Shown here one piece after another: positions 1-64,000 of a stretch of 64,000 nucleotides of DNA. The number at the start of each line of letters is the position of its first letter. Position 1 is the first letter of the stretch. Both the position numbers and the translations under genes were made by a program. Where the stretch lies: the NCBI RefSeq assembly GCF_021869535.1, contig NW_026262690.1, positions 73,656,001 through 73,720,000 on the forward strand, given 5' to 3'. This DNA comes from Mytilus californianus (lineage: Eukaryota). The notes below the pieces were generated by a model. The model saw only the letters and a program-made list of their open reading frames with translations, did no database searches and was not told where the DNA came from.

Positions 1-2486
1 TCTAGTTTTTGATCGGATAATTGTTTTGGCTACAAACAGCTAAAAATTGGCCTTTTTCCATATTTTTTAGAAGTGGTTATGTTTCTTGTACATCCTAGCT
101 AGACCTTTAAGGCATTATCTACGAATCAGACAAAACATTAAAGTAAGATAAGTCTTTTTGTTTCGAATATTTTTAAAAGCGATATATAGAAAGAATAAAG
201 TTATGTTGGTCCAATTTCGTCAATATAAGCTAAAACATTGTTCACTGACCAATGCATTATTGACTTGCAAGTCATCTCATGTGCATCCGTATGCATGCAA
301 ACTTTAACTTGACCCTTAGTGGAGATGTGTTGCACATGTTTTCAGTATGTTGTTAAGATTTTCATTCATAAAAAAAAGTATTGTCAACAGTGAAAAGAGA
401 AACAATGGAGCGAGCCATTTCGTAGTCTCACAACAAATAGTTAATCTTATACAGGTATAACGATTCTTTACAAATATGTTTAATCTATAACATGTAATCA
501 AACAGGCCTAGAAAAATCGCCATCATATGATTGCACGTTCTTGTCAGTCTATTCATATTTATAGTTATATTGTGTATTATGACCAGCGACAGTCTTCGGA
601 GGTCATCTCGATGGATGATTAGATGGTGTCAAGTCTAAAATACGCACACATTGCTGATATATTACAACAAGTCAATGTATGGTTAATCGTTTTGACTTTT
701 TTTTATCTGGATATATGTTTTACTATGTTATAAATCAAATATGAGATTTTCGGTAAGATCGGCGAACAGGCATTGGAGAACTAATGCCCTTTTAAGGCAC
801 CTGAATTCACAACGACAATTCTCTCATGCAATACGTCATATGAATTAGAAAATGACGAGTTGACTTTTTTATCCAAGATTTGTGTTCGTCGTGTGGAAAA
901 AATCTACATATATAGGTTTTCACAGTCGATAGAATATGTGTCCGTTATCTCCATAATAGACAGTGCTCATGTTTTCTCTTCTTTAACTTGAAACAGTAAC
1001 TTACATTCTTTGTTGTTTAATTTTCTGTTTTATATACTTCATGTACACCAAATCTCTATCATAGAGGAAATAAAGTTATATATATATGTACCTGATGTAT
1101 TTTACTGACTTATCAGTATCTTCGTTTGAGAAGTACCTTTGTTTTTTAATTCTTGATTACTTCAGACTTGTAATCCTTTCCTTATCATCAGACCCTTAAA
1201 AAATCATCATACATTGTTCCTTATTCGTACACGATTGTTGAAGACATTGTTTTTCGACCTATCGATGCATTTTATTAATATTATTTATTCATTAATTTTC
1301 ATGTAAAAAGGGGGATCTGAATGGAGTTGTAAAATTGACTATCATATTATACGCTAAACAAACCAAACCATCTTTTTTGTCACTTTTTATTCTGCAAACA
1401 TTTTAACAACAATAACAAGCAATCAAAGTATTAAACAATGACAACATTAAATAATATTATTAAGTTAAAGGAAATAGACGAATCATTAAGAAGGCAAGGC
1501 AATATATACATTTCTCTGCCATATATAAACACATGATATTTACAATGTAGCTGTTTAAAGAGACCTAAATTACGGGGTTCGAAAAATGTAACAATCTTTT
1601 CTATATTCTCATACATATTTTTATCGACCTATTGGTTTGTTCATAAAATACAACCGAAAGCTTACATATCAGCATGCAGTGAATACATAATCATTTATAC
1701 TTGCATAGATTTTTCACAATAAAATTGTGTTATTTGGAATATCAGTACTTCAAATTTAAAATTTTGATTGCAATTTTTTTCTTGAATCTAATTTGATTCG
1801 AACGTGCTATTGAGATCTAAATTTGACTGTACATGTACATGAATGATCCGATTTTAAAAATCAAACGAAAAACTAAAGAGACATTATACATTTATTTGCC
1901 CTGCCGTAGGGATAAAGATTTGTTCACCTAAGAACATTAATGTTTCCCAAGGCATCACCCGAGGGAAATATAACTTTTCGGGATGAACAAGTCTTCATAT
2001 ACCCATAAGCCAAGCAAAATTAATGATTTATTGAACTGCTTGTTCCGTTCATACTTTCTGAATATAAAATAATCATTTACATGCATTTTTTTCATATCCG
2101 CTTGCTTTTATAACTATAAATGGCGTTAACATCAAAATTAATTATTCATTCTATGACATGTTTTTTTTCTGTTTTAATTTTCTGTTTTAAATAAGTTTTA
2201 AGGCGGTGACCTACGATTGCTTGTATCTTCGTCATTGAACTCCGGTGGATAGTTGTCTTATAATATTTCAAAAACTGGAATCTGCCAATCTTTAATCAAA
2301 TTAATCAATCAATACACCTCTCCATTCAAATTGAGTTATACGGAACTCTTTTTGGAAAAGAACCTCAACCAAACAACACTATTATGACTACGGGATGATT
2401 CAATGTCAAATGAATACTTTACGACAACTCCCAAGCAATTACATTACTGCAATCACTCTTGAAAATCTGAAATTCATTTAAACAGT

Positions 2487-3581
2487 CTAAAATTGAACAT
2501 TCGGATGTGATCTTGACGGGTTTCGATTATAATGACTATTCGAGTTTGAATAGTTTGAGCCAGGCCTACCATGTATTCGATTAAACGTGGAGTCATGAGC
2601 ATAGCTTTTCGACACTGGGGTGCTATATACAGAAGGATCATGGTAATTGTCACGTGATCTTCTTGGAGATTCTGGTTGGTTATTCCTTCTGCTTATCTCA
2701 ACTTCTACGTTGACATCTAAAACTGGATCGAAATGATCATTTTTATTCGACAAATAAATTACTGGATATGTTATTTCTTGATGCGTCAGAGGTTTAAATG
2801 TTTGCCATCTGAATTCAATATTTCCTTTCACTCGGCATGGAAAATAAACTTCAATGACGGTCTTTAATAAAGTAGCTGCAGCTAAAATTTCGACATCCGT
2901 TGCCCATTCTCGAGGTCTTCTCATACTAGTTAAGTACTGATTCATGCCTCCTCGACTTAGTAAAAAAGTTCGATATAATTCAGGATTTTCTCCAACATGT
3001 TTAGTAATGAGTTCCCGAACGCGCAAATGCTCGTGCTCTGAACCAATTATACACATACTAATGGCACGAAAAAAACAATTTCCGTCTCCTTCAACAGAAA
3101 TAGTCTCCTTTGGGGCGGTTCTATCGTAAAAGTTTTTCATATGTCCAAACCTAAAGCTCTTTTCAACTTTTATTTTGAATTGTTCGGCTTTTTCTTTTTT
3201 CCACACCTCTGTAATAGGATAGAATACCCTTAAGGAACCTCTATCATCGTCTATTTTCTTCTTGGATGTATAATAGTCCTCGTTGTTCTCCTTTAATCTA
3301 GTCCGATCAACAGCAGCATCGTAACTGGTCCTTCCAGCAGTTGCCCTTAACGAGTCTATTCCGGCATCAAATGTAGATTTCCCAGGAGATATAGGTCCAA
3401 AAGGGTTATTCATTTCTGTTTTAGATGCATAAAAGTCATTGCTGTTCTCAGTATATCTCGTCCGATCGACCGCAGCATCGTAGCTGGTCCTCCCAGTATT
3501 TGCCCTTAACGTGTCTATTTCGGCATCAAATGTAAATGTAGTAGTTTTGCGAGGAGATTTAAATCCAAAAAGGTTATTCAT
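2487..3581 (-). CDS. OTU-domain cysteine protease / deubiquitinase-like protein, 364 aa, single coding exon
   Basis: Cys box EGDGNCFFRAIS, EWATDVEI motif and His box NDHFDPV. Twofold ~55-aa N-terminal repeat and S/R/N/H-rich tail. A splice acceptor (tcatttccag) at 3622-3621 implies an upstream non-coding exon. Confidence 0.85.
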   Translation of the reverse strand: MNNLFGFKSPRKTTTFTFDAEIDTLRANTGRTSYDAAVDRTRYTENSNDFYASKTEMNNPFGPISPGKSTFDAGIDSLRATAGRTSYDAAVDRTRLKENNEDYYTSKKKIDDDRGSLRVFYPITEVWKKEKAEQFKIKVEKSFRFGHMKNFYDRTAPKETISVEGDGNCFFRAISMCIIGSEHEHLRVRELITKHVGENPELYRTFLLSRGGMNQYLTSMRRPREWATDVEILAAATLLKTVIEVYFPCRVKGNIEFRWQTFKPLTHQEITYPVIYLSNKNDHFDPVLDVNVEVEISRRNNQPESPRRSRDNYHDPSVYSTPVSKSYAHDSTFNRIHGRPGSNYSNSNSHYNRNPSRSHPNVQF

Positions 3582-4026
3582 ACTCTGTTTTCTTGTCAGC
3601 CATTACATTTCGTTGGATAACTGGAAATGAAAAAAAAAATAGTAAAATTTGTTTAAAAATTTTGATCGAATGTTTAATTGTAAAGTTCATATAAATACAA
3701 GATCATTTTGTTTGTAAATAACTACAATTATGATGATCTATAAAGTCTGGCAAAACATGAACCTTGCTATTTATACAACAGTGGATATGTATTATGTACC
3801 AGTAAGGCATCTGAAGTTACTGACATGATTTCAGTAAAACTTTGACAAAATATAAAAACATAAAGCTATTTGTACATTCGTTTTCATATATTTTTAGGCA
3901 TAATGTTTCAAGCATCTCTCAGCAAAACACGGACTTTGAATCAAAGGACTTGTTTGGTCCTTTTCTATTATCTATTATCAATTGTCTCTGATATTACGTT
4001 TTGATTTTCAAATGATTTGGATTCCA

Positions 4027-4415
4027 GCATCGCGGAAGCAAAAAAGAGCTAGACATATTTTGTCGAAATGCTAATCTGGTGCAATTAATTTGGTACTATT
4101 GTATGTCTGTTATGACTACCAAAAGCAGACTCATCTGCTGGTTGACTGTTATTTCACGAGGATCTCGTCAGCGTATAAGTTCAGTACTTCAGTACTTGCA
4201 TGAAAACACAGATACTGTTCTACTATGGAAATCCTTTAAAATTAAGGCATGGACGTATCCCCTCATTCATAGCTCTATTTCCTTTCCAGACTTGGCAATA
4301 CGTTTCGATTATATCCGTACTTTAACGTTAATGCTATATTAAGGTTTTGTTTTTTCAATCAGTTTGGCCTAGCGCATCACTGAAAAGACATTTTTGTCGA
4401 AATACGATCTGGTGC
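4027..4415 (+). mobile_element. Degenerate retrozyme-like unit bounded by two type I hammerhead ribozyme motifs (4027-4082 and 4374-4415)
   Basis: Copy 2 reads GCATCA-CTGAAAA-GAC attttt GTC-GAAAT acg ATC-TGGTGC; copy 1 is the same motif with a 12-nt insertion. Cleavage triplets are 333 nt apart. Confidence 0.6.
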
Positions 4416-6040
4416 AGTAAAATTGATACTGTTTCATGTGATAACAGTCTATCAATTTGTCGATACTAAGATGAATTATGGATGCATGGTCCCGGCTTTA
4501 AATTTTACATGCATATCATAGCAGGACGATTATAGTGATATTACTTTCATATAAAACAGCTATGTTTTGTATCCAATCGACATAATTAGACAGGTCCATG
4601 CTGTTCAGAAGGAAGCAGTTTGCAAGACTCTCTATCTTACAAAAATGTCCAATTTACCAGTATTTTCTCTTATTCTTTAATACTGTGTGATAAGTTGAGA
4701 AAGGAGTCTATTGCAATTTAACATTGTTTTGGCTTGACCAAATCGGGGATCGAATCGATATTCTCCCTCATTTGAGACAAAGTCACTTACCCGAGGTCTC
4801 TGTCATATATATAGTTTATGTTTAATTTGAGAAAGTCTGGTTGTCACGGAATAGAAGTTCCTACATAATATAAGTTCCAAAAGGAAACAATATTCTGGAA
4901 TATTATTTCCACTGGAATAAATATTACAGTAAATGTTCCTAACGGAATAAATGGTATAGAGTATTTGTTCCAACAGGAACAGATATTATGACATTGTTTA
5001 TAACAAAGTTTCCAGTGGAACTTCAGTTAGGCGGAACAAATATACGTTGACAGTGCCATAAGAATATTTTTTTCGAGCTTTTCCGAAGTTTTAAGTGATT
5101 TGTAAGCATTGCATGATCATGTGACTCCGATTGTGGAAACATGCGACTTTGTTTTATATGTTGTTTATCAGCTGCTGTAAGAGAATATTCAAGACATCAT
5201 ACAAGTGTATTAATCTGTTTGTACTTAATCAATGAGTGTGACCCATAAAATGCGTATAGCAATGTCGTCATATTGATTTTTCCCTTCTACCAATGAAACC
5301 CGTTGCCCTATGGCGGTTTTGGTTGTTTTGTTTATGTCTTTTGGAAATTTATGCTTTCAAACGTTTTCTATTTTTGACTTTCCAAACTGTTTGTCTCAAG
5401 CGTACATTGTACATGATGAATGTTTTTCCATAACACATATTGAACTGAAGGAAATTGGTATCTGATCATGCTTTTTGTTTTGCTGCAATTGGATCGGCAC
5501 CACTGCTGATAGACTTACAGTCCCTAATTGTACAATCTATCATTTCGGCACTGGCATGATTATAATACCAATGCTTGATTTTGTTTGTCATGAAAATTAA
5601 CCGACGCAGTAAAAAAAATGTCTCTTCATTTCAGAAACCGACCGTGCTTAGCTTGTTTATGGTCATATCATTCGTCATGAAAATGCATGTTACCAGTGTA
5701 ATGAGAAATTAAGCAAACAACTGAATCAATTAACCAGGTGAACCAAGATCGAATGTTTACCCAAAACAATTCTATACTGAAACAATTCCGACTGCGACAA
5801 ACACCACTGACTGATATAATGGGTCTTACAACCTGACTGTGACAAACTCCTGTTTAAATTGGGTATTTGGCAACAGTTACACGAACTCCCATACAAATGG
5901 GACATTTATATCAGGTATTGAAAAGGTTTACACATAAAACTATTAACACATTAATGATGTAGGCAATATGTATAACTATTTCAAATTAAGTACATTCCAA
6001 TAAATTAAATGCTGCATCCGCCTAACAGGCTTTCCTATAC

Positions 6041-6258
6041 AAGGTTCTGGATGGGGATCCTTCATATCTTTTTAGACCATTTTTCTCTATTCCTTATTTA
6101 TGTTTACCCTTATTCTCTATTCTTTATATTTTAGCATCCCACTATTCTCTATTCTTTATTTTCTTAGCCTATTTTTCTCTATTCGTTATGTATGTTGCCC
6201 TGTATTCTGCACTTTTCCGCCCGCTATTCTCTACTCTGTAAACCCCACCCAGACCCTA
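6041..6258. mobile_element. 218-bp MITE with 16-bp imperfect TIRs and a 6-bp TSD (CTATAC)
   Basis: aaggttctggatgggg / ccccacccagacccta; CTATAC at 6035-6040 and 6259-6264; internal TTCTCTATTC repeats. Confidence 0.7.
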
Positions 6259-7086
6259 CTATACTTATAGATCTTTCCTGTACTTATAGATAAGAAATAT
6301 GCAGCGTGCAAATGTATCACTGGGGCCCACTTGAAGTTAACGTCTTAATTTAGATGTTCATAACAATAGTTTATCATGTGTTCCATGACAACCCTTCAGG
6401 TAATTAAGATCTAGTAAGAACACATCATTTATCAACCTTCAATAGGCACTGAAGTCCAGTAAAAACTGTAAACATGAAAAACTTGAAGAAAGGAGTAATG
6501 ATGTTGATTGACTAGTAGTAACCAACTTGAAGAAAAAAAACGAAACTAATATGCACCTAACTTTAGTACACGACAAAGCATTGATAGTTAAACATACTTA
6601 CATGTATTTTTAAAGTCCGTTATAGTGAAGTTATGTCATGTTGTGTTATTTTGAAAACCATATCGAAATTCAATAACTGAATGACGATTGCACAACTATT
6701 AATTTATAATTTAGTGAGTTGCCACTTCAGCTTAATATCTACAAAAATACTGTTATGGTGTTGAAAGTGCTTCCGCTGACTGCGCAGACGATTTAAATTT
6801 GAAAAGATATGCTTAGACATGACTTAAAAGGAATTTAAATCTGTATTCTTAATGACATTGTTTTACCTTTTTTATACCTGAATAACCGATCAATAAATCA
6901 ATTTATGTAACAATCGTGGTATTCTTTAATCCAATATTAGGTTAACCTGATATAAGCTGGCGATAAAAGGTTTATTTCATGCTATTTAAAGTAATATTAA
7001 TGACTTTTTAACCGACTGTCGATAGTTTTCCGGAGCTAAGTTGTAGTCCAAATCCGTCGACCTATTTTCGAGTTACAAAATCCAAG

Positions 7087-7138
7087 ATGTCAGCCCCCAT
7101 TAGTCACATTGTTTTTGATGTTGATGGGCTTCTACTGG
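7087..7138 (+). CDS. PUDP: PUDP first coding exon, copy a ([17 protein letters not shown])
   Basis: aaaatccaagATG start, HAD motif I, donor G|gtatga in phase 1. Confidence 0.8.
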
Positions 7139-10100
7139 GTATGACTTTATATTGTATACAGAAAAAGTTTACCTGAAAGGAAATATGCCTAGTTTATAAT
7201 ATTATGACTATGAAAATGTTTTTATAACTGCAACCAATTAAAGTGTTTGAGTTGGGCCTTAGAAGGGTCTTAGGGCTGTTGAACTGTTGAATGACAGAAA
7301 CAGGATGACTTGACCCCACAAAGACGAAGTTTCTATAATAAATCCCATATTACTTTCCTGATTTACCTTTTAGTCGAAAATACACCACTGTCGAATTTCA
7401 AAGAAGCATATGTTAATGCCTTTTCATGTATTACAGTGTTCTCTCTGTGTCTTCTAGCATCATGGTAGTGTGTACTGCAGCCTGGTAGCTTTGGAACAGT
7501 AGCCTCTTATGGTCCTTGTGTTCTTATTTTGTGTGGTTCACAATTACAAAAAAAAATCAAAAAAAATCACAAGGACCATAAGAGCTATGGTACTGCATGA
7601 GTGCATCTTGATAATGTGATGCTACATACATTTTGTATCTGAAATGATTTTCTTATTTAAGATTCTGTTATGGATGCCATGCTATATTTCTTAAAAAAAA
7701 GATGGAATTTCAAATATTTCTGTTTAACCATGTTAACCGGATGCAACATGTACATTAAATTTATAGGGTACATTTATGGTGATGAACATGATGAAATCAA
7801 CACAAGGCATTTCATCAAACATGATGAAATCATTCAAAACAAGTCATTTCATAAACAAATATTGAAATCAAAACAAGACACTTCATCAGAATGAGACAAA
7901 AACGCAAATTTTCTGAATCCCACTCTTAGTTTTGATATTCAAGTAGTCCAGATCAGGGACCTATTTAAATTAAAAATCCAAGATGTCTTCTACCATAAGC
8001 CACATTATTTTCGATGTTGATGGGCTTCTACTAGGTAGGTTTTCTAACTTATATACTGTAAAAGTACATATATTTTTAATTTTATATGTCAAGAATTATT
8101 GCTGTCTGATTTAACTTGACTTAGTTTACAAAATACAAGGTTTACCATTAACTTTTTTAACAACTTAATCATAATAATTTAAAATCAGAATACATGTACC
8201 ACTTGTCCAAATTTTGTATATGTGCCTTAATAAGAAATTTCTAAACTGCCTGTTTATGTACAGAAAATCAATTTCTTATGTTAATAATAATAATGACTTT
8301 ATTTAACATGTTTAAAGAGGGTGACTCAATTAGAATTCACTAATCTACCTTGAGGCCCTCACAAAAAACATACAGAACAAGTATTACAAATATACAATTT
8401 TTTAACATATAATTCAACTTGCATGCTGAATGATTGTCTGTAGATCAAGAAAAACTAGTCTTATTTCTCCGAAAGACCACTTAAAAGTTTCCATTAAGCT
8501 GCCATGCTCATCTCCAGGATTGATACTGATCTGGTTTTGCGCAAGAATACAGAAATTGATTTTACACTTCCATGTTTTTCCACTTCAGCGTTTTAGACCC
8601 ATGTATAATAAGTGAGGTTATAGATTGATGTTTGATTTTAATTTCTCATGTGTTCCCATTATTTATTAGACTTTGTCATAATTGTTTTTAAATGATTTTG
8701 GTGTGTCATTTTTTTCTTCCAAAATTGGTTAAAACTATCTTCCTATTCACATTTGTTTACTTTTTCTTCCATTACTGGATTTTATTCTAGCTTTACTTTT
8801 ATATATTTTTTTAATCTTAAAAAACATTTGTCTCTCTTCTTTATCTTTATCATGATTATAAGACAGATTGAAAAAAGAGAAAATAAGAAACATTAATCTT
8901 TTTTATTATTTCAGATACAGAAAAGCTGTATACACAGATTACACAAGGCATTGTATCTAAATATGGCAAGAATTTTACATGGGCAATCAAATGTCGTCAA
9001 ATGGGGAAGAAAGAAACTGAAGCATCAAAGATAATCATTGGTATTTCATACTTAATGTTTTACATTCAATGCTATTTAGTCAGTTATAATAATTATCATC
9101 TTTATTTCAAGAGGGTAAGCTCAATTAGTACAAACATTATTTTTCCCATGAAGCTCTCACATTCCACTCACAATAGATCACACAACATTTTACATAACCA
9201 AGATAACATTATAATTTATACAGTAGAAATGGTCAATATAAAGTACATTCATTTGATAATTCCTGGATTATCCAGTAAAAACTTGAAAGAAACAATTTGA
9301 TTTTAAAGTATTTCTATTTATATTCAAACCACCTCCTCCCACCTCCTTAGTCCCCCCCCCCCCCCCCCCAAAAAAAACACCAAAAAACAAAAAAAAAACT
9401 AAATAAACAAGCATTCATAGCAATACATAGTCCCCTACCGGGTAAAAAATCATTATACTGGAACAAAATGCTAATTTGTTCTATAACTTGTCATGGTGTA
9501 AACAAAAAGAAAATATCAAGTCAATGTCTTCAAGCATGACTAAAAACAGTGTGGAAAACTGAATATATGAGTGAATTTTTCAAGTCCAAGGACCATAACT
9601 CTGCACTAAATTATCAGACTGAAACAAAAATTGAACTTGATCTGTAACTTGTCATGATAAAACTATATACCAATCATGCCAATTGTCAATCAATATCTTC
9701 AAGCATGATAAAAAAAAGTGTGGAAAACCTATAACACTCTAACATTAGATATGATTAATAGTTCTCTAAAATTAGATATGATGTAATACAATGTATATCT
9801 ATTTTCAAATTACAATCAAATATAATTAATAGTTCCAAATATTTTTTCTTTCATTTGTCACAAACTAATATAGATTTGTAACTTATCTATAAAATGTTGA
9901 CAACTTTTATCTACACAATGTAATGTAATGAAATATATACCTTAATGAAAATAGATTCTTATCTAATTAAAGGATTTCACTTAATAAAAAATATATATAT
10001 GTATATGTTGTGTACAAGTTGTCATGTTGTACAAATTATAATTTGTACAGATTTTTTGTACAAGTTATCAGTGTTTTATGAACCGCTTAACACAAATGGA

Positions 10101-13100
10101 TGATGAAAGCACACAGTCTTTTGTTTCGTATATTTCTGTCATATTTTCACAACTACATGATACAGTCTAATACTGAGCATTGATTCCAAAAACATTATAA
10201 GAACTCAAAAAGACTTTTGATGGATATGATTTTGGTATAAGGAGAAAAATAAAATTAGAATTTAAACAATACTGGTGTCCTTATTTCCAGTTTGAGGACA
10301 AGGAGAATAGCACTAAATGTTAGGTTGAAGTATATAAATTTGAATTTAAAACATTAAACTGATACATTTTAGAAGATAAACCTGTATCACCTGGTGCAAG
10401 AAGGTATGTGTCAAAAAACTTATAACTTGTACAAAAACCCTGTACAAATTATAATTTGTACAAACTTACATCTTGTACACAAAATATATATACATGTAGC
10501 ATTCAGAAAATTAGTTTATACAAAATAACATATCAACCTGCCACAAAATTCCTCAAACAATTTTCCAAGGAATGTTTTTTTAAAAATGAGTTATCTCCCT
10601 TTGTACAGATTATATGGTTTAACATAGTACTCTAACATTAGTTATGGAGTTTTTTTATGGACCATAACTCTGGACTAAATCATCAGACCGGAACAAAATT
10701 CGAACTTGATCTATAACTTGTCATGATAAAACTATATACCAAATATCAAATCAATATCTTCAAGAACGAAGAAAAAAGTGTGGAAAACTGAGTTGCTGGA
10801 CTGACGGATGGACAGACGGACAGAGTGCAAAGTTGCAAACCTAAAGTCCCCTTCGACTTTGTCGGTAGGGGACTAAAGACACCATCATAAAACTTATACA
10901 TACACTAATTAAGACATCAATCAGAATAATTTTTAATTGCTAAACCCCTCCTAGAAAAATGCTTTGAAGTTAAATATGTCAATTACCTAATAACAAAAGT
11001 AGGCTTAGCTGTTGCAAGTTTTTCAAAATCAATTATAGGACTGAGAATGAAGACTTGAACGAATATGGTTGCACTGAGTGATCTTCATGCATTCAAAATA
11101 TATGACAAAGACCATAAGAGCTTTACCCTTCTGCAGGTATGAAAAAAATGATTTTTGGAAATACTTTATTATGCTATCTGGTGTGAATAAAATCAAGCAA
11201 TATTTTCTATGTATGGTATAAATGCTGTGATGAAGTGAAGGGCAGTGAAATAAAAAAAAGTGTTGACTTCAACATAAACATTGCATCAATTTGCTGCATT
11301 TCAGTGAACTATAATAGAAGGAGACATGATATGTACATAATATATTGTAACAACTTCATAAAAATGTTACAGCAAATGCTTACAGTTACTTTGCTCATTT
11401 ATTAAAGCAACATTTTAAAGAACATGGTTGAAATTAAAAATCTCTTTTGAATATTTCATCGAGTACACTTATAAATTCCACATTACAATATTTATAAGAA
11501 TATATTACATTATGTACGTAACAGTACCACATAATTTACACATTTTACATGAAAACTACTACATGTAAAGCTTCAAGTTAGCTAGCATGCAGACTTTCAT
11601 TTGATTGATTTCAATCCTGAAACTAAATGCTTTCCCTTAAGACAACAACAGTTATCTGCTCTTGGGACTTGAATTATCACCTGCATGCCAAACTATAAGA
11701 TATTGTTATCTCTGTGGAGGATAGGTTAGCTAAGTTAATATTTTAACCACAACAACAGTATTCAGCTATATGAAGAATAGAGTTAAATAATTGAATACAT
11801 TTATACATGCTATTTGGGCAAACGTTTGTAAACTAAGGTAATAATTGGTGATTTTTTATTTAATTTCAGATGAATTAGAATTACCTTTAACAGTTGAAGA
11901 ATATCTAGCATTGGCACACAAAGAGCAAGAAGTATTATTTCCAAAAGTTGATTTCATGCCAGGTATATAACAAAAAAGATATAAATAACAAATGTTATAC
12001 CCCACTTTTAGAATGGGGTTATATTACAATTACATTGTCCATCCTTCCATCAGTCTGTTAGTCCTACAAATATTTTTTCTCAGTTTTCTCAGAAACTCTT
12101 GAACAGAATAACTTCATATTTTGCCAGCTGCTTAACAGTGATGAGTTTAAACATGTGAGCATTTTGTGGATCTGTCAGATACCTATTTCCTGTTTGCCCA
12201 TACTTTAAATTTTTCAATTTTTTGAATGAAGTTAAAAGATTTTGTCACCTTTGTCTCAGGAACTACTAAAGATAATGACTTTATATTTGGTCATCAGCTC
12301 AACAGTGAGGAGTTGTAAAGTGTGAGCACTTTCTAATATGTCAGGTATCTACTTCCTGTTTGAAGATATTTTGAACTTTTCAATTTATTGAATGAACTTA
12401 AAATGTTTTGTCAGACTTTTATCAGAAACTACTGAACTTCTTATTTGGTTGAAATTGCCTCATTTTGAAATCTTGTCATTAAATATTTAAATAAGAACAA
12501 AGGCTGTACCCAAATATATTTTGAGTTTGTCATTGTATGTAAATAGTCTTTGTTCATATCTATTTTATCAAAAAACTACATGTATATGAAAATTGCCCAG
12601 TTTGGTAAAATCTGTCAATTTACAAAATGTTTATGAAGTCAGATTAACATCACAAGGTAACGTTCTGCTCTAAATTATATTAGCCTATTCATTTATCAAT
12701 AAATTTAACATAATTATGAAAGTCTTGAAATATTTTTGCAATTTTTTGGGCCAAATTAGGGCTCTTATATGTATCAGTAAAAGTGCTGTTCCTTTGCTTT
12801 TTGTGTGTTTTTTGCTGTGCATAGTCTGATATTGTATCATGGATTGATACCCCATATCCTTTGTTTTTCTATCATACTTCCTCCTTTGCACAATAATTTC
12901 ATTACAAGTAAAGTTATTTTGCATGTTAAGGAATGTAAAAAAAGTTTCCCGGTCACAAATTTACAGTAATAGAATTGGTAACATTGTATCTAAAAGATAA
13001 TTTTAAAAGTATGAGTTACATTATAATTAAGATGTTTTTCACAACGATTGTTTTTTTTGATAGGTGCAGAGAAATTGGTGAGACATTTACACAAACACAA

Positions 13101-14704
13101 CATTCCTATTGCCATAGCAACAGGATCAAGTCAACATTTGATGGAGCTTAAAACCAGAAATCACAAAGATTTTTTCAGTTTGTTTTTACATTCTGTGCTA
13201 AGCACAGATGATCCAGAGGTTAAACATGGTAAACCAGCACCAGATATATTCCTTATATGTGCTAAAAGATTCAAAGAAAATCCTAGTCCAGAAAAGGTGT
13301 GTTGATATTGTTTTACTTAAATTACAATTAAATCTATATTCTTCAACATACATTTAAAAAAAAATTCAGTCTCTCAATTCAATGTTTGAAAATATAGATT
13401 TGCCGACTTTTATTCATTAATGGTAACCTATGCTTGGTGACTTTATAAAGGGATGCAAATATATTTAATAAGATGTGGTATGAGTGCCAATGAGACAACT
13501 CTCCATCCAAGTCAAAATTTATAAAAGTAAACCATTATAGGTCAAAGTACGGTCTTCAACACGAAGCCTTGGCTCACACGTAACAGCTATAAATGGCCCC
13601 AAAAATGACTAGTGTAAAACCATTCAAACGGGAAAACCAACGGTCTAATCTATATAAAAAATGAGAAACGAGAAACACTTATGAACCACATCAACAAACG
13701 ACAACTACTGAACATCAGATTCCTGACTTAGGACAGGTGCAAACAATTGCAGCGGGTTTAAACGTTTTAATGGTACCAAACCTTCACCCTAATCTGAAAC
13801 AATAGTGTAACATCACAACATAGAAAGACACACTATAAAATATCAATTGAAATGGCTTAACTCAATCAAAAGACATATTAACACCAGTGAACATACACTG
13901 AACAAATAAATTAGATCTATGATACAATGTAAATACAAAATAAATAAACTAAGGGAAGAATAATTAAAGTAACATGTTATACCGCTGTGAAGACCATTAA
14001 TGGAAATATGAAGGGAAGAAAAGACCAATACCCAAAACTATTTTAATGGGACCAGGAATGAGCTGTATCCATCAAAATGAAATAGTTTCTTTCAGCAGTT
14101 TCCTTGAAAGTGTTACATTCTTCAAACTTTATATACCACACTAAATTCACGGTTTTAATATCACGGAAACAGTAAAAAAAAAAGACAGACAATAGAAATT
14201 TTATAAGGACTTATCTTTGAAAGCTTTATTTCAGCAAAAAATATAATTCAAGAATAAGTAAACATTTAAATAATTAAAATACAGTAGATTTCTTAAATAC
14301 ACAGAGGACTAGCAAATTCTGATGTAGTTATAAGGATGTTTTGGTGATTTAAGAGTTCATTAAGTCAGAATGTACAGCACAGGAAGGACTATTCCATTTA
14401 AATGAATGTGGGAGAGCAGAAAAAGAGGCTTTATTTTTTGACATTAGTAGTGGGTTTATTTATTTCATTTGTGGCATGTAGTCTTAGTATTTTCACACCA
14501 GTATCTTTATATTTAAAGGTTTTGGTGTTTGAAGATGCACAAAATGGTGTAGATGCAGCTCATGCAGCAGGGATGAAGTGTGTATGGGTACCACACGAAG
14601 AACAAGATAGAGATACACATAATCATAAATGTTCTTTAGTGTTAGACTCCCTAGAACATTTTGTGCCAGAACAGTTTGGTCTACCACCGTTTAATTTTTT
14701 ATGA
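7087..14704 (+). CDS. PUDP: Pseudouridine-5'-phosphatase (HAD family, HDHD1/Gs1-like), 229 aa. Exons: 7087-7138 or 7983-8034, 8915-9040, 11870-11962, 13064-13296, 14519-14704
   Basis: All introns are GT-AG with consistent phases (1,1,1,0), 690 nt in total. HAD motif [12 protein letters not shown], motif II ATGS, motif III KPAPDIF, motif [10 protein letters not shown]. Confidence 0.93.
7983..8034 (+). CDS. PUDP: PUDP first coding exon, copy b ([17 protein letters not shown])
   Basis: aaaatccaagATG start, HAD motif I, donor G|gtaggt in phase 1. Confidence 0.8.
8915..9040 (+). CDS. PUDP: PUDP exon 2 (DTEKLYTQ...SKIII)
   Basis: tttcag| acceptor and |gtattt donor; completes the DTE of motif I. 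Confidence 0.92.
9406..10876 (+). mobile_element. Composite HINE (pearl/DINE-like non-autonomous Helentron derivative) in PUDP intron 2
   Basis: 5' AACAAG end; sub-terminal IR agtcccctaccg (9429-9440) complementary to cggtaggggact (10863-10874); ~150-bp core repeats; GACG/GACA microsatellite; 3' hairpin 10845-10874. Confidence 0.75.
9999..10495. mobile_element. ~500-bp foldback/MITE with ~70-bp TIRs, nested in the HINE
   Basis: Arms 9999-10068 and 10422-10495, TA-rich flanks, absent from the homologous copy near 18.66 kb. Confidence 0.7.
11870..11962 (+). CDS. PUDP: PUDP exon 3 ([13 protein letters not shown]...FMP)
   Basis: aatttcag| acceptor and |gtatat donor, 93 nt, phase 1-1. Confidence 0.92.
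11996..12450 (-). mobile_element. HINE-like element in PUDP intron 3
   Basis: Hairpin tatacccc...ggggttata, TCCA/TCTG microsatellite, ~180-bp core repeats. Confidence 0.55.
13064..13296 (+). CDS. PUDP: PUDP exon 4 (GAEKLVRHL...KPAPDIF...PEK)
   Basis: ttgatag| acceptor and |gtgtgt donor; HAD motifs II and III. Confidence 0.93.
13471..14010 (-). mobile_element. Dispersed retroelement 3'-trailer repeat (family 2 variant)
   Basis: gatgtggtatgagtgccaatgagacaactctcc end; close reverse-complement match at 56372-56640. Confidence 0.65.
14519..14704 (+). CDS. PUDP: PUDP last exon ([10 protein letters not shown]...LPPFNFL*)
   Basis: ttaaag| acceptor, HAD motif IV, TGA stop. Confidence 0.92.
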   Translation, partial: VLVFEDAQNGVDAAHAAGMKCVWVPHEEQDRDTHNHKCSLVLDSLEHFVPEQFGLPPFNFL

Positions 14705-15789
14705 TCATAGGATTTAAGGGTAATTTTGTGCAATTTATATATGAAAATATAATATAATTTAATTTAATTTATTTTTAATTCAACTGTATAAAGCCATGTG
14801 AGTCATTGTCATCACTTAGCGTTTAAAATCCATTCTACACTTTTTTTAAAAATCAATGGGTCAGTGAAACCAAAAAGTACAAAAAAAAATATCAATAAGT
14901 TGTGTAATCTCCAAATTGTCTCTGGTGTTTCCACTGACCAACTGAAAGTATTAAAAAAACTCACTCATGTAAATAATGAATTCAGACCATTTGAACATGT
15001 TATAAGTAGAAATTTTAGATTAGTTGGTATCCAAAAAATAGCTCTCAACAAGTAACACAATATTTACTTAGAACTTTTTTGGTTAATAGATCTTTAATTC
15101 TGGAAACAAATAGGCCAATTTTAATTTGATAAAATCCTAAAATTTGAAGGTGCTTTTATAATGGAAACAAATGATGAGTCAGTTGTGTCCATTGTTGATA
15201 CAATGAAAACATGTGAATGCAAGATGAGCAATATAGGATGTACAAGGCTGGTATACACTTTTTAGAACATCTAAGACATTTACCATAATTAATAACGGTG
15301 AAAAACCTTTCCTATTTTAATGCATCCCCGCCCTACGGGAGAATATGAAAAAATCCCAAGAACCGGTTATAATAAATTAAAAGTCAAATTTGATATATAT
15401 GTGCACAAAATTTATTTCTATAAAGCAAAAGTTAAGTTAATAAAATATTTATTAAAGGTCTTTGACAAATACAAGAATTATGGTCATCTTTAAGTAGCAA
15501 AACTGTCGTTTGTAGTGCTATAGGAATGAAATATATTGAGTGTAAATGGTACAGCCAAAAATAAAAAAAAAATGTTTACAAAAACTTAAAACTCAAAGCA
15601 GTAAAAGATAAAATAACAATAATTGGTCTTTAGTTTTCACAGAAAACAGATATCTTGCATCTTTGGCTCTTCTTAGAAATCTTGTATTAAATGCAGATGC
15701 TTTTGTTGTAGTTTTAAGGATACCATATCAAGTATTGGAGACCTTTTAACAAAAAAATATTAACATAGACCTTTTTCTTTAGATATAAA

Positions 15790-16520
15790 AAAGATGTGGT
15801 ATGATTGCCAATGAGACAACTCTCCACAAGACACCAAATGACTCAGAAATTAACAACTATAGGTCACTGTACGGCCTTCAACAATGAGCAAAGCCCATAC
15901 CGCATAGTCAGCTATAAAAGGCCCCAAAGTGACAAATGTAAAACAAGTCAAACGAGAAAACTAACGGCCTAATTTATGTCCAAAATAATGAAAGAAAAAC
16001 ACACAGCAACAAACCACAACCACTGAAATACAGGCTCCTGACTTGGGACAGGCACATACAGAATGTGGCGGGGTTAAACATGTTAGCAGGCGCCCAACCC
16101 TCCCACTAACCTTGGACAGTGGTGTAACAGTACAACATAAGAACTATAAAAATCAGTTGAAAAAGGCTAAACTCATCAGTTGGATACAAAGAGAAATACA
16201 TCGAACAAAAACACAGAGTCGACGTGGACGGGTACTTGTACATCCTAACAACAAAAAGACACTAAGTACAGATCATAGAGTACTCGCAGTTACTGACAGC
16301 TAGTTCAAAGCCAATAACAACTAATAAAAAAAATCATGCATCTAAGACTAAATTATCAATCAATACACATCCAACATCCAATGGATTTAGTATAAAGACG
16401 TCATAAACAGTCAGAGAAACACATGACCTTGTGCAATGCCAAGATACAGGTATCGACAGGTTGTAGAGCCATGAATGTGCATATGTATTTAACAATAACA
16501 TTTAGGTTGTGTTTTATTTC
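15790..16520 (-). mobile_element. Long copy of the family-2 retroelement trailer
   Basis: Reverse complement aligns with 43110-43830 over ~700 bp. Confidence 0.7.
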
Positions 16521-18269
16521 TAAAACAACTAATTGCTACTTAATACAACAAAAATTTTGTCAGATAACAAACGTTTAGCATTGTAAATGACAATCGAGCT
16601 GGAACATAATTCACCCCTTAAAATAATTTTGAAATAATCCAATAATCAGACGATAGAGTAGTGGACCAACATTAATGATTCAAAGTTAAATAATTAATTA
16701 GTAATTGCTACAGTGTTTTCAGCATTTCACATTACTTTTTTTGTCATCCCCATATACATAGTCCCAATACAAACAAGGCTGTTCCAGAAATGAATATAAT
16801 ATGGGAGAGGGGGGCTGGTGTCTGAAGGCAATTTTTATTTTACACTTCCATGCTTGAAATTTTCATTGATTATTTCCTATAAGTATTTAAGCTATCTTAA
16901 ATCATCACCCCACCAATTTTAAAAACGGGCCATAAGACCCACTTCCATACGATCAATTCTTGAACAGCTTTATGTATTATTATTTTTGACAAACTTTATA
17001 TCCATGCTCCTAGATATTGGAAATTGTTGTTTGAAATGAAAATGTGAAATGAACTGTGATCATAATTTTATAATAAAGGAATATCAATTAAATTGGTTTT
17101 CAGTATTAATTTGTGCTGCCTCATATAATTGTGGTGTACTATAATTTAGGTATTTGGCATTATATTCTTTGAAGCAAAAGCCTGACCAAACTTCTGCATG
17201 TGTTAATTGTTATATCTGAAGTAAGCAATGATTTTTGAAAACTGATTCCCGAACATTTTAAAAGCAAGTTTAATCTCAGAAAATTCTTCACATTTGCACT
17301 ATAATTTTCATGTCATATACAAATTATTGCATACCAGGATTCTTTCTGCTAATATTGCCAAAGACCTAGATGACAGTAGCATTTGTAGGACATATAATAG
17401 TATTTTGCATTTTTTATTGGATTTGTTTTAAAGTCATATGAAACTTCAAATTTGAAAAAAAAAGTTAAATATGTTTAATATACTTGAATGGCTAAGTTTT
17501 ACTCTAAAAGAAGTGAACATGAACTTTTTTTAAAAAAGAAAATCCTTTATATTATCAAAATTTTCATAAATGTACCGATATTGAATTATTGACTTCCCAG
17601 ACACTAATTTGCCGATAATTTCGCATATGCAATGACCTTTACTACGATTTCGCTGGTTATAACTTCATCCACCGCAATGCGCAAGTGCGAGGGGAAAACC
17701 GCGATGAAAGAATGTAAACAAACGTGCTCTGGAAGATAAATAGTAATACCAGATTCTTAAAGAACAAATTTGATACAACGAATCATTTAACAACTGTTAA
17801 GGAAAAGTTTATGTAACAAATGGGAACGCATGGAAAATATAAAAAACAAATGTCAAGGCTCTTTCAATTCACTTATTTGTCACGTTTTCCACGTGCTCTG
17901 TTTTTATTGTTTATCATTGTCATGATCCGGTAAACTTCGGCAACAAACTCGAAAGTTAATTAGCTTGCGATCAACAATCTATGAATGAAATATTATTTGT
18001 CGATAATACGTTATTGATTCGTAATAAATATAAAAAAAAACGTGTATTCAAGACCTAGTTTAGTATATATGCATGCATTGGTTCAATGATTTCGATAACA
18101 TTAAAATTTCAAGAAAATTGTTTCATATGACTTTAATATTAAAAAGTTTTCGAGCTTACTTGGTATTTGCATTTGTTGACTGATTTTTATTTTCACATTC
18201 AAAGCTAATTTACAGAAGCCAATGACTCAATGGAATTAAAATTAACACAAATGATCCTTGGTGGTTACA

Positions 18270-19101
18270 TAGTCGAAGGGGACTTTAGGTTTGCACTCCG
18301 TCCGTCTGTCCGTCTGTCTGTCTGTCTGTCTGTCCGTCAGTCCATCCGTCAGTCCGGCAAATCTGCTTTCCACACTTTTTTTCTTTGTTCTTGGAGATAT
18401 TGATTTGATATTTAGTATATAGTTTTATCATGACAAGTTATAGGTCAATTTCGAATTTTGTTCCGGTCTGATGATTTAGTCCAGAGTTATGGACCATAAC
18501 TCTGGAGTCTGGACCATATCTAATGTTAGAGTACTATGTTAAACCATTTTTCTGTACAAAGGGAGATAACTCATTTTTTAAAAGACATTCTTTGTTAAAT
18601 TATTTGAAGATTTTTTTTGCAGGTTTGTTTGTTATTTAGTATAAACTAATTTTCTGAATGCAATATATATAAAAAAAAATTATGAAAATAAATCCTTTAA
18701 TTAGATAATAATCTATTGTTATTAATGTATATATTTCAATACATTACATTGTGTAGATAAAAGTTGTTGACATTTTATAGATAAGTTACAAATCTATATT
18801 AGTTTGTGACAAATGAAAGAAAAAATATTTGGAACTATTAATTATATTTGATTATAATTTGAAAATAGATATACACTGTATTACACTTTATCTAATTTTA
18901 GAAAACTATTAATCATATCTAATGTTTTTTTCACTCATATAATCAGTTTTCCACACTGTTTTTAGTCATGCTTGAAGATATTTACTTTTTGTTTACATCC
19001 ATAACAAGTTATAGAACAAGTTAGCATTTTGTTCCAGTAAAATTAATTTTTACCCGGTAGGGGACTATGTATTGCCATGCAATACTCTCAGAATGCTTGT
19101 T
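18270..19101 (-). mobile_element. Inverted copy of the composite HINE at 9406-10876
   Basis: Same block order on the opposite strand; lacks the MITE and the distal hairpin arm. Confidence 0.75.
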
Positions 19102-20649
19102 GCTATTGGAATTTTTAGAAGGTTAACATCTACTTTCATATTTTCGGCCACAATTAACTGAATCTTTACATCAACATACTTTTTAACTATTTTGCTTTTC
19201 AAAACAAAAAGAGAATATGATTTACCAATTACGATACAAAATTGCAAAAGCAAACGAAAATCACTTTCATTGTTGTTTTATCTGCAAGTCACAGTTACGT
19301 CTTCAACAAGGAGCAGAAACTCACTGCAGGTTTTGGACTATCCGAATTCCAACAAAATGCAACCAAAACTGAGTGTTTTGAAATATAGAACCATGCTTCT
19401 TCCTTCAATTCATGATCTCGTCAAATCTCTTTGGATGGTCGAAAGTTATAAAGTGTTATTTTCATTTATTTTTGCATGGTCGATAAGCCGCTGTTTGACT
19501 GTTGGTCATGTTGGTATTATCAGCTCACTAGGCAGTGCTCTAGATTTGTCATAATTTATAAGAACTATTCTAAAAATTCACTTTTGTAAATCCAGAAATT
19601 ATTAGAAAAATAAGGCTTCAAGTCCTTTAGGCAAAGTAGACCCTTGATGAATTTGTCTGCTTTTCATGTACCATTTGGTCATAAAGCTCCAAATGTTTCA
19701 ACACATCGTTATATCTCGGGCTTTCAAATGAACAGGTTTGATCGTTCTTGATGAAGGTAAATCCAGAGAAGCGGTTCGGACGCCGAATTTATAAAATCTT
19801 ATTTTTGTATTGTAAACCTTTTCTTTTTTGGCAAGACATTAAAGTCATGAGCCATATTATGTGACAAGGATGTTCTGATGATCAATTGTTACATTTGTAA
19901 CTATTGTGCCAATGTGAAATCCGAGATTGCCACAACCTCTGAACTAGTCTTATTTAAGAGTATCTGTGTAATACACAAACATAAAAAAACGTACTGGTAG
20001 AATGAAGATTATGCTTGGATAATCGGATGTTTATCATTATTTGGTAATTTTGTGCAATTAAATTTAAATCTAAGACGGATGACACATTTTAAGTGTTTAA
20101 AAACGTATTCTGGGTCTAACATTAGAGTAATGTTTGCATGAATAATGATACGATTACCTCTACGACTGTTGTTACATTGAAGTGTGAAGTTTTATGATGG
20201 GTGTACTTATGTAGTTTTACATTGAATCCATAACAAATTAACAGCATCATTTTGAAAACGGTTTGCAAATTAAATTCTTTTGAATGGATAACTGAATAGT
20301 AGTATTTTCTAACTAAAATGGTCATGGTTGAAGTTTTGAATCAATTTGGATGCATAAATCAAAACAGTAGTTTAACAATTTTTAAACCTTATAAATCGAG
20401 TACGAAAGTAAATCTAGGTAACAAACAAAACCTAAGGGGTTTGAGAGTTTTTGCTTTTGGTAGTCTATAATTGTATATTTAATATGTATGTTGATTAAGA
20501 GCACAAGCTTTATCGCCTTATTTTTGGGAGAAATAGTAATTTGACTTATAGCCGAGTTTGAATTGAAATAAAGTTAACACGAACAAGTGGAATCATTCGA
20601 TGTGGAGTATAAAAAAAAACCATCAAATATACCAAGGTGATAATTTGGA

Positions 20650-20694
20650 ACGCCATACCCGCGTTTCGTCTATATAAGATTTACCAGTGACGCT
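20650..20694 (-). ncRNA. Degenerate type I hammerhead ribozyme motif (second family)
   Basis: Minus strand: gcgtca CTGGTAA atc ttatata gac GAAAC gcgg GTA tggcgt; core and stem II are mutated. Confidence 0.5.
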
Positions 20695-22571
20695 GGAATC
20701 AAAACAGTCAAGGCCAAATGAAATACGAAGTTTAAAGAGCATCAAATTAACATTATGAATCTTTAGCTTTTTTACTGCAAAAAAGGAAAGAGCTTCATAA
20801 TGGTCAATAGAAATCACTAGAAAAGTCAGACAACACAATAGCCAAATGAAAAAAAGTAATCATACTAAACAACTGTTCACAAAACTCTACACATAAACCC
20901 AACGATTGAGCAACACGATCTGTACAAAAAAAATAGGAAAAAACTAATTCAAACATTCAATTGCAATTTGTTCAGTATACGTTAAGCAAAAGTCATTAAG
21001 ACCACTTTGATATTCTTTGCATATCTGTGAAAGCCTGTTTATAGGTCGGAAATTTACGAAGTTTTAGAACTGATTGCAAGTACAGTATTGTTTTCAAAGC
21101 ATTTTCACTTGTTAAGTTGATTGATAGCTTTTGATTTTGTCAGTTTTATGGACGGAAATTTACAATGGTTAAATATTGATTGCAAGTACAGTAGTGTTTT
21201 CAATAGTATTTTCATTGGTTCCGTTGATTGATCGCGTTTGATTTTGTCAGGTTTTATAGATGTTCGACTAACATCTTTCTAAAGTTCTTACCATCATTTA
21301 TTTTTTAATTTGCCTTGTAGTTCGGTATTTTTGTTATATTTTTGTTATTTCCTTATTTCCTTATGACACAAGGAGTGTAACCCTAAAGAAGGATTTTGAT
21401 GTAATTTTTGATTGGCATTGTATAGTAATCATTGTGTTTTATGGTTAGTATAGATTCGGACTGTATTTTCTTTGATAATATTAACTGTTATGTTGGCGAG
21501 TGTACTCTTATTATTATTTTATCTTTGTGTCTAGCTTAATTTTGTGATTTATATTTTGTATAGTGTTTAACTTGCTGTTTTGTTTATTTAAAACGATTTG
21601 TTAAGAATGAACATTTGCGGCTTCTATTATCTTCATATCTACTGACAATTTTTCTGTGGTATTGTCTTGGTATGTTATTTATGTTCAGTTGTTTTAACAT
21701 CTATCGTATCATCATTTCCAATATTACCAGTAAAAAAACAAGAAAAGATTTCATATACAGTTCTGTTGAATGAGTAAATTGATATTCTAATGTACACAAT
21801 AATAAAAAAATATGATTAGACATATGCTATAAATATGTTTCCATATCATATGGATTATACACTTTTAAGAGATTAATAAACAAAATATAAACATAACTAT
21901 TAAGTTTTATTCTTTCGGAATTGTACCATCTTGAAATAGCATTTAAAAAATATTATAAGTTTTCTACCATTTGTTTATATCAATAAATTTAAGCTTACAA
22001 TAAATATGATTTATTATCAACTTTCATCAAAACAGTAGTGAGAGTTACATTGTTCAACATAACGATATTTCAAATACAGTAGAACTGTCGTCATAACAAG
22101 AACTGTTTCAGTTCTGCAGTGCCTACATTGTAGCTATTCAAATAATATTACATATTTAAAATTATATCATTTAACATACAACATGTACATTTTTACGTAC
22201 TTCGTAAAACGTTGATCATTAATTTGAATGTGACATTATCTAGCCACCTAGTAACACGCCGTTCACTTTCCGTAGAACAAGCTCAACGAAAACATTATTT
22301 TGAAAAAAAATCAATACTAAATTGCTTTGGTATACAATATTAATAAACATTTACATTTAACAAGCACTGAAGAGTAAAATAATTAGAGGTAATTGGCAAA
22401 ATATCAGATGGAAATAAATAAGTCAACAAATACGCAAATGTATTTGCATTACCATCTGAAATTTGGTAATATGAGATTGTCGGCGAATTCCGTTTTTATT
22501 CAACGCATTGTTACATGCAGTATACCACCGACTCAGTCCAGCATTATTATTACGCAGTATTCTGTATATGC

Positions 22572-22607
22572 TCATATTTCTTTAGGTACACAATTGTAAA
22601 TTTTCAC
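22572..22607 (-). CDS. Pif-like gene, last exon (VKIYNCVPKEI*)
   Basis: tttttacag| acceptor; completes the LamG C-terminal DDV.IY.C motif. Confidence 0.8.
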   Translation of the reverse strand: MKIYNCVPKEI

Positions 22608-25600
22608 CTGTAAAAAGAAAACATTATGATTACGAAAAATACGAGGCAAGACATTTTTACAAACAAATTAGGAAAAAAAATGAAAAAACAGTTTTAACAT
22701 TTCATTTAAAAAATAAGCCCATTTTAATCATGTGCATTTACTGAAGATATACACATTTGTAGTTTTCTTAGTCTTATACAAAAAGTAGAAATATTTGTTT
22801 TAATTTTAAATGTCGGAACGAATATATATATATATATTTAGTCATATTTTGAATATACTTGGTAATTGTTTAATTATTCAAGGTAATTAATATACATGGG
22901 CGACAATACTTTCTTTGTTAGTAAACAATATTATTTCGTGTTGTCAGATGTCACGAAATACATACTAATCAGGTAAAATATAACGCATGAAATATAGATT
23001 AAAGTTTGCAAGTGTTAATTATCTTAATGGATGGTTGAAATATAAGGTATCAGACTAGGTAAATAATAAACGTTGGGTTTCACAGACTTGGTCATTTCGG
23101 GATTCATTCTTTCCAGTAATAATTCTTAAAAGTACAACTTTGAAGTATACAATGCAAAAATGTTTACTAATGTCGCTCCATCAATACATTCCCCATGTTG
23201 ATGACGTTCTTTGACAGAAAAAATGTCGCCCCCACCAATACGTTAAATTTTGTAAGTGAAGCTATTTGACACTTTTGAAGGTATTTTCGCCATTCTTCTT
23301 TGCATGTTAATTATATATTTTATTGTCTTAATTTTTACTTTCAATATGACATTTTTTCGTCAGACTTGATTTAATCAAATATATTAACCATGTCCTTAAA
23401 CATACTGAGATTGAGTTTTACATATAATTATGAATGGATTACAAATGTATCAATATTGTTAAATCTCTTCAAACCTAATTTACCGCTTACTCCAAGTTCG
23501 AAAACTTTTGTGAGGAAAAATGTTACCAACCAAGTTAAGTGTGACTCATTAAGGTAAAGCTCAAATTAAAATACATATGGACGGGCTTTAAATAATGGGA
23601 GTAGACATTTGCCATGACGCATGTCAGTTTCTCTTTGGCTTACTAGTAGGATTTATGAATCTTGTTGGTATCTTTTCCCTTGTTTTTATTCACATATTTT
23701 CCTTTTGGATTATTACAATGTCTTTGCTGTCTTATGTACATCATTGACCTTCTTTTATTTTTTATGTTTTTTGACACTACATAAGTTTTACAGTTAGTTG
23801 ACTGATACCATATGTCAGTGTCTCAACTCAATAGCGATATGTTTTCTAGTCTGAGACCTTTAGATACCCATAAAGTCGTCTGAACTGTAACTTGATCGAT
23901 TGTGTCCTATGTCAAATTGTGACAGTTTGAATAGGTGTTAATTCGCATGTCGGGTGATGCATGCATAACAGAAGACGTTTACCTTGTCGACACACCCGGT
24001 CGCACCCCTTTTGTAGTTCATGCGATTCCCTCAGTTTTTGTTAGTAACTTCGATTTATTATCTACTGGCAATGCTTTCAATGCCCAATCATTCTTGGCAA
24101 TGTATTTATTATTTTTAGAAACAATTACCAACAATGATGAAGTAGCATTTTAAGATTTGCGGGGTTGTATATAACATTCATTTTGTAACACGTCTGTTTT
24201 AGCAGTATTAGTGGATGAACAGCAGGAGCCATTTTCTTATTATTTCAAACCTAACTTTACCTTCATTAGTCATACATTGTAGACATACCATTTATTATTA
24301 TGGTAATTGGAAATTTAGGCTCGCTTGCATCTTAAATTCATTTTAGTTACCTTAATCAGCAATTAAGTTATTTATTCCAAAAGATGGACAATCAGCTATA
24401 TATTTGCAATAAAAAAAAAAACATGTATCTAATTTCTGAAATGAACTCATCAAAGACACCGGGCTTACCGATTGGTCACTGTTGGATAGTTGTCTCATTG
24501 GCAATCACATTATGTTTCTTTGCTTTTATTTCTACTATAATTGTGTACGCCAGACTCATCAGAATCAAAACAGTTTGAAGCCGAAATCATTACAAAGTTG
24601 GTAGATGGTTTTGACTTTAAAAGATTTAATTACTTACGTCATCCAAGAAACCTTTGAAATATCCATATCTTTCGCAGTGTCCAAACATCATTTCTGCTGA
24701 TCGTATTTCGACATTTCCTGTGTAATAAGAGAATTATTTTAAGTTAAAAAACGTGTACGCTATGCATAAACAACATGTATTTCATAAATGTCCTTAAGAT
24801 AGGACCTCAATGAAAAAGAATGGAAAATATAAAAAAAAAAAATTAAAAAGAAAACATAAGATGTAGCAGCACAAACATCGCAGTTACAAAATAAACGGAG
24901 AAGAACACATGTAACCAAATATGGTCAAGATAATAAAACTTGTTTTCACAGATCCTTTATTGCCAATTTTTAGATGTAACTACAGGTATGAAAACGACCT
25001 GTTGTATCCTTTGTTTAAAATTGACATGGACAGATGCTAAAACCTTGAATTGAATTGAAGTGAAAAGATATCTCCGGTTAAGTGAAGCGTGCAGTTCAAG
25101 GTTGATGCCCACTTCTTTCCATTATTCACGAAGTCAGACTCTTACGAAAACAGAAGAAAATTGCCACGAAGAGAAATACGGTTTCTTCCTCATTGGAATG
25201 TTGACTTGAAAATATTTTGTTAATTACAATTAAAGAAACTTGATAATGTCAGTTGCAAAGACGTTTTGATAGTGTTATATTATGGCCTACACAAAAAATT
25301 TTATAAGCGTTGGGCATTTGATACCCGCAAATAAAGTTGGACCAATTCTTTAAATCTGAATTCAGTTTAGAATCGGGAATGCTTGTGTTAACAGTGAATA
25401 TGTCACATGTCTTATACTATTGAATAACAGATTTAGAGGTATACTAATGTTGCCTTTATTTAGCCTAAGTTTGAATCGTTTACTTTATTTATCCTATGTT
25501 TGTTTTTCGGTCATCTTTCCAAATTTCTTTCGACACATTATTGAGACAATAATTTTTTTTTGTGATAATCTTTATTTGTGTTTATTCTGTCCCCAATATA

Positions 25601-28600
25601 TAATTGTTTTGTTTTCAACTTAAAGGGCTTATTGAAGTAGGATAAAACATATAGCTGATACATTTTGTAAATCATCATGTTTTGTTATTTTTGAATACAT
25701 ATCGGTTCATTTAATTACAGTTTGTAGTAGAACTAAAATGTTTAAATTATTGTATTTTCTTATGCTATTTTAGACTTGAAATTCCAAACATGCATAAGCA
25801 TTAGGCGTTACACAAACCTGTATTTTCTGCACGGTTCACACCTTTGATGTATGGAATGTACATAAAACACCAATTTTACAGTGAAGCTATGATTTCTGTA
25901 TAATCTAATTACAAACTTTTAGCATGCTCTCAGTAACTTCGAATATTCTTACATGTTTTGTCGCATTGTTTTAACTGTACCTAAATTAGTCGTTCATTAT
26001 ACCAATACGATGTAGTTAAGTGCTTTTATTTGGTAACATTCTCTGAACCTTGAAAACTTGGATACTTGTCTATTATTAAAGACCGAGAGTTAACATCTGG
26101 ATGTCTTATTTTGATTAAGATTTGTTGCATGGCTGCTTCGATTAAAGATATACACAAAACTACCTTTAACAGATTCTCTTTTTTCTAAACCATTCACTTT
26201 TCCTGTCAAATGTTCTCCGTCATACGAATATATAACATCATTCCATTCCATTGGCTGCAAAATATACAAATAATTGTACCGCATCAAAGTTGTTCCATTC
26301 AAAGGCGACATAAAGTGCATTCGACAGTTTATCAATTCACCAAATAAAAGGAAGAGGCATGCTAAAAACAATAATTTAGCCCTTAATTGTAAAGTATAGG
26401 ATAATTGTCAGTCTCTTAAAATTTTGTTGAACTTTAATGCGAAAGTACAGTTGTATTATCACTGTGACGACATTAACATAAACATTAAAATGACATATTT
26501 GTCCAGAAATGTATTGACTAAATACTAGACAGCATTACCTTGATATAGGTTTTGTTGAAGTTACGATTCATAGAGGCAAATAATGATTAACAAATAAGAA
26601 TACAATACAAACAGATCTTATATATACAATATGTGTATCGAGATTTACAAATTCTAAACAATTTCGGATTTTAAAAATAAAATATAATATAATAATTGAA
26701 AGCATGATCAGGGTGTTTTGATGAAATCACGGTCATGATGAGTTAAGTAAGGACAAAGAGTCAATAAGCAACAAGTTACACGTCTTGTCTTGTTTCTTGA
26801 ATTTAACGATTCATAAAATCAAAAAAATAAATAAAACAAAACAAGACTTAATTATTACTCCAGACAAAGATAATAATGTATGAAATCGGAGTCTAGTGTA
26901 GACGAAAGAGGTTACGAAGTACTGCGTTGTAACTTCTTAGAAAATGTATTTTTTTAAATTAGGTATATCTTTAACAAACGCATGTAGTTGTCATAAACAA
27001 AAAGTCTATTTCGCTGTCTCAACTATTAGAACATGCTAGAGAACCTGTTACGCATAGGAAATAGAACATATACTCAACTTCAAATTCGTACACATCACTG
27101 GCAAGCACAGAATATTTTTAAATATTAAGTAATGGAACAAAGGGATAAGAAATGTCACTAAATGTCATTGGGTGTGGGTGACGGCAGTTTGCATTAAAAT
27201 GTGGTTAACTGTATAATGGTTTATAGGAAGACAAAAAAAAACCTAAACACAACATATTAAGCAGAACATTTTTCAAGAACATTTGTTTTTCAAGGGTTTA
27301 TGTTGGTAAATGTTGTTTACACTCATTAACGTGTTATTATTGTTCAACATTGCAATCATATCACATTATAGTTCAGCAACTCATTTCACAAAAACTTTTA
27401 CGAGAAAAAAAGCCACTGAACTATTGTAATCATTTACACGTCGGAAACCATTATAGACGTGATTAAAACCTGCAAAATTTGCCCTCAACTATAAGTTAAC
27501 TTTTATTCTTCCATTTATGGGTAGTTTTGCAGACAATTGAATCTCTTGGCTCCATCAAAATCGTTTTGTTTACACAGATTACCCTGATTGAAAATTGTAT
27601 TTTTTCTGCCAAAAACATGAATTTTGTTGTGCAAAAACCGTATTGTTTGAACATTAAATAACATACGGCGTTTTCATTATTATCAAAAATTTTCGATTGC
27701 ATACTGTAATTAACATTTTCGTTTGGAACAACTGACACAATAATCATACTTTTTCATATTTGTTATACTGAGAGCCATATTCTAACAAATGTTTCAAATG
27801 CCTTTGCTTCGTGTTTGTTTTATTCAGCTTAGCCAGTTTAGCCAGAATAAAATTGAATCCTATATAGTTCAAGAAGACATATTTTGAAACAAACTACTTA
27901 TGTATCGGATTATCATATTAAAGTATCTACGACTTACATTTATTTTGAAAGTCAGGAATTTTATTTCAGATTTTGTTGTTTTAACAAAGAATGTCAAGAC
28001 ATCTGAAAAGCTGTTTAAGATAACGCCAAAAGAAGGCTCTTCTTGTCCTGTTCCACAATTTGTGATAAGAGGATGAGGCTTTCTTCTTGACTTAGCCTCT
28101 GATTTGAACCTGAATTTTAAAGTTACGGCATGCTGGAAGTCAAAGTTTGTATATCTCCAGATAATGATTCTGCTAGCACCATTGAAATAGGCCAAGTCAC
28201 TGAGCGATACAACACCTTCCACGCCACATGGTATTTCATTTGATGATAGGTCCACGATGGCTCCTTTGTTAAAATCCATGAAAACTTCCGGTTTACAACC
28301 TTAAGAAAGAAAAACTAATATTAGTGGAGGATCTCACATAAAGATTATAGTAAAAATTATTTGATAATGTCTCTGCTCACCGTAAAAAGATGTGTCTTGG
28401 TTAGTCAGATGATCTATGAGACTATGTAACAAACAGGTTTTTGGTCTTTGGTGGATGGTTGCCTCATTGTGCCTTTATACCACATCCCTTTACTTCTATA
28501 TAAGCATACATGTAATATCATGTGTTGAAGGGAAAACGCAAGTGTCATTCTTCCAGTTAAGAATTATATGTATGAATGATTGTAAATAGGACAAATCTCA

Positions 28601-30033
28601 ATTACTTTGTTTTACGATGAAAATGCTGTAAAGTACACAACCGCTAAAAGTATTAATCATACTTCATTAAGCTTATAATTTGGTGACTTTGTTAACTGTA
28701 TTATAGGATTAATTTCTACACTAACCTTCAGGTTGGTATCCAATATTAATTGAGCATTCACATGTATCTTGGTCATATGCTGTTCCAAGGGCACACCTCC
28801 GTTTAATCCATCCATTATCCTTTATTTTCTCCATAAAAAACTTTTTATTGAGAGAATATGGTTTATACGGACATTTGTTTTTTCTATTGAATAATGAATC
28901 CTTTAAATAAGACTTGTCTTTACTGATTAATCCAAGTGCTATATTTAAAAGCGTATTTTCTCGCTTTAAAATATTTGTTAATTGCTCTATCGATGGCTGC
29001 TTGTGTTTGATAATCTGTTTTCTTAATTTTTTCTTTTGTTTTAACTTATTCCTTCTATTCTGTAGAATGAAAGAACCACCGTTTAAGTTCTGTCGGTTCC
29101 AAGGCTGCTTGAAAACATCAGATAATAAAATTGAGGATCCTGCTACATTAAAACCGTCTTTAAAGTCATTGGATAACGAATTAGATTGTGTTTTCATGTC
29201 GCGCCACACTTTTTGAGGTAGGAATTCATGAACAACTCTCCCATTTAAACCTAAATCGGATGAGCTGGGTTTTAATTGTGTCTTATACACCATTGTATCT
29301 TTATTAATTGAAGACTTCACTGGTGGTGGAGCTTCAGATGTTGGTATATTTTCAATGATCTCTGTTACTGGAAATGGAGACACTGTCATTTTTGTTATGT
29401 TTGCCTGAACTTGTGTTGGCTTCACTATCTCAGCATTTCTCATACTAAACACAGCTTTAGCAGGCTTTGTTGCAGAGAGCGAGGCAAATTTCATTTTTTC
29501 TGTTGTGGCTGTAGTACTTGGGTGATTGTCACGTGGCATTAGTGACGATGGTATGGAAGAATCTCTTAGTAAGGTATCGGGTAACAATGAACCGATATCC
29601 ATAGGATGGTCTTTGAATAAATCTAATGAATTAAGATCTGGAAGTGCATCTGAAAAAAGCAAGCTTGAATAATAGAATTAAAACAAATCACATCTTTGCG
29701 CAAAGCATTATACAAAGTAAGCCAATGCCCTTGTAATAACGCTTTTTAAAGAATTCAATTTAAAGAATGGTTCAATTTTTGGGATGCAAGACGTCGAAAA
29801 GTAATCGTGATAAGTAATATGTTTCTTCTGAAAAATATTATAAAATTCGAGTTCAGAAGCTAGTTGTTGTCAATTTGCTGTAAAATATAAACCAAACGCC
29901 TTATGAGTAAGAAAAAGATAAGGGTGAAATGCGAGTAGTTAAGAAAAAAAAGAGAATATAACTTACCTTTTTGAGCATTGCAGATAACTATAAATAAGAA
30001 AATCAAACACGTTGAAATCGACAAAATCTCCAT
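22572..30033 (-). CDS. Secreted Pif/BMSP-related (LamG3-type) matrix protein, 519 aa. Exons: 30033-29967, 29649-28726, 28299-27938, 26254-26164, 24717-24638, 22607-22572
   Basis: Signal peptide MEILSISTCLIFLFIVICNA. Phases 1,1,0,1,0 give 1560 nt. Pif-type chitin-binding-like motif CPYKPY...RRCALGTAYDQDTCEC, then a LamG-like fold (CKPEVFMDF...AYFNGAS...LKFRFK...WNDVIYSYDG...FKGFLDDVKIYNC). Confidence 0.85.
24638..24717 (-). CDS. Pif-like gene, LamG exon 3 (GNVEIRSAEMMFG...FKGFLDD)
   Basis: tacacag| acceptor and |gtaagt donor; not in the supplied ORF track. Confidence 0.82.
26164..26254 (-). CDS. Pif-like gene, LamG exon 2 (PMEWNDVIYSYDG...)
   Basis: ttttgcag| acceptor and G|gtagtt donor. Confidence 0.82.
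27938..28299 (-). CDS. Pif-like gene, LamG exon 1
   Basis: ttcttaag| acceptor, GCKPEVFMDFNKG...KIN, |gtaagt donor. Confidence 0.85.
28726..29649 (-). CDS. Pif-like gene, large exon (S/T/P-rich, K-rich, chitin-binding-like motif)
   Basis: ttttttcag| acceptor, 924 nt open frame, G|gttagt donor. Confidence 0.85.
29967..30033 (-). CDS. Pif-like gene, signal-peptide exon
   Basis: acacag|GGATG acceptor, hydrophobic 22-codon leader, G|gtaagt donor. Confidence 0.8.
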
Positions 30034-31059
30034 CCCTGTGTTAAATTAAAAGTAAGTATTCACGGACATGCATTCTTCTAGAAATTCAAATTAGCAAATG
30101 CAAATACGTAATTAGACTAAAAGTTTAATTACACTTCGTGATGTTCGGTCTAGTCAAATTAATTTCATGACCCACAACGTCATTTAATTTTACCATCTAC
30201 ACACATGCCGAAAAAATAATTAATCATTGATGCTAATTAGGGTTTTAATTTCTTTACGTTTACATGTCAAATTTTATTTAGAATTGAAATTTACATATTT
30301 TGGTTAATAAAATATGCTGGTATAATAACAAGGAACAAAATCATTTATAAAAAGAAAATTCCAAATATACTCACAATTCTTACAATGATATAAGGTTTAG
30401 CATTAAATTTGTTATTTGATGAAATAAGAAAGAGGGAGGTAATCATAAGCCTAAGAAGAAAAACAAACATTATGGTCAAAAGACAAACAAAATACTTCAA
30501 AAGAATATATAGATTAAGCAATGTCAGTTCATTAACGAAAAAGGGATAAGCCCATGTGTTTCCAAAAAATACAAAATATTAGATTAAAAGTCATACGAGA
30601 CGGTTTTCCCCTAATTACAATGTTAAGGAAATTATTTAACCAATGCATGCATTTAACTTAACTAAGTGTTCTATGCACGTTTTTTTAGTTTCTATTTGTT
30701 AATAAAACTGCCATGATATGATTTGGCGTATAGCAAATGCCCGAATGTTTTTTTAAGAATAAATAAAATTGCGCAATCAAATGCAGAATCGTATGAAAAT
30801 GGCTATACGCTCAAGGAATAACACTAAAAAGAGTAGATATACAAACAAGAAAACGATATGCATACATGGACAGACGGATGATGAAAAATATACATAGATG
30901 TACAAATGACGGAAGTAAAGACAAGTAGGCTACAATAGTGAGTAAAACTCAAGAAAAAGGTTGCGGGCATTGACCATAAATACAACAATAAAGTTATATA
31001 CCATTTACAGACACTAACTAAGTTTTTGTTGAACAGTTTGGTTGCTGTCATCTACTTAC

Positions 31060-31140
31060 CGGTCACAGTTGTAACAATAAACAAAGATTCCAAATACTGG
31101 TGAAGTGCTTGTATGCACTCATTTTAATGTTAGGAATCTC
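31060..31140 (-). other. Probable 5' non-coding exon of the Pif-like gene
   Basis: Strong donor CCG|gtaagt at 31060 and an acceptor just before the ATG at 30033; the 5' boundary is uncertain. Confidence 0.4.
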
Positions 31141-32421
31141 CGTGATGTTTTGCTTAATAAAAAAAAGGTTAATTTTTAATTGAGTACATTATAATCAATA
31201 TTGTTCACCGCCATCTTTATTTAGACATTTTGTTGTTTAGCTAGCTATATAACCACGGTTAACCTACAATTTCCCCCCCGGAAAATGCCAGTACCAAGTC
31301 AAGAATATAACAGTTGTTTTTCTCTCGTTCTGTTGGTTGATAACATATGATTTTGCCAGTTTTTATAGACTTCCCCTTTCTTAATTTACCTCGGTATTTT
31401 TGTTATACTTTTTTCGCATTAAAGATTTTGAGCGTCCCAATGAAGACTGTTATTCTGTCACGCTAAACGAATAAGTGTGTTAATTATATGCGCTTTGACT
31501 CTGTGAAACAATCATGAATATTGTCAGGCATATGACAAGAGGGTCAATGAGGTTGAACTGTTAAAAGGAATTACAAAGTATAACCTGACAAACACGTGCC
31601 ATTACAAACCTCTGTATAATTTCTTTAAAAGACAAATCTCTTCAATCTAATTAAAAAGTATCGATGAGCACGCGAGTTGCGATAGATCTAAATTTTAATC
31701 AGATTGACAATCTCTTGAAATTGGCATAGTCTGACTCATATAATATTCATTGTACTTTAGTTAAGTCCTGCATTCAGATTTTTAATTTCGTTTCGATAAA
31801 ATGGACACCGAGGATAATCTATGCACTTTAAAAACCAAATGTTTTCCTTTAAATTGTAAGATTACTAGTTCTTGCAAAATTTAAAGGGCTTATTTCTGAG
31901 TACAAATTGTTGATGATTGTTTATGTATATATCGTATTGGAGGTGAAAGTAAAAGGGTTCAAGATGCAAAGCTATTTGAGAGTTTCTACTAAATTTAATA
32001 AAAATGAAATTGAAATATGTACAATCAATACAATAATCATTTATATTTTATAACATTCAAATTACAATGAACGACGTGGGCGAATTTCTTAATTGTTCAG
32101 TCTGTTAATGAGAAATTAATATGAATATACATGAATCAACAACATCAAATAGTTTTCGAAAAAAAAAACCATATGAACATATAATTCATTATTCATTATT
32201 CCGATCAAGCTTGAACTTCGTCTGGATAACCAAGATGGGTTTGATGTGAATGTTTAATGAACAACACATTTTGTTTACAAGCAAATCTATTTGATGGAAC
32301 ACGTAAATCTTTTTGATGGAACACTTAAAATAATCCTCTAAATGTTCCGATATGAACTATGAGGCTATATCCACAGGATAGTCTGAATGGTTGTAGGAAA
32401 CTGTATCCACAGACTAAATTT

Positions 32422-35400
32422 TCATTTGAAACCTGTAAAATAACTAAGTTATTTATAATATTTAGAAAACCATTTAACTATTTCAGAACAGACAATCATT
32501 TCGTTCTTTTTCATTTTTTCACATCATTTTCACGATAACATGCGTTACAAAACATATTTGAATTTATCACACAAACAAATTAACGATGCATTGATGGTGT
32601 TCTGAAATTTGTAACCTTTTCAGTTTTGGCAGATGAATCCACACGGTCCTTCAAAAGCAATTTATACGTTTTGAAGTAATTCAAGACTTTCTGGTGTGGA
32701 TCTGTATAAGAGATATTGTATTTCAACGTGCGCTCGCTGTAGTTTGTGTTTCGGGAATAGCTATCATCTTGTACGTTCGAGACGAAAAGCCAGAGAAAAC
32801 AAAACCAGAACACCTAAGCCTTTAAAGGTCAAGTCATCCTGGCTGAGTAGGAATCTAAGCTGGTTAACAAATATGAACTTGAAAATAGAGACAAAGTAGA
32901 GGCGAAAGATACGAAAGAGACAACCCCGCCGCATTTTGTGCGCCTGTCCCAAGTCAGGAGCCTCTGGCCTTTGTCAGTCTTGTATCATTTTTAATTTTAG
33001 TTTCTTGTGTATAATTTGGAGTTTAGTATGGCGTCCATTATCACTGAACTAGTATACATATTTGTTAAGGGGCCAGCTGAAGGACGCCTCCGGGTGCGGG
33101 AGTTTCTCGCTGCATTGAAGACCCATTGGTGGCCTTCGGCTGTTGTCTGCTCTATGGTCGATTGTGGTCTCTTTGACACATTCCCCATTTCCATTCTCAA
33201 CTTTATTCAAACTCAAAAGTCGAAAATAAACTTGACAACACCATGGCACAATAAAAAAAGACCAAAAGACAAACAACAGTACACAAAAAACAACATAGAA
33301 ATCTAAAGACTGAGCAACACGAACCTTGCCCTAAACCGGGGTGGATCTCAAGAGCTCCGGAAGGGTGAGCAGATCCTGCTCCACACAAACTATATTCAAA
33401 CGTGGCCTCGCAGTACTTTTTTTAGACAATAGATGTGATATGGTTTCTGTTCACGTAACACATGTTTCTGAAATAGCTTTCATATGGTATGTTTGAGATC
33501 AAAACCCAGAAACCACAAAACCAAATACGACCAAAACCAAAACTGCTCAGCTGTTTAAGATAAAGTCCTCCGTGTGGAGTAGGAATCTAAGATTTAAAAC
33601 AATCACCTGCTTTTAAGAACTTGAAACTACAGATAAAATGTATCATTCGATTCATACCAACACAGACGAACAGTCTATTGGGCGGTAGCACTGGTAGGTA
33701 ACCTCGGGTACTGATAATTAACAAGCAGTGTTACTGATATAATTACGTGTTTCTGTAGTGACTTTCATCCGACACGAATGGCCCTGCTCGCAAAAAACGG
33801 TTGAAGCCAGTTTTAGGAGTGGAAATGTGAGAATGAAAGTCCGTATTTATAACTGTTATTTTAACTAAAGTCCAAAGCCCGTAATTTCGGCAAAAATCAG
33901 CGGAGCGGAACCAAACATTAACTCGAACTCATCATAGTAGACTCACATACTAAAAATCAGCTCAATATATGAAGACATTTAGAAAAAAGTCCGTATAACT
34001 GTTATTGAAACCAAAATTTTGAAAGCCCAAAACCAATTATTTCGGCAAAAACCAGCGGAGAGGAACCAAACGTAATCTTGATCTGCAACTCATCATAGTA
34101 GACTCACATACTAAAATTCAGCTCAATATGTGAAGGCGTTTAGAAAATAAAGTTCGTATAACTGTTCGTTGCGGAATGACGGAATGACGGACAAGGGTAA
34201 AACTATATGGCCCTGACCACTTTGTGTCGATGCCATAAAAATAAGTTTTTCTTATAACAAAACATTATCTATTATTTTCAATATTTTTTTTTAAATTCAA
34301 ACCAAAACTTTTCATATACAAATACCTGAGATATTTCTTCTTGAACCTGTGATTACTGTTTCCTTGCTTCCTATTTGCAAAAATCTAGAAAAAAAGGTTT
34401 TATCAAAAATTTTAATCACACTTTTTGTATTTTATTGGTCTGTGGATTTTTCTGAACATGTTTGCTTATTTAAGTTATCTTTATTTGTTTGCTATTCTGG
34501 AAGTGTAGCGTTTAACATATTGTATAGACGCCTGCCTAGCTTATAATACTGCACGTTGATCTCTTGTTGATGATTTTTAATTATTTTCGTACACCAACAT
34601 TTCTTTTTACGCACATTGGTAAAGTCCGCATTAGTCACATTCTTGGTGTTGAAGTTTTAAGTTGCATGTTAGATGATGGTTGATCTTTAAGCTAAAACTC
34701 TCCACCTGTTACTATCTTATTTGTATTGACATATTGCAGTATGTCGTCGATTTGCCTAACAAAATAATAATTCAGACTTCGACCTTAATCAGAGATAGAG
34801 AAAAGATAAAATGTTGATGTGCTCCAACTTGATCAAGTAGTTCTTTATATACATTATGAATAGTAAGTATGGCTACAAGAAAGTCCTGGGTATACGTACA
34901 TGAGACCATATCCCACTGACACAAAAAAAGGTAAAAACATCTGTTTGGGTATAAATCATGAACTGTATTTCACATACAGTAAATATTCTTTGCTTTTGAT
35001 GTACATAAATCAACACTCGTATTCATCTTACACACACAACTTGAGCTACTTTTAATTTCGTCTATATCGGTACACTTTGCACAAACACTTCATGTATGTA
35101 GCCTCCTGTTATAAGTACTGTTTCCCTCGATTTTAAGAAACAAAACCATATTGAGGTAGAGCCAAATTTCCACTGTCTATGTTTCATTAACAGGATCTTA
35201 ATTTGTTTTTTGAATTTTGGATAAATACTAGTACCAAATTTGCAAAAATCTGTGAAAATTTCTACTTTTTGCTAAACATCGGTATTTATAATTTAGTAAT
35301 CTGTTTAGAATTAAGCCATACTATTATTAGAAACTTAAAGTTCATACATTGGGATGTGATATAATGAATTAATGTAAAGATTGAAAGAATTTTTCAAAAT

Positions 35401-38400
35401 GGCCTCGGTTTGAAATAAATTAAGTGGAAAATGGCTCTACGTCTTTCATAAATCACAACTATCATAATAATTTTCAGAATGATTCTATTAAGGATACCTT
35501 GTGGAACTGGTTCACTACATGTTTTTACAGAACAGTCAGTACTACATTCACCCGTCACACTATTTCTACAGTTAAGAGATGGACATGGTAATCCTTGAGG
35601 TACTGTGAAATTAGTACACTGCACAAAAACGTCACAAACTGTTGGGTGTCCCTTTTTTGCACTATCTTTGGTATTGCAATTGCAGATATCTTCTGCAAAA
35701 TTAACAGAAAGATATTTTTATAACATTAATGAGTACATTTAGGAAATAACAAAACATTGAAAATTGTGTAAGAGACATTGCTGGATGTGTCTTTAATGTT
35801 GGACTGGAAGTCATTGATTTCAAACCCAGAGGTCATCACTTGGCTATACAAATTACATCATTATTGACTAATCTTGATGTGTACCTGTTAACAAATCAGG
35901 AAATGCTATTTGGCTCCTATTTTGTTTAGATCTAAATTTGTTTTTCGATTGCTCCCAACTATTTGTGTGACTTTTACTATTTTGGAAACGGTGTTTCTGT
36001 CCTTCACAAATGAAGAGTTTGCGTTGCCTTTTTGTCTTTTACGTACTATTGATGTGTTTGTATACCCATACAGTGCAGGAGCACATAAAACAAGATTAAA
36101 ACGAATCAAACCTGGAATAAGGTGTAAATCTTCTGTGTCTGCAAAAATTTCATTGTTTCCCAAAGAAACGGAATCATTCACAAGACACCGTATTTTACTA
36201 TTGATCATTTCAGGAGAAAACAGCATGCCAAACAGGACTGTCATTGTATTGTTATAGCAATGTTCTCGTTGAATCTTTGTGAATATGATTTTTATGAATT
36301 GATCTTGTAACGGTTCGAAAGACGTCGACCCAGTGTGCTGTATTTCTATAATTAGATTTCTGGGAGGTTCACCGACGTCACCACTGCATACGTGTTCAAA
36401 TCCTGGTCTGTAATATCCCAGATTTATCACCTGATCTTTATTCATTTCTAAGTTTGGATTTGATGGCTTGCCTGTTTAAAACAGAAACATTATTCAAAAC
36501 AGATACTTTCTCCTGGACATATGATGAAGTAATAGTGTATGAATTAATTTTATTAACCATAACTTATAAATAATTAATTCAAAACATATAATTATGAATA
36601 ATATGGTATTGACCTTATATATGAAAATCGGAAAAGAGCGGAATGATTCTTAAACAATGTATAATAGTCTTTGAAAATCTTCATATTAGGATATGTATGA
36701 CTTCAATACGTTTGTAATCTTTCTGTACAGTTTCAGTGATCTGTATTGAAATCTATAGTTGATTACACAAAATGTGCACCATTTGTAAAAATGGTTCAGA
36801 AAAATGATAAATATCCTAACCTTGAAAAAATAAGATTAAAACCCTGGAAGAATTCCGTAAAAGCTAAATGCACAAATAGAATATTTTCAGATTACCGATT
36901 TTTGACTCCGGAGTATAGAATCATGTGCAAAACAGTGTAGCCGAGACCATTGATTGGCGCGCTAAAATATCCCATTGACTGGGTCAGATTAGGTGACCGT
37001 TCGTCTGTAACGCCCACAACTCACGACGTATTTATTATAAACATTTAAACTGTGGGGTCACCAAAGGGTCTCAACGCCTAAATAAAATAATTCGAAAAAC
37101 TAATCAGGAATAACCTTTGTGTTTTGATTTATGTTGAATACTTAAACGTTCTTTACTTGTGTTTTTGTTATGTTTTGATAATGAATTTTTATGATATCGG
37201 ACGTTCTTTCAGCAAAAAAGGATTTAACTGGCTTTAAAAGTTACAATGGATGTGTTGATTATTATCTTTTTTTCGGACGTCAAAGCGATTTAACAATTGC
37301 GGTTGTCCAATTATGTCATCTTTTAACTTTTATCTGGTCAAAATTTTATTTTAGAACGAATGCATGATCAACTTTAAAAAAGTGTGCAAACACAAAACAT
37401 ATAGACAAAATATACTTCTTTCCTGTCTTTTTCGTACTTGCAAGTTATTAGACAGTAAAAAGGCTATTTGGATCAAGCCTTGTGAAATTTGCATTTACGT
37501 TTTTGAATAGGTAAAATGTATAGTTTGATGATCTTTTCTGCTAACTACTATACTTATGAAAAACCCTTGGCAACAGAAACATATTCAGCTTTTTTTTTAA
37601 TCGACCCAATTTACATAGTAATGGACGACTTCGTACATTTTATGATCGCAAATAAAATATGTATATAATATACTGTGCACTGTAGTTCGTATATATACTG
37701 AGACCCTTTGGCAACCCCACAGTTTAAATGTTTATAATAAATACGTCGTGAGTTGTGGGCGTTACAGACGAACGTTCACCTAATCTGACCCAGTCAATGG
37801 GATATTTTAGCGCGCCAATCAATGGTCTCGGCTACACTGTTTTGCACATGATTCTATAATTTTTCGACAGGTTACCTACTCTGGTGCAAGACATTCTGTA
37901 CGGTTAATTAAGTAGGAGTAACCAAAAGAAGTCAAATCAAGTTTTTAATCGGCGCAATTTGGGAGAAATATCTAACTATGTAAGGCATGCTATTTTTTTC
38001 TTAACACGACAAAATCATCGGAAAGCAGTTAATTTTTCCTACAAATTGCACCGATACCTGTGTAATCTTTTTTGTAAATGATTACAAACAATAGGTATCA
38101 TTATCCGCGCCCGTCAAAAATCACCATACTACATGTATGAGGCGATTTTGCACTTCGTATGCAAATCTCAATTGAATTGTTCTTCTTTCTTAGAAAGCAT
38201 AGCAAAAGTTAAGTTTAAAATAAACTAGATCTACTTTCAAGTATATACATTTTAAAAACATATTACCTTATTCTATATATTATGTATAATCTAAGATGTA
38301 TTTGCAATGTTGTCAACATTTCCCGATATTGATATACCATTGTTCTCAAAATTCGGGATTTTTATTTCACAAAAATTTTGTTGTTGTTCAAGATAATTGA

Positions 38401-41400
38401 TATTTACTCTTGCCTTTGCTGTTGAAAGACCTTTCCAACTGAATTTAACAGTTTGTTCTTATGGTGTACTGTTACACCCTGTTTAAGAATAGGGAGTGGG
38501 TTAATCACTCGCAGATATGTTCAACCCTGATACATTCTGTATGTGCCTGTCTCAAACCAGGAGCCTGTAATTCAGTGCACGTGGTTGCTGTCTAACGATT
38601 TGTTAATCTTTTTTCGTTTTATCATAAATTAGCACATTGGTTTTCGTGTTTTAAAATTGTTTGAAATTTTGTTATATAAGGGCATTTTACAGCTCACTAT
38701 ACAATTTGGGTTTTGCTCAATGTTGAAGGCCAAACATTGTCAACATCTACGTCATTCTGGTCCCTGCTGGATATTTATATGATTGGCAATCATACAACAT
38801 CTCCTTATTTTCGTTATAGCAATTTCATTCCCTTCCATGAAATACTATATAATTTTTTCTCTTTCTTTTTTACCTACCCCAAAATTTCTAATCAACTTGA
38901 ACATAAATAAGCACATCTATGGACTATATATTGTTGTACAGTTGTTACTGTAAAATTGCATTACATACATTTTTTAAAGAAGATTTTCATTAAAAAAGTG
39001 TTGACTTCCAATATTACGGATAGATAGACGGACGCACAAATGAAACATTACATGACTTCCCTATCTTTGCTGCAGCACAAAAAACTGGGGCAGTATAAAA
39101 GCCTAAACCATACTGCAGTTGAAACTTTATAAACCCTTAATTGGAAAAGAGATGAGAAAATGAAACTGAAATTTGATACCTTGAGGTTTTCGATTTATTT
39201 ACGCGCGTGTGTGTTTTCTATTCCGTAAATTCAAACATCGCACCAGCATAAACTATATTATAATAAAGCAATATTCCTATTCCTGTGATAAAATATCCGA
39301 CATTTTACACGCTGCCATAATCTATTCTTCTTAATATCTTACGTAAGATTATTAAATGACCATTTGTAGTATATATTTGGTCACTTGTATCAACAACAAC
39401 AGTGTAAGGTCCCTCTGAACCACAAGTCGCTACCATCATTGTAATGGTTAATTTGGTGCCGTCAAAGTCTATTGTTATATTGAATTGTTCCTCTATTGGC
39501 AGCATGCTGACAGAACCATCACTGCTGATGAATCCTAATGTTTTTGTTTCCTCGGTCTCTGAAGCTCTATTGATAGTTATTGAATTAAAAGTTATTCTAT
39601 TCAAATAGCACAGTATTGTTGCGGGACCAGTATTCAAGAAAATCGATGTATTCGTGCACTCTATTGCTGTAAAATAAGTTGGAAATATGAAGCATTAAGT
39701 GCCAGTCTTTGTAAGAATCAGGCAATTTTGAAAAAAATCAAAACATGCCCTAAAAAAACCCACAGACCTAACCATCCTATTTTGAAGTTAACCTCATCCT
39801 GAGTTAGAAATGGTAGGTCTTTCGTTTCTGCGTGTCTGGTAATTCGAGAAATCTCTAGATAAATTTTGGTTAGAATGATAGCAAATTACGAAGTTAGCTC
39901 CCCTTAATTTTTCATTTCTAGTGCATTTCAACCAAATTATATCTTGAATTACCAGAACAGGACAAGGAAACGAATGTTATATTCAAGCACCGTTATACAT
40001 TTTGAACAAAAATTAATGTCAACCTGAGTGGGTTTTTGTTTGTCATGTTTTCACCACTGCCTGATTCTTAGGCAGATTGGCACGTAAAATGTCCTTTTTT
40101 AGATCTAACTTGCAAAGCAATGTTTCATTTTTATAGTTTCTCTTTGAAAGGTTTTTCAAGCTCAGAACCGTATGATACTCATTACCTTTGTTCTATCAAG
40201 TTATATGGCCTTCCAGGGGCCAGCATCATGAAAACCTATCTTAAGCTTCATTTAAGAGATTACTTACGAACGCTTTACGATAACGTTACGATGGTGCTAT
40301 GAGCGTATCTCCAATCCTCTCGTGGTTTACTCTTAACAATTTTACAGCTATCTTAGTATACACGTACGACTGTGAGTTAAGATAGTACTCTTATCGACTT
40401 TTTCGAAATGACCGCCTTTGATTTTTGATGAGAATATTAGAGTTCAAGGCAAAGTCGATAGTAAAAATCATCTGTGCGTTTAATAGAACGGTCGAAAAAC
40501 ACACTTAAATTCAATGCTTGTTTTTATTGTTTGTTCTTATGTTGTACTGTTACACCACTTTACCAGGTTAGGGGAGGGTTGGCGCCTACAAACATGTTTA
40601 CACTCATACCACATCTTCTTATATCTATTAACCCCGCCACATTCTATATGATCCTATATGTGTCTGTCCAAAGCTCGGTCCAAAGTCATTAGTTGATTAT
40701 TGACCATTGAGTGGTTGTCGTTTTTTGCTCAAATGGTTGTCGTTGGTACATGTCTGTCATATATGTTTTTTTCGTAAATTGTTTTGTTAAAAATTAGGCT
40801 GTTAGTTTTCTCAATTGAATAGTGTCATATTTTCCATGTCTATTCCTTTTAAAGCCGACTATACGGTATGGGTGTTTCTAATTGTTGAAGACCCTACGAT
40901 TGCCTATAATAGCTTACATCAACTTCATTTGAACTTTGGTGGATAGTTGCCTATTCTAGAGGTTGAGTGAATCAGATGTGGATACTAAAAAATTCCAAAG
41001 ATCTTTTAGAGTACATACAATCTAAGACTCTCTCATCTTGCAATAGTATTAAAACATTTGACTTTTCTACACTTTACACAAGTATTCCCCATTCCAAACT
41101 AAAAGACAAATTGAAAGAGTTGGTACTAATTTGTTTTATTAAAAAGAACGGCGAACGTAGATACAAGTATCTTGTCTTGGGGAGGGATAAATCCTACTTT
41201 GTAAAGAATCACTCTGATTCTGACAAAAAATTCTCTGAAACGGACATTATCAAGCTGCTTGATTTCTTGATTGACAACATATTTGTTACGTTTGGAGGAC
41301 GTGTTTTTCAATAAACTCAAGGAATTCCAATTGGAACCAATTGTGCCCCTCTTCTTGCCGACTTGTTTCTTTATTGTTATGAGGCTGACTTCATACAGGA

Positions 41401-44400
41401 ACTTCTTTGGAAAGAAAGAAGTTAGCAATATCCTTTAACTTTACGTTCCGCTATACAGATGATGTTCTCTCACTAAATAATACAAAATTTGGTGACTATG
41501 TTGAACGAATCTATCCCATCGAACTAGAGATAAAGGATACTACAGATACAGTTAAGTCTGCCTCATATCTTGACTTACATATAGAAATTGACAATGAGGG
41601 TCGGTTGAAAACAAAACTTTACGACAAAAGGGATGATTTCAGCTTCCCATTTCTATGTAGTAACATTCCAGAAGCGCCTGCAAACGGAGTATATATCTCC
41701 CAATTGATACGATATTCCCGGGCTTGTATTTCCTATCATGATTTCCTTGATAGAGGATTGCTGCTCACAAGGAAGCTATTAAACCAAGAGTTCCAAATGG
41801 TGAAGTTGAAATCATCCCTTTGTAAATTTTACGGACGCCATCACGAGTTGGTTGACCGTTTTGGAATAACCGTTTCACAGATGATATCGGATATGTTCCT
41901 TATGTCGTAACTACAATACCCTTCCCTTTTCACGAATGTGACCTACCGAATTAGACTATTTACCGGATTTGTAATAACATAAGCAACACGACGGGTGTCA
42001 CATGTGGAGCAGGATCTGCTTACCCTTCCGGAGCACCTGAGATCACCCCCAGGTTTTGGTGGGGTTCGTGTTGCTTAGTCTTTAGTTTTCTATGTTGTGT
42101 CATCTATACTATTATTTGTCTGTTTGTCTTTTTATTTTTGGCCATAGCGTTGTCAGTTTGTTTTCGATCTATGAGTTTGACTGTCCCTCTGGTATCTTTC
42201 GTCCCTCTGTTGTCTCATTGGCAATCATACCATATCTCCTTATTTTTATATTAAAGAAATATTTTCAAACATTGAATAAAAAACAAAAATGGCAGATAGA
42301 GGTGCTCCAAACGGTCCGAAGAAAACAAGGGACAAATTTTCTTTCCCTATTGATAATTTTCCATTTTTTGACGGTGATGTTCCTTTGGCATCGTCTTGCG
42401 GTGTTTATATTTTAAAACTCGTTCGCTATATCCTTGTCTGTAGTGAAGTTTTAGATTTCAAGGAACGTAATCTATGTATTACTGGGACATTATTAAGTCA
42501 AGGATTTCGTTAGCACAAATAACTTAAAACCTTTCCTAATTTTTTCCATAGATACACAGATTTGGTTAGCGAGTTTGGCTGTACCTGTAGAAAACTTATT
42601 TCAAACAGAATAGCACATCCTAATTTCTACGGTGATGTTGTTTGAGGGTTGTAATGGGGGTACCTTCATGACGTATAAAGGTAACAAATCTTGCCTAATA
42701 ACATTAACGGTAATTTTCAATGCATGACGATAAAATGTACAATTACTTTATGACGATTAAAAAACCGACGATTTTGACAAATCACGATAATTTCTTTCCA
42801 AAAAAAATACGGTAACGGATGATTATTTGAGACATGTGACGAATCACGATAAGGATATTTTGACAAATCACGATTTTTGATGTTAAAAGTAGCCGAAAAT
42901 GACCGTTTGATGTCTAACGGTAAAGGGCATTCCTACCCTCTTGTTTACCGAGCCTGAAAATTTAGATACGATCCGGGTATACTTATCGGGACTTATCACT
43001 CCTTTAAATAAACTTATTCTAAAAGGTTACCAATTCAACACTGTAATTATTATACCTTTAATATTGTTTTTATTGGTATAAATATTGATTTTGTTATCAG
43101 TAAATTAAAACCATACTAAATATTATTGTTATACACATATGCACTTTCACGGGACCTATATTTTGGCATTGCTAATGGTCATGTGTTTCTCTGACTGTGA
43201 ATGCCGTCTTTACACTAAATCTATTGGATGTAGGATGTGTACTGAATGATATTTTAGTCATAGATACATGATTTGTTTTAATTAGTTGTTATTGGCTTTG
43301 AACTAGCTGTCAGTAACTGCGAGTACCCTCAGATCTGTACTTTAAGTGTTTTCGTTGTTAGGGATGAACAAATACCCTGCCACGTCCTGTTTGTGTATTT
43401 GTTAGCTGTTTTCCTGCTTTGTATCGATCTCCTGAGTAAAGCCTTTTTCAACTGATTTTCAGAGTTTGTTCTTATGTTGTGCTGTAACTCCACTGTCCGA
43501 GGTTAGGGGAGGGTTGAGCGCTCTCAAACATGTTTAACCCCGCAACATTCTTTATGTGCCTGTCCCAAGTCAGGAGCCTGTAGTTCAGTGGTTGACGTTG
43601 GTTCATGTCTGTCATAGTATATTTTTTTTTCGTAAATTATTTTGTTATAGATTAGGCCGCTGGTTTTCTCAATTGAATGTTCATATTTTCATGTCGGGGC
43701 CTTTAATAGCCGATTATATGGTATGTATTTTTGTCATTGCTGAAGGCCGTACGATTGCCTATAGTTGCTTACATCCACTTCATTTGAACCTTGTAAGATA
43801 GTTGTCTCAATGGCAATCATACCACATCTTATTATCATAAAAAAAGCCAACTTTAACAAAGATGAATCGGAAACAATACTGACAGTTTTTCAGATGAAAG
43901 AAATGCTGTTACTGTACTGGGGACATTTTCCTATTTTGTAATCACGGACAATCCTACTGTCGTCTAGGAAATCAAATGGATTTGTTCGATCCCTGAAGAT
44001 CCTTATGTATATCCTATTTTGCTCTCTTAAACGCAAAAGCAAGAACATTATAAGCGCCATATTTTCAACTAAGAGAGAGATAGGGGTGCGTGCCCCTGAC
44101 CACTCTTAGAAATTTCTGTTAAGTTTTCAGTAAAAAAAAAGAATGCTGATACACTTAAAATTTGCTAAGAGTAATCAAAGACGATCTTAAGTTGATTATC
44201 GACGTTCGAGATACCCCATCGTTAGGATTAAAGCTAAGAGAGCGATCAGAGAAGGATAAAGAGTACTCTTAGGGTTGCGAGTCCAACATGAATTTTAAGG
44301 GCTGTCAATCATTCTAAGATTACTTCAAGATACACTCTTAGCAGATAAGATGATCTTAAGATGATCTTAAGCACTAAGATTGCTTCATGACACTGGTCCC

Positions 44401-47400
44401 TGCTCTTTTAAACGATTAAAATAGTTAATTAATTTCAAAGTAACAGTTCCTTCATTTGTTAAATTGTCTTTGTTAGAAACAAAATACACAGTTGTCCAAG
44501 AAAGACGGGATTAAAATTTCTACTTAACTTACAGAGAACTCATACAGACTATTAGTGTTCAAATATAAAATTGTCTCTATTTTTTTACTGATGTCAGTGT
44601 GTTTGCTGTACATTTTTTAAATATTCCTATGTTGCCGGAAAAAAGTATTGGTAATAGTATTTTAAGTTGTGTAAGCATATTTTGAGTTGGGTTGAGGTGA
44701 CGAAAATTTTTAAATTGTGAGACTACATTTCTCATCAGTTTTAATTGTATAAAATGACACTCGTCGTAAAAAGCGGCATAACTCAGAACTAACTGGTAAC
44801 GTTTTAAATACTATTGTTGTTGTGCTCTTCTTGTAAAGATGGTAATCATTATGAATTGAAAAAAAAACATGAAAATAAATGGAGAATGTGTACATGGGAC
44901 ATGATAATTGCATATAACGTTATAAAGGGACATAACTCAAGATCGGTAAAAGTTACGCCACCCAAATTCGAACTTGGTCTCAGTGTTGTGGTAATAAGCA
45001 TTGTGTATAAGTTTCATAACATTTTACGTAGAAGGTAAATTTTACATTTTAAACACTTACGTGACACAGTTGGACTAACGGTAGTAGTCATATCTATAGA
45101 TGGTATGGTTACAGCACCACAAAAATCTAAAAAAGTTATTCTTATCTATATATGGATATATCTGATAAAAGGTAAATGCGTTTGTATTTGTGTTTGTGAG
45201 TACTTATAAACACTGTTAAATCCGCCACATTCCTTATGTTCCTGTTAATTCAGGGGCCTGTAATTTAGTGGCTATCGTTGGTAGCCGTGTGTTATATTTG
45301 TTTTTCGGCCGTTGATTTTTTGTTCGTATTGTTTCACATTTTGTCATTCATGTCGGGGCCTTCTATACCTGACTGTATGATGTGGGTTTTGCCCTTTGTT
45401 GAAGGTCCTTACGTTGACCTGTAATTGCTTAAAACCACGTCATTCGAACTCCGTTGAATAGTTGTCTCATTGACAATCATACAAAATCTCCTTATTTTGT
45501 ATTACAACTCGCTAATTAATTTACAAGTATGTTTGATGGAGATTCCTTTTTTTTTGACAGCAGCTCGAGGCGTTTGTGTGTAGATAACAAGTTCGAGTTG
45601 ACATAAAAACACCAACTCTTTCTGAGATTCGACTCTTGCTTTATTACTGCAGAAATGTATACGAAACAATTGATTCTTGAAATATTTGAATCCTTTATCG
45701 ACCAAATTGATTATTACAAGGTTTACATACATTATACTATATATATCAAAGTATTACAGTTTTAAAGTACGCAAAATTGGATTTTAGTTTAATCTTACGT
45801 ATTTCTTATCTCTGCAATAAGTTTTATTTTAAAATTAAAAAAAATGTATTACCTGCAGGAACTGTTTCCTTGCATACATTCTCAGAACAGTCATCTGAAC
45901 AGATTCCTGTTGAACTATTTCTGCATTGGTTTGCCTGACATTGTTTTCCCACTGGAACTGTCATATTAACACATTCAACATAATAATCACATCGCCCAGG
46001 ATGTCCGCGACGTATACCGGATTGTATAGTATTGCACTTGCATATGTCTTCTGCAAAAGTCATACTTTAAAAATAGAGTGAAATGTTATGTCATATTTCC
46101 GAATATAACCTACATAGTTTTATCTTTTTTAAATAAAAATTCCAAATTGACATAAAATTTTTAATGATATTTTTTAAAATTCTGCATTATTTACCACTGT
46201 CTTTGATATTAGCTGCTCACAGCGATTAGCATGTCAAATAGCCAATACTATGGATGCCGACTGATAAACAGGGTAAGTTTATCCTTCCAGAGCCCTTTTT
46301 ATAGCTCGTTTTTGTATTGCCGTATGGAGTGACATAGTTGTTAGGTTATTGGCCGTGCTTCGTCTTCACAAGACATAAGGCACTTTTATTGTATTGGCAT
46401 TTTAATTCGAAAGTTTCCACAAATGAAACATTAAATCTTAGATGAAAGTAATTGGCATCATAATCCGGTTTTAAATGCTATGTCAACTTGGAAGTGAGAA
46501 ATGTTAAGTTTAAAGTAAGACTGTCAAGTTAGAAACACGAAATATAAGCTTAGAACTAAGAATTGTCAACTTGGAACTTGGAAATGGGAACTAAGAAATA
46601 TGAAGTATGAAATGAGATATTTTAACAACAGAATTTTGAAAAGGACATTCTCTACCTTATTCAATTAACAAAATGGAAAAGTTCGGGGAAGCTCGTATTT
46701 GTCTTCGATTTTAAGATGTACACAAATGCACTTTCTCTATAACTTCAGTTCTAACACCGCATCTCTTATATATATATATATTCATCTTTAAGTCGGCTAT
46801 TAAATTTATTTAGAATGTAGACATATTCACATTCCATAACTAAAATTAGTTAGTGTTGTATACTTACTTGGGATAATTGTAAGGACATGAACATCTGCAT
46901 AAGGATCTACTTCAGATTGATATTTATTTTCTACTCTGCATCTCAAAGTTTGATTATTTTGCTGACCATCTACGTTTAGTAAGAATGTAAGATTTTGGAA
47001 TCCATGACAATCCTGATTAGTTCTAATGTCATTCAATCTGGAAACGAATTCATCCGGTATTTGGTAATACTGTTTATCAACTTTTCCGGTCAAATCTATT
47101 AAAACATCGATACGAAGTTCCCCCGGTGGGTATCCAACATTTCCGTAGCAATGATGAGCTTCATTATAAGAGCCGGACTCGACAACAACGGCAGGGTTTA
47201 AGAATAAAGTAGGCTTCTCTGGATCACCTGTTTAAATAAACTCTCGCATGAAATATTTATTTGATACTACTGAGAGAAAAATAGTCGCCTACCTCAAGTT
47301 TGGAACTCTAAAGGTTTTGCACGTTTTCATACCGTAGTGTTGCTGTCAATTGAGGAAGTTTGGTGTTGCTGTCAAGTGAGGACGTTTGGTGTTGCTGTCA

Positions 47401-50400
47401 AGTGAGGAAGTTTGGTGTTGCTGTCAAGTGAGGAAGTTTGGTGTTGCTGTCAAGTGAGGAAGTTTGGTGTTGCTGTCAATTGAGGAAGTTTGGTGTTGCT
47501 GTCAAGTGAGGAAGTTTGGTGTTGCTGTCAATTGAGGAAGTTTGGTGTTGCGGTCAATTGAGGAAGTTTGGTGTTGCTGTCAGTTGAGGAAGTTTGGTGT
47601 TTATGGCAGATCATTGATAGTCTTTGGTGAATTTCTTCAAACACATTTTTAGATCGGGGGCGGTTTAGAACTTAACATGATTTATAGACAACTGTCTATG
47701 TGTTTATTTTACTATGTTGATTTGCTGTATCATTAACGTATTCCCACTAAAACACCCTATTACCGCTAACATTTCGGCAGATGCAATCGGGACCAAGATC
47801 AAAAGAACGTTATTTTTTTCTTCAAAATGACATGAAGATAAATCTATTCGAATTCTCTTGTTTTTCTAGAAAACAAGAATGTGTCTATAGTACACGTATG
47901 CCCCACTCGCACTATCATTTTCTATGTTCCTTGGACGTGGATTTGGGGTCAAAACTCTAATTTGGCATTAAAATTAGAAAGATCATATCATAGGGAATAT
48001 GTGTACTAAGTTTCAAGTTGATTGGACAACAACTTTATCAAAAACTACCTTGACCAAAAACTTTAACCTGAAAAACTTTAACCTGAAGCGGCACAGACGG
48101 ACGGACGAACGGACGCACAGACCGACCCACATAATGCCCCTAGGTGCGGCTTAACTTGATTTATTGACTTTTGCTGATATGTGAACTCCTAACCTTATTT
48201 ATGAAAGAAAAAAAAAACAAAAACAAAAACAAAAGGGCCTATTGTATTTAAGGGACACGAGCCACAAGTACGATTTAGACATCAATTTAAACACATTTTG
48301 TTTGTCTATGGATCCGAACAATAACATTAAACGACTCACTTATCGGCTGCAATGATCCTGTCACCGTGGCTGTAACCGTTGTTCCATTACTTATAATCAA
48401 CATATAGTCTCCTTCATCATCACAAGTGGTGTTTAAAAAATCAATAGAAATAACAGAATTCGTAATAACATGTATTTTTATGTTTAAATAGTCTTGGAGG
48501 TATGCTATATTTCCGGTTTTACTAATCCTTGATATATTTATGTTGACACTATCTTTGATTTTGACAATCATTATCTCTTCATATTCTTTTGTTCTGTTTA
48601 AAGTGCATGTCATCGTTGCTTCGTGTTGTATATGGACAGAAACATCAGTACATTTGTCTTCTGAAATTACAATTTAAAATTACTTTCGTCAATGCAATCA
48701 ACACACTCATTATATGCTAACTTTTCAAAAAATAAGACCGATTCATTTTTTTCTCGGAAATAAAAGGCTACAATATCATTTAGTTTCGGATTAGTTTTTT
48801 TTAAATACCATAAACATAATAGACATACGTAATTCATACGATACAGTTACTAGCTTAAATAGTGTGAAATGATGAAGGCACCATTATCAGATTGATTTAA
48901 AATTACGAAAAAAATCAATAACATTCATACATTTTTTTGTGTTTGCTTTTTATTTTAAAAATTATTCGGTATTATTTGTAATAACTGTAAAGTTATTGAC
49001 TGAACAGTTTTTAATCATAGAACTGACACACAAAGACCGTTTTCAATAACATAAACGGTACCAATTTTTCTGCATCAGATGCGCATTTCGACAATCAATA
49101 TTTTTTCAGTGATGCTCGAAGCCAAAATATTTTAATATCCAAAGCTTATTAAAAAGATGAAGAGCTATAAATCAAAAAGGACAAAAAAGTATAGCCAAAG
49201 CCGGAAAAAGAATCGGAGCTTTTCAACATTTGCTCAGCCTTTTTTGAAAAGATGAAGTGTCCATACATAAAATGTACTTACTTGGGAAAGTTGATAAATC
49301 TACTTCCGAACCAATTATTTCCCCTCCAAGAATGAAGTCGTTTTGCACGCGACATCTCATAACTGCTTCATTCATATATGATGTAAAATTCATAGTAAAT
49401 CTCAACATCTGAAAATTACTGCATCCTTTTGTATAACGAGAATTCTGTACAACAACTAGATCCGTAGGTGGAACTCTTGAAAACTCCGAGTTATTCAGTT
49501 TCATTTCTATTGTTAGTTCTCCAGTTGGTTTCCCAATATTTCCGGAACATTGATGTTCAAAGTCAGATTGTCTATATGATAGTCTGGCAAACTGATTAGG
49601 ATTCACATAGAATACAGGAACGGTTGGTTTGTCTATGCAAAACAAAAACAAATCTTTTAATCGTACGATACACGGAACATGTATTTTTACTGAACTTTCT
49701 TGCTGTAAGTTTTTTACAGTCTTCAAATGGTAAAAATAATTACTATCAGAAACAGTATCCGTACGACTAAGAGCTTCTATTGCTTTGTGGGGCTTTAAAC
49801 ACCCCCACCTAACTGACATAAATTAAATGATATGGCAATTGTAATTCTAAACTATACTTTAATAGTATAAATTTTCAAAGAAATTAAAAAAATAATCAAA
49901 AAATTCAAATAAAAGTTGTCAATTTTACTTTATTAAAGGTTTTATTCTAAAGAAGTTGAGAAATGAATTTTTACAATTTATATAGTCTTATCGTTTTTTT
50001 GTGAAATTACATAAAACTATGTCCTTACCTATAATCAAAAGAGATCCAGTGATATTGACCCCATAAAAGGCTGTACTGTTTACATGCACTACATAAAAGC
50101 CATCGTCTTCACATGTGACATTTTCAAACAACAAGGATAAAGTTATATTTTCGGCCTGTTTAATAACTATACTAAAATCAGTTGATGATAGTAGATATTG
50201 GACTTCTCTGTTTTCGTTGATTCCTGCTATGTTTTGTCCGTTTCTCGTAATAATAATTGACATAGGATTCAACATTCCAGTGATGATACATGCTATACTA
50301 ATTGTATCGTCGTATAAATATGCTGTTGCGTCTGTACAACTGCCACCTGTAAAACATGTAAAATATTTGGTCAATGAGACAATCTCAGTCTTTTTTTTAA

Positions 50401-53400
50401 TTGAAAATGGCATTATAGTTATGTAGTTTTTATTACAAAGGATTAAAGAAATAACTGTGTAATCTATTACACTAAATGGGGTAACCAAAATTATGTTCTA
50501 TGCAGCATGACAACGGAGTATGCTATGACGTATGTCTTCTTGCATCTTTTGGGTAGATCTACTATTCAATGGACTACAAACGTATGATGGCTACCATGAT
50601 TTTGAGTCGCACATGTTCACTAGTCAAATGAATTTCGCAATAACGAGGTAATCTCAACTGATCATAGATCATTCTATTAAAATAAAATTAATTCAACATG
50701 TGAAAATGACTTTTAAGTATTATGTAATTTAGTAAATAGTGACGTTATATAAATGTTCAGTGGACGACAATGTGACATAGGAGGAAGTTATATGGGAGTA
50801 CGCATCATTTTTGGACGGTTATCACCGAAAGTGATCCATCAATTTTTTTTACCAAAATTTGTATATTTTGATGCAGGAATGCAATTTCGTTGTGGGACAT
50901 CATTCAAATTCGAAAATTTATTTGATTATGTCTTATGATGCATGTTGTACACTTTTATGACGAATAAAGATATTTGATTCCGAAATTTAAAACTTAATAG
51001 CTGTAAAAGAAGAGGTATCGCGGATGGCTTATTTTCATAAGAACGTCTGTAAAATTATTAATTTTGTTAGCAACAAGAAAACTAGTACGGGACCATATTT
51101 CTTTCAAAGCATTTATAAGGGTTATGAAATCATACTTTGTTTCAACATTCAATCGTTAGTTTTCTTTTTAAAAATAATAGAGTAATTTCCTGGTTTAATC
51201 TATAGAAATATCACATTGTTCACAAACTGCAGCTCGAAAACATGCTCGAGAACTTATACTTGTAATATTTCTGAAAATAACGAGATGGAGTCTATCAGAT
51301 ATTTTTATTACTATTCTCCTACAAAATAATGAATATGTCATTAAAGAGTCAAACTCATTTACCTGGACAGTTGTGGTTATTGCACTGCAGATGTTCATTT
51401 TCGTTACCGTCACAAAGCTCTCCCCCGTGCTGTGGGAGCGGATCATTACAACTACGATTTCTTGTTTGAATTCCTCCTCCGCAAGGTAGACTGCACTTAT
51501 CCCATTCATTCCAGTTTGACCAACCACCATCAACTAGAACAAAATGTGTGAACTTTACTTACCGATTTGTGCTTTACATTCTACCAACTATCTTGATGAT
51601 AATTTTGCTTTTATTAATCCAGACTTTTATATGGTATAACTTCAAATAAGTCGAAGACAAAGAACAAAAGTTATCCTTTTCTGTATTCAAATATTTTTGT
51701 TATCTATTTTGAAATTAAAGTTCTGAAAATGGTACTGACGTTTTGTCACATCTTGCAGTGATTCTATTTCTCAGTTCATATGTATATTCAACGCTGAGGT
51801 TTGTTTTAGAAATCAATGTTCGTATTGAAACAAATAATTGATAAATAATACACCAATCTCAAGGAAGTTTAACATGAACACATTTAGGTGCTTTATAGTA
51901 CAAACAAGAACTTGCAATTGATCACGTCAATAATCTCGTTATAACATTTTTTAAAACCCTTTTATCATGTTTATAGTCCTTCGCAAAAATCACGATAATT
52001 TTTGGAAGTTTGGCTATGGCGTAAATTTTTTCCTGTTCGAATGTGGTAGTTTCAAACACCCCCTAAATAAAAAAAGGGGGAGGGGAGAAGGAAGATACCA
52101 ATGAAACCATTTATAATCATAAGCAGAAGAAAAAACGACAAAACTATGGAAAAAGAGGATACACAAAAACCGAAATGACAGTCTACAAAGCACCATACAG
52201 AAAAGTAGACTGAACAATAAGAACCCTACGAAAAACTTGGCTGTTATACAGTAACGAATGCAGAACCTGCGTCAATAGTGGAATCCGTCGTGTTGGTCCA
52301 AGACAAATACAAATTCGGTTATAAGTCAAATTTTTCAGTAATCCATAAAATAAATTAGGAATATGGTCACTTCTTCTTCAGACAGACAGTAAAACCCTGC
52401 CAAAGTGGTGTTGAGGGGGGGACGTTTGGTTGTGCGAGATGTATAAATACGCAGCAAAGTCCGGTCAGAATGGGAACGTCAAATCATATGCCTCGTGTAG
52501 AGATAGTGGTACGTTTTCTGTACGTTAAGAACAATTACAAAAATACTGTTTGAGTGGTACCTATGTGGCATGTGGTTCATTCTGTTTGACCTCTATTACA
52601 GGACCGACCTATTGTATTTATTGTTATTTTGTTCTCGTCCTGAACATGTATAAAATATTTGCCACTGGACGTTTAGCAAACAACAATCAATAATCAATCA
52701 ATCAATCTAGAATATATTGTGGAAGATATTTAGTGTCTTCATTAGTGTCTTCATCAGGGAAAATATTTAGGAGACAAAGAACGTCATTTAAAGCGATATT
52801 CTTATGCTTTTGGTGTTTGTAGCGATTGATATCCCATGCAAACGTGATATATCTATCATTTAAACTGCGATCTTGATTAAGATTCCAGCACGCCTTGTCT
52901 CTTGTTATTTAACTAGTTTCAGCTTTTGACAGTTTCTTACTTTGCTTTGTTGATACTCCCATGATACAATTTTGTAGAGGGTTGAGTCTCTTAATATTTC
53001 AAAACTTACCATTTGTCTCATGAACCAGTTGTATACAGTCAAGAGACAAGTGTTGTCTTTATATATATATATATATATACTATTTGAGCTGTGTGTCTTT
53101 ACAAATAATCCAAGTTTATATGGGGAGATGTGGGTGTGTAGAAATTCACAGTTTATAGTTTTTTTGACAGTTGTCTCATTTTCATTAATACAACATCTAC
53201 GTATTTTTTTTTATATCATTGCGAAGTATGAAACTGAGAATATATCTTTATTCATGCTGCACTAATTGACCCGCACTTGTTTGTGAAAGATGGTTAATAT
53301 ACCTGGGCAAGGATCTTCCTGGCAAGTTTTATTTTCGCTTTCATCTCCTATACATATAACCTGTTCATCATCATTAACACTTTGGCCAAAGCAGATTCTC

Positions 53401-56400
53401 CGTTTAAAACTGACTCCTTCACCACACGTCACGCTACAAACGTCCCAAGTACCCCATGGAGACCAATATCCTAAAACTAGATTTAAACACAAAAGTAGCT
53501 AGATGTTTTTATTAACTGATGTACAAAAGTAATTTTCATTTGTGAAAAATGTGAATACATGATGTGAATTGTTAATTTGCCCATATAATGTCCCATGATT
53601 TCTATGAATAAATTGTTAATAAAAGAGCTTGAAACAAAAAAAAAACATATATTGCAAGACCAAATTCTAAATCTTACCGTCTGGTATTCATATACTAGAG
53701 TATATATATATATATATATATATATAGCGATGACGAAAAGAAATAATGTAACAGACATGATAAAATTTTAATCTTTCTGAGGAAACAAACATCTGTAGGT
53801 TCATAATAATAATTTTTGTTCTCATTGCACTTTATAATAAGAAGTTTTCAAACACACTCTTGTTTCCAAAATGTACTGTTAACCAAATTACACTTTTCAT
53901 TAACCGTTTGTAGTATACATTGGAAGTACCTTTACATTTCTCCTCTTCACATCCTGTATACTCCTTTGGAAATCCGTCGCAGAAGTTGCCTCCGTGTTGA
54001 GGAAGAGGATCGCTACAGTCTCGTGATCTGCTTTTTGTTCCACTTCCACATGTCTTACTACATTTCTCCCATGGAGTCCAATCGCCCCAGCCTCCCTGTA
54101 CTAGAAATAATATACATCAAATGTTACTATAACCAGTGAATCAAACAGAAATGTTTTGCTTTCAAATTTGTAAGAACAGAAGATCCAACATCAACAAAAC
54201 ATACTTGATTTAATTCAAAAAAGAACATTTTAAGCGTTTAAACGATTGGTGTTCAATAATAATTTGACTGTTATAGTTTGGTTTCTTTTCATCTACCTAT
54301 ACGGTGTATAGCCAGCGTGAGAACTATATATAAATTGATTCAGGTAAATTGAAAAAGTAAAAAAAAAAATAAAATGATAAAAAAGTGATCTATAAATATA
54401 TTTACTAGGGCATGGATTGTCTTGACATGGACCAATAGTTGTACCGTCCCCGTCGCATTCATTACCACCAAACAGAGGAACTGGATCACTACACGTTCTA
54501 TTTCGTTGTCGAATACCACCATCTCCACAAGTTAAACTGCATTCTCCCCATGTCAACCAAGTAGACCAATTACCATTGACTGTTAATAGATTTTTAAATA
54601 AAAGGCATAAAACACAAAAAAAAGCTCATATAAACTTTGTTCATAATTTTTAAAACATATATTTATTAACATCAATAATCAAGACACCTTCGACATATTA
54701 AGTTTACCGTAGAATAAGTACATGTGTAGTAGCATGTTTAAAATTAAGCAGAGATACAAATACGCATATTTAAAAAAAGAAAAGAACCCCCTCCCCTCAA
54801 GAACTCTAAACGGAAAGTAAGGATTAGTATTCAACTATACAACTCTCCTCGTCAACTTTATACGTATGAGGGAGACTTTATACAGTTGATTCCCTAAGAG
54901 AAAAAAGAGGCTTGAAGTGTCCAATATATATATTGCTCTCACTGAATAACTCCAAATTCGTTAAACGCATATATAAAAATATAAAAAAAGATTCTTATTG
55001 TTCTTTTCTACCAATGTTTTTTGAAAACAAAATTATAAGTCAAATTTGATACTTACTAGGACATGGTGGGTTTTCACACAATCCAATATCAGTTGTATTT
55101 CCTTCACAGTCTTTTCCTTCAAATTGAAGAGGTGAACAACTTCTTGATCGAAGCATACTTCCATTACCACAAGTGACATCACATGAGGACCACAAACTCC
55201 ATTGTGACCACATTCCATCGACTTGAAAAATATGTTTTCATTTTGATAACTTATTTATTTGCTTTTATTTGAAAAAAATAATGAAAGTTATATAACTCAG
55301 TGTTAGTGCATCATACATTTCAAAAAAATGTAACCATGCAAATATATGTGTCTTCGAAAAGCATTTTATTTCAAATGCAAATAATTAAACAATTAATCCA
55401 TTTTTGCACAGTTAACGATGAAATTATTACTATTTGAAGTTCAAAAATTATGCAAGTAACTGTAAAGTTGTTTGTCTTCTCCTTAAATTTCATAAACAGA
55501 TTTGGTTAAATTATTGGATTGTTGATTTTTTATATAGAATATGAGTTTGCTTAATATGTGTAAGTTGAAATATTTAATCTTTCTGAGCTAATTTAAACAT
55601 AACAATAAACGGGCAAATCATGATCATCAGGAAATCTTTTGTATCGGTTCGAAAATTGCCTAAATTTGACGTGCCTTTACAATTGTTACTCTTTTCATAA
55701 GTATCAAATAAATATTATAATGATTCCATGGTCAACCGTAAAAACTATTAACATGATTAAACCTAACTAAATCGTACATTAAACACACTCGAATAGATAA
55801 GTCGTATTGCAATTGCAGTCTTCTAATGAAGTCTTACTTGGACATGACATTTCACTGCATGAATCAAACATAGTTTCTTCCCCAGCACATTTCTCTCCTC
55901 CAAATTTTGGTGCTGGATTTGTACATGTTCTTTGTTTATATTTTAGTCCTCCGCCACATGTAACATTGCATGCACTCCATGGAGACCATTGTGTCCACAT
56001 ACCATCAACTTTAAAGTAAAATGTGATCGAAGTAGGAAATTGAAACGAGAATGGAGAATATTATCTAGCAAATTATAATTATGCTTAAATCACACAATCT
56101 TTAATTGATAAAATATTCGAGAAGCCTTTCCTGAATAGTAACAGAAGGAAAAACAATCTAGACTTTTTTAAGGATAATACGTACTTGTTACTTTAGACTA
56201 GCTATAACAACAAAGATAAGAAAAATATTTTAAAATTATTTGTCGATTTACTATTTTATTAATCAAGTGCAATAACTCTTTAACATAAATAATAGCTATA
56301 AAGTAGTAGAAATGACCAAGCTAAAAGTTGAATTATACTTCATCAACTTTTGACAAATCATAATGTACTAGGAATCTGATGTTCAGTAGTTGTCGTTTGT

Positions 56401-59400
56401 TAATGTGGTTCATAAGTGTTTCTCGTTTCTCGTTATATTAGACCGTTGGTTTTCCCGTTTGAATGGTTTTACACTAGTCATTTTTGGGGTCCTTTATAAT
56501 GTTTATAGCTTGCTGTTCGGTGTGAGCCAAGGCTCCGTATTGAAGGCCGTACTTTGACCTATAATGGTTTACTTTTACAAATTGTAATTTGGATGGAGAG
56601 TTGTCTCATTGGCACTCATACCAAATCTTCTTATATCTATATGAAGTTTGTGTGAGAATTCTGTCTGAATTCAATCTCTTCAAATGCGCTCAATTGTGAG
56701 TGAGAAAAAAGTTTAAACATAAAGTACCTGGACAGTTTTCAAGAACGCATGATTTATATTCAGTACTATTTCCTTGGCATGGTTTTCCACCATTTATTGG
56801 GTTTGGATCATTACACAGTCTAGTTCTCTGTCGAAGAGATGCACCACATGTTTCTGCACACCCAGCCCAGAAAGACCAGCTTCCCCAGTTACCGTTTACT
56901 AAATCAATCAAATGAAAATATTTAAATTAAGGTTACATTGTAAGTTTTGATAAGGTTAAAATACTTTAAATTTTAAGTACCATGATAAAAGATCATGGAA
57001 CAAGAAAGCATGCTCTCCTTTATTGAAACAATATTACAGTTGATATCTTCAACAGTAAAAATACTGTGGCTTCATCTAAAATCTTATTCGGTCACAATTA
57101 AGGGGGGAATTTAGATGTAATGATTGTTTATAAACTTGAATAAGTCCTTGAGTAAGCTAGATACATTCACCAATCTTCTATTGTATGATTGGTGATCACT
57201 TGAAAGGACCAATGTACATATTTAACAGGAGCAGCACGCCGACTGTCGCTAGTGGAGCAGACACGAGCATTCATCTCCGGTTTTTAGTTCGTTTTGCACC
57301 CCGTAAGCTGAACGATTATAGTAAAATTCCTATTGAAAAAAAAAAGTTTTATAAAATTATTTGCAAGCACATGCTTACAATGCTACACTGGTTCTACGCT
57401 AATGCTAGTAGTTACTGCTTCACTACTGACATGGTTTTAACAAATATTTCTTAAATTTATAAATTATTAGGAAACTTAGGTTGCTTATCCTTCAACTTAA
57501 TAGACCTAAGTTTGTTTTAACTATCCTTTTTGGGTCAGATGTGGCCATACAGCTACTAAAATATTTATAAATCCCTGGCCTTCAAATGTGGCTTTAAGTG
57601 TAAATACATAACGTTAAGATGTAAGGATTTAATTCTAATAGAAATACCTTGTAAGGATGGTTCTGTTGTTTGAGCCGGAATTGTGCCATCTGATGTAACA
57701 TTTGAAACACCTGCTTGTGTTGTTATTTCCTCCGCTGTGGTCATATCTTTTTCAGGTGCTGTTGTATCGTTAGAAACAACATTTGCACCTACTGTCGTAG
57801 ATGTTATACTGGAAACCGTTGGTTGGACGTTTTCTGACGATTCATTAGGCGTCGAACTTGACCGGACACTGGTTGATTGTGCTGGCGTCACAAAACTTTC
57901 AATAGTTGTTGTCATTGTTCTATTTGTTTCCTCAGTGGGATATGTAATTTTAGAAGTAATGGAAGACATTTGGGATGATGTGTCATTTGATGGGGTTGTG
58001 ACAGCAAGTGATGTGGTACTTATATCTGGTAAAGAGCTTATGTTTACGTTTTGCGATGTTACAAGCTTTGACGTAAAGGTAGACAATTTATCAGCTGTTG
58101 TGTGGGCTGTTGTTGTAACCTTTGAGTTGGTAGTTGATGTAAATAGTTTCTGAAGTTCTGGTGGTTCTTGTAAATGTATAGTTGACACTTGAACGATTTC
58201 AAAACTGCCCAATAAAATCTGAAATCCCCCTAGCATTTGATTCCCACTTCTAAGTATATCATCCTTGATATATTTTACAGATTGATTTAACATGTATGAC
58301 TCTGGTATGTCTACACAATACACAGTACATGATACTTTGATACTTCCTGGACTGTAATAAACAAAATCGTATTGAAAATAAACAATTTTAGGGACGACAT
58401 CAAAAGTTCAATGTAGGATAAAAAACTTAATTCACATAGTTTTTTCACTGACCCCACCCCCCCTCTTAACTTAATTTGGGAAAAATTGATTGACCAATAT
58501 GGATATATGTAAAATCGATTTTGGATAAACAAAACTTGAAGCAATTTTAACCCCCCACCCCCAAACTATTTGATTTAAGTTTTTTATCCTACATTGATCT
58601 TTTGATGTCGTCCCTTATTCAGATAAGTCGATCAATTTACTTATATTTTAAGATAATTTTATTGTAATATGTAGTGCAATTTTTGATTAGCAGTATCTTT
58701 TTTCAAAATTGCTCTTTTTCACTTCTTACCAAAGTCTATGATAACTTTAAGTTTGAAAGGAAATGCTCGGGTAGCTTGTCAATGTACGATTTGAAGGACA
58801 ACGAAGGGACAAACTTTAAAAATTCCGTTGTCCTGTTATGTCACATCTAAATCTAAAAAAAGAAGATATTTCTCTAAACTAAAGCAATAGCAAATGTATT
58901 ACCTCATACTAAATTTATCAGATATTAAAAAAAAAAGAATAATATAAACTGTTGTCTGCTCTATGGTCGGGTTGTTGTCTTTTTGACACATTCCCATTTC
59001 CATTCTCAATTTTATGATACTTACTTTAGAGCTAGTACGATGCAACCAATATAATCATCACCAAAGCCACCAGTATTATTATTTAGCACTCTATCAATCT
59101 GAAAGTACATCTTCTGCATTTGACCATCTTTGGTACAATCTTTCTCTTATTTTGTGAAAACATAGATAATTCTATTTCAAAAACTCTTTGCAATCGCGAA
59201 TTGGTAATGGAAATATTAGCACAAGTATACTACACGTTACTATGCGTATATAGTAGTTGACCCGTCTTTCCGTCAGTCGCTTTGGTTTTCGGATGCTCAA
59301 TCAGACATTTTGTATTATTCTTTTAGGTCATTACGTCTAGGATCAAGGTTTTAGTAACTAAAATAGACCGCAACTTTGCACAGAAAAGCAGTTCTCGCTT

Positions 59401-62400
59401 GCTAAATCAAATAATATATTTGGGATTGCAACCTAACTTGGATATATAGTCACATATATAATGAGATGAAGAACCCTGTTTGCAGTCACTACGTCATAGG
59501 TCAAGGTCGAGGTTACTTAAAATAGATCGACATTTGTGCAGGAAAATCGTTTCCGGATACTAAATCAGAACAACTTTACTTGGATATATGGTCGCATATG
59601 ATGAGAGAAAGATCTCTGTTTGTTTTGAGGTCTCTTCGTGTAAGAGAGAGGCGAAAGATGCCAAAGGGACATTCAAACTCATAAGTCGAAAACAAACTGA
59701 CAACGCCATGGCTAAGAAAGAAAAAGACAAACAGTACAAACATAACATAGAAAAATAACGACTGAGCATCACGAACCCCGGCCACCAAACACTGGGACCG
59801 ATCTTATGTGCTCTGGAAGGGCACGTACATCCTGCTCTACTTGTGGCAACCGTCGTGTTGTTCATGGGAGTACAACCCCGATGATAAGTCTAATTCGGTA
59901 GGTCACATTCGGGGAAAAGAGGAAGGTCAAGGTCAAAGTCATAGCTACTAAAATAGATTATTTTTGTTTGACAATATTACTGAAAAGAATCAAAACTGAA
60001 GGTTAATAAGAAAAAGCATATTATTATGCCAGCAGGTTATTACATAAGTTTTCCCCTTTATATGAGTTTGTTGGCTAAAGGTTCTTGAACTTTGCAAAGC
60101 ATCACAAATGTTTTTGAACAGCTCATGTAAAAGTAGTATTCATAAAATTGTATTAATATGTAATGAACAATTCAGGAATCAATATCATACACTCCCAAAT
60201 TATATGTACGAATATCCTATTATTTTGTTAACTTTTGTTTGTTCATGTTATATATGTACTTTCTTGAATGTTTGTTTTATAACTAGAATGAACGAATCGA
60301 TAACGCAGTTGATAATAATAAAGATTTAAATCTGTAAAATTGAATAAACTTGCCTCTTTGAAACGCTTTAAAGTTACTGTTGATTTCCGCCAATTTGAAA
60401 TAAACAAATTTTCCATGGACTTTGGTAAATTGTTTTTTTGAACACAGTTTTGTCGTTTATGTGTGATTTATAATGTAATAGCGGATGGACCGATGAAATA
60501 TTGATTTACAATGCAATTTGGATAAATAATAATATTTCGTATTAAGAATTTTCAAGTATTATACCTTATTTAATATAATACATACCTCAGCACAAAAGTC
60601 AGAGGCAAAACGTTTATATCTGTATGACATACTGTTACTCAAATCTGGTATATAGCTAGCGTTTACTGTCAGGTCAATCAAAGCATGAACTGTAGAACAT
60701 ACATAAAGTAAGTATATGTAGCGTATTAACAAATATGTATACTATATGTATTATGCCAAAAGTAAAATTATTGTAAAAAAATGAAAATTATTGTATATTG
60801 TAACTATTCTAATTTCAACTTTGTTTCATACTTTCTTTTCAAAGTCCTATCTATTTTCTTTTCTTTTTAGTTATTACCAATGAAAAGTATTTGAAAATAC
60901 TCAACAATTCCAACCCTCCGTCAGTAAACCTTTGTAGATAGCAGGTTCTACTAGAATTTAATATCATAAGACGAAAAGGCTATTATCATCAATATATATA
61001 TTAGCTAAATGAACTAACCGTATGCAGTCGTTTGTGTTTTCGATTCTGAAATAAAAAAATATGATATTGTCATATTTGGAGTCTATTCTTTCTATTATCT
61101 AATTTGCTTTCATAAATTGGCGAAAAACAATAGTAAGCGAAAAAAACTGTAGAGATATTATCCGGAATGAGTGACGATTCCTCCGAGAGTTCCCCGGGAT
61201 ACATTTTGTTCTAGTTTCTCCCTCCGAGGGATACAACGCTCCCGGAAACGTTTTCCGTTATTCTGTGCGAGAGGTACAAATTGTAAAAATAAAACATATC
61301 CGGCGTTTTGCATATGCGCCAATATGCACTTCATTTGCGCCAATTTTTTTTTATTTCCGCCATTTTTTTTTTATTTATCTGCGCCACTATTTTTTTCATT
61401 TCCACCAATTTACGGGTAAACACAAATCATGAGACAATAAGTTGGACAAAACATAACGCGAAACAGAAGACACGTACGTATTTAGAACCTCATCTGCAAA
61501 CTCAACACACTTTTCATCAGTTTGTGCCTAAGACTTTATGCAAAGTAATTACCTACTTCATCTGCGGAAAGAAATTGCAGGATACAAAATTGAGATCTCC
61601 TTCTCCCAGTTTTACTTGACTTCTCCTCGAAATCGACGAAGGGAAACATTCACTAAAACGTTGTGCATTGCTTGTTTAAATGAAATTGGCGCAAATGAAA
61701 ATGAAAAATTGACGCAAATAAAACTTTGTTTTGGCGCAAATGAAAAAAGTGGTATTTTCAAATTTGGCGCAAATTTCATACGCCCAATATGTCAATGAGG
61801 ACCTCAATGAGTAGTTTATGGTTTCAATCTATGATATGGGATGAAAATGTCAAAGGTTTAATGACAAAGCTGAAAAACCCTAAATTTATGTATTTCTTTT
61901 AAAATAATAGATGGTATGCATTCTCAACGATAAAAACATTATCCAAATTGAAAGTTTTTTAGGGACCCATGCAAATAATGTTTTGAGAAAAAAAAAACTA
62001 AAAAGAAAAATATGCTCTAATATTTGGTAAGCTTACGGACAGATATAGGATCCTGATTTTTACTGGACTACTTTGTCTCTATTTTAAAAACACATTCATT
62101 TGTCAAACAAAGCCATAAAACTAAATTCAATTTTCAAACTCTATAATTACGTTTATTGCAATAATATACCAACCTGATTCAGTATTATCATTTTTACTGG
62201 AAGTTGACACAGCAATGACGATCAGAATGACTGTCAACATGGCAACACCAACAAACAACAATGTATATACTACTTTCTTCTTCCATGTGATAGGTGATTT
62301 TGTTTCGTCAGGTGTCGATGGAACATTCTCATCTACCTTATATTTTGATTCTTGGCCGACAGACTTGAACTGTAGCAAAACAGAAAAAAAATCAAATGGA

Positions 62401-63537
62401 GTTACTGATTCAAACACATTTTAAATTTGATAACAGTTCATTAAACTATACATGTGAACTTGCCAATATGGCCTGTTCTAGTTTACATACACAACACATA
62501 ACCCGTATTATACAGGCACATCAAAATGAATTTTCTGAGCTATATTCTTTTCATAAGTTAATACCAAGTTTAAAAGGTTAATTTTTAATTCGGATTAATT
62601 TTTGAAATCTAATGAATATTAACTACATGACCGGAAAAGCGATAGAAATAGAAATGTCTAAAATCTCTATGTTACCTTATAACATTATGATGTACCTTAA
62701 AACTTAAATCAAAAGTTACACTAAACTGAGTCAAACAAGGCTACGGAATAAGAGCAATTTCATAGAAAATGAATATTAATTTAAAAATTAATTCTTATAT
62801 TTTGTAACTATGAACTTGTTTCATCAATTTCATACATGTAATTTCATTCCATAATAAAGAACTTACTTAAAACCATATATACTTACTTTCTGCATGAATT
62901 TGGACCACATGGTATCATTATCAGTGTTACTTATATCAGTTTTATTTAAACCTGAATCACTAACATATCCATTTGTATGTCGAACAGTTGAAACCTCTAA
63001 TTCGTTTTCTTTTATAGGAATAGATTCTATGAAATGGATTTCGTCATGATTGCCACCAGGTGATTTTACAGCTCTTTTCTTATGTGTTATGATTTCCTTT
63101 CGAAATTCTGTTTCTTCTACCTCTATATCCTCGCTATCTGTTGCCAAAGTTATTTCATTATCTGAGATATATTGACATTTTGGTTCATGTAAGTTTAAAC
63201 TGGCACTATTTTGCCTATAGAAGTCTTTTTCCCTTGCCTTTCCATTTACGCTGCTCGGGGCCACAATATCATATTCATCTGTTTCGTTTTTCAATTCGGC
63301 TTCATCTATTTCAAGACTGGCACGTTTATTCTGTACACCAGATACACATAATTGTATTTCTTCGTGATGGAGATTACTTCCAGTCTCATCGATTATGTTA
63401 ATTGATATTTCATTTTGGTGCAAATCCGATCCTTCGCTCCATAACCCGCCATTTGGAAGATCGTCTGCAATAGTTTCTCCAATTATTCCAATGTCATGAA
63501 ATTCTGTATCTCTACCAAATTCTTTATCTTTTGACAT
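32422..63537 (-). CDS. Large type II transmembrane multidomain protein (~1,790 aa): acidic cytosolic tail, TM, SEA, mucin, 7xTSP1, 6 Ig-like, 2 CBM14/peritrophin-A-like (hemicentin-like by naive annotation)
   Basis: 20 phase-consistent GT-AG exons: 63537-62887, 62369-62174, 60689-60586, 59098-59025, 58351-57648, 56898-56728, 56008-55838, 55221-55057, 54579-54406, 54100-53930, 53476-53303, 51533-51363, 50346-50029, 49632-49282, 48660-48340, 47227-46868, 46050-45853, 39666-39343, 36471-36112, 35692-35498 (5353 nt). The terminal exon is uncertain; the best acceptor is at 32432 and gives GFK*. Confidence 0.85.
32898..33385. mobile_element. Family-1 retroelement trailer (minus) interrupted by a family-3 trailer (plus, ~32922-33206)
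   Basis: The flanks rejoin as gagaca|ttcaaactc, matching the uninterrupted copy at 59646 onward. Confidence 0.6.
33830..34240 (+). mobile_element. HINE/pearl-like element
   Basis: Two ~150-bp core repeats, CGGAATGA microsatellite, terminal hairpin. Confidence 0.6.
35498..35692 (-). CDS. CBM14/peritrophin-A-like module 2 exon
   Basis: HPTVCDVFVQC...CP, 9 Cys, paralogous to module 1. Confidence 0.78.
36112..36471 (-). CDS. Ig-like domain B3 exon
   Basis: KPSNP...VCSGDVGEPP...IRCLVND. The donor gtttga is weak but sits at the same position as in B1 and B2. Confidence 0.75.
36914..37858. mobile_element. 945-bp non-autonomous DNA transposon with 160-bp TIRs and TA termini
   Basis: 36914-37073 versus the reverse complement of 37699-37858: 3 mismatches in 160 bp. 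Confidence 0.85.
38440..38810 (+). mobile_element. Degenerate family-2 trailer copy
   Basis: gcctgtctcaaaccaggagcctgt...gattggcaatcatacaacatct. Confidence 0.55.
39343..39666 (-). CDS. Ig-like domain A3 exon
   Basis: ECTNTS...ILC...TCGSEGPYTV, phase 1-1. Confidence 0.8.
40953..42208 (+). mobile_element. 5'-truncated Penelope-like retroelement (Naiad-type, family 1): RT pseudogene plus 3' trailer
   Basis: RT motifs TFDFSTLYTSIPH, GIPIGTNCAPLLADLFL, RYTDDVL and thumb YISQLIRYSRAC. The ORF ends with no C-terminal GIY-YIG. In-frame TAA at 41312, frameshift near 41410. 7-bp TSD GTTGCCT/GTTGTCT. Confidence 0.8.
42290..43830 (+). mobile_element. Degenerate Penelope-like element (family 2): RT C-terminus (42290-43110) plus 3' trailer (43110-43830)
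   Basis: RDKFSFPIDNFPFFDGDVP...GVYILKLVRY...LLSQGFR...FYGDVVYRA; several stops; interrupted by a MITE. Confidence 0.7.
42644..42940. mobile_element. 297-bp MITE with ~13-bp TIRs and a 6-bp TSD (TTGTTT)
   Basis: gagggttgtaatg / cattcctaccctc; TTGTTT at 42638-42643 and 42941-42946; removal restores the RT frame. Confidence 0.85.
44870..45100 (+). mobile_element. HINE core-repeat remnant
   Basis: aaagggacataactc...caaattcgaacttg...tataagtttcataac core resembling the other HINEs. Confidence 0.4.
45215..45500 (+). mobile_element. Family-2 trailer copy
   Basis: aatccgccacattc...gttgtctcattgacaatcatac. Confidence 0.6.
45853..46050 (-). CDS. CBM14/peritrophin-A-like module 1 exon
   Basis: HPGRCDYYVEC...C, 9 Cys, phase 1-1. 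Confidence 0.78.
46868..47227 (-). CDS. Ig-like domain B2 exon
   Basis: PEKPTL...HCYGNVGYPPG...LRCRVEN, phase 1-1. Confidence 0.8.
47337..47600. repeat. Minisatellite, ~10 copies of a 26-bp unit (GTGTTGCTGTCAA[G/T]TGAGGAAGTTTG)
   Basis: Head-to-tail units at 26-bp period, no spacers. Confidence 0.95.
47872..48152 (+). mobile_element. pearl/MgE-like HINE
   Basis: AACAAGAATGTGTC 5' end, core unit, GACG microsatellite, terminal hairpin remnant. Confidence 0.65.
48340..48660 (-). CDS. Ig-like domain A2 exon
   Basis: KCTDVS...TC...TCDDEGDYML, phase 1-1. Confidence 0.8.
49072..49115 (-). ncRNA. Degenerate type I hammerhead motif, same family as 4374-4415
   Basis: Minus strand: GCATCA CTGAAAA aatattgatt GTC GAAAT GCGC ATC TGATGC; perfect stem I, broken stem II. 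Confidence 0.55.
49282..49632 (-). CDS. Ig-like domain B1 exon
   Basis: KPTVP...QCSGNIGKPTG...MRCRVQN, phase 1-1. Confidence 0.8.
50029..50346 (-). CDS. Ig-like domain A1 exon
   Basis: SCTD...IAC...TCEDDGFYVV, phase 1-1. Confidence 0.8.
51363..51533 (-). CDS. TSP1 repeat 7 exon
   Basis: WSNWNEWDKCSLPCG...RNRSC, phase 1-1. Confidence 0.88.
52395..52710 (+). mobile_element. SINE body and tail ending in (CAAT)n
   Basis: Central ggaacgtcaaat...cctcgtg...acgttaagaac segment resembles conserved bivalve SINE cores; tail atttgccactggacgtttagcaaacaacaatcaat; head missing. Confidence 0.45.
53060..53079. repeat. (TA)10 microsatellite
   Basis: Direct reading. Confidence 0.9.
53303..53476 (-). CDS. 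TSP1 repeat 6 exon
   Basis: WSPWGTWDVCSVTCG, phase 1-1. Confidence 0.9.
53701..53726. repeat. (TA)13 microsatellite
   Basis: Direct reading. Confidence 0.9.
53930..54100 (-). CDS. TSP1 repeat 5 exon
   Basis: WGDWTPWEKCSKTCG...RSRDC, phase 1-1; not in the ORF track. Confidence 0.88.
54406..54579 (-). CDS. TSP1 repeat 4 exon
   Basis: WSTWLTWGECSLTCG...RNRTC, phase 1-1. Confidence 0.9.
55057..55221 (-). CDS. TSP1 repeat 3 exon
   Basis: WSQWSLWSSCDVTCG...RSRSC, phase 1-1; frame missed by the ORF track. Confidence 0.88.
55838..56008 (-). CDS. TSP1 repeat 2 exon
   Basis: WTQWSPWSACNVTCG, phase 1-1. Confidence 0.9.
56372..56640 (+). mobile_element. Family-2-variant trailer copy
   Basis: Reverse complement of 13471-13730. 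Confidence 0.65.
56728..56898 (-). CDS. TSP1 repeat 1 exon
   Basis: WGSWSFWAGCAETCG...RTRLC, phase 1-1. Confidence 0.9.
57648..58351 (-). CDS. Large gene exon 5: SEA end (PGSIKV) plus S/T-rich mucin stalk
   Basis: ttattacag| acceptor, phase 2-1, 704 nt. Confidence 0.85.
58391..58614. mobile_element. 224-bp PIF/Harbinger-type MITE with ~45-bp TIRs and TTA TSD
   Basis: GGGACGACATCAAAAG...CTTTTGATGTCGTCCC; TTA at 58388-58390 and 58615-58617. Confidence 0.85.
59025..59098 (-). CDS. Large gene exon 4: SEA domain, part 2
   Basis: actttcag| IDRVLNNNTGGFGDDYIGCIVLAL |gtaagt, phase 0-2. Confidence 0.78.
59646..59925 (-). mobile_element. Family-1 retroelement trailer inserted in a HINE-like element (~59280-59960)
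   Basis: Reverse complement of ~41925-42208; flanks rejoin the aggtcaaggtc core. Confidence 0.65.
60586..60689 (-). CDS. Large gene exon 3: SEA domain, part 1
   Basis: ttctacag| VHALIDLTVNASYIPDLSNSMSYRYKRFASDFCAE |gtatgt. Confidence 0.8.
61293..61795. mobile_element. ~500-bp foldback element with repeated GCGCCAA / TTGGCGC motifs
   Basis: Motif clusters at 61310-61390 and 61685-61790 are inverted relative to each other; imperfect terminal IRs; no TSD resolved. Confidence 0.5.
62174..62369 (-). CDS. Large gene exon 2: signal-anchor TM (KKK-VVYTLLFVGVAMLTVILIVIAV)
   Basis: gctacag| acceptor; the basic cluster N-terminal to a 22-aa hydrophobic helix implies N-in topology. Confidence 0.85.
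62887..63537 (-). CDS. Large gene exon 1: acidic, probably disordered cytosolic region (217 aa)
   Basis: acacaag|GATAATG acceptor, no signal peptide, |gtaagt donor. Confidence 0.82.
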
Positions 63538-64000
63538 TATCCTTGTGTTTAAATATGAAAAAAACTTTCATGAATATATTATTTTCTTTTTATTTTAACA
63601 TTCATAATCAAAGCGTAATTATTTATAAATATGCCAAATTGAAAAAGAAATACAAAACGGTTATTAGTTAGAAATTGTTTGTAATTGAACGACTAAAAAC
63701 AATGGATAAAAACTACGTTGACACGATTTTTACAAATTATTTAAAACAATAAAAATTTGACCTTGCGTGAAATTTAAATCGCTCTTTCTATTTATTTTTG
63801 TAAATTGATATGTTTCTTTCTTAAGTGCAAACTTTGACACAATTTTAACCGACATTTGCCAGATAATGTTTCATTTTCTCTATAAAGTTAAATTGAACAA
63901 AAGATATCGTTTTTAACCACGATCATATTTTTTTAGATTAAAAGCAAGAGAAAGTTAAAATTACAACAGTATGATAGAACGCAGATCAATTCAAGAAAAT

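What the first reader, a model, noticed from the sequence alone, without database searches (positions are those of the whole stretch)
32422..63537. Unusual type II membrane protein: SEA-mucin-7xTSP1-(Ig-Ig)2-CBM14-(Ig-Ig)-CBM14
Seen: no signal peptide, a ~250-aa acidic N-terminus, KKK followed by one TM, a SEA domain with PGSIKV at the G-S cleavage position, an S/T stalk, then adhesion and chitin-binding-like modules. Known: TM followed by SEA in type II orientation is typical of type II transmembrane serine proteases, but no protease domain is present here; SEA domains can autocleave at GSVVV-like sites. Inference: a sheddable or force-sensitive tether linking epithelium to a chitinous matrix (shell, periostracum or gut), next to a Pif-like gene. 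I do not recognise this architecture as a named family, and automated annotation would probably call it hemicentin-like. This is the strongest candidate for an undescribed system in the window.
Basis: partly seen in the sequence, partly recalled or inferred. Interest (0 to 1): 0.75.

Follow-up and report, generated by a model that had tools for sequence, protein, structure and literature searches.

The report
Membrane-anchored mussel SEA-mucin adhesion protein
This is one real mussel gene for a large cell-surface protein, anchored by its front end, that holds thrombospondin, antibody-like and chitin-binding-like modules out on a sugar-coated stalk; it belongs to a mollusc-wide family that nobody has studied, and its function is still a guess.

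Summary
On the minus strand, 22 canonical exons (63537 to 34371) form one open frame of 1810 codons. It encodes an acidic 249-residue N-terminus without a signal peptide, then KKK and one transmembrane helix. A SEA domain follows, with G-S in the beta2-beta3 turn, then a 176-residue S/T stalk and seven Pfam TSP1 repeats. Last come three V-set + C2-set Ig pairs; the second and third pairs are each followed by a divergent CBM14-type cysteine module.

- The SEA domain has a middle exon (59098-59025).
- A small linker exon lies at 45126-45061.

The gene is LOC127737073 of Mytilus californianus. Its RefSeq model is truncated at the N-terminus. Models from M. coruscus, M. trossulus and M. edulis carry the full type II front end, and one spliced contig confirms the exon 1-exon 2 joint.

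The architecture without TSP1 recurs across bivalves and in Haliotis. Every member is labelled uncharacterized, and I found no paper on them. Only Mytilus has the TSP1 block.

The proposed function is a sheddable, chitin-directed surface receptor or tether. That is inferred, not shown. I class it as a new variant of known kinds, of moderate interest.

The parts
62887..63537 (-). Exon 1: start ATG at 63537; acidic, hydrophilic cytoplasmic N-terminus (217 codons); donor in phase 0
   Evidence: ORF and donor. 95% identical to the N-terminus of the M. coruscus model P0103. A spliced contig of run X1 joins 62887 to 62369 (record 7). No Pfam hit.
62174..62369 (-). Exon 2: end of the cytoplasmic part, W-KKK, single transmembrane helix, short S/N-rich spacer; phase 0 to 1
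   Evidence: Hydropathy peak 2.96 and the only TM-like segment in the ortholog. The X1 contig covers 62369-62174 exactly and runs 10 letters further.
60586..60689 (-). SEA exon 1 (strand beta1 and start of helix alpha1); phase 1 to 0
   Evidence: Present in P0103, P0106 and P0108. Aligned with family SEA domains.
59025..59098 (-).
   Evidence: The phase mismatch called for it. Found through P0001 and P0103. Borders checked.
57648..58351 (-). SEA exon 3 (P-G-S-I-K-V, beta3-alpha2-beta4) followed by the 176-residue S/T-rich stalk; phase 2 to 1
   Evidence: The SEA fold model has G-S in the beta2-beta3 turn and Foldseek hits to TMPRSS6 and MUC16 SEA. An X1 contig lies on 57884-58336.
56728..56898 (-). 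TSP1 repeat 1 (phase 1-1 exon)
   Evidence: Pfam TSP_1, E 1.5e-9; borders.
55838..56008 (-). TSP1 repeat 2
   Evidence: Pfam TSP_1, E 1.6e-13.
55057..55221 (-). TSP1 repeat 3
   Evidence: Pfam TSP_1, E 4.9e-16.
54406..54579 (-). TSP1 repeat 4
   Evidence: Pfam TSP_1, E 1.6e-11.
53930..54100 (-). TSP1 repeat 5
   Evidence: Pfam TSP_1, E 1.6e-12.
53303..53476 (-). TSP1 repeat 6
   Evidence: Pfam TSP_1, E 7.2e-11.
51363..51533 (-). TSP1 repeat 7
   Evidence: Pfam TSP_1, E 1.3e-14.
50029..50346 (-). Ig V-like domain 1
   Evidence: Pfam Ig_3 0.0026, weak. Aligns with the other two V-like exons. Fold shown for copy 3.
49282..49632 (-). Ig C2-like domain 1 (not followed by a cysteine module)
   Evidence: No Pfam hit. 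Three copies align. The profile finds only 102 representatives among 1.84 billion proteins.
48340..48660 (-). Ig V-like domain 2
46868..47227 (-). Ig C2-like domain 2
45853..46050 (-). Cysteine-rich module 1: divergent CBM14-type (9 Cys in the exon, a 10th in the next)
   Evidence: No direct Pfam hit. 55% identical to module 2. Profile link to CBM14-positive family modules.
45061..45126 (-).
   Evidence: Present in P0001, P0103, P0106 and P0107; AG/GT borders and phase 1-1.
39343..39666 (-). Ig V-like domain 3
   Evidence: Pfam V-set 7.5e-4 on the exon and 4.5e-8 on the ortholog; fold model.
36112..36471 (-). Ig C2-like domain 3
   Evidence: The fold model matches the V-C2 pairs of CD166, Lutheran, RAGE and nectin.
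35498..35692 (-). Cysteine-rich module 2: divergent CBM14-type; ends in a phase-1 donor, so the gene continues
34371..34384 (-). Terminal exon, version A: D-F-C-K-stop; used by the RefSeq models of M. californianus and M. galloprovincialis
32422..32431 (-).

Best explanation
Shown: 63537-34371 (minus strand) is one protein-coding gene, LOC127737073 of Mytilus californianus. It encodes a single-pass type II membrane glycoprotein of about 1810 residues.

From the N-terminus the protein has:
- an acidic cytoplasmic part;
- a transmembrane helix;
- a membrane-proximal SEA domain with an invariant G-S in the beta2-beta3 turn;
- an S/T-rich stalk;
- seven TSP1 repeats;
- three V-set/C2-set Ig pairs, the second and third each capped by a divergent CBM14-type module.

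It is the TSP1-bearing Mytilus member of a mollusc-wide family with the plan type II TM - SEA - mucin stalk - (V-C2-CBM14)n.

Inferred mechanism: the SEA domain cuts itself at G|S during folding. The anchor (cytoplasmic part, helix and first half of SEA) then holds the whole ectodomain only non-covalently. The O-glycosylated stalk lifts the binding modules above the cell surface. The V-C2-CBM14 units and TSP1 repeats bind a chitin-containing or glycan-rich partner, either matrix or microbes. Pulling on the bound ectodomain separates the SEA halves and sheds it. In short, it would be a force-sensitive, releasable tether or receptor.
For: Gene structure:
- 22 exons with AG/GT borders and matching phases give 1810 codons and one stop.
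- The model is identical to RefSeq protein P0001 from residue 11 to the end.
- The M. coruscus (P0103), M. trossulus RefSeq (P0106) and M. edulis (P0108) models all join exon 1, the TM exon and the three SEA exons to the rest.
- A spliced contig of run X1 joins 62887|62369 and ends at the predicted donor 62174.

Domains:
- Seven TSP_1 repeats.
- SEA: Pfam 25.9 bits on the ortholog and 40-66 bits on paralogs. The fold model is beta-alpha-beta-beta-alpha-beta with G-S between strands 56-65 and 68-78. Top Foldseek hits are TMPRSS6 and MUC16 SEA. The closest sequences are TMPRSS11-type SEA domains.
- V-C2 pair: pLDDT 90.6, with CD166, Lutheran, RAGE and nectin-4 as best matches.
- CBM14 link.

Topology: there is one hydrophobic segment, no signal peptide, and KKK on the N-terminal side. 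The same layout occurs in 11 family members from Mytilus, Ylistrum, Pecten, Sinanodonta, Saccostrea, Dreissena and Haliotis.

Mechanism by analogy: G-S-[VI] is invariant in 12 family SEA domains. GSVVV/GSIVA motifs self-cleave in the beta2-beta3 loop, and the halves stay together until force is applied (PMC6954182, PMC10556640).
Against: - No experiment or read shows cleavage, topology, glycosylation or any ligand.
- The motif is G-S-I-K-V, with a lysine where cleaving SEA domains usually have a hydrophobic residue. Pfam SEA on the ortholog is 0.5 bit under the gathering score.
- The two cysteine modules do not reach Pfam CBM_14 and have R where relatives keep an aromatic residue, so chitin binding may be lost.
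- Transcript support in this species covers only the exon 1-exon 2 joint and part of the stalk exon. The RNA raw-read run X4 gave no reads on any exon in the 6% of the run sampled.
- RefSeq for this species did not extend the model to exon 1.
- The 3' end is unsettled.
Confidence: 0.5

Rival explanations
1. Immune or mucus reading. The protein is a membrane-tethered counterpart of the protochordate VCBPs. Its Ig V domains bind microbes and its CBM14-type modules bind chitin in mucus or fungal walls at gill or gut epithelia. SEA-mediated shedding releases the bound cargo, as a decoy.
For: The repeated Ig-Ig-CBM14 unit mirrors the VCBP plan of Ig V regions plus one chitin-binding domain, whose two parts bind bacteria and chitin independently (PMC6414549). 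The family is expanded and clustered in molluscan genomes, as is usual for immune-type gene families. The V-C2 pair resembles RAGE VC1 and CD200R as well as adhesion molecules.
Against: The second Ig domain is C2-type, not V. I tested no sequence homology to VCBPs. There are no expression data from gut, gill or haemocytes, and hypervariability was not tested. The CBM14-type modules here are the divergent kind.
Confidence: 0.2
2. One reading: a tether between mantle epithelium and the chitinous shell or periostracum matrix, working together with the neighbouring Pif-like gene.
For: CBM14-type modules are present. The next gene downstream encodes a secreted protein with a laminin-G-type domain, and this pairing is kept in M. 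trossulus. One M. edulis model even joins the two genes. Chitin-binding domains are part of the bivalve shell toolbox (PMC8382897).
Against: Being neighbours is weak evidence for shared function. No mantle expression or shell-proteome record was found. RefSeq keeps the two genes apart, and in M. trossulus a retrotransposon lies between them.
Confidence: 0.2
3. A plain cell-cell or cell-matrix adhesion receptor. The cysteine modules are only structural spacers and the SEA domain does not cleave. Binding goes through the TSP1 repeats and the nectin/ALCAM-like V-C2 pairs.
For: The best structural matches of the Ig pair are homophilic or heterophilic adhesion molecules: CD166, Lutheran, nectins. 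One aromatic position of the CBM14 core is lost. The lysine in G-S-I-K-V departs from the usual motif.
Against: G-S-[VI] is invariant across the family. The module keeps the H-P...C-x-[YF]-[YF/V]-x-C core of CBM14, and paralogs pass the Pfam threshold.
Confidence: 0.15
4. Gene-model artefact. Either the type II front end (exons 1-3) belongs to a separate transcript from the RefSeq gene, or the true product runs on into the downstream laminin-G gene.
For: The RefSeq model for this species starts at 59119 and calls nothing over exons 1-3.
Against: A split would cut the SEA fold in two. The RefSeq start uses intron-derived codons upstream of the real acceptor. Three other Mytilus models and the phases support continuity. 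The downstream gene has its own signal-peptide exon and is called apart in two RefSeq annotations. The M. edulis model also skips an Ig exon, so it is of lower quality.
Confidence: 0.08

Closest known systems
Type II transmembrane serine proteases (TMPRSS6/matriptase-2, TMPRSS11 HAT/DESC group, enteropeptidase)
   Same: N-terminal cytoplasmic tail, one signal-anchor helix, then a SEA domain next to the membrane. These proteins give the best SEA matches by fold (TMPRSS6) and by sequence (TMPRSS11D, TMPRSS11A and mouse transmembrane protease SEA).
   Different: There is no serine-protease domain anywhere. The ectodomain is a mucin stalk plus TSP1, Ig and CBM14-type modules.
SEA-type transmembrane mucins (MUC1, MUC16 and relatives)
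   Same: An S/T-rich stalk plus a SEA domain with a G-S site next to the membrane. MUC16 SEA domains are among the top fold matches. The proposed behaviour is the same: self-cleaved, held together non-covalently, shed under force (PMC6954182, PMC10556640, PMC6491460).
   Different: These mucins are type I, with a C-terminal anchor; this protein has the opposite orientation. Its stalk is short (176 residues) and not made of tandem repeats, and it carries large folded binding modules beyond the stalk.
[quoted passage not shown]
   Same: Two Ig domains followed by one peritrophin-type chitin-binding domain form the functional unit (PMC6414549).
   Different: VCBPs are small, secreted, V-V proteins with a single unit and occur in chordates. 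Here the unit is V-C2, repeated, sits on a membrane-anchored SEA-mucin stalk, and occurs in molluscs. The likeness is in architecture; homology was not tested.
Hemicentin / SCO-spondin / coadhesin (the labels given by automatic annotation)
   Same: Runs of TSP1 repeats and Ig domains. The TSP1 block is 38-47% identical to SCO-spondin-like proteins.
   Different: There are no VWA, EGF, nidogen G2F, LDLa or fibulin-type modules. Those proteins are secreted, not type II anchored, and lack SEA and CBM14.
Nectin / ALCAM (CD166) / Lutheran / RAGE N-terminal V-C2 pairs
   Same: These are the best structural matches of the Ig pair: Foldseek E about 1e-11 to 1e-10, TM about 0.55-0.74.
   Different: Sequence identity is only 13-16%, and Pfam does not recognise the C2-like domain. 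Its profile finds only molluscan proteins.

Membership tests
SEA domain (Pfam PF01390) | Alpha/beta sandwich, beta-alpha-beta-beta-alpha-beta | tested here: met
   The AF2 model of the ortholog's domain (pLDDT 79.4, pTM 0.78) has that order of elements. The seven best Foldseek hits are all SEA domains, at E 1e-6 to 1e-3.
SEA domain (Pfam PF01390) | Pfam score at or above the gathering score | tested here: inconclusive
   The ortholog P0103 scores 25.9 bits against a cut-off of 26.4. Paralogs P0002 (40.4 bits) and P0020 (65.9 bits) pass. Single exons of the window give no hit.
SEA domain, self-cleaving subtype | G-S-[VI]-x-[VA]-type motif in the beta2-beta3 turn | tested here: met
   G67-S68 are invariant in 12 family SEA domains and lie between strands 56-65 and 68-78. 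The motif here is G-S-I-K-V. Location as in PMC6954182.
SEA domain, self-cleaving subtype | Actual autoproteolysis | not testable with these tools
   Needs expression of the domain and a Ser-to-Ala control.
Type II transmembrane serine proteases | N-terminal cytoplasmic tail, signal anchor, SEA-containing stem | tested here: met
Type II transmembrane serine proteases | C-terminal trypsin-fold protease domain | tested here: not met
   No Trypsin or other protease family appears in the Pfam scans of any exon or of the full ortholog.
SEA-type transmembrane mucins | Type I orientation with a C-terminal anchor and long tandem-repeat PTS domain | tested here: not met
   The only hydrophobic segment is at residues about 250-272, with none at the C-terminus. 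The stalk is 176 residues with 40% S+T, and I saw no tandem repeat in its translation by eye; no repeat finder was run on it.
Thrombospondin type 1 repeat (PF00090) | Pfam hit above the cut-off, W-x-x-W-x-x-W and the six-Cys pattern | tested here: met
   Seven hits of 38-59 bits against a cut-off of 21.6. Seven WxxWxxW motifs; five repeats also carry C-x-x-[ST]-C-x-x-G.
CBM14 / peritrophin-A chitin-binding domain (PF01607) | Direct Pfam hit | tested here: not met
   No CBM_14 hit at E <= 0.1 for either module of the window or on the full ortholog.
CBM14 / peritrophin-A chitin-binding domain (PF01607) | Homology to modules that are CBM14 | tested here: met
   hhalign of the window-type profile against the family profile gives probability 96.4%, E 1.2e-9. 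22 of 32 family modules hit CBM_14, best 3.9e-8. P0018 and P0020 pass the gathering score.
CBM14 / peritrophin-A chitin-binding domain (PF01607) | Chitin binding | not testable with these tools
   One conserved aromatic position is R in both modules. This needs a pull-down.
VCBP | Secreted; two V-type Ig domains plus one C-terminal chitin-binding domain | tested here: not met
   The protein is membrane-anchored. The second Ig domain matches the membrane-proximal C-type domain of V-C pairs such as CD166 D1-D2, nectin-4 D1-D2 and RAGE VC1. The units are repeated. The likeness is one of plan only (PMC6414549).
Hemicentin | N-terminal VWA, long Ig array, G2F, EGF and fibulin-type C-terminus | tested here: not met
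   None of these families appears on the full ortholog.
Mollusc family: type II TM - SEA - mucin - (V-C2-CBM14)n (unnamed) | Hydrophilic N-terminus, one helix, SEA, S/T stalk, then one or more V-C2-CBM14 units | tested here: met
   The layout is shared with P0018, P0020, P0036, P0053, P0066, P0086 and P0095. The window gene differs by the seven TSP1 repeats, which appear with this plan only in Mytilus.

The most novel reading that the evidence does not exclude
Molluscs have an undescribed family of type II, SEA-jointed, mucin-stalked surface receptors carrying repeated V-C2-CBM14 units. On this reading they are a convergent, membrane-anchored counterpart of protochordate VCBPs. They would capture chitin-bearing particles or microbes at filter-feeding epithelia and release them by force-driven separation of the SEA halves. 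The Mytilus gene would have widened its binding range by taking up seven TSP1 repeats.
Probability: 0.2. Interest if true: 0.75.

Novelty: new variant of a known kind. Interest (0 to 1): 0.5.

Why it matters
If the reading holds, it gives molluscs a defined surface protein family that joins three well-studied ideas in a new arrangement: self-cleaving SEA joints as mechanical fuses, mucin stalks, and Ig plus chitin-binding recognition units.

That would make two open questions testable in bivalves. One is how epithelia hold on to chitinous matrices. The other is how filter feeders handle chitin-bearing microbes without antibodies.

In practical terms, this work corrects a truncated RefSeq model and shows that 'hemicentin' and 'SCO-spondin-like' labels hide a distinct family. 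As it stands the finding is an architecture with no functional data.

Tried and rejected
- Pfam on single exons found no SEA, no CBM14 and only weak Ig hits, because the domains are split across exons or divergent. Scans of full database orthologs and profile comparison resolved this.
- PDB sequence searches with the cysteine-module profile and the C2-like profile returned nothing at E <= 10.
- My first scan for the missing SEA exon failed because its polypyrimidine filter was too strict. The exon was found through P0001 and P0103.
- RNA raw-read run X4 gave reads only on high-copy intronic repeats and none on exons, so it neither supports nor splits the model.
- A search for transcript-derived protein fragments spanning TM-SEA found one hit, and it is unspliced genomic sequence.
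- Paper searches by accession, by 'SEA domain + thrombospondin + Mytilus' and by VCBP-like terms found no description of this gene or family.
- The SEA + TSP1 'SCO-spondin-like' Mytilus paralog P0109 has no Ig or CBM14 modules and is a different family.
- The hemicentin and TTSP labels were rejected on missing defining domains.
Full report
**Scope and method**

The window has no N runs. Exons were searched one at a time by reference. For whole-protein questions I used database proteins by their ids (P0001, P0103, P0106 and others).

One local script concatenated exon coordinates, but only to check frame continuity and count features.

**1. What is in the sequence**

All coding potential of the finding lies on the minus strand. 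Twenty-two exons with canonical AG/GT borders and matching phases give one frame of 1810 codons and a single terminal stop.

| Exons | Window coordinates (minus strand) |
|---|---|
| Exon 1 (acidic N-terminus) | 63537-62887 |
| Exon 2 (KKK + helix) | 62369-62174 |
| SEA exons | 60689-60586, 59098-59025, 58351-57648 (the last also holds the stalk) |
| TSP1 exons 1-7 | 56898-56728, 56008-55838, 55221-55057, 54579-54406, 54100-53930, 53476-53303, 51533-51363 |
| Ig V/C pair 1 | 50346-50029, 49632-49282 |
| Ig V/C pair 2 | 48660-48340, 47227-46868 |
| Cysteine module 1 | 46050-45853 |
| Linker exon | 45126-45061 |
| Ig V/C pair 3 | 39666-39343, 36471-36112 |
| Cysteine module 2 | 35692-35498 |
| Terminal exon | 34384-34371 |

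From the stalk onwards every exon is phase 1-1, the usual signature of shuffled modules.

**2.

- **N-terminus.** It is hydrophilic with no signal peptide. There are 249 residues before the helix, pI 4.75.
- **Membrane segment.** W-KKK precedes the only hydrophobic segment.
- **TSP1.** Seven exons pass Pfam TSP_1 (E 1.5e-9 to 4.9e-16). All seven have WxxWxxW, and five have C-x-x-[ST]-C-x-x-G.
- **Stalk.** 176 residues, 40% S+T.
- **SEA.** The first SEA exon ends in phase 0, but the exon starting P-G-S-I-K-V begins in phase 2. The missing 74-nt exon at 59098-59025 is present in the database models.
- **Linker.** A second small exon, D-F-C plus a T/S/P-rich spacer, lies between cysteine module 1 and the third V domain.

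**3. Identity and gene-model support**

The profile of the three C2-like exons was scored against 1.84 billion representative proteins. The top hit, P0001, is XP_052103565.1, 'uncharacterized protein LOC127737073 [Mytilus californianus]'. It is identical to the window model from its residue 11 to its end. The gene span also matches that of the GenBank assembly GCA_021869535.1.

That RefSeq model is truncated. It starts at an ATG in intron-derived sequence just upstream of the middle SEA exon. It lacks exon 1, the membrane exon and the first SEA exon, and no gene is called over them.

Three other Mytilus models carry the full front end, joined exactly as the phases predict:
- M. coruscus CAC5391878.1 (P0103, 1871 aa);
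- M. trossulus RefSeq LOC134710771 (P0106, 1825 aa, 79% identity over 96% of P0103);
- M. edulis 'HMCN' (P0108).

Read evidence in this species is thin but positive. A 337-nt contig of run X1 lies on 63017-62887 and then on 62369-62174, which is the exon 1-exon 2 splice. It runs 10 letters past the predicted donor. Another X1 contig covers 57884-58336 in the stalk exon.

The only RNA run with raw reads (X4, 6% sampled) gave no reads on any exon, only on high-copy intronic repeats. Continuity from the membrane exon through the SEA exons to the rest therefore rests on three things: the phases, the need for all three SEA exons to build one fold, and the orthologous models. It does not rest on reads.

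**4. The 3' end is not settled**

The last cysteine module ends in a phase-1 donor. There are three candidate continuations.

- **D-F-C-K-stop at 34384-34371.** The RefSeq models of M. californianus and M. galloprovincialis use this. It fits the family rule that D-F-C follows the module.
It is orthologous to the terminal exon (G-S-V-stop) of the M. trossulus RefSeq model.
- **Read-on into the downstream gene.** The M. edulis model continues into that gene's large exon.

The downstream gene has its own signal-peptide exon starting near 30033. It is called separately in two RefSeq annotations, and in M. trossulus a retrotransposon lies in between. The M. edulis model also skips an Ig exon. I take the fused form as unlikely to be the main product.

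**5. Domain identities**

*SEA.* Pfam on the full ortholog gives 25.9 bits, 0.5 below the cut-off; paralogs score 40-66 bits. An AlphaFold model built from a 12-sequence family alignment has pLDDT 79.4 and pTM 0.78. It shows beta-alpha-beta-beta-alpha-beta, with the invariant G-S exactly between strands 56-65 and 68-78. The seven best Foldseek hits are TMPRSS6, MUC16 SEA domains and a mouse transmembrane-protease SEA. By sequence the nearest solved SEA domains are TMPRSS11-type, followed by ADGRF1 and agrin.

*Ig pair and cysteine module.* A model of V3-C3-module 2 from a 30-sequence alignment has pLDDT 90.6 and pTM 0.81. Its Ig pair matches the V-C2 pairs of CD166, Lutheran glycoprotein, RAGE VC1, nectin-4 and nectin-1.

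The cysteine modules (55% identical to each other, 9-10 Cys) do not hit Pfam CBM_14 directly. Their profile aligns with the family's modules at 96.4% probability, E 1.2e-9. Of those modules, 22 of 32 hit CBM_14, and two paralogs pass the gathering score.

The window type keeps H-P...C-D-[YV]-[YF]-V-x-C but has C-R-N-S where relatives have C-F. I therefore call them divergent CBM14-type modules. Whether they bind chitin is open.

**6. The family**

The C2-like profile finds only 102 representatives at E <= 0.001. Every named one of the 30 looked up is a mollusc, apart from one marginal bacterial hit. The genera are Mytilus, Pecten, Ylistrum, Saccostrea, Tegillarca, Sinanodonta, Potamilus, Mercenaria, Mactra, Mya, Dreissena and the gastropod Haliotis.

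Eleven members share the same front end: a hydrophilic N-terminus of 18-290 residues, one helix, then SEA. Several then have a long mucin region and one to several V-C2-CBM14 units.

All are labelled uncharacterized, hypothetical, 'mucin-5AC-like' or 'Ig-like/chitin-binding domain-containing'. The full plan with seven TSP1 repeats appears only in Mytilus. Paralogs lie close to the gene in other Mytilus genomes. I found no paper on the gene or the family.

**7. How it most likely works**

Shown: the architecture and the type II layout by sequence.

Inferred:
- The SEA domain self-cleaves at G|S. GSVVV/GSIVA motifs do this in the same beta2-beta3 loop, and the halves stay together until force is applied (PMC6954182; PMC10556640).
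- In a type II protein this leaves the anchor holding the whole ectodomain non-covalently.
- The stalk lifts the TSP1 and V-C2-CBM14 modules away from the membrane. These bind a chitin-bearing or glycan-rich partner, and load on that bond can shed the ectodomain.

Which partner is unknown. The Ig-Ig-CBM14 unit parallels VCBPs, whose Ig and chitin-binding parts bind bacteria and chitin independently in the Ciona gut (PMC6414549). The neighbouring laminin-G gene is only weak support for the shell reading.

**8. Comparison with known families and verdict**

- It works like a TTSP stem or a SEA-type membrane mucin at the membrane, and like a VCBP or nectin-type module at the tip.
- It is not a TTSP, because it has no protease domain.
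- It is not a classical membrane mucin, because the orientation is opposite.
- It is not a VCBP: it is anchored, its unit is V-C2, and the unit is repeated.
- It is not hemicentin: it has no VWA, EGF or G2F modules.

It is a new variant built from known parts, within an undescribed mollusc family. The functional interpretation is plausible but untested.

Noticed in passing
window 59119-59099 and 62174-63537: RefSeq XP_052103565.1 (M. californianus) is truncated at the N-terminus. It starts at an ATG in intron-derived sequence and omits exon 1, the membrane exon and the first SEA exon. Three other Mytilus models and one spliced contig support these exons.
   Followed up: yes
window 35250-35236 and 34384-34371 (minus): There are two near-identical copies of the short D-F-C-K coding piece, each behind a good acceptor. 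The upstream copy is followed by a possible phase-1 donor, so it could act as a micro-exon rather than an end.
   Followed up: partly
window 26093-30033 (minus): The downstream gene has its own signal-peptide exon (start about 30033), a long disordered exon ending in a cysteine pattern, and laminin-G-type exons. RefSeq calls it a separate 519-aa protein. An M. edulis model fuses it to the gene studied here. In M. trossulus a Pao-type retrotransposon lies between the two genes.
   Followed up: partly
window 58949-59015 and 59560-59900: High-copy repeats lie inside the SEA introns, with word depths up to about 1e6 in DNA-like runs. They are also present in RNA run X4 on both strands. One carries the small ORF with F-E-C-P-F-G-I-F that recurs elsewhere in the window (about 33200 and 52100).
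   Followed up: no
window 40967-41910 (+): Two adjacent ORFs lie in the 5.4-kb intron, with a reverse-transcriptase-like Y-T-D-D motif seen by eye. Pfam gives no hit at E <= 0.1. This is probably a decayed retroelement.
   Followed up: partly
window 2490-3602 (-): A single open stretch of 371 codons has an OTU cysteine-protease domain (Pfam OTU, E 8.9e-12) behind two copies of an internal repeat.
   Followed up: no
other Mytilus genomes (no window coordinates): Paralogous V-C2-CBM14 genes sit within a few genes of the ortholog in M. coruscus (CAC5391884 against CAC5391878) and M. galloprovincialis (LOC143068639 against LOC143068637). This suggests a local family cluster just beyond the window's upper end.
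   Followed up: no
window 57884-58336 and 62174-63017: Contigs of run X1, labelled as the same species, differ from the window by about 4% in coding exons (20 of 453 letters and 14 of 327). This could be high allelic diversity or a mislabelled close relative.
   Followed up: no
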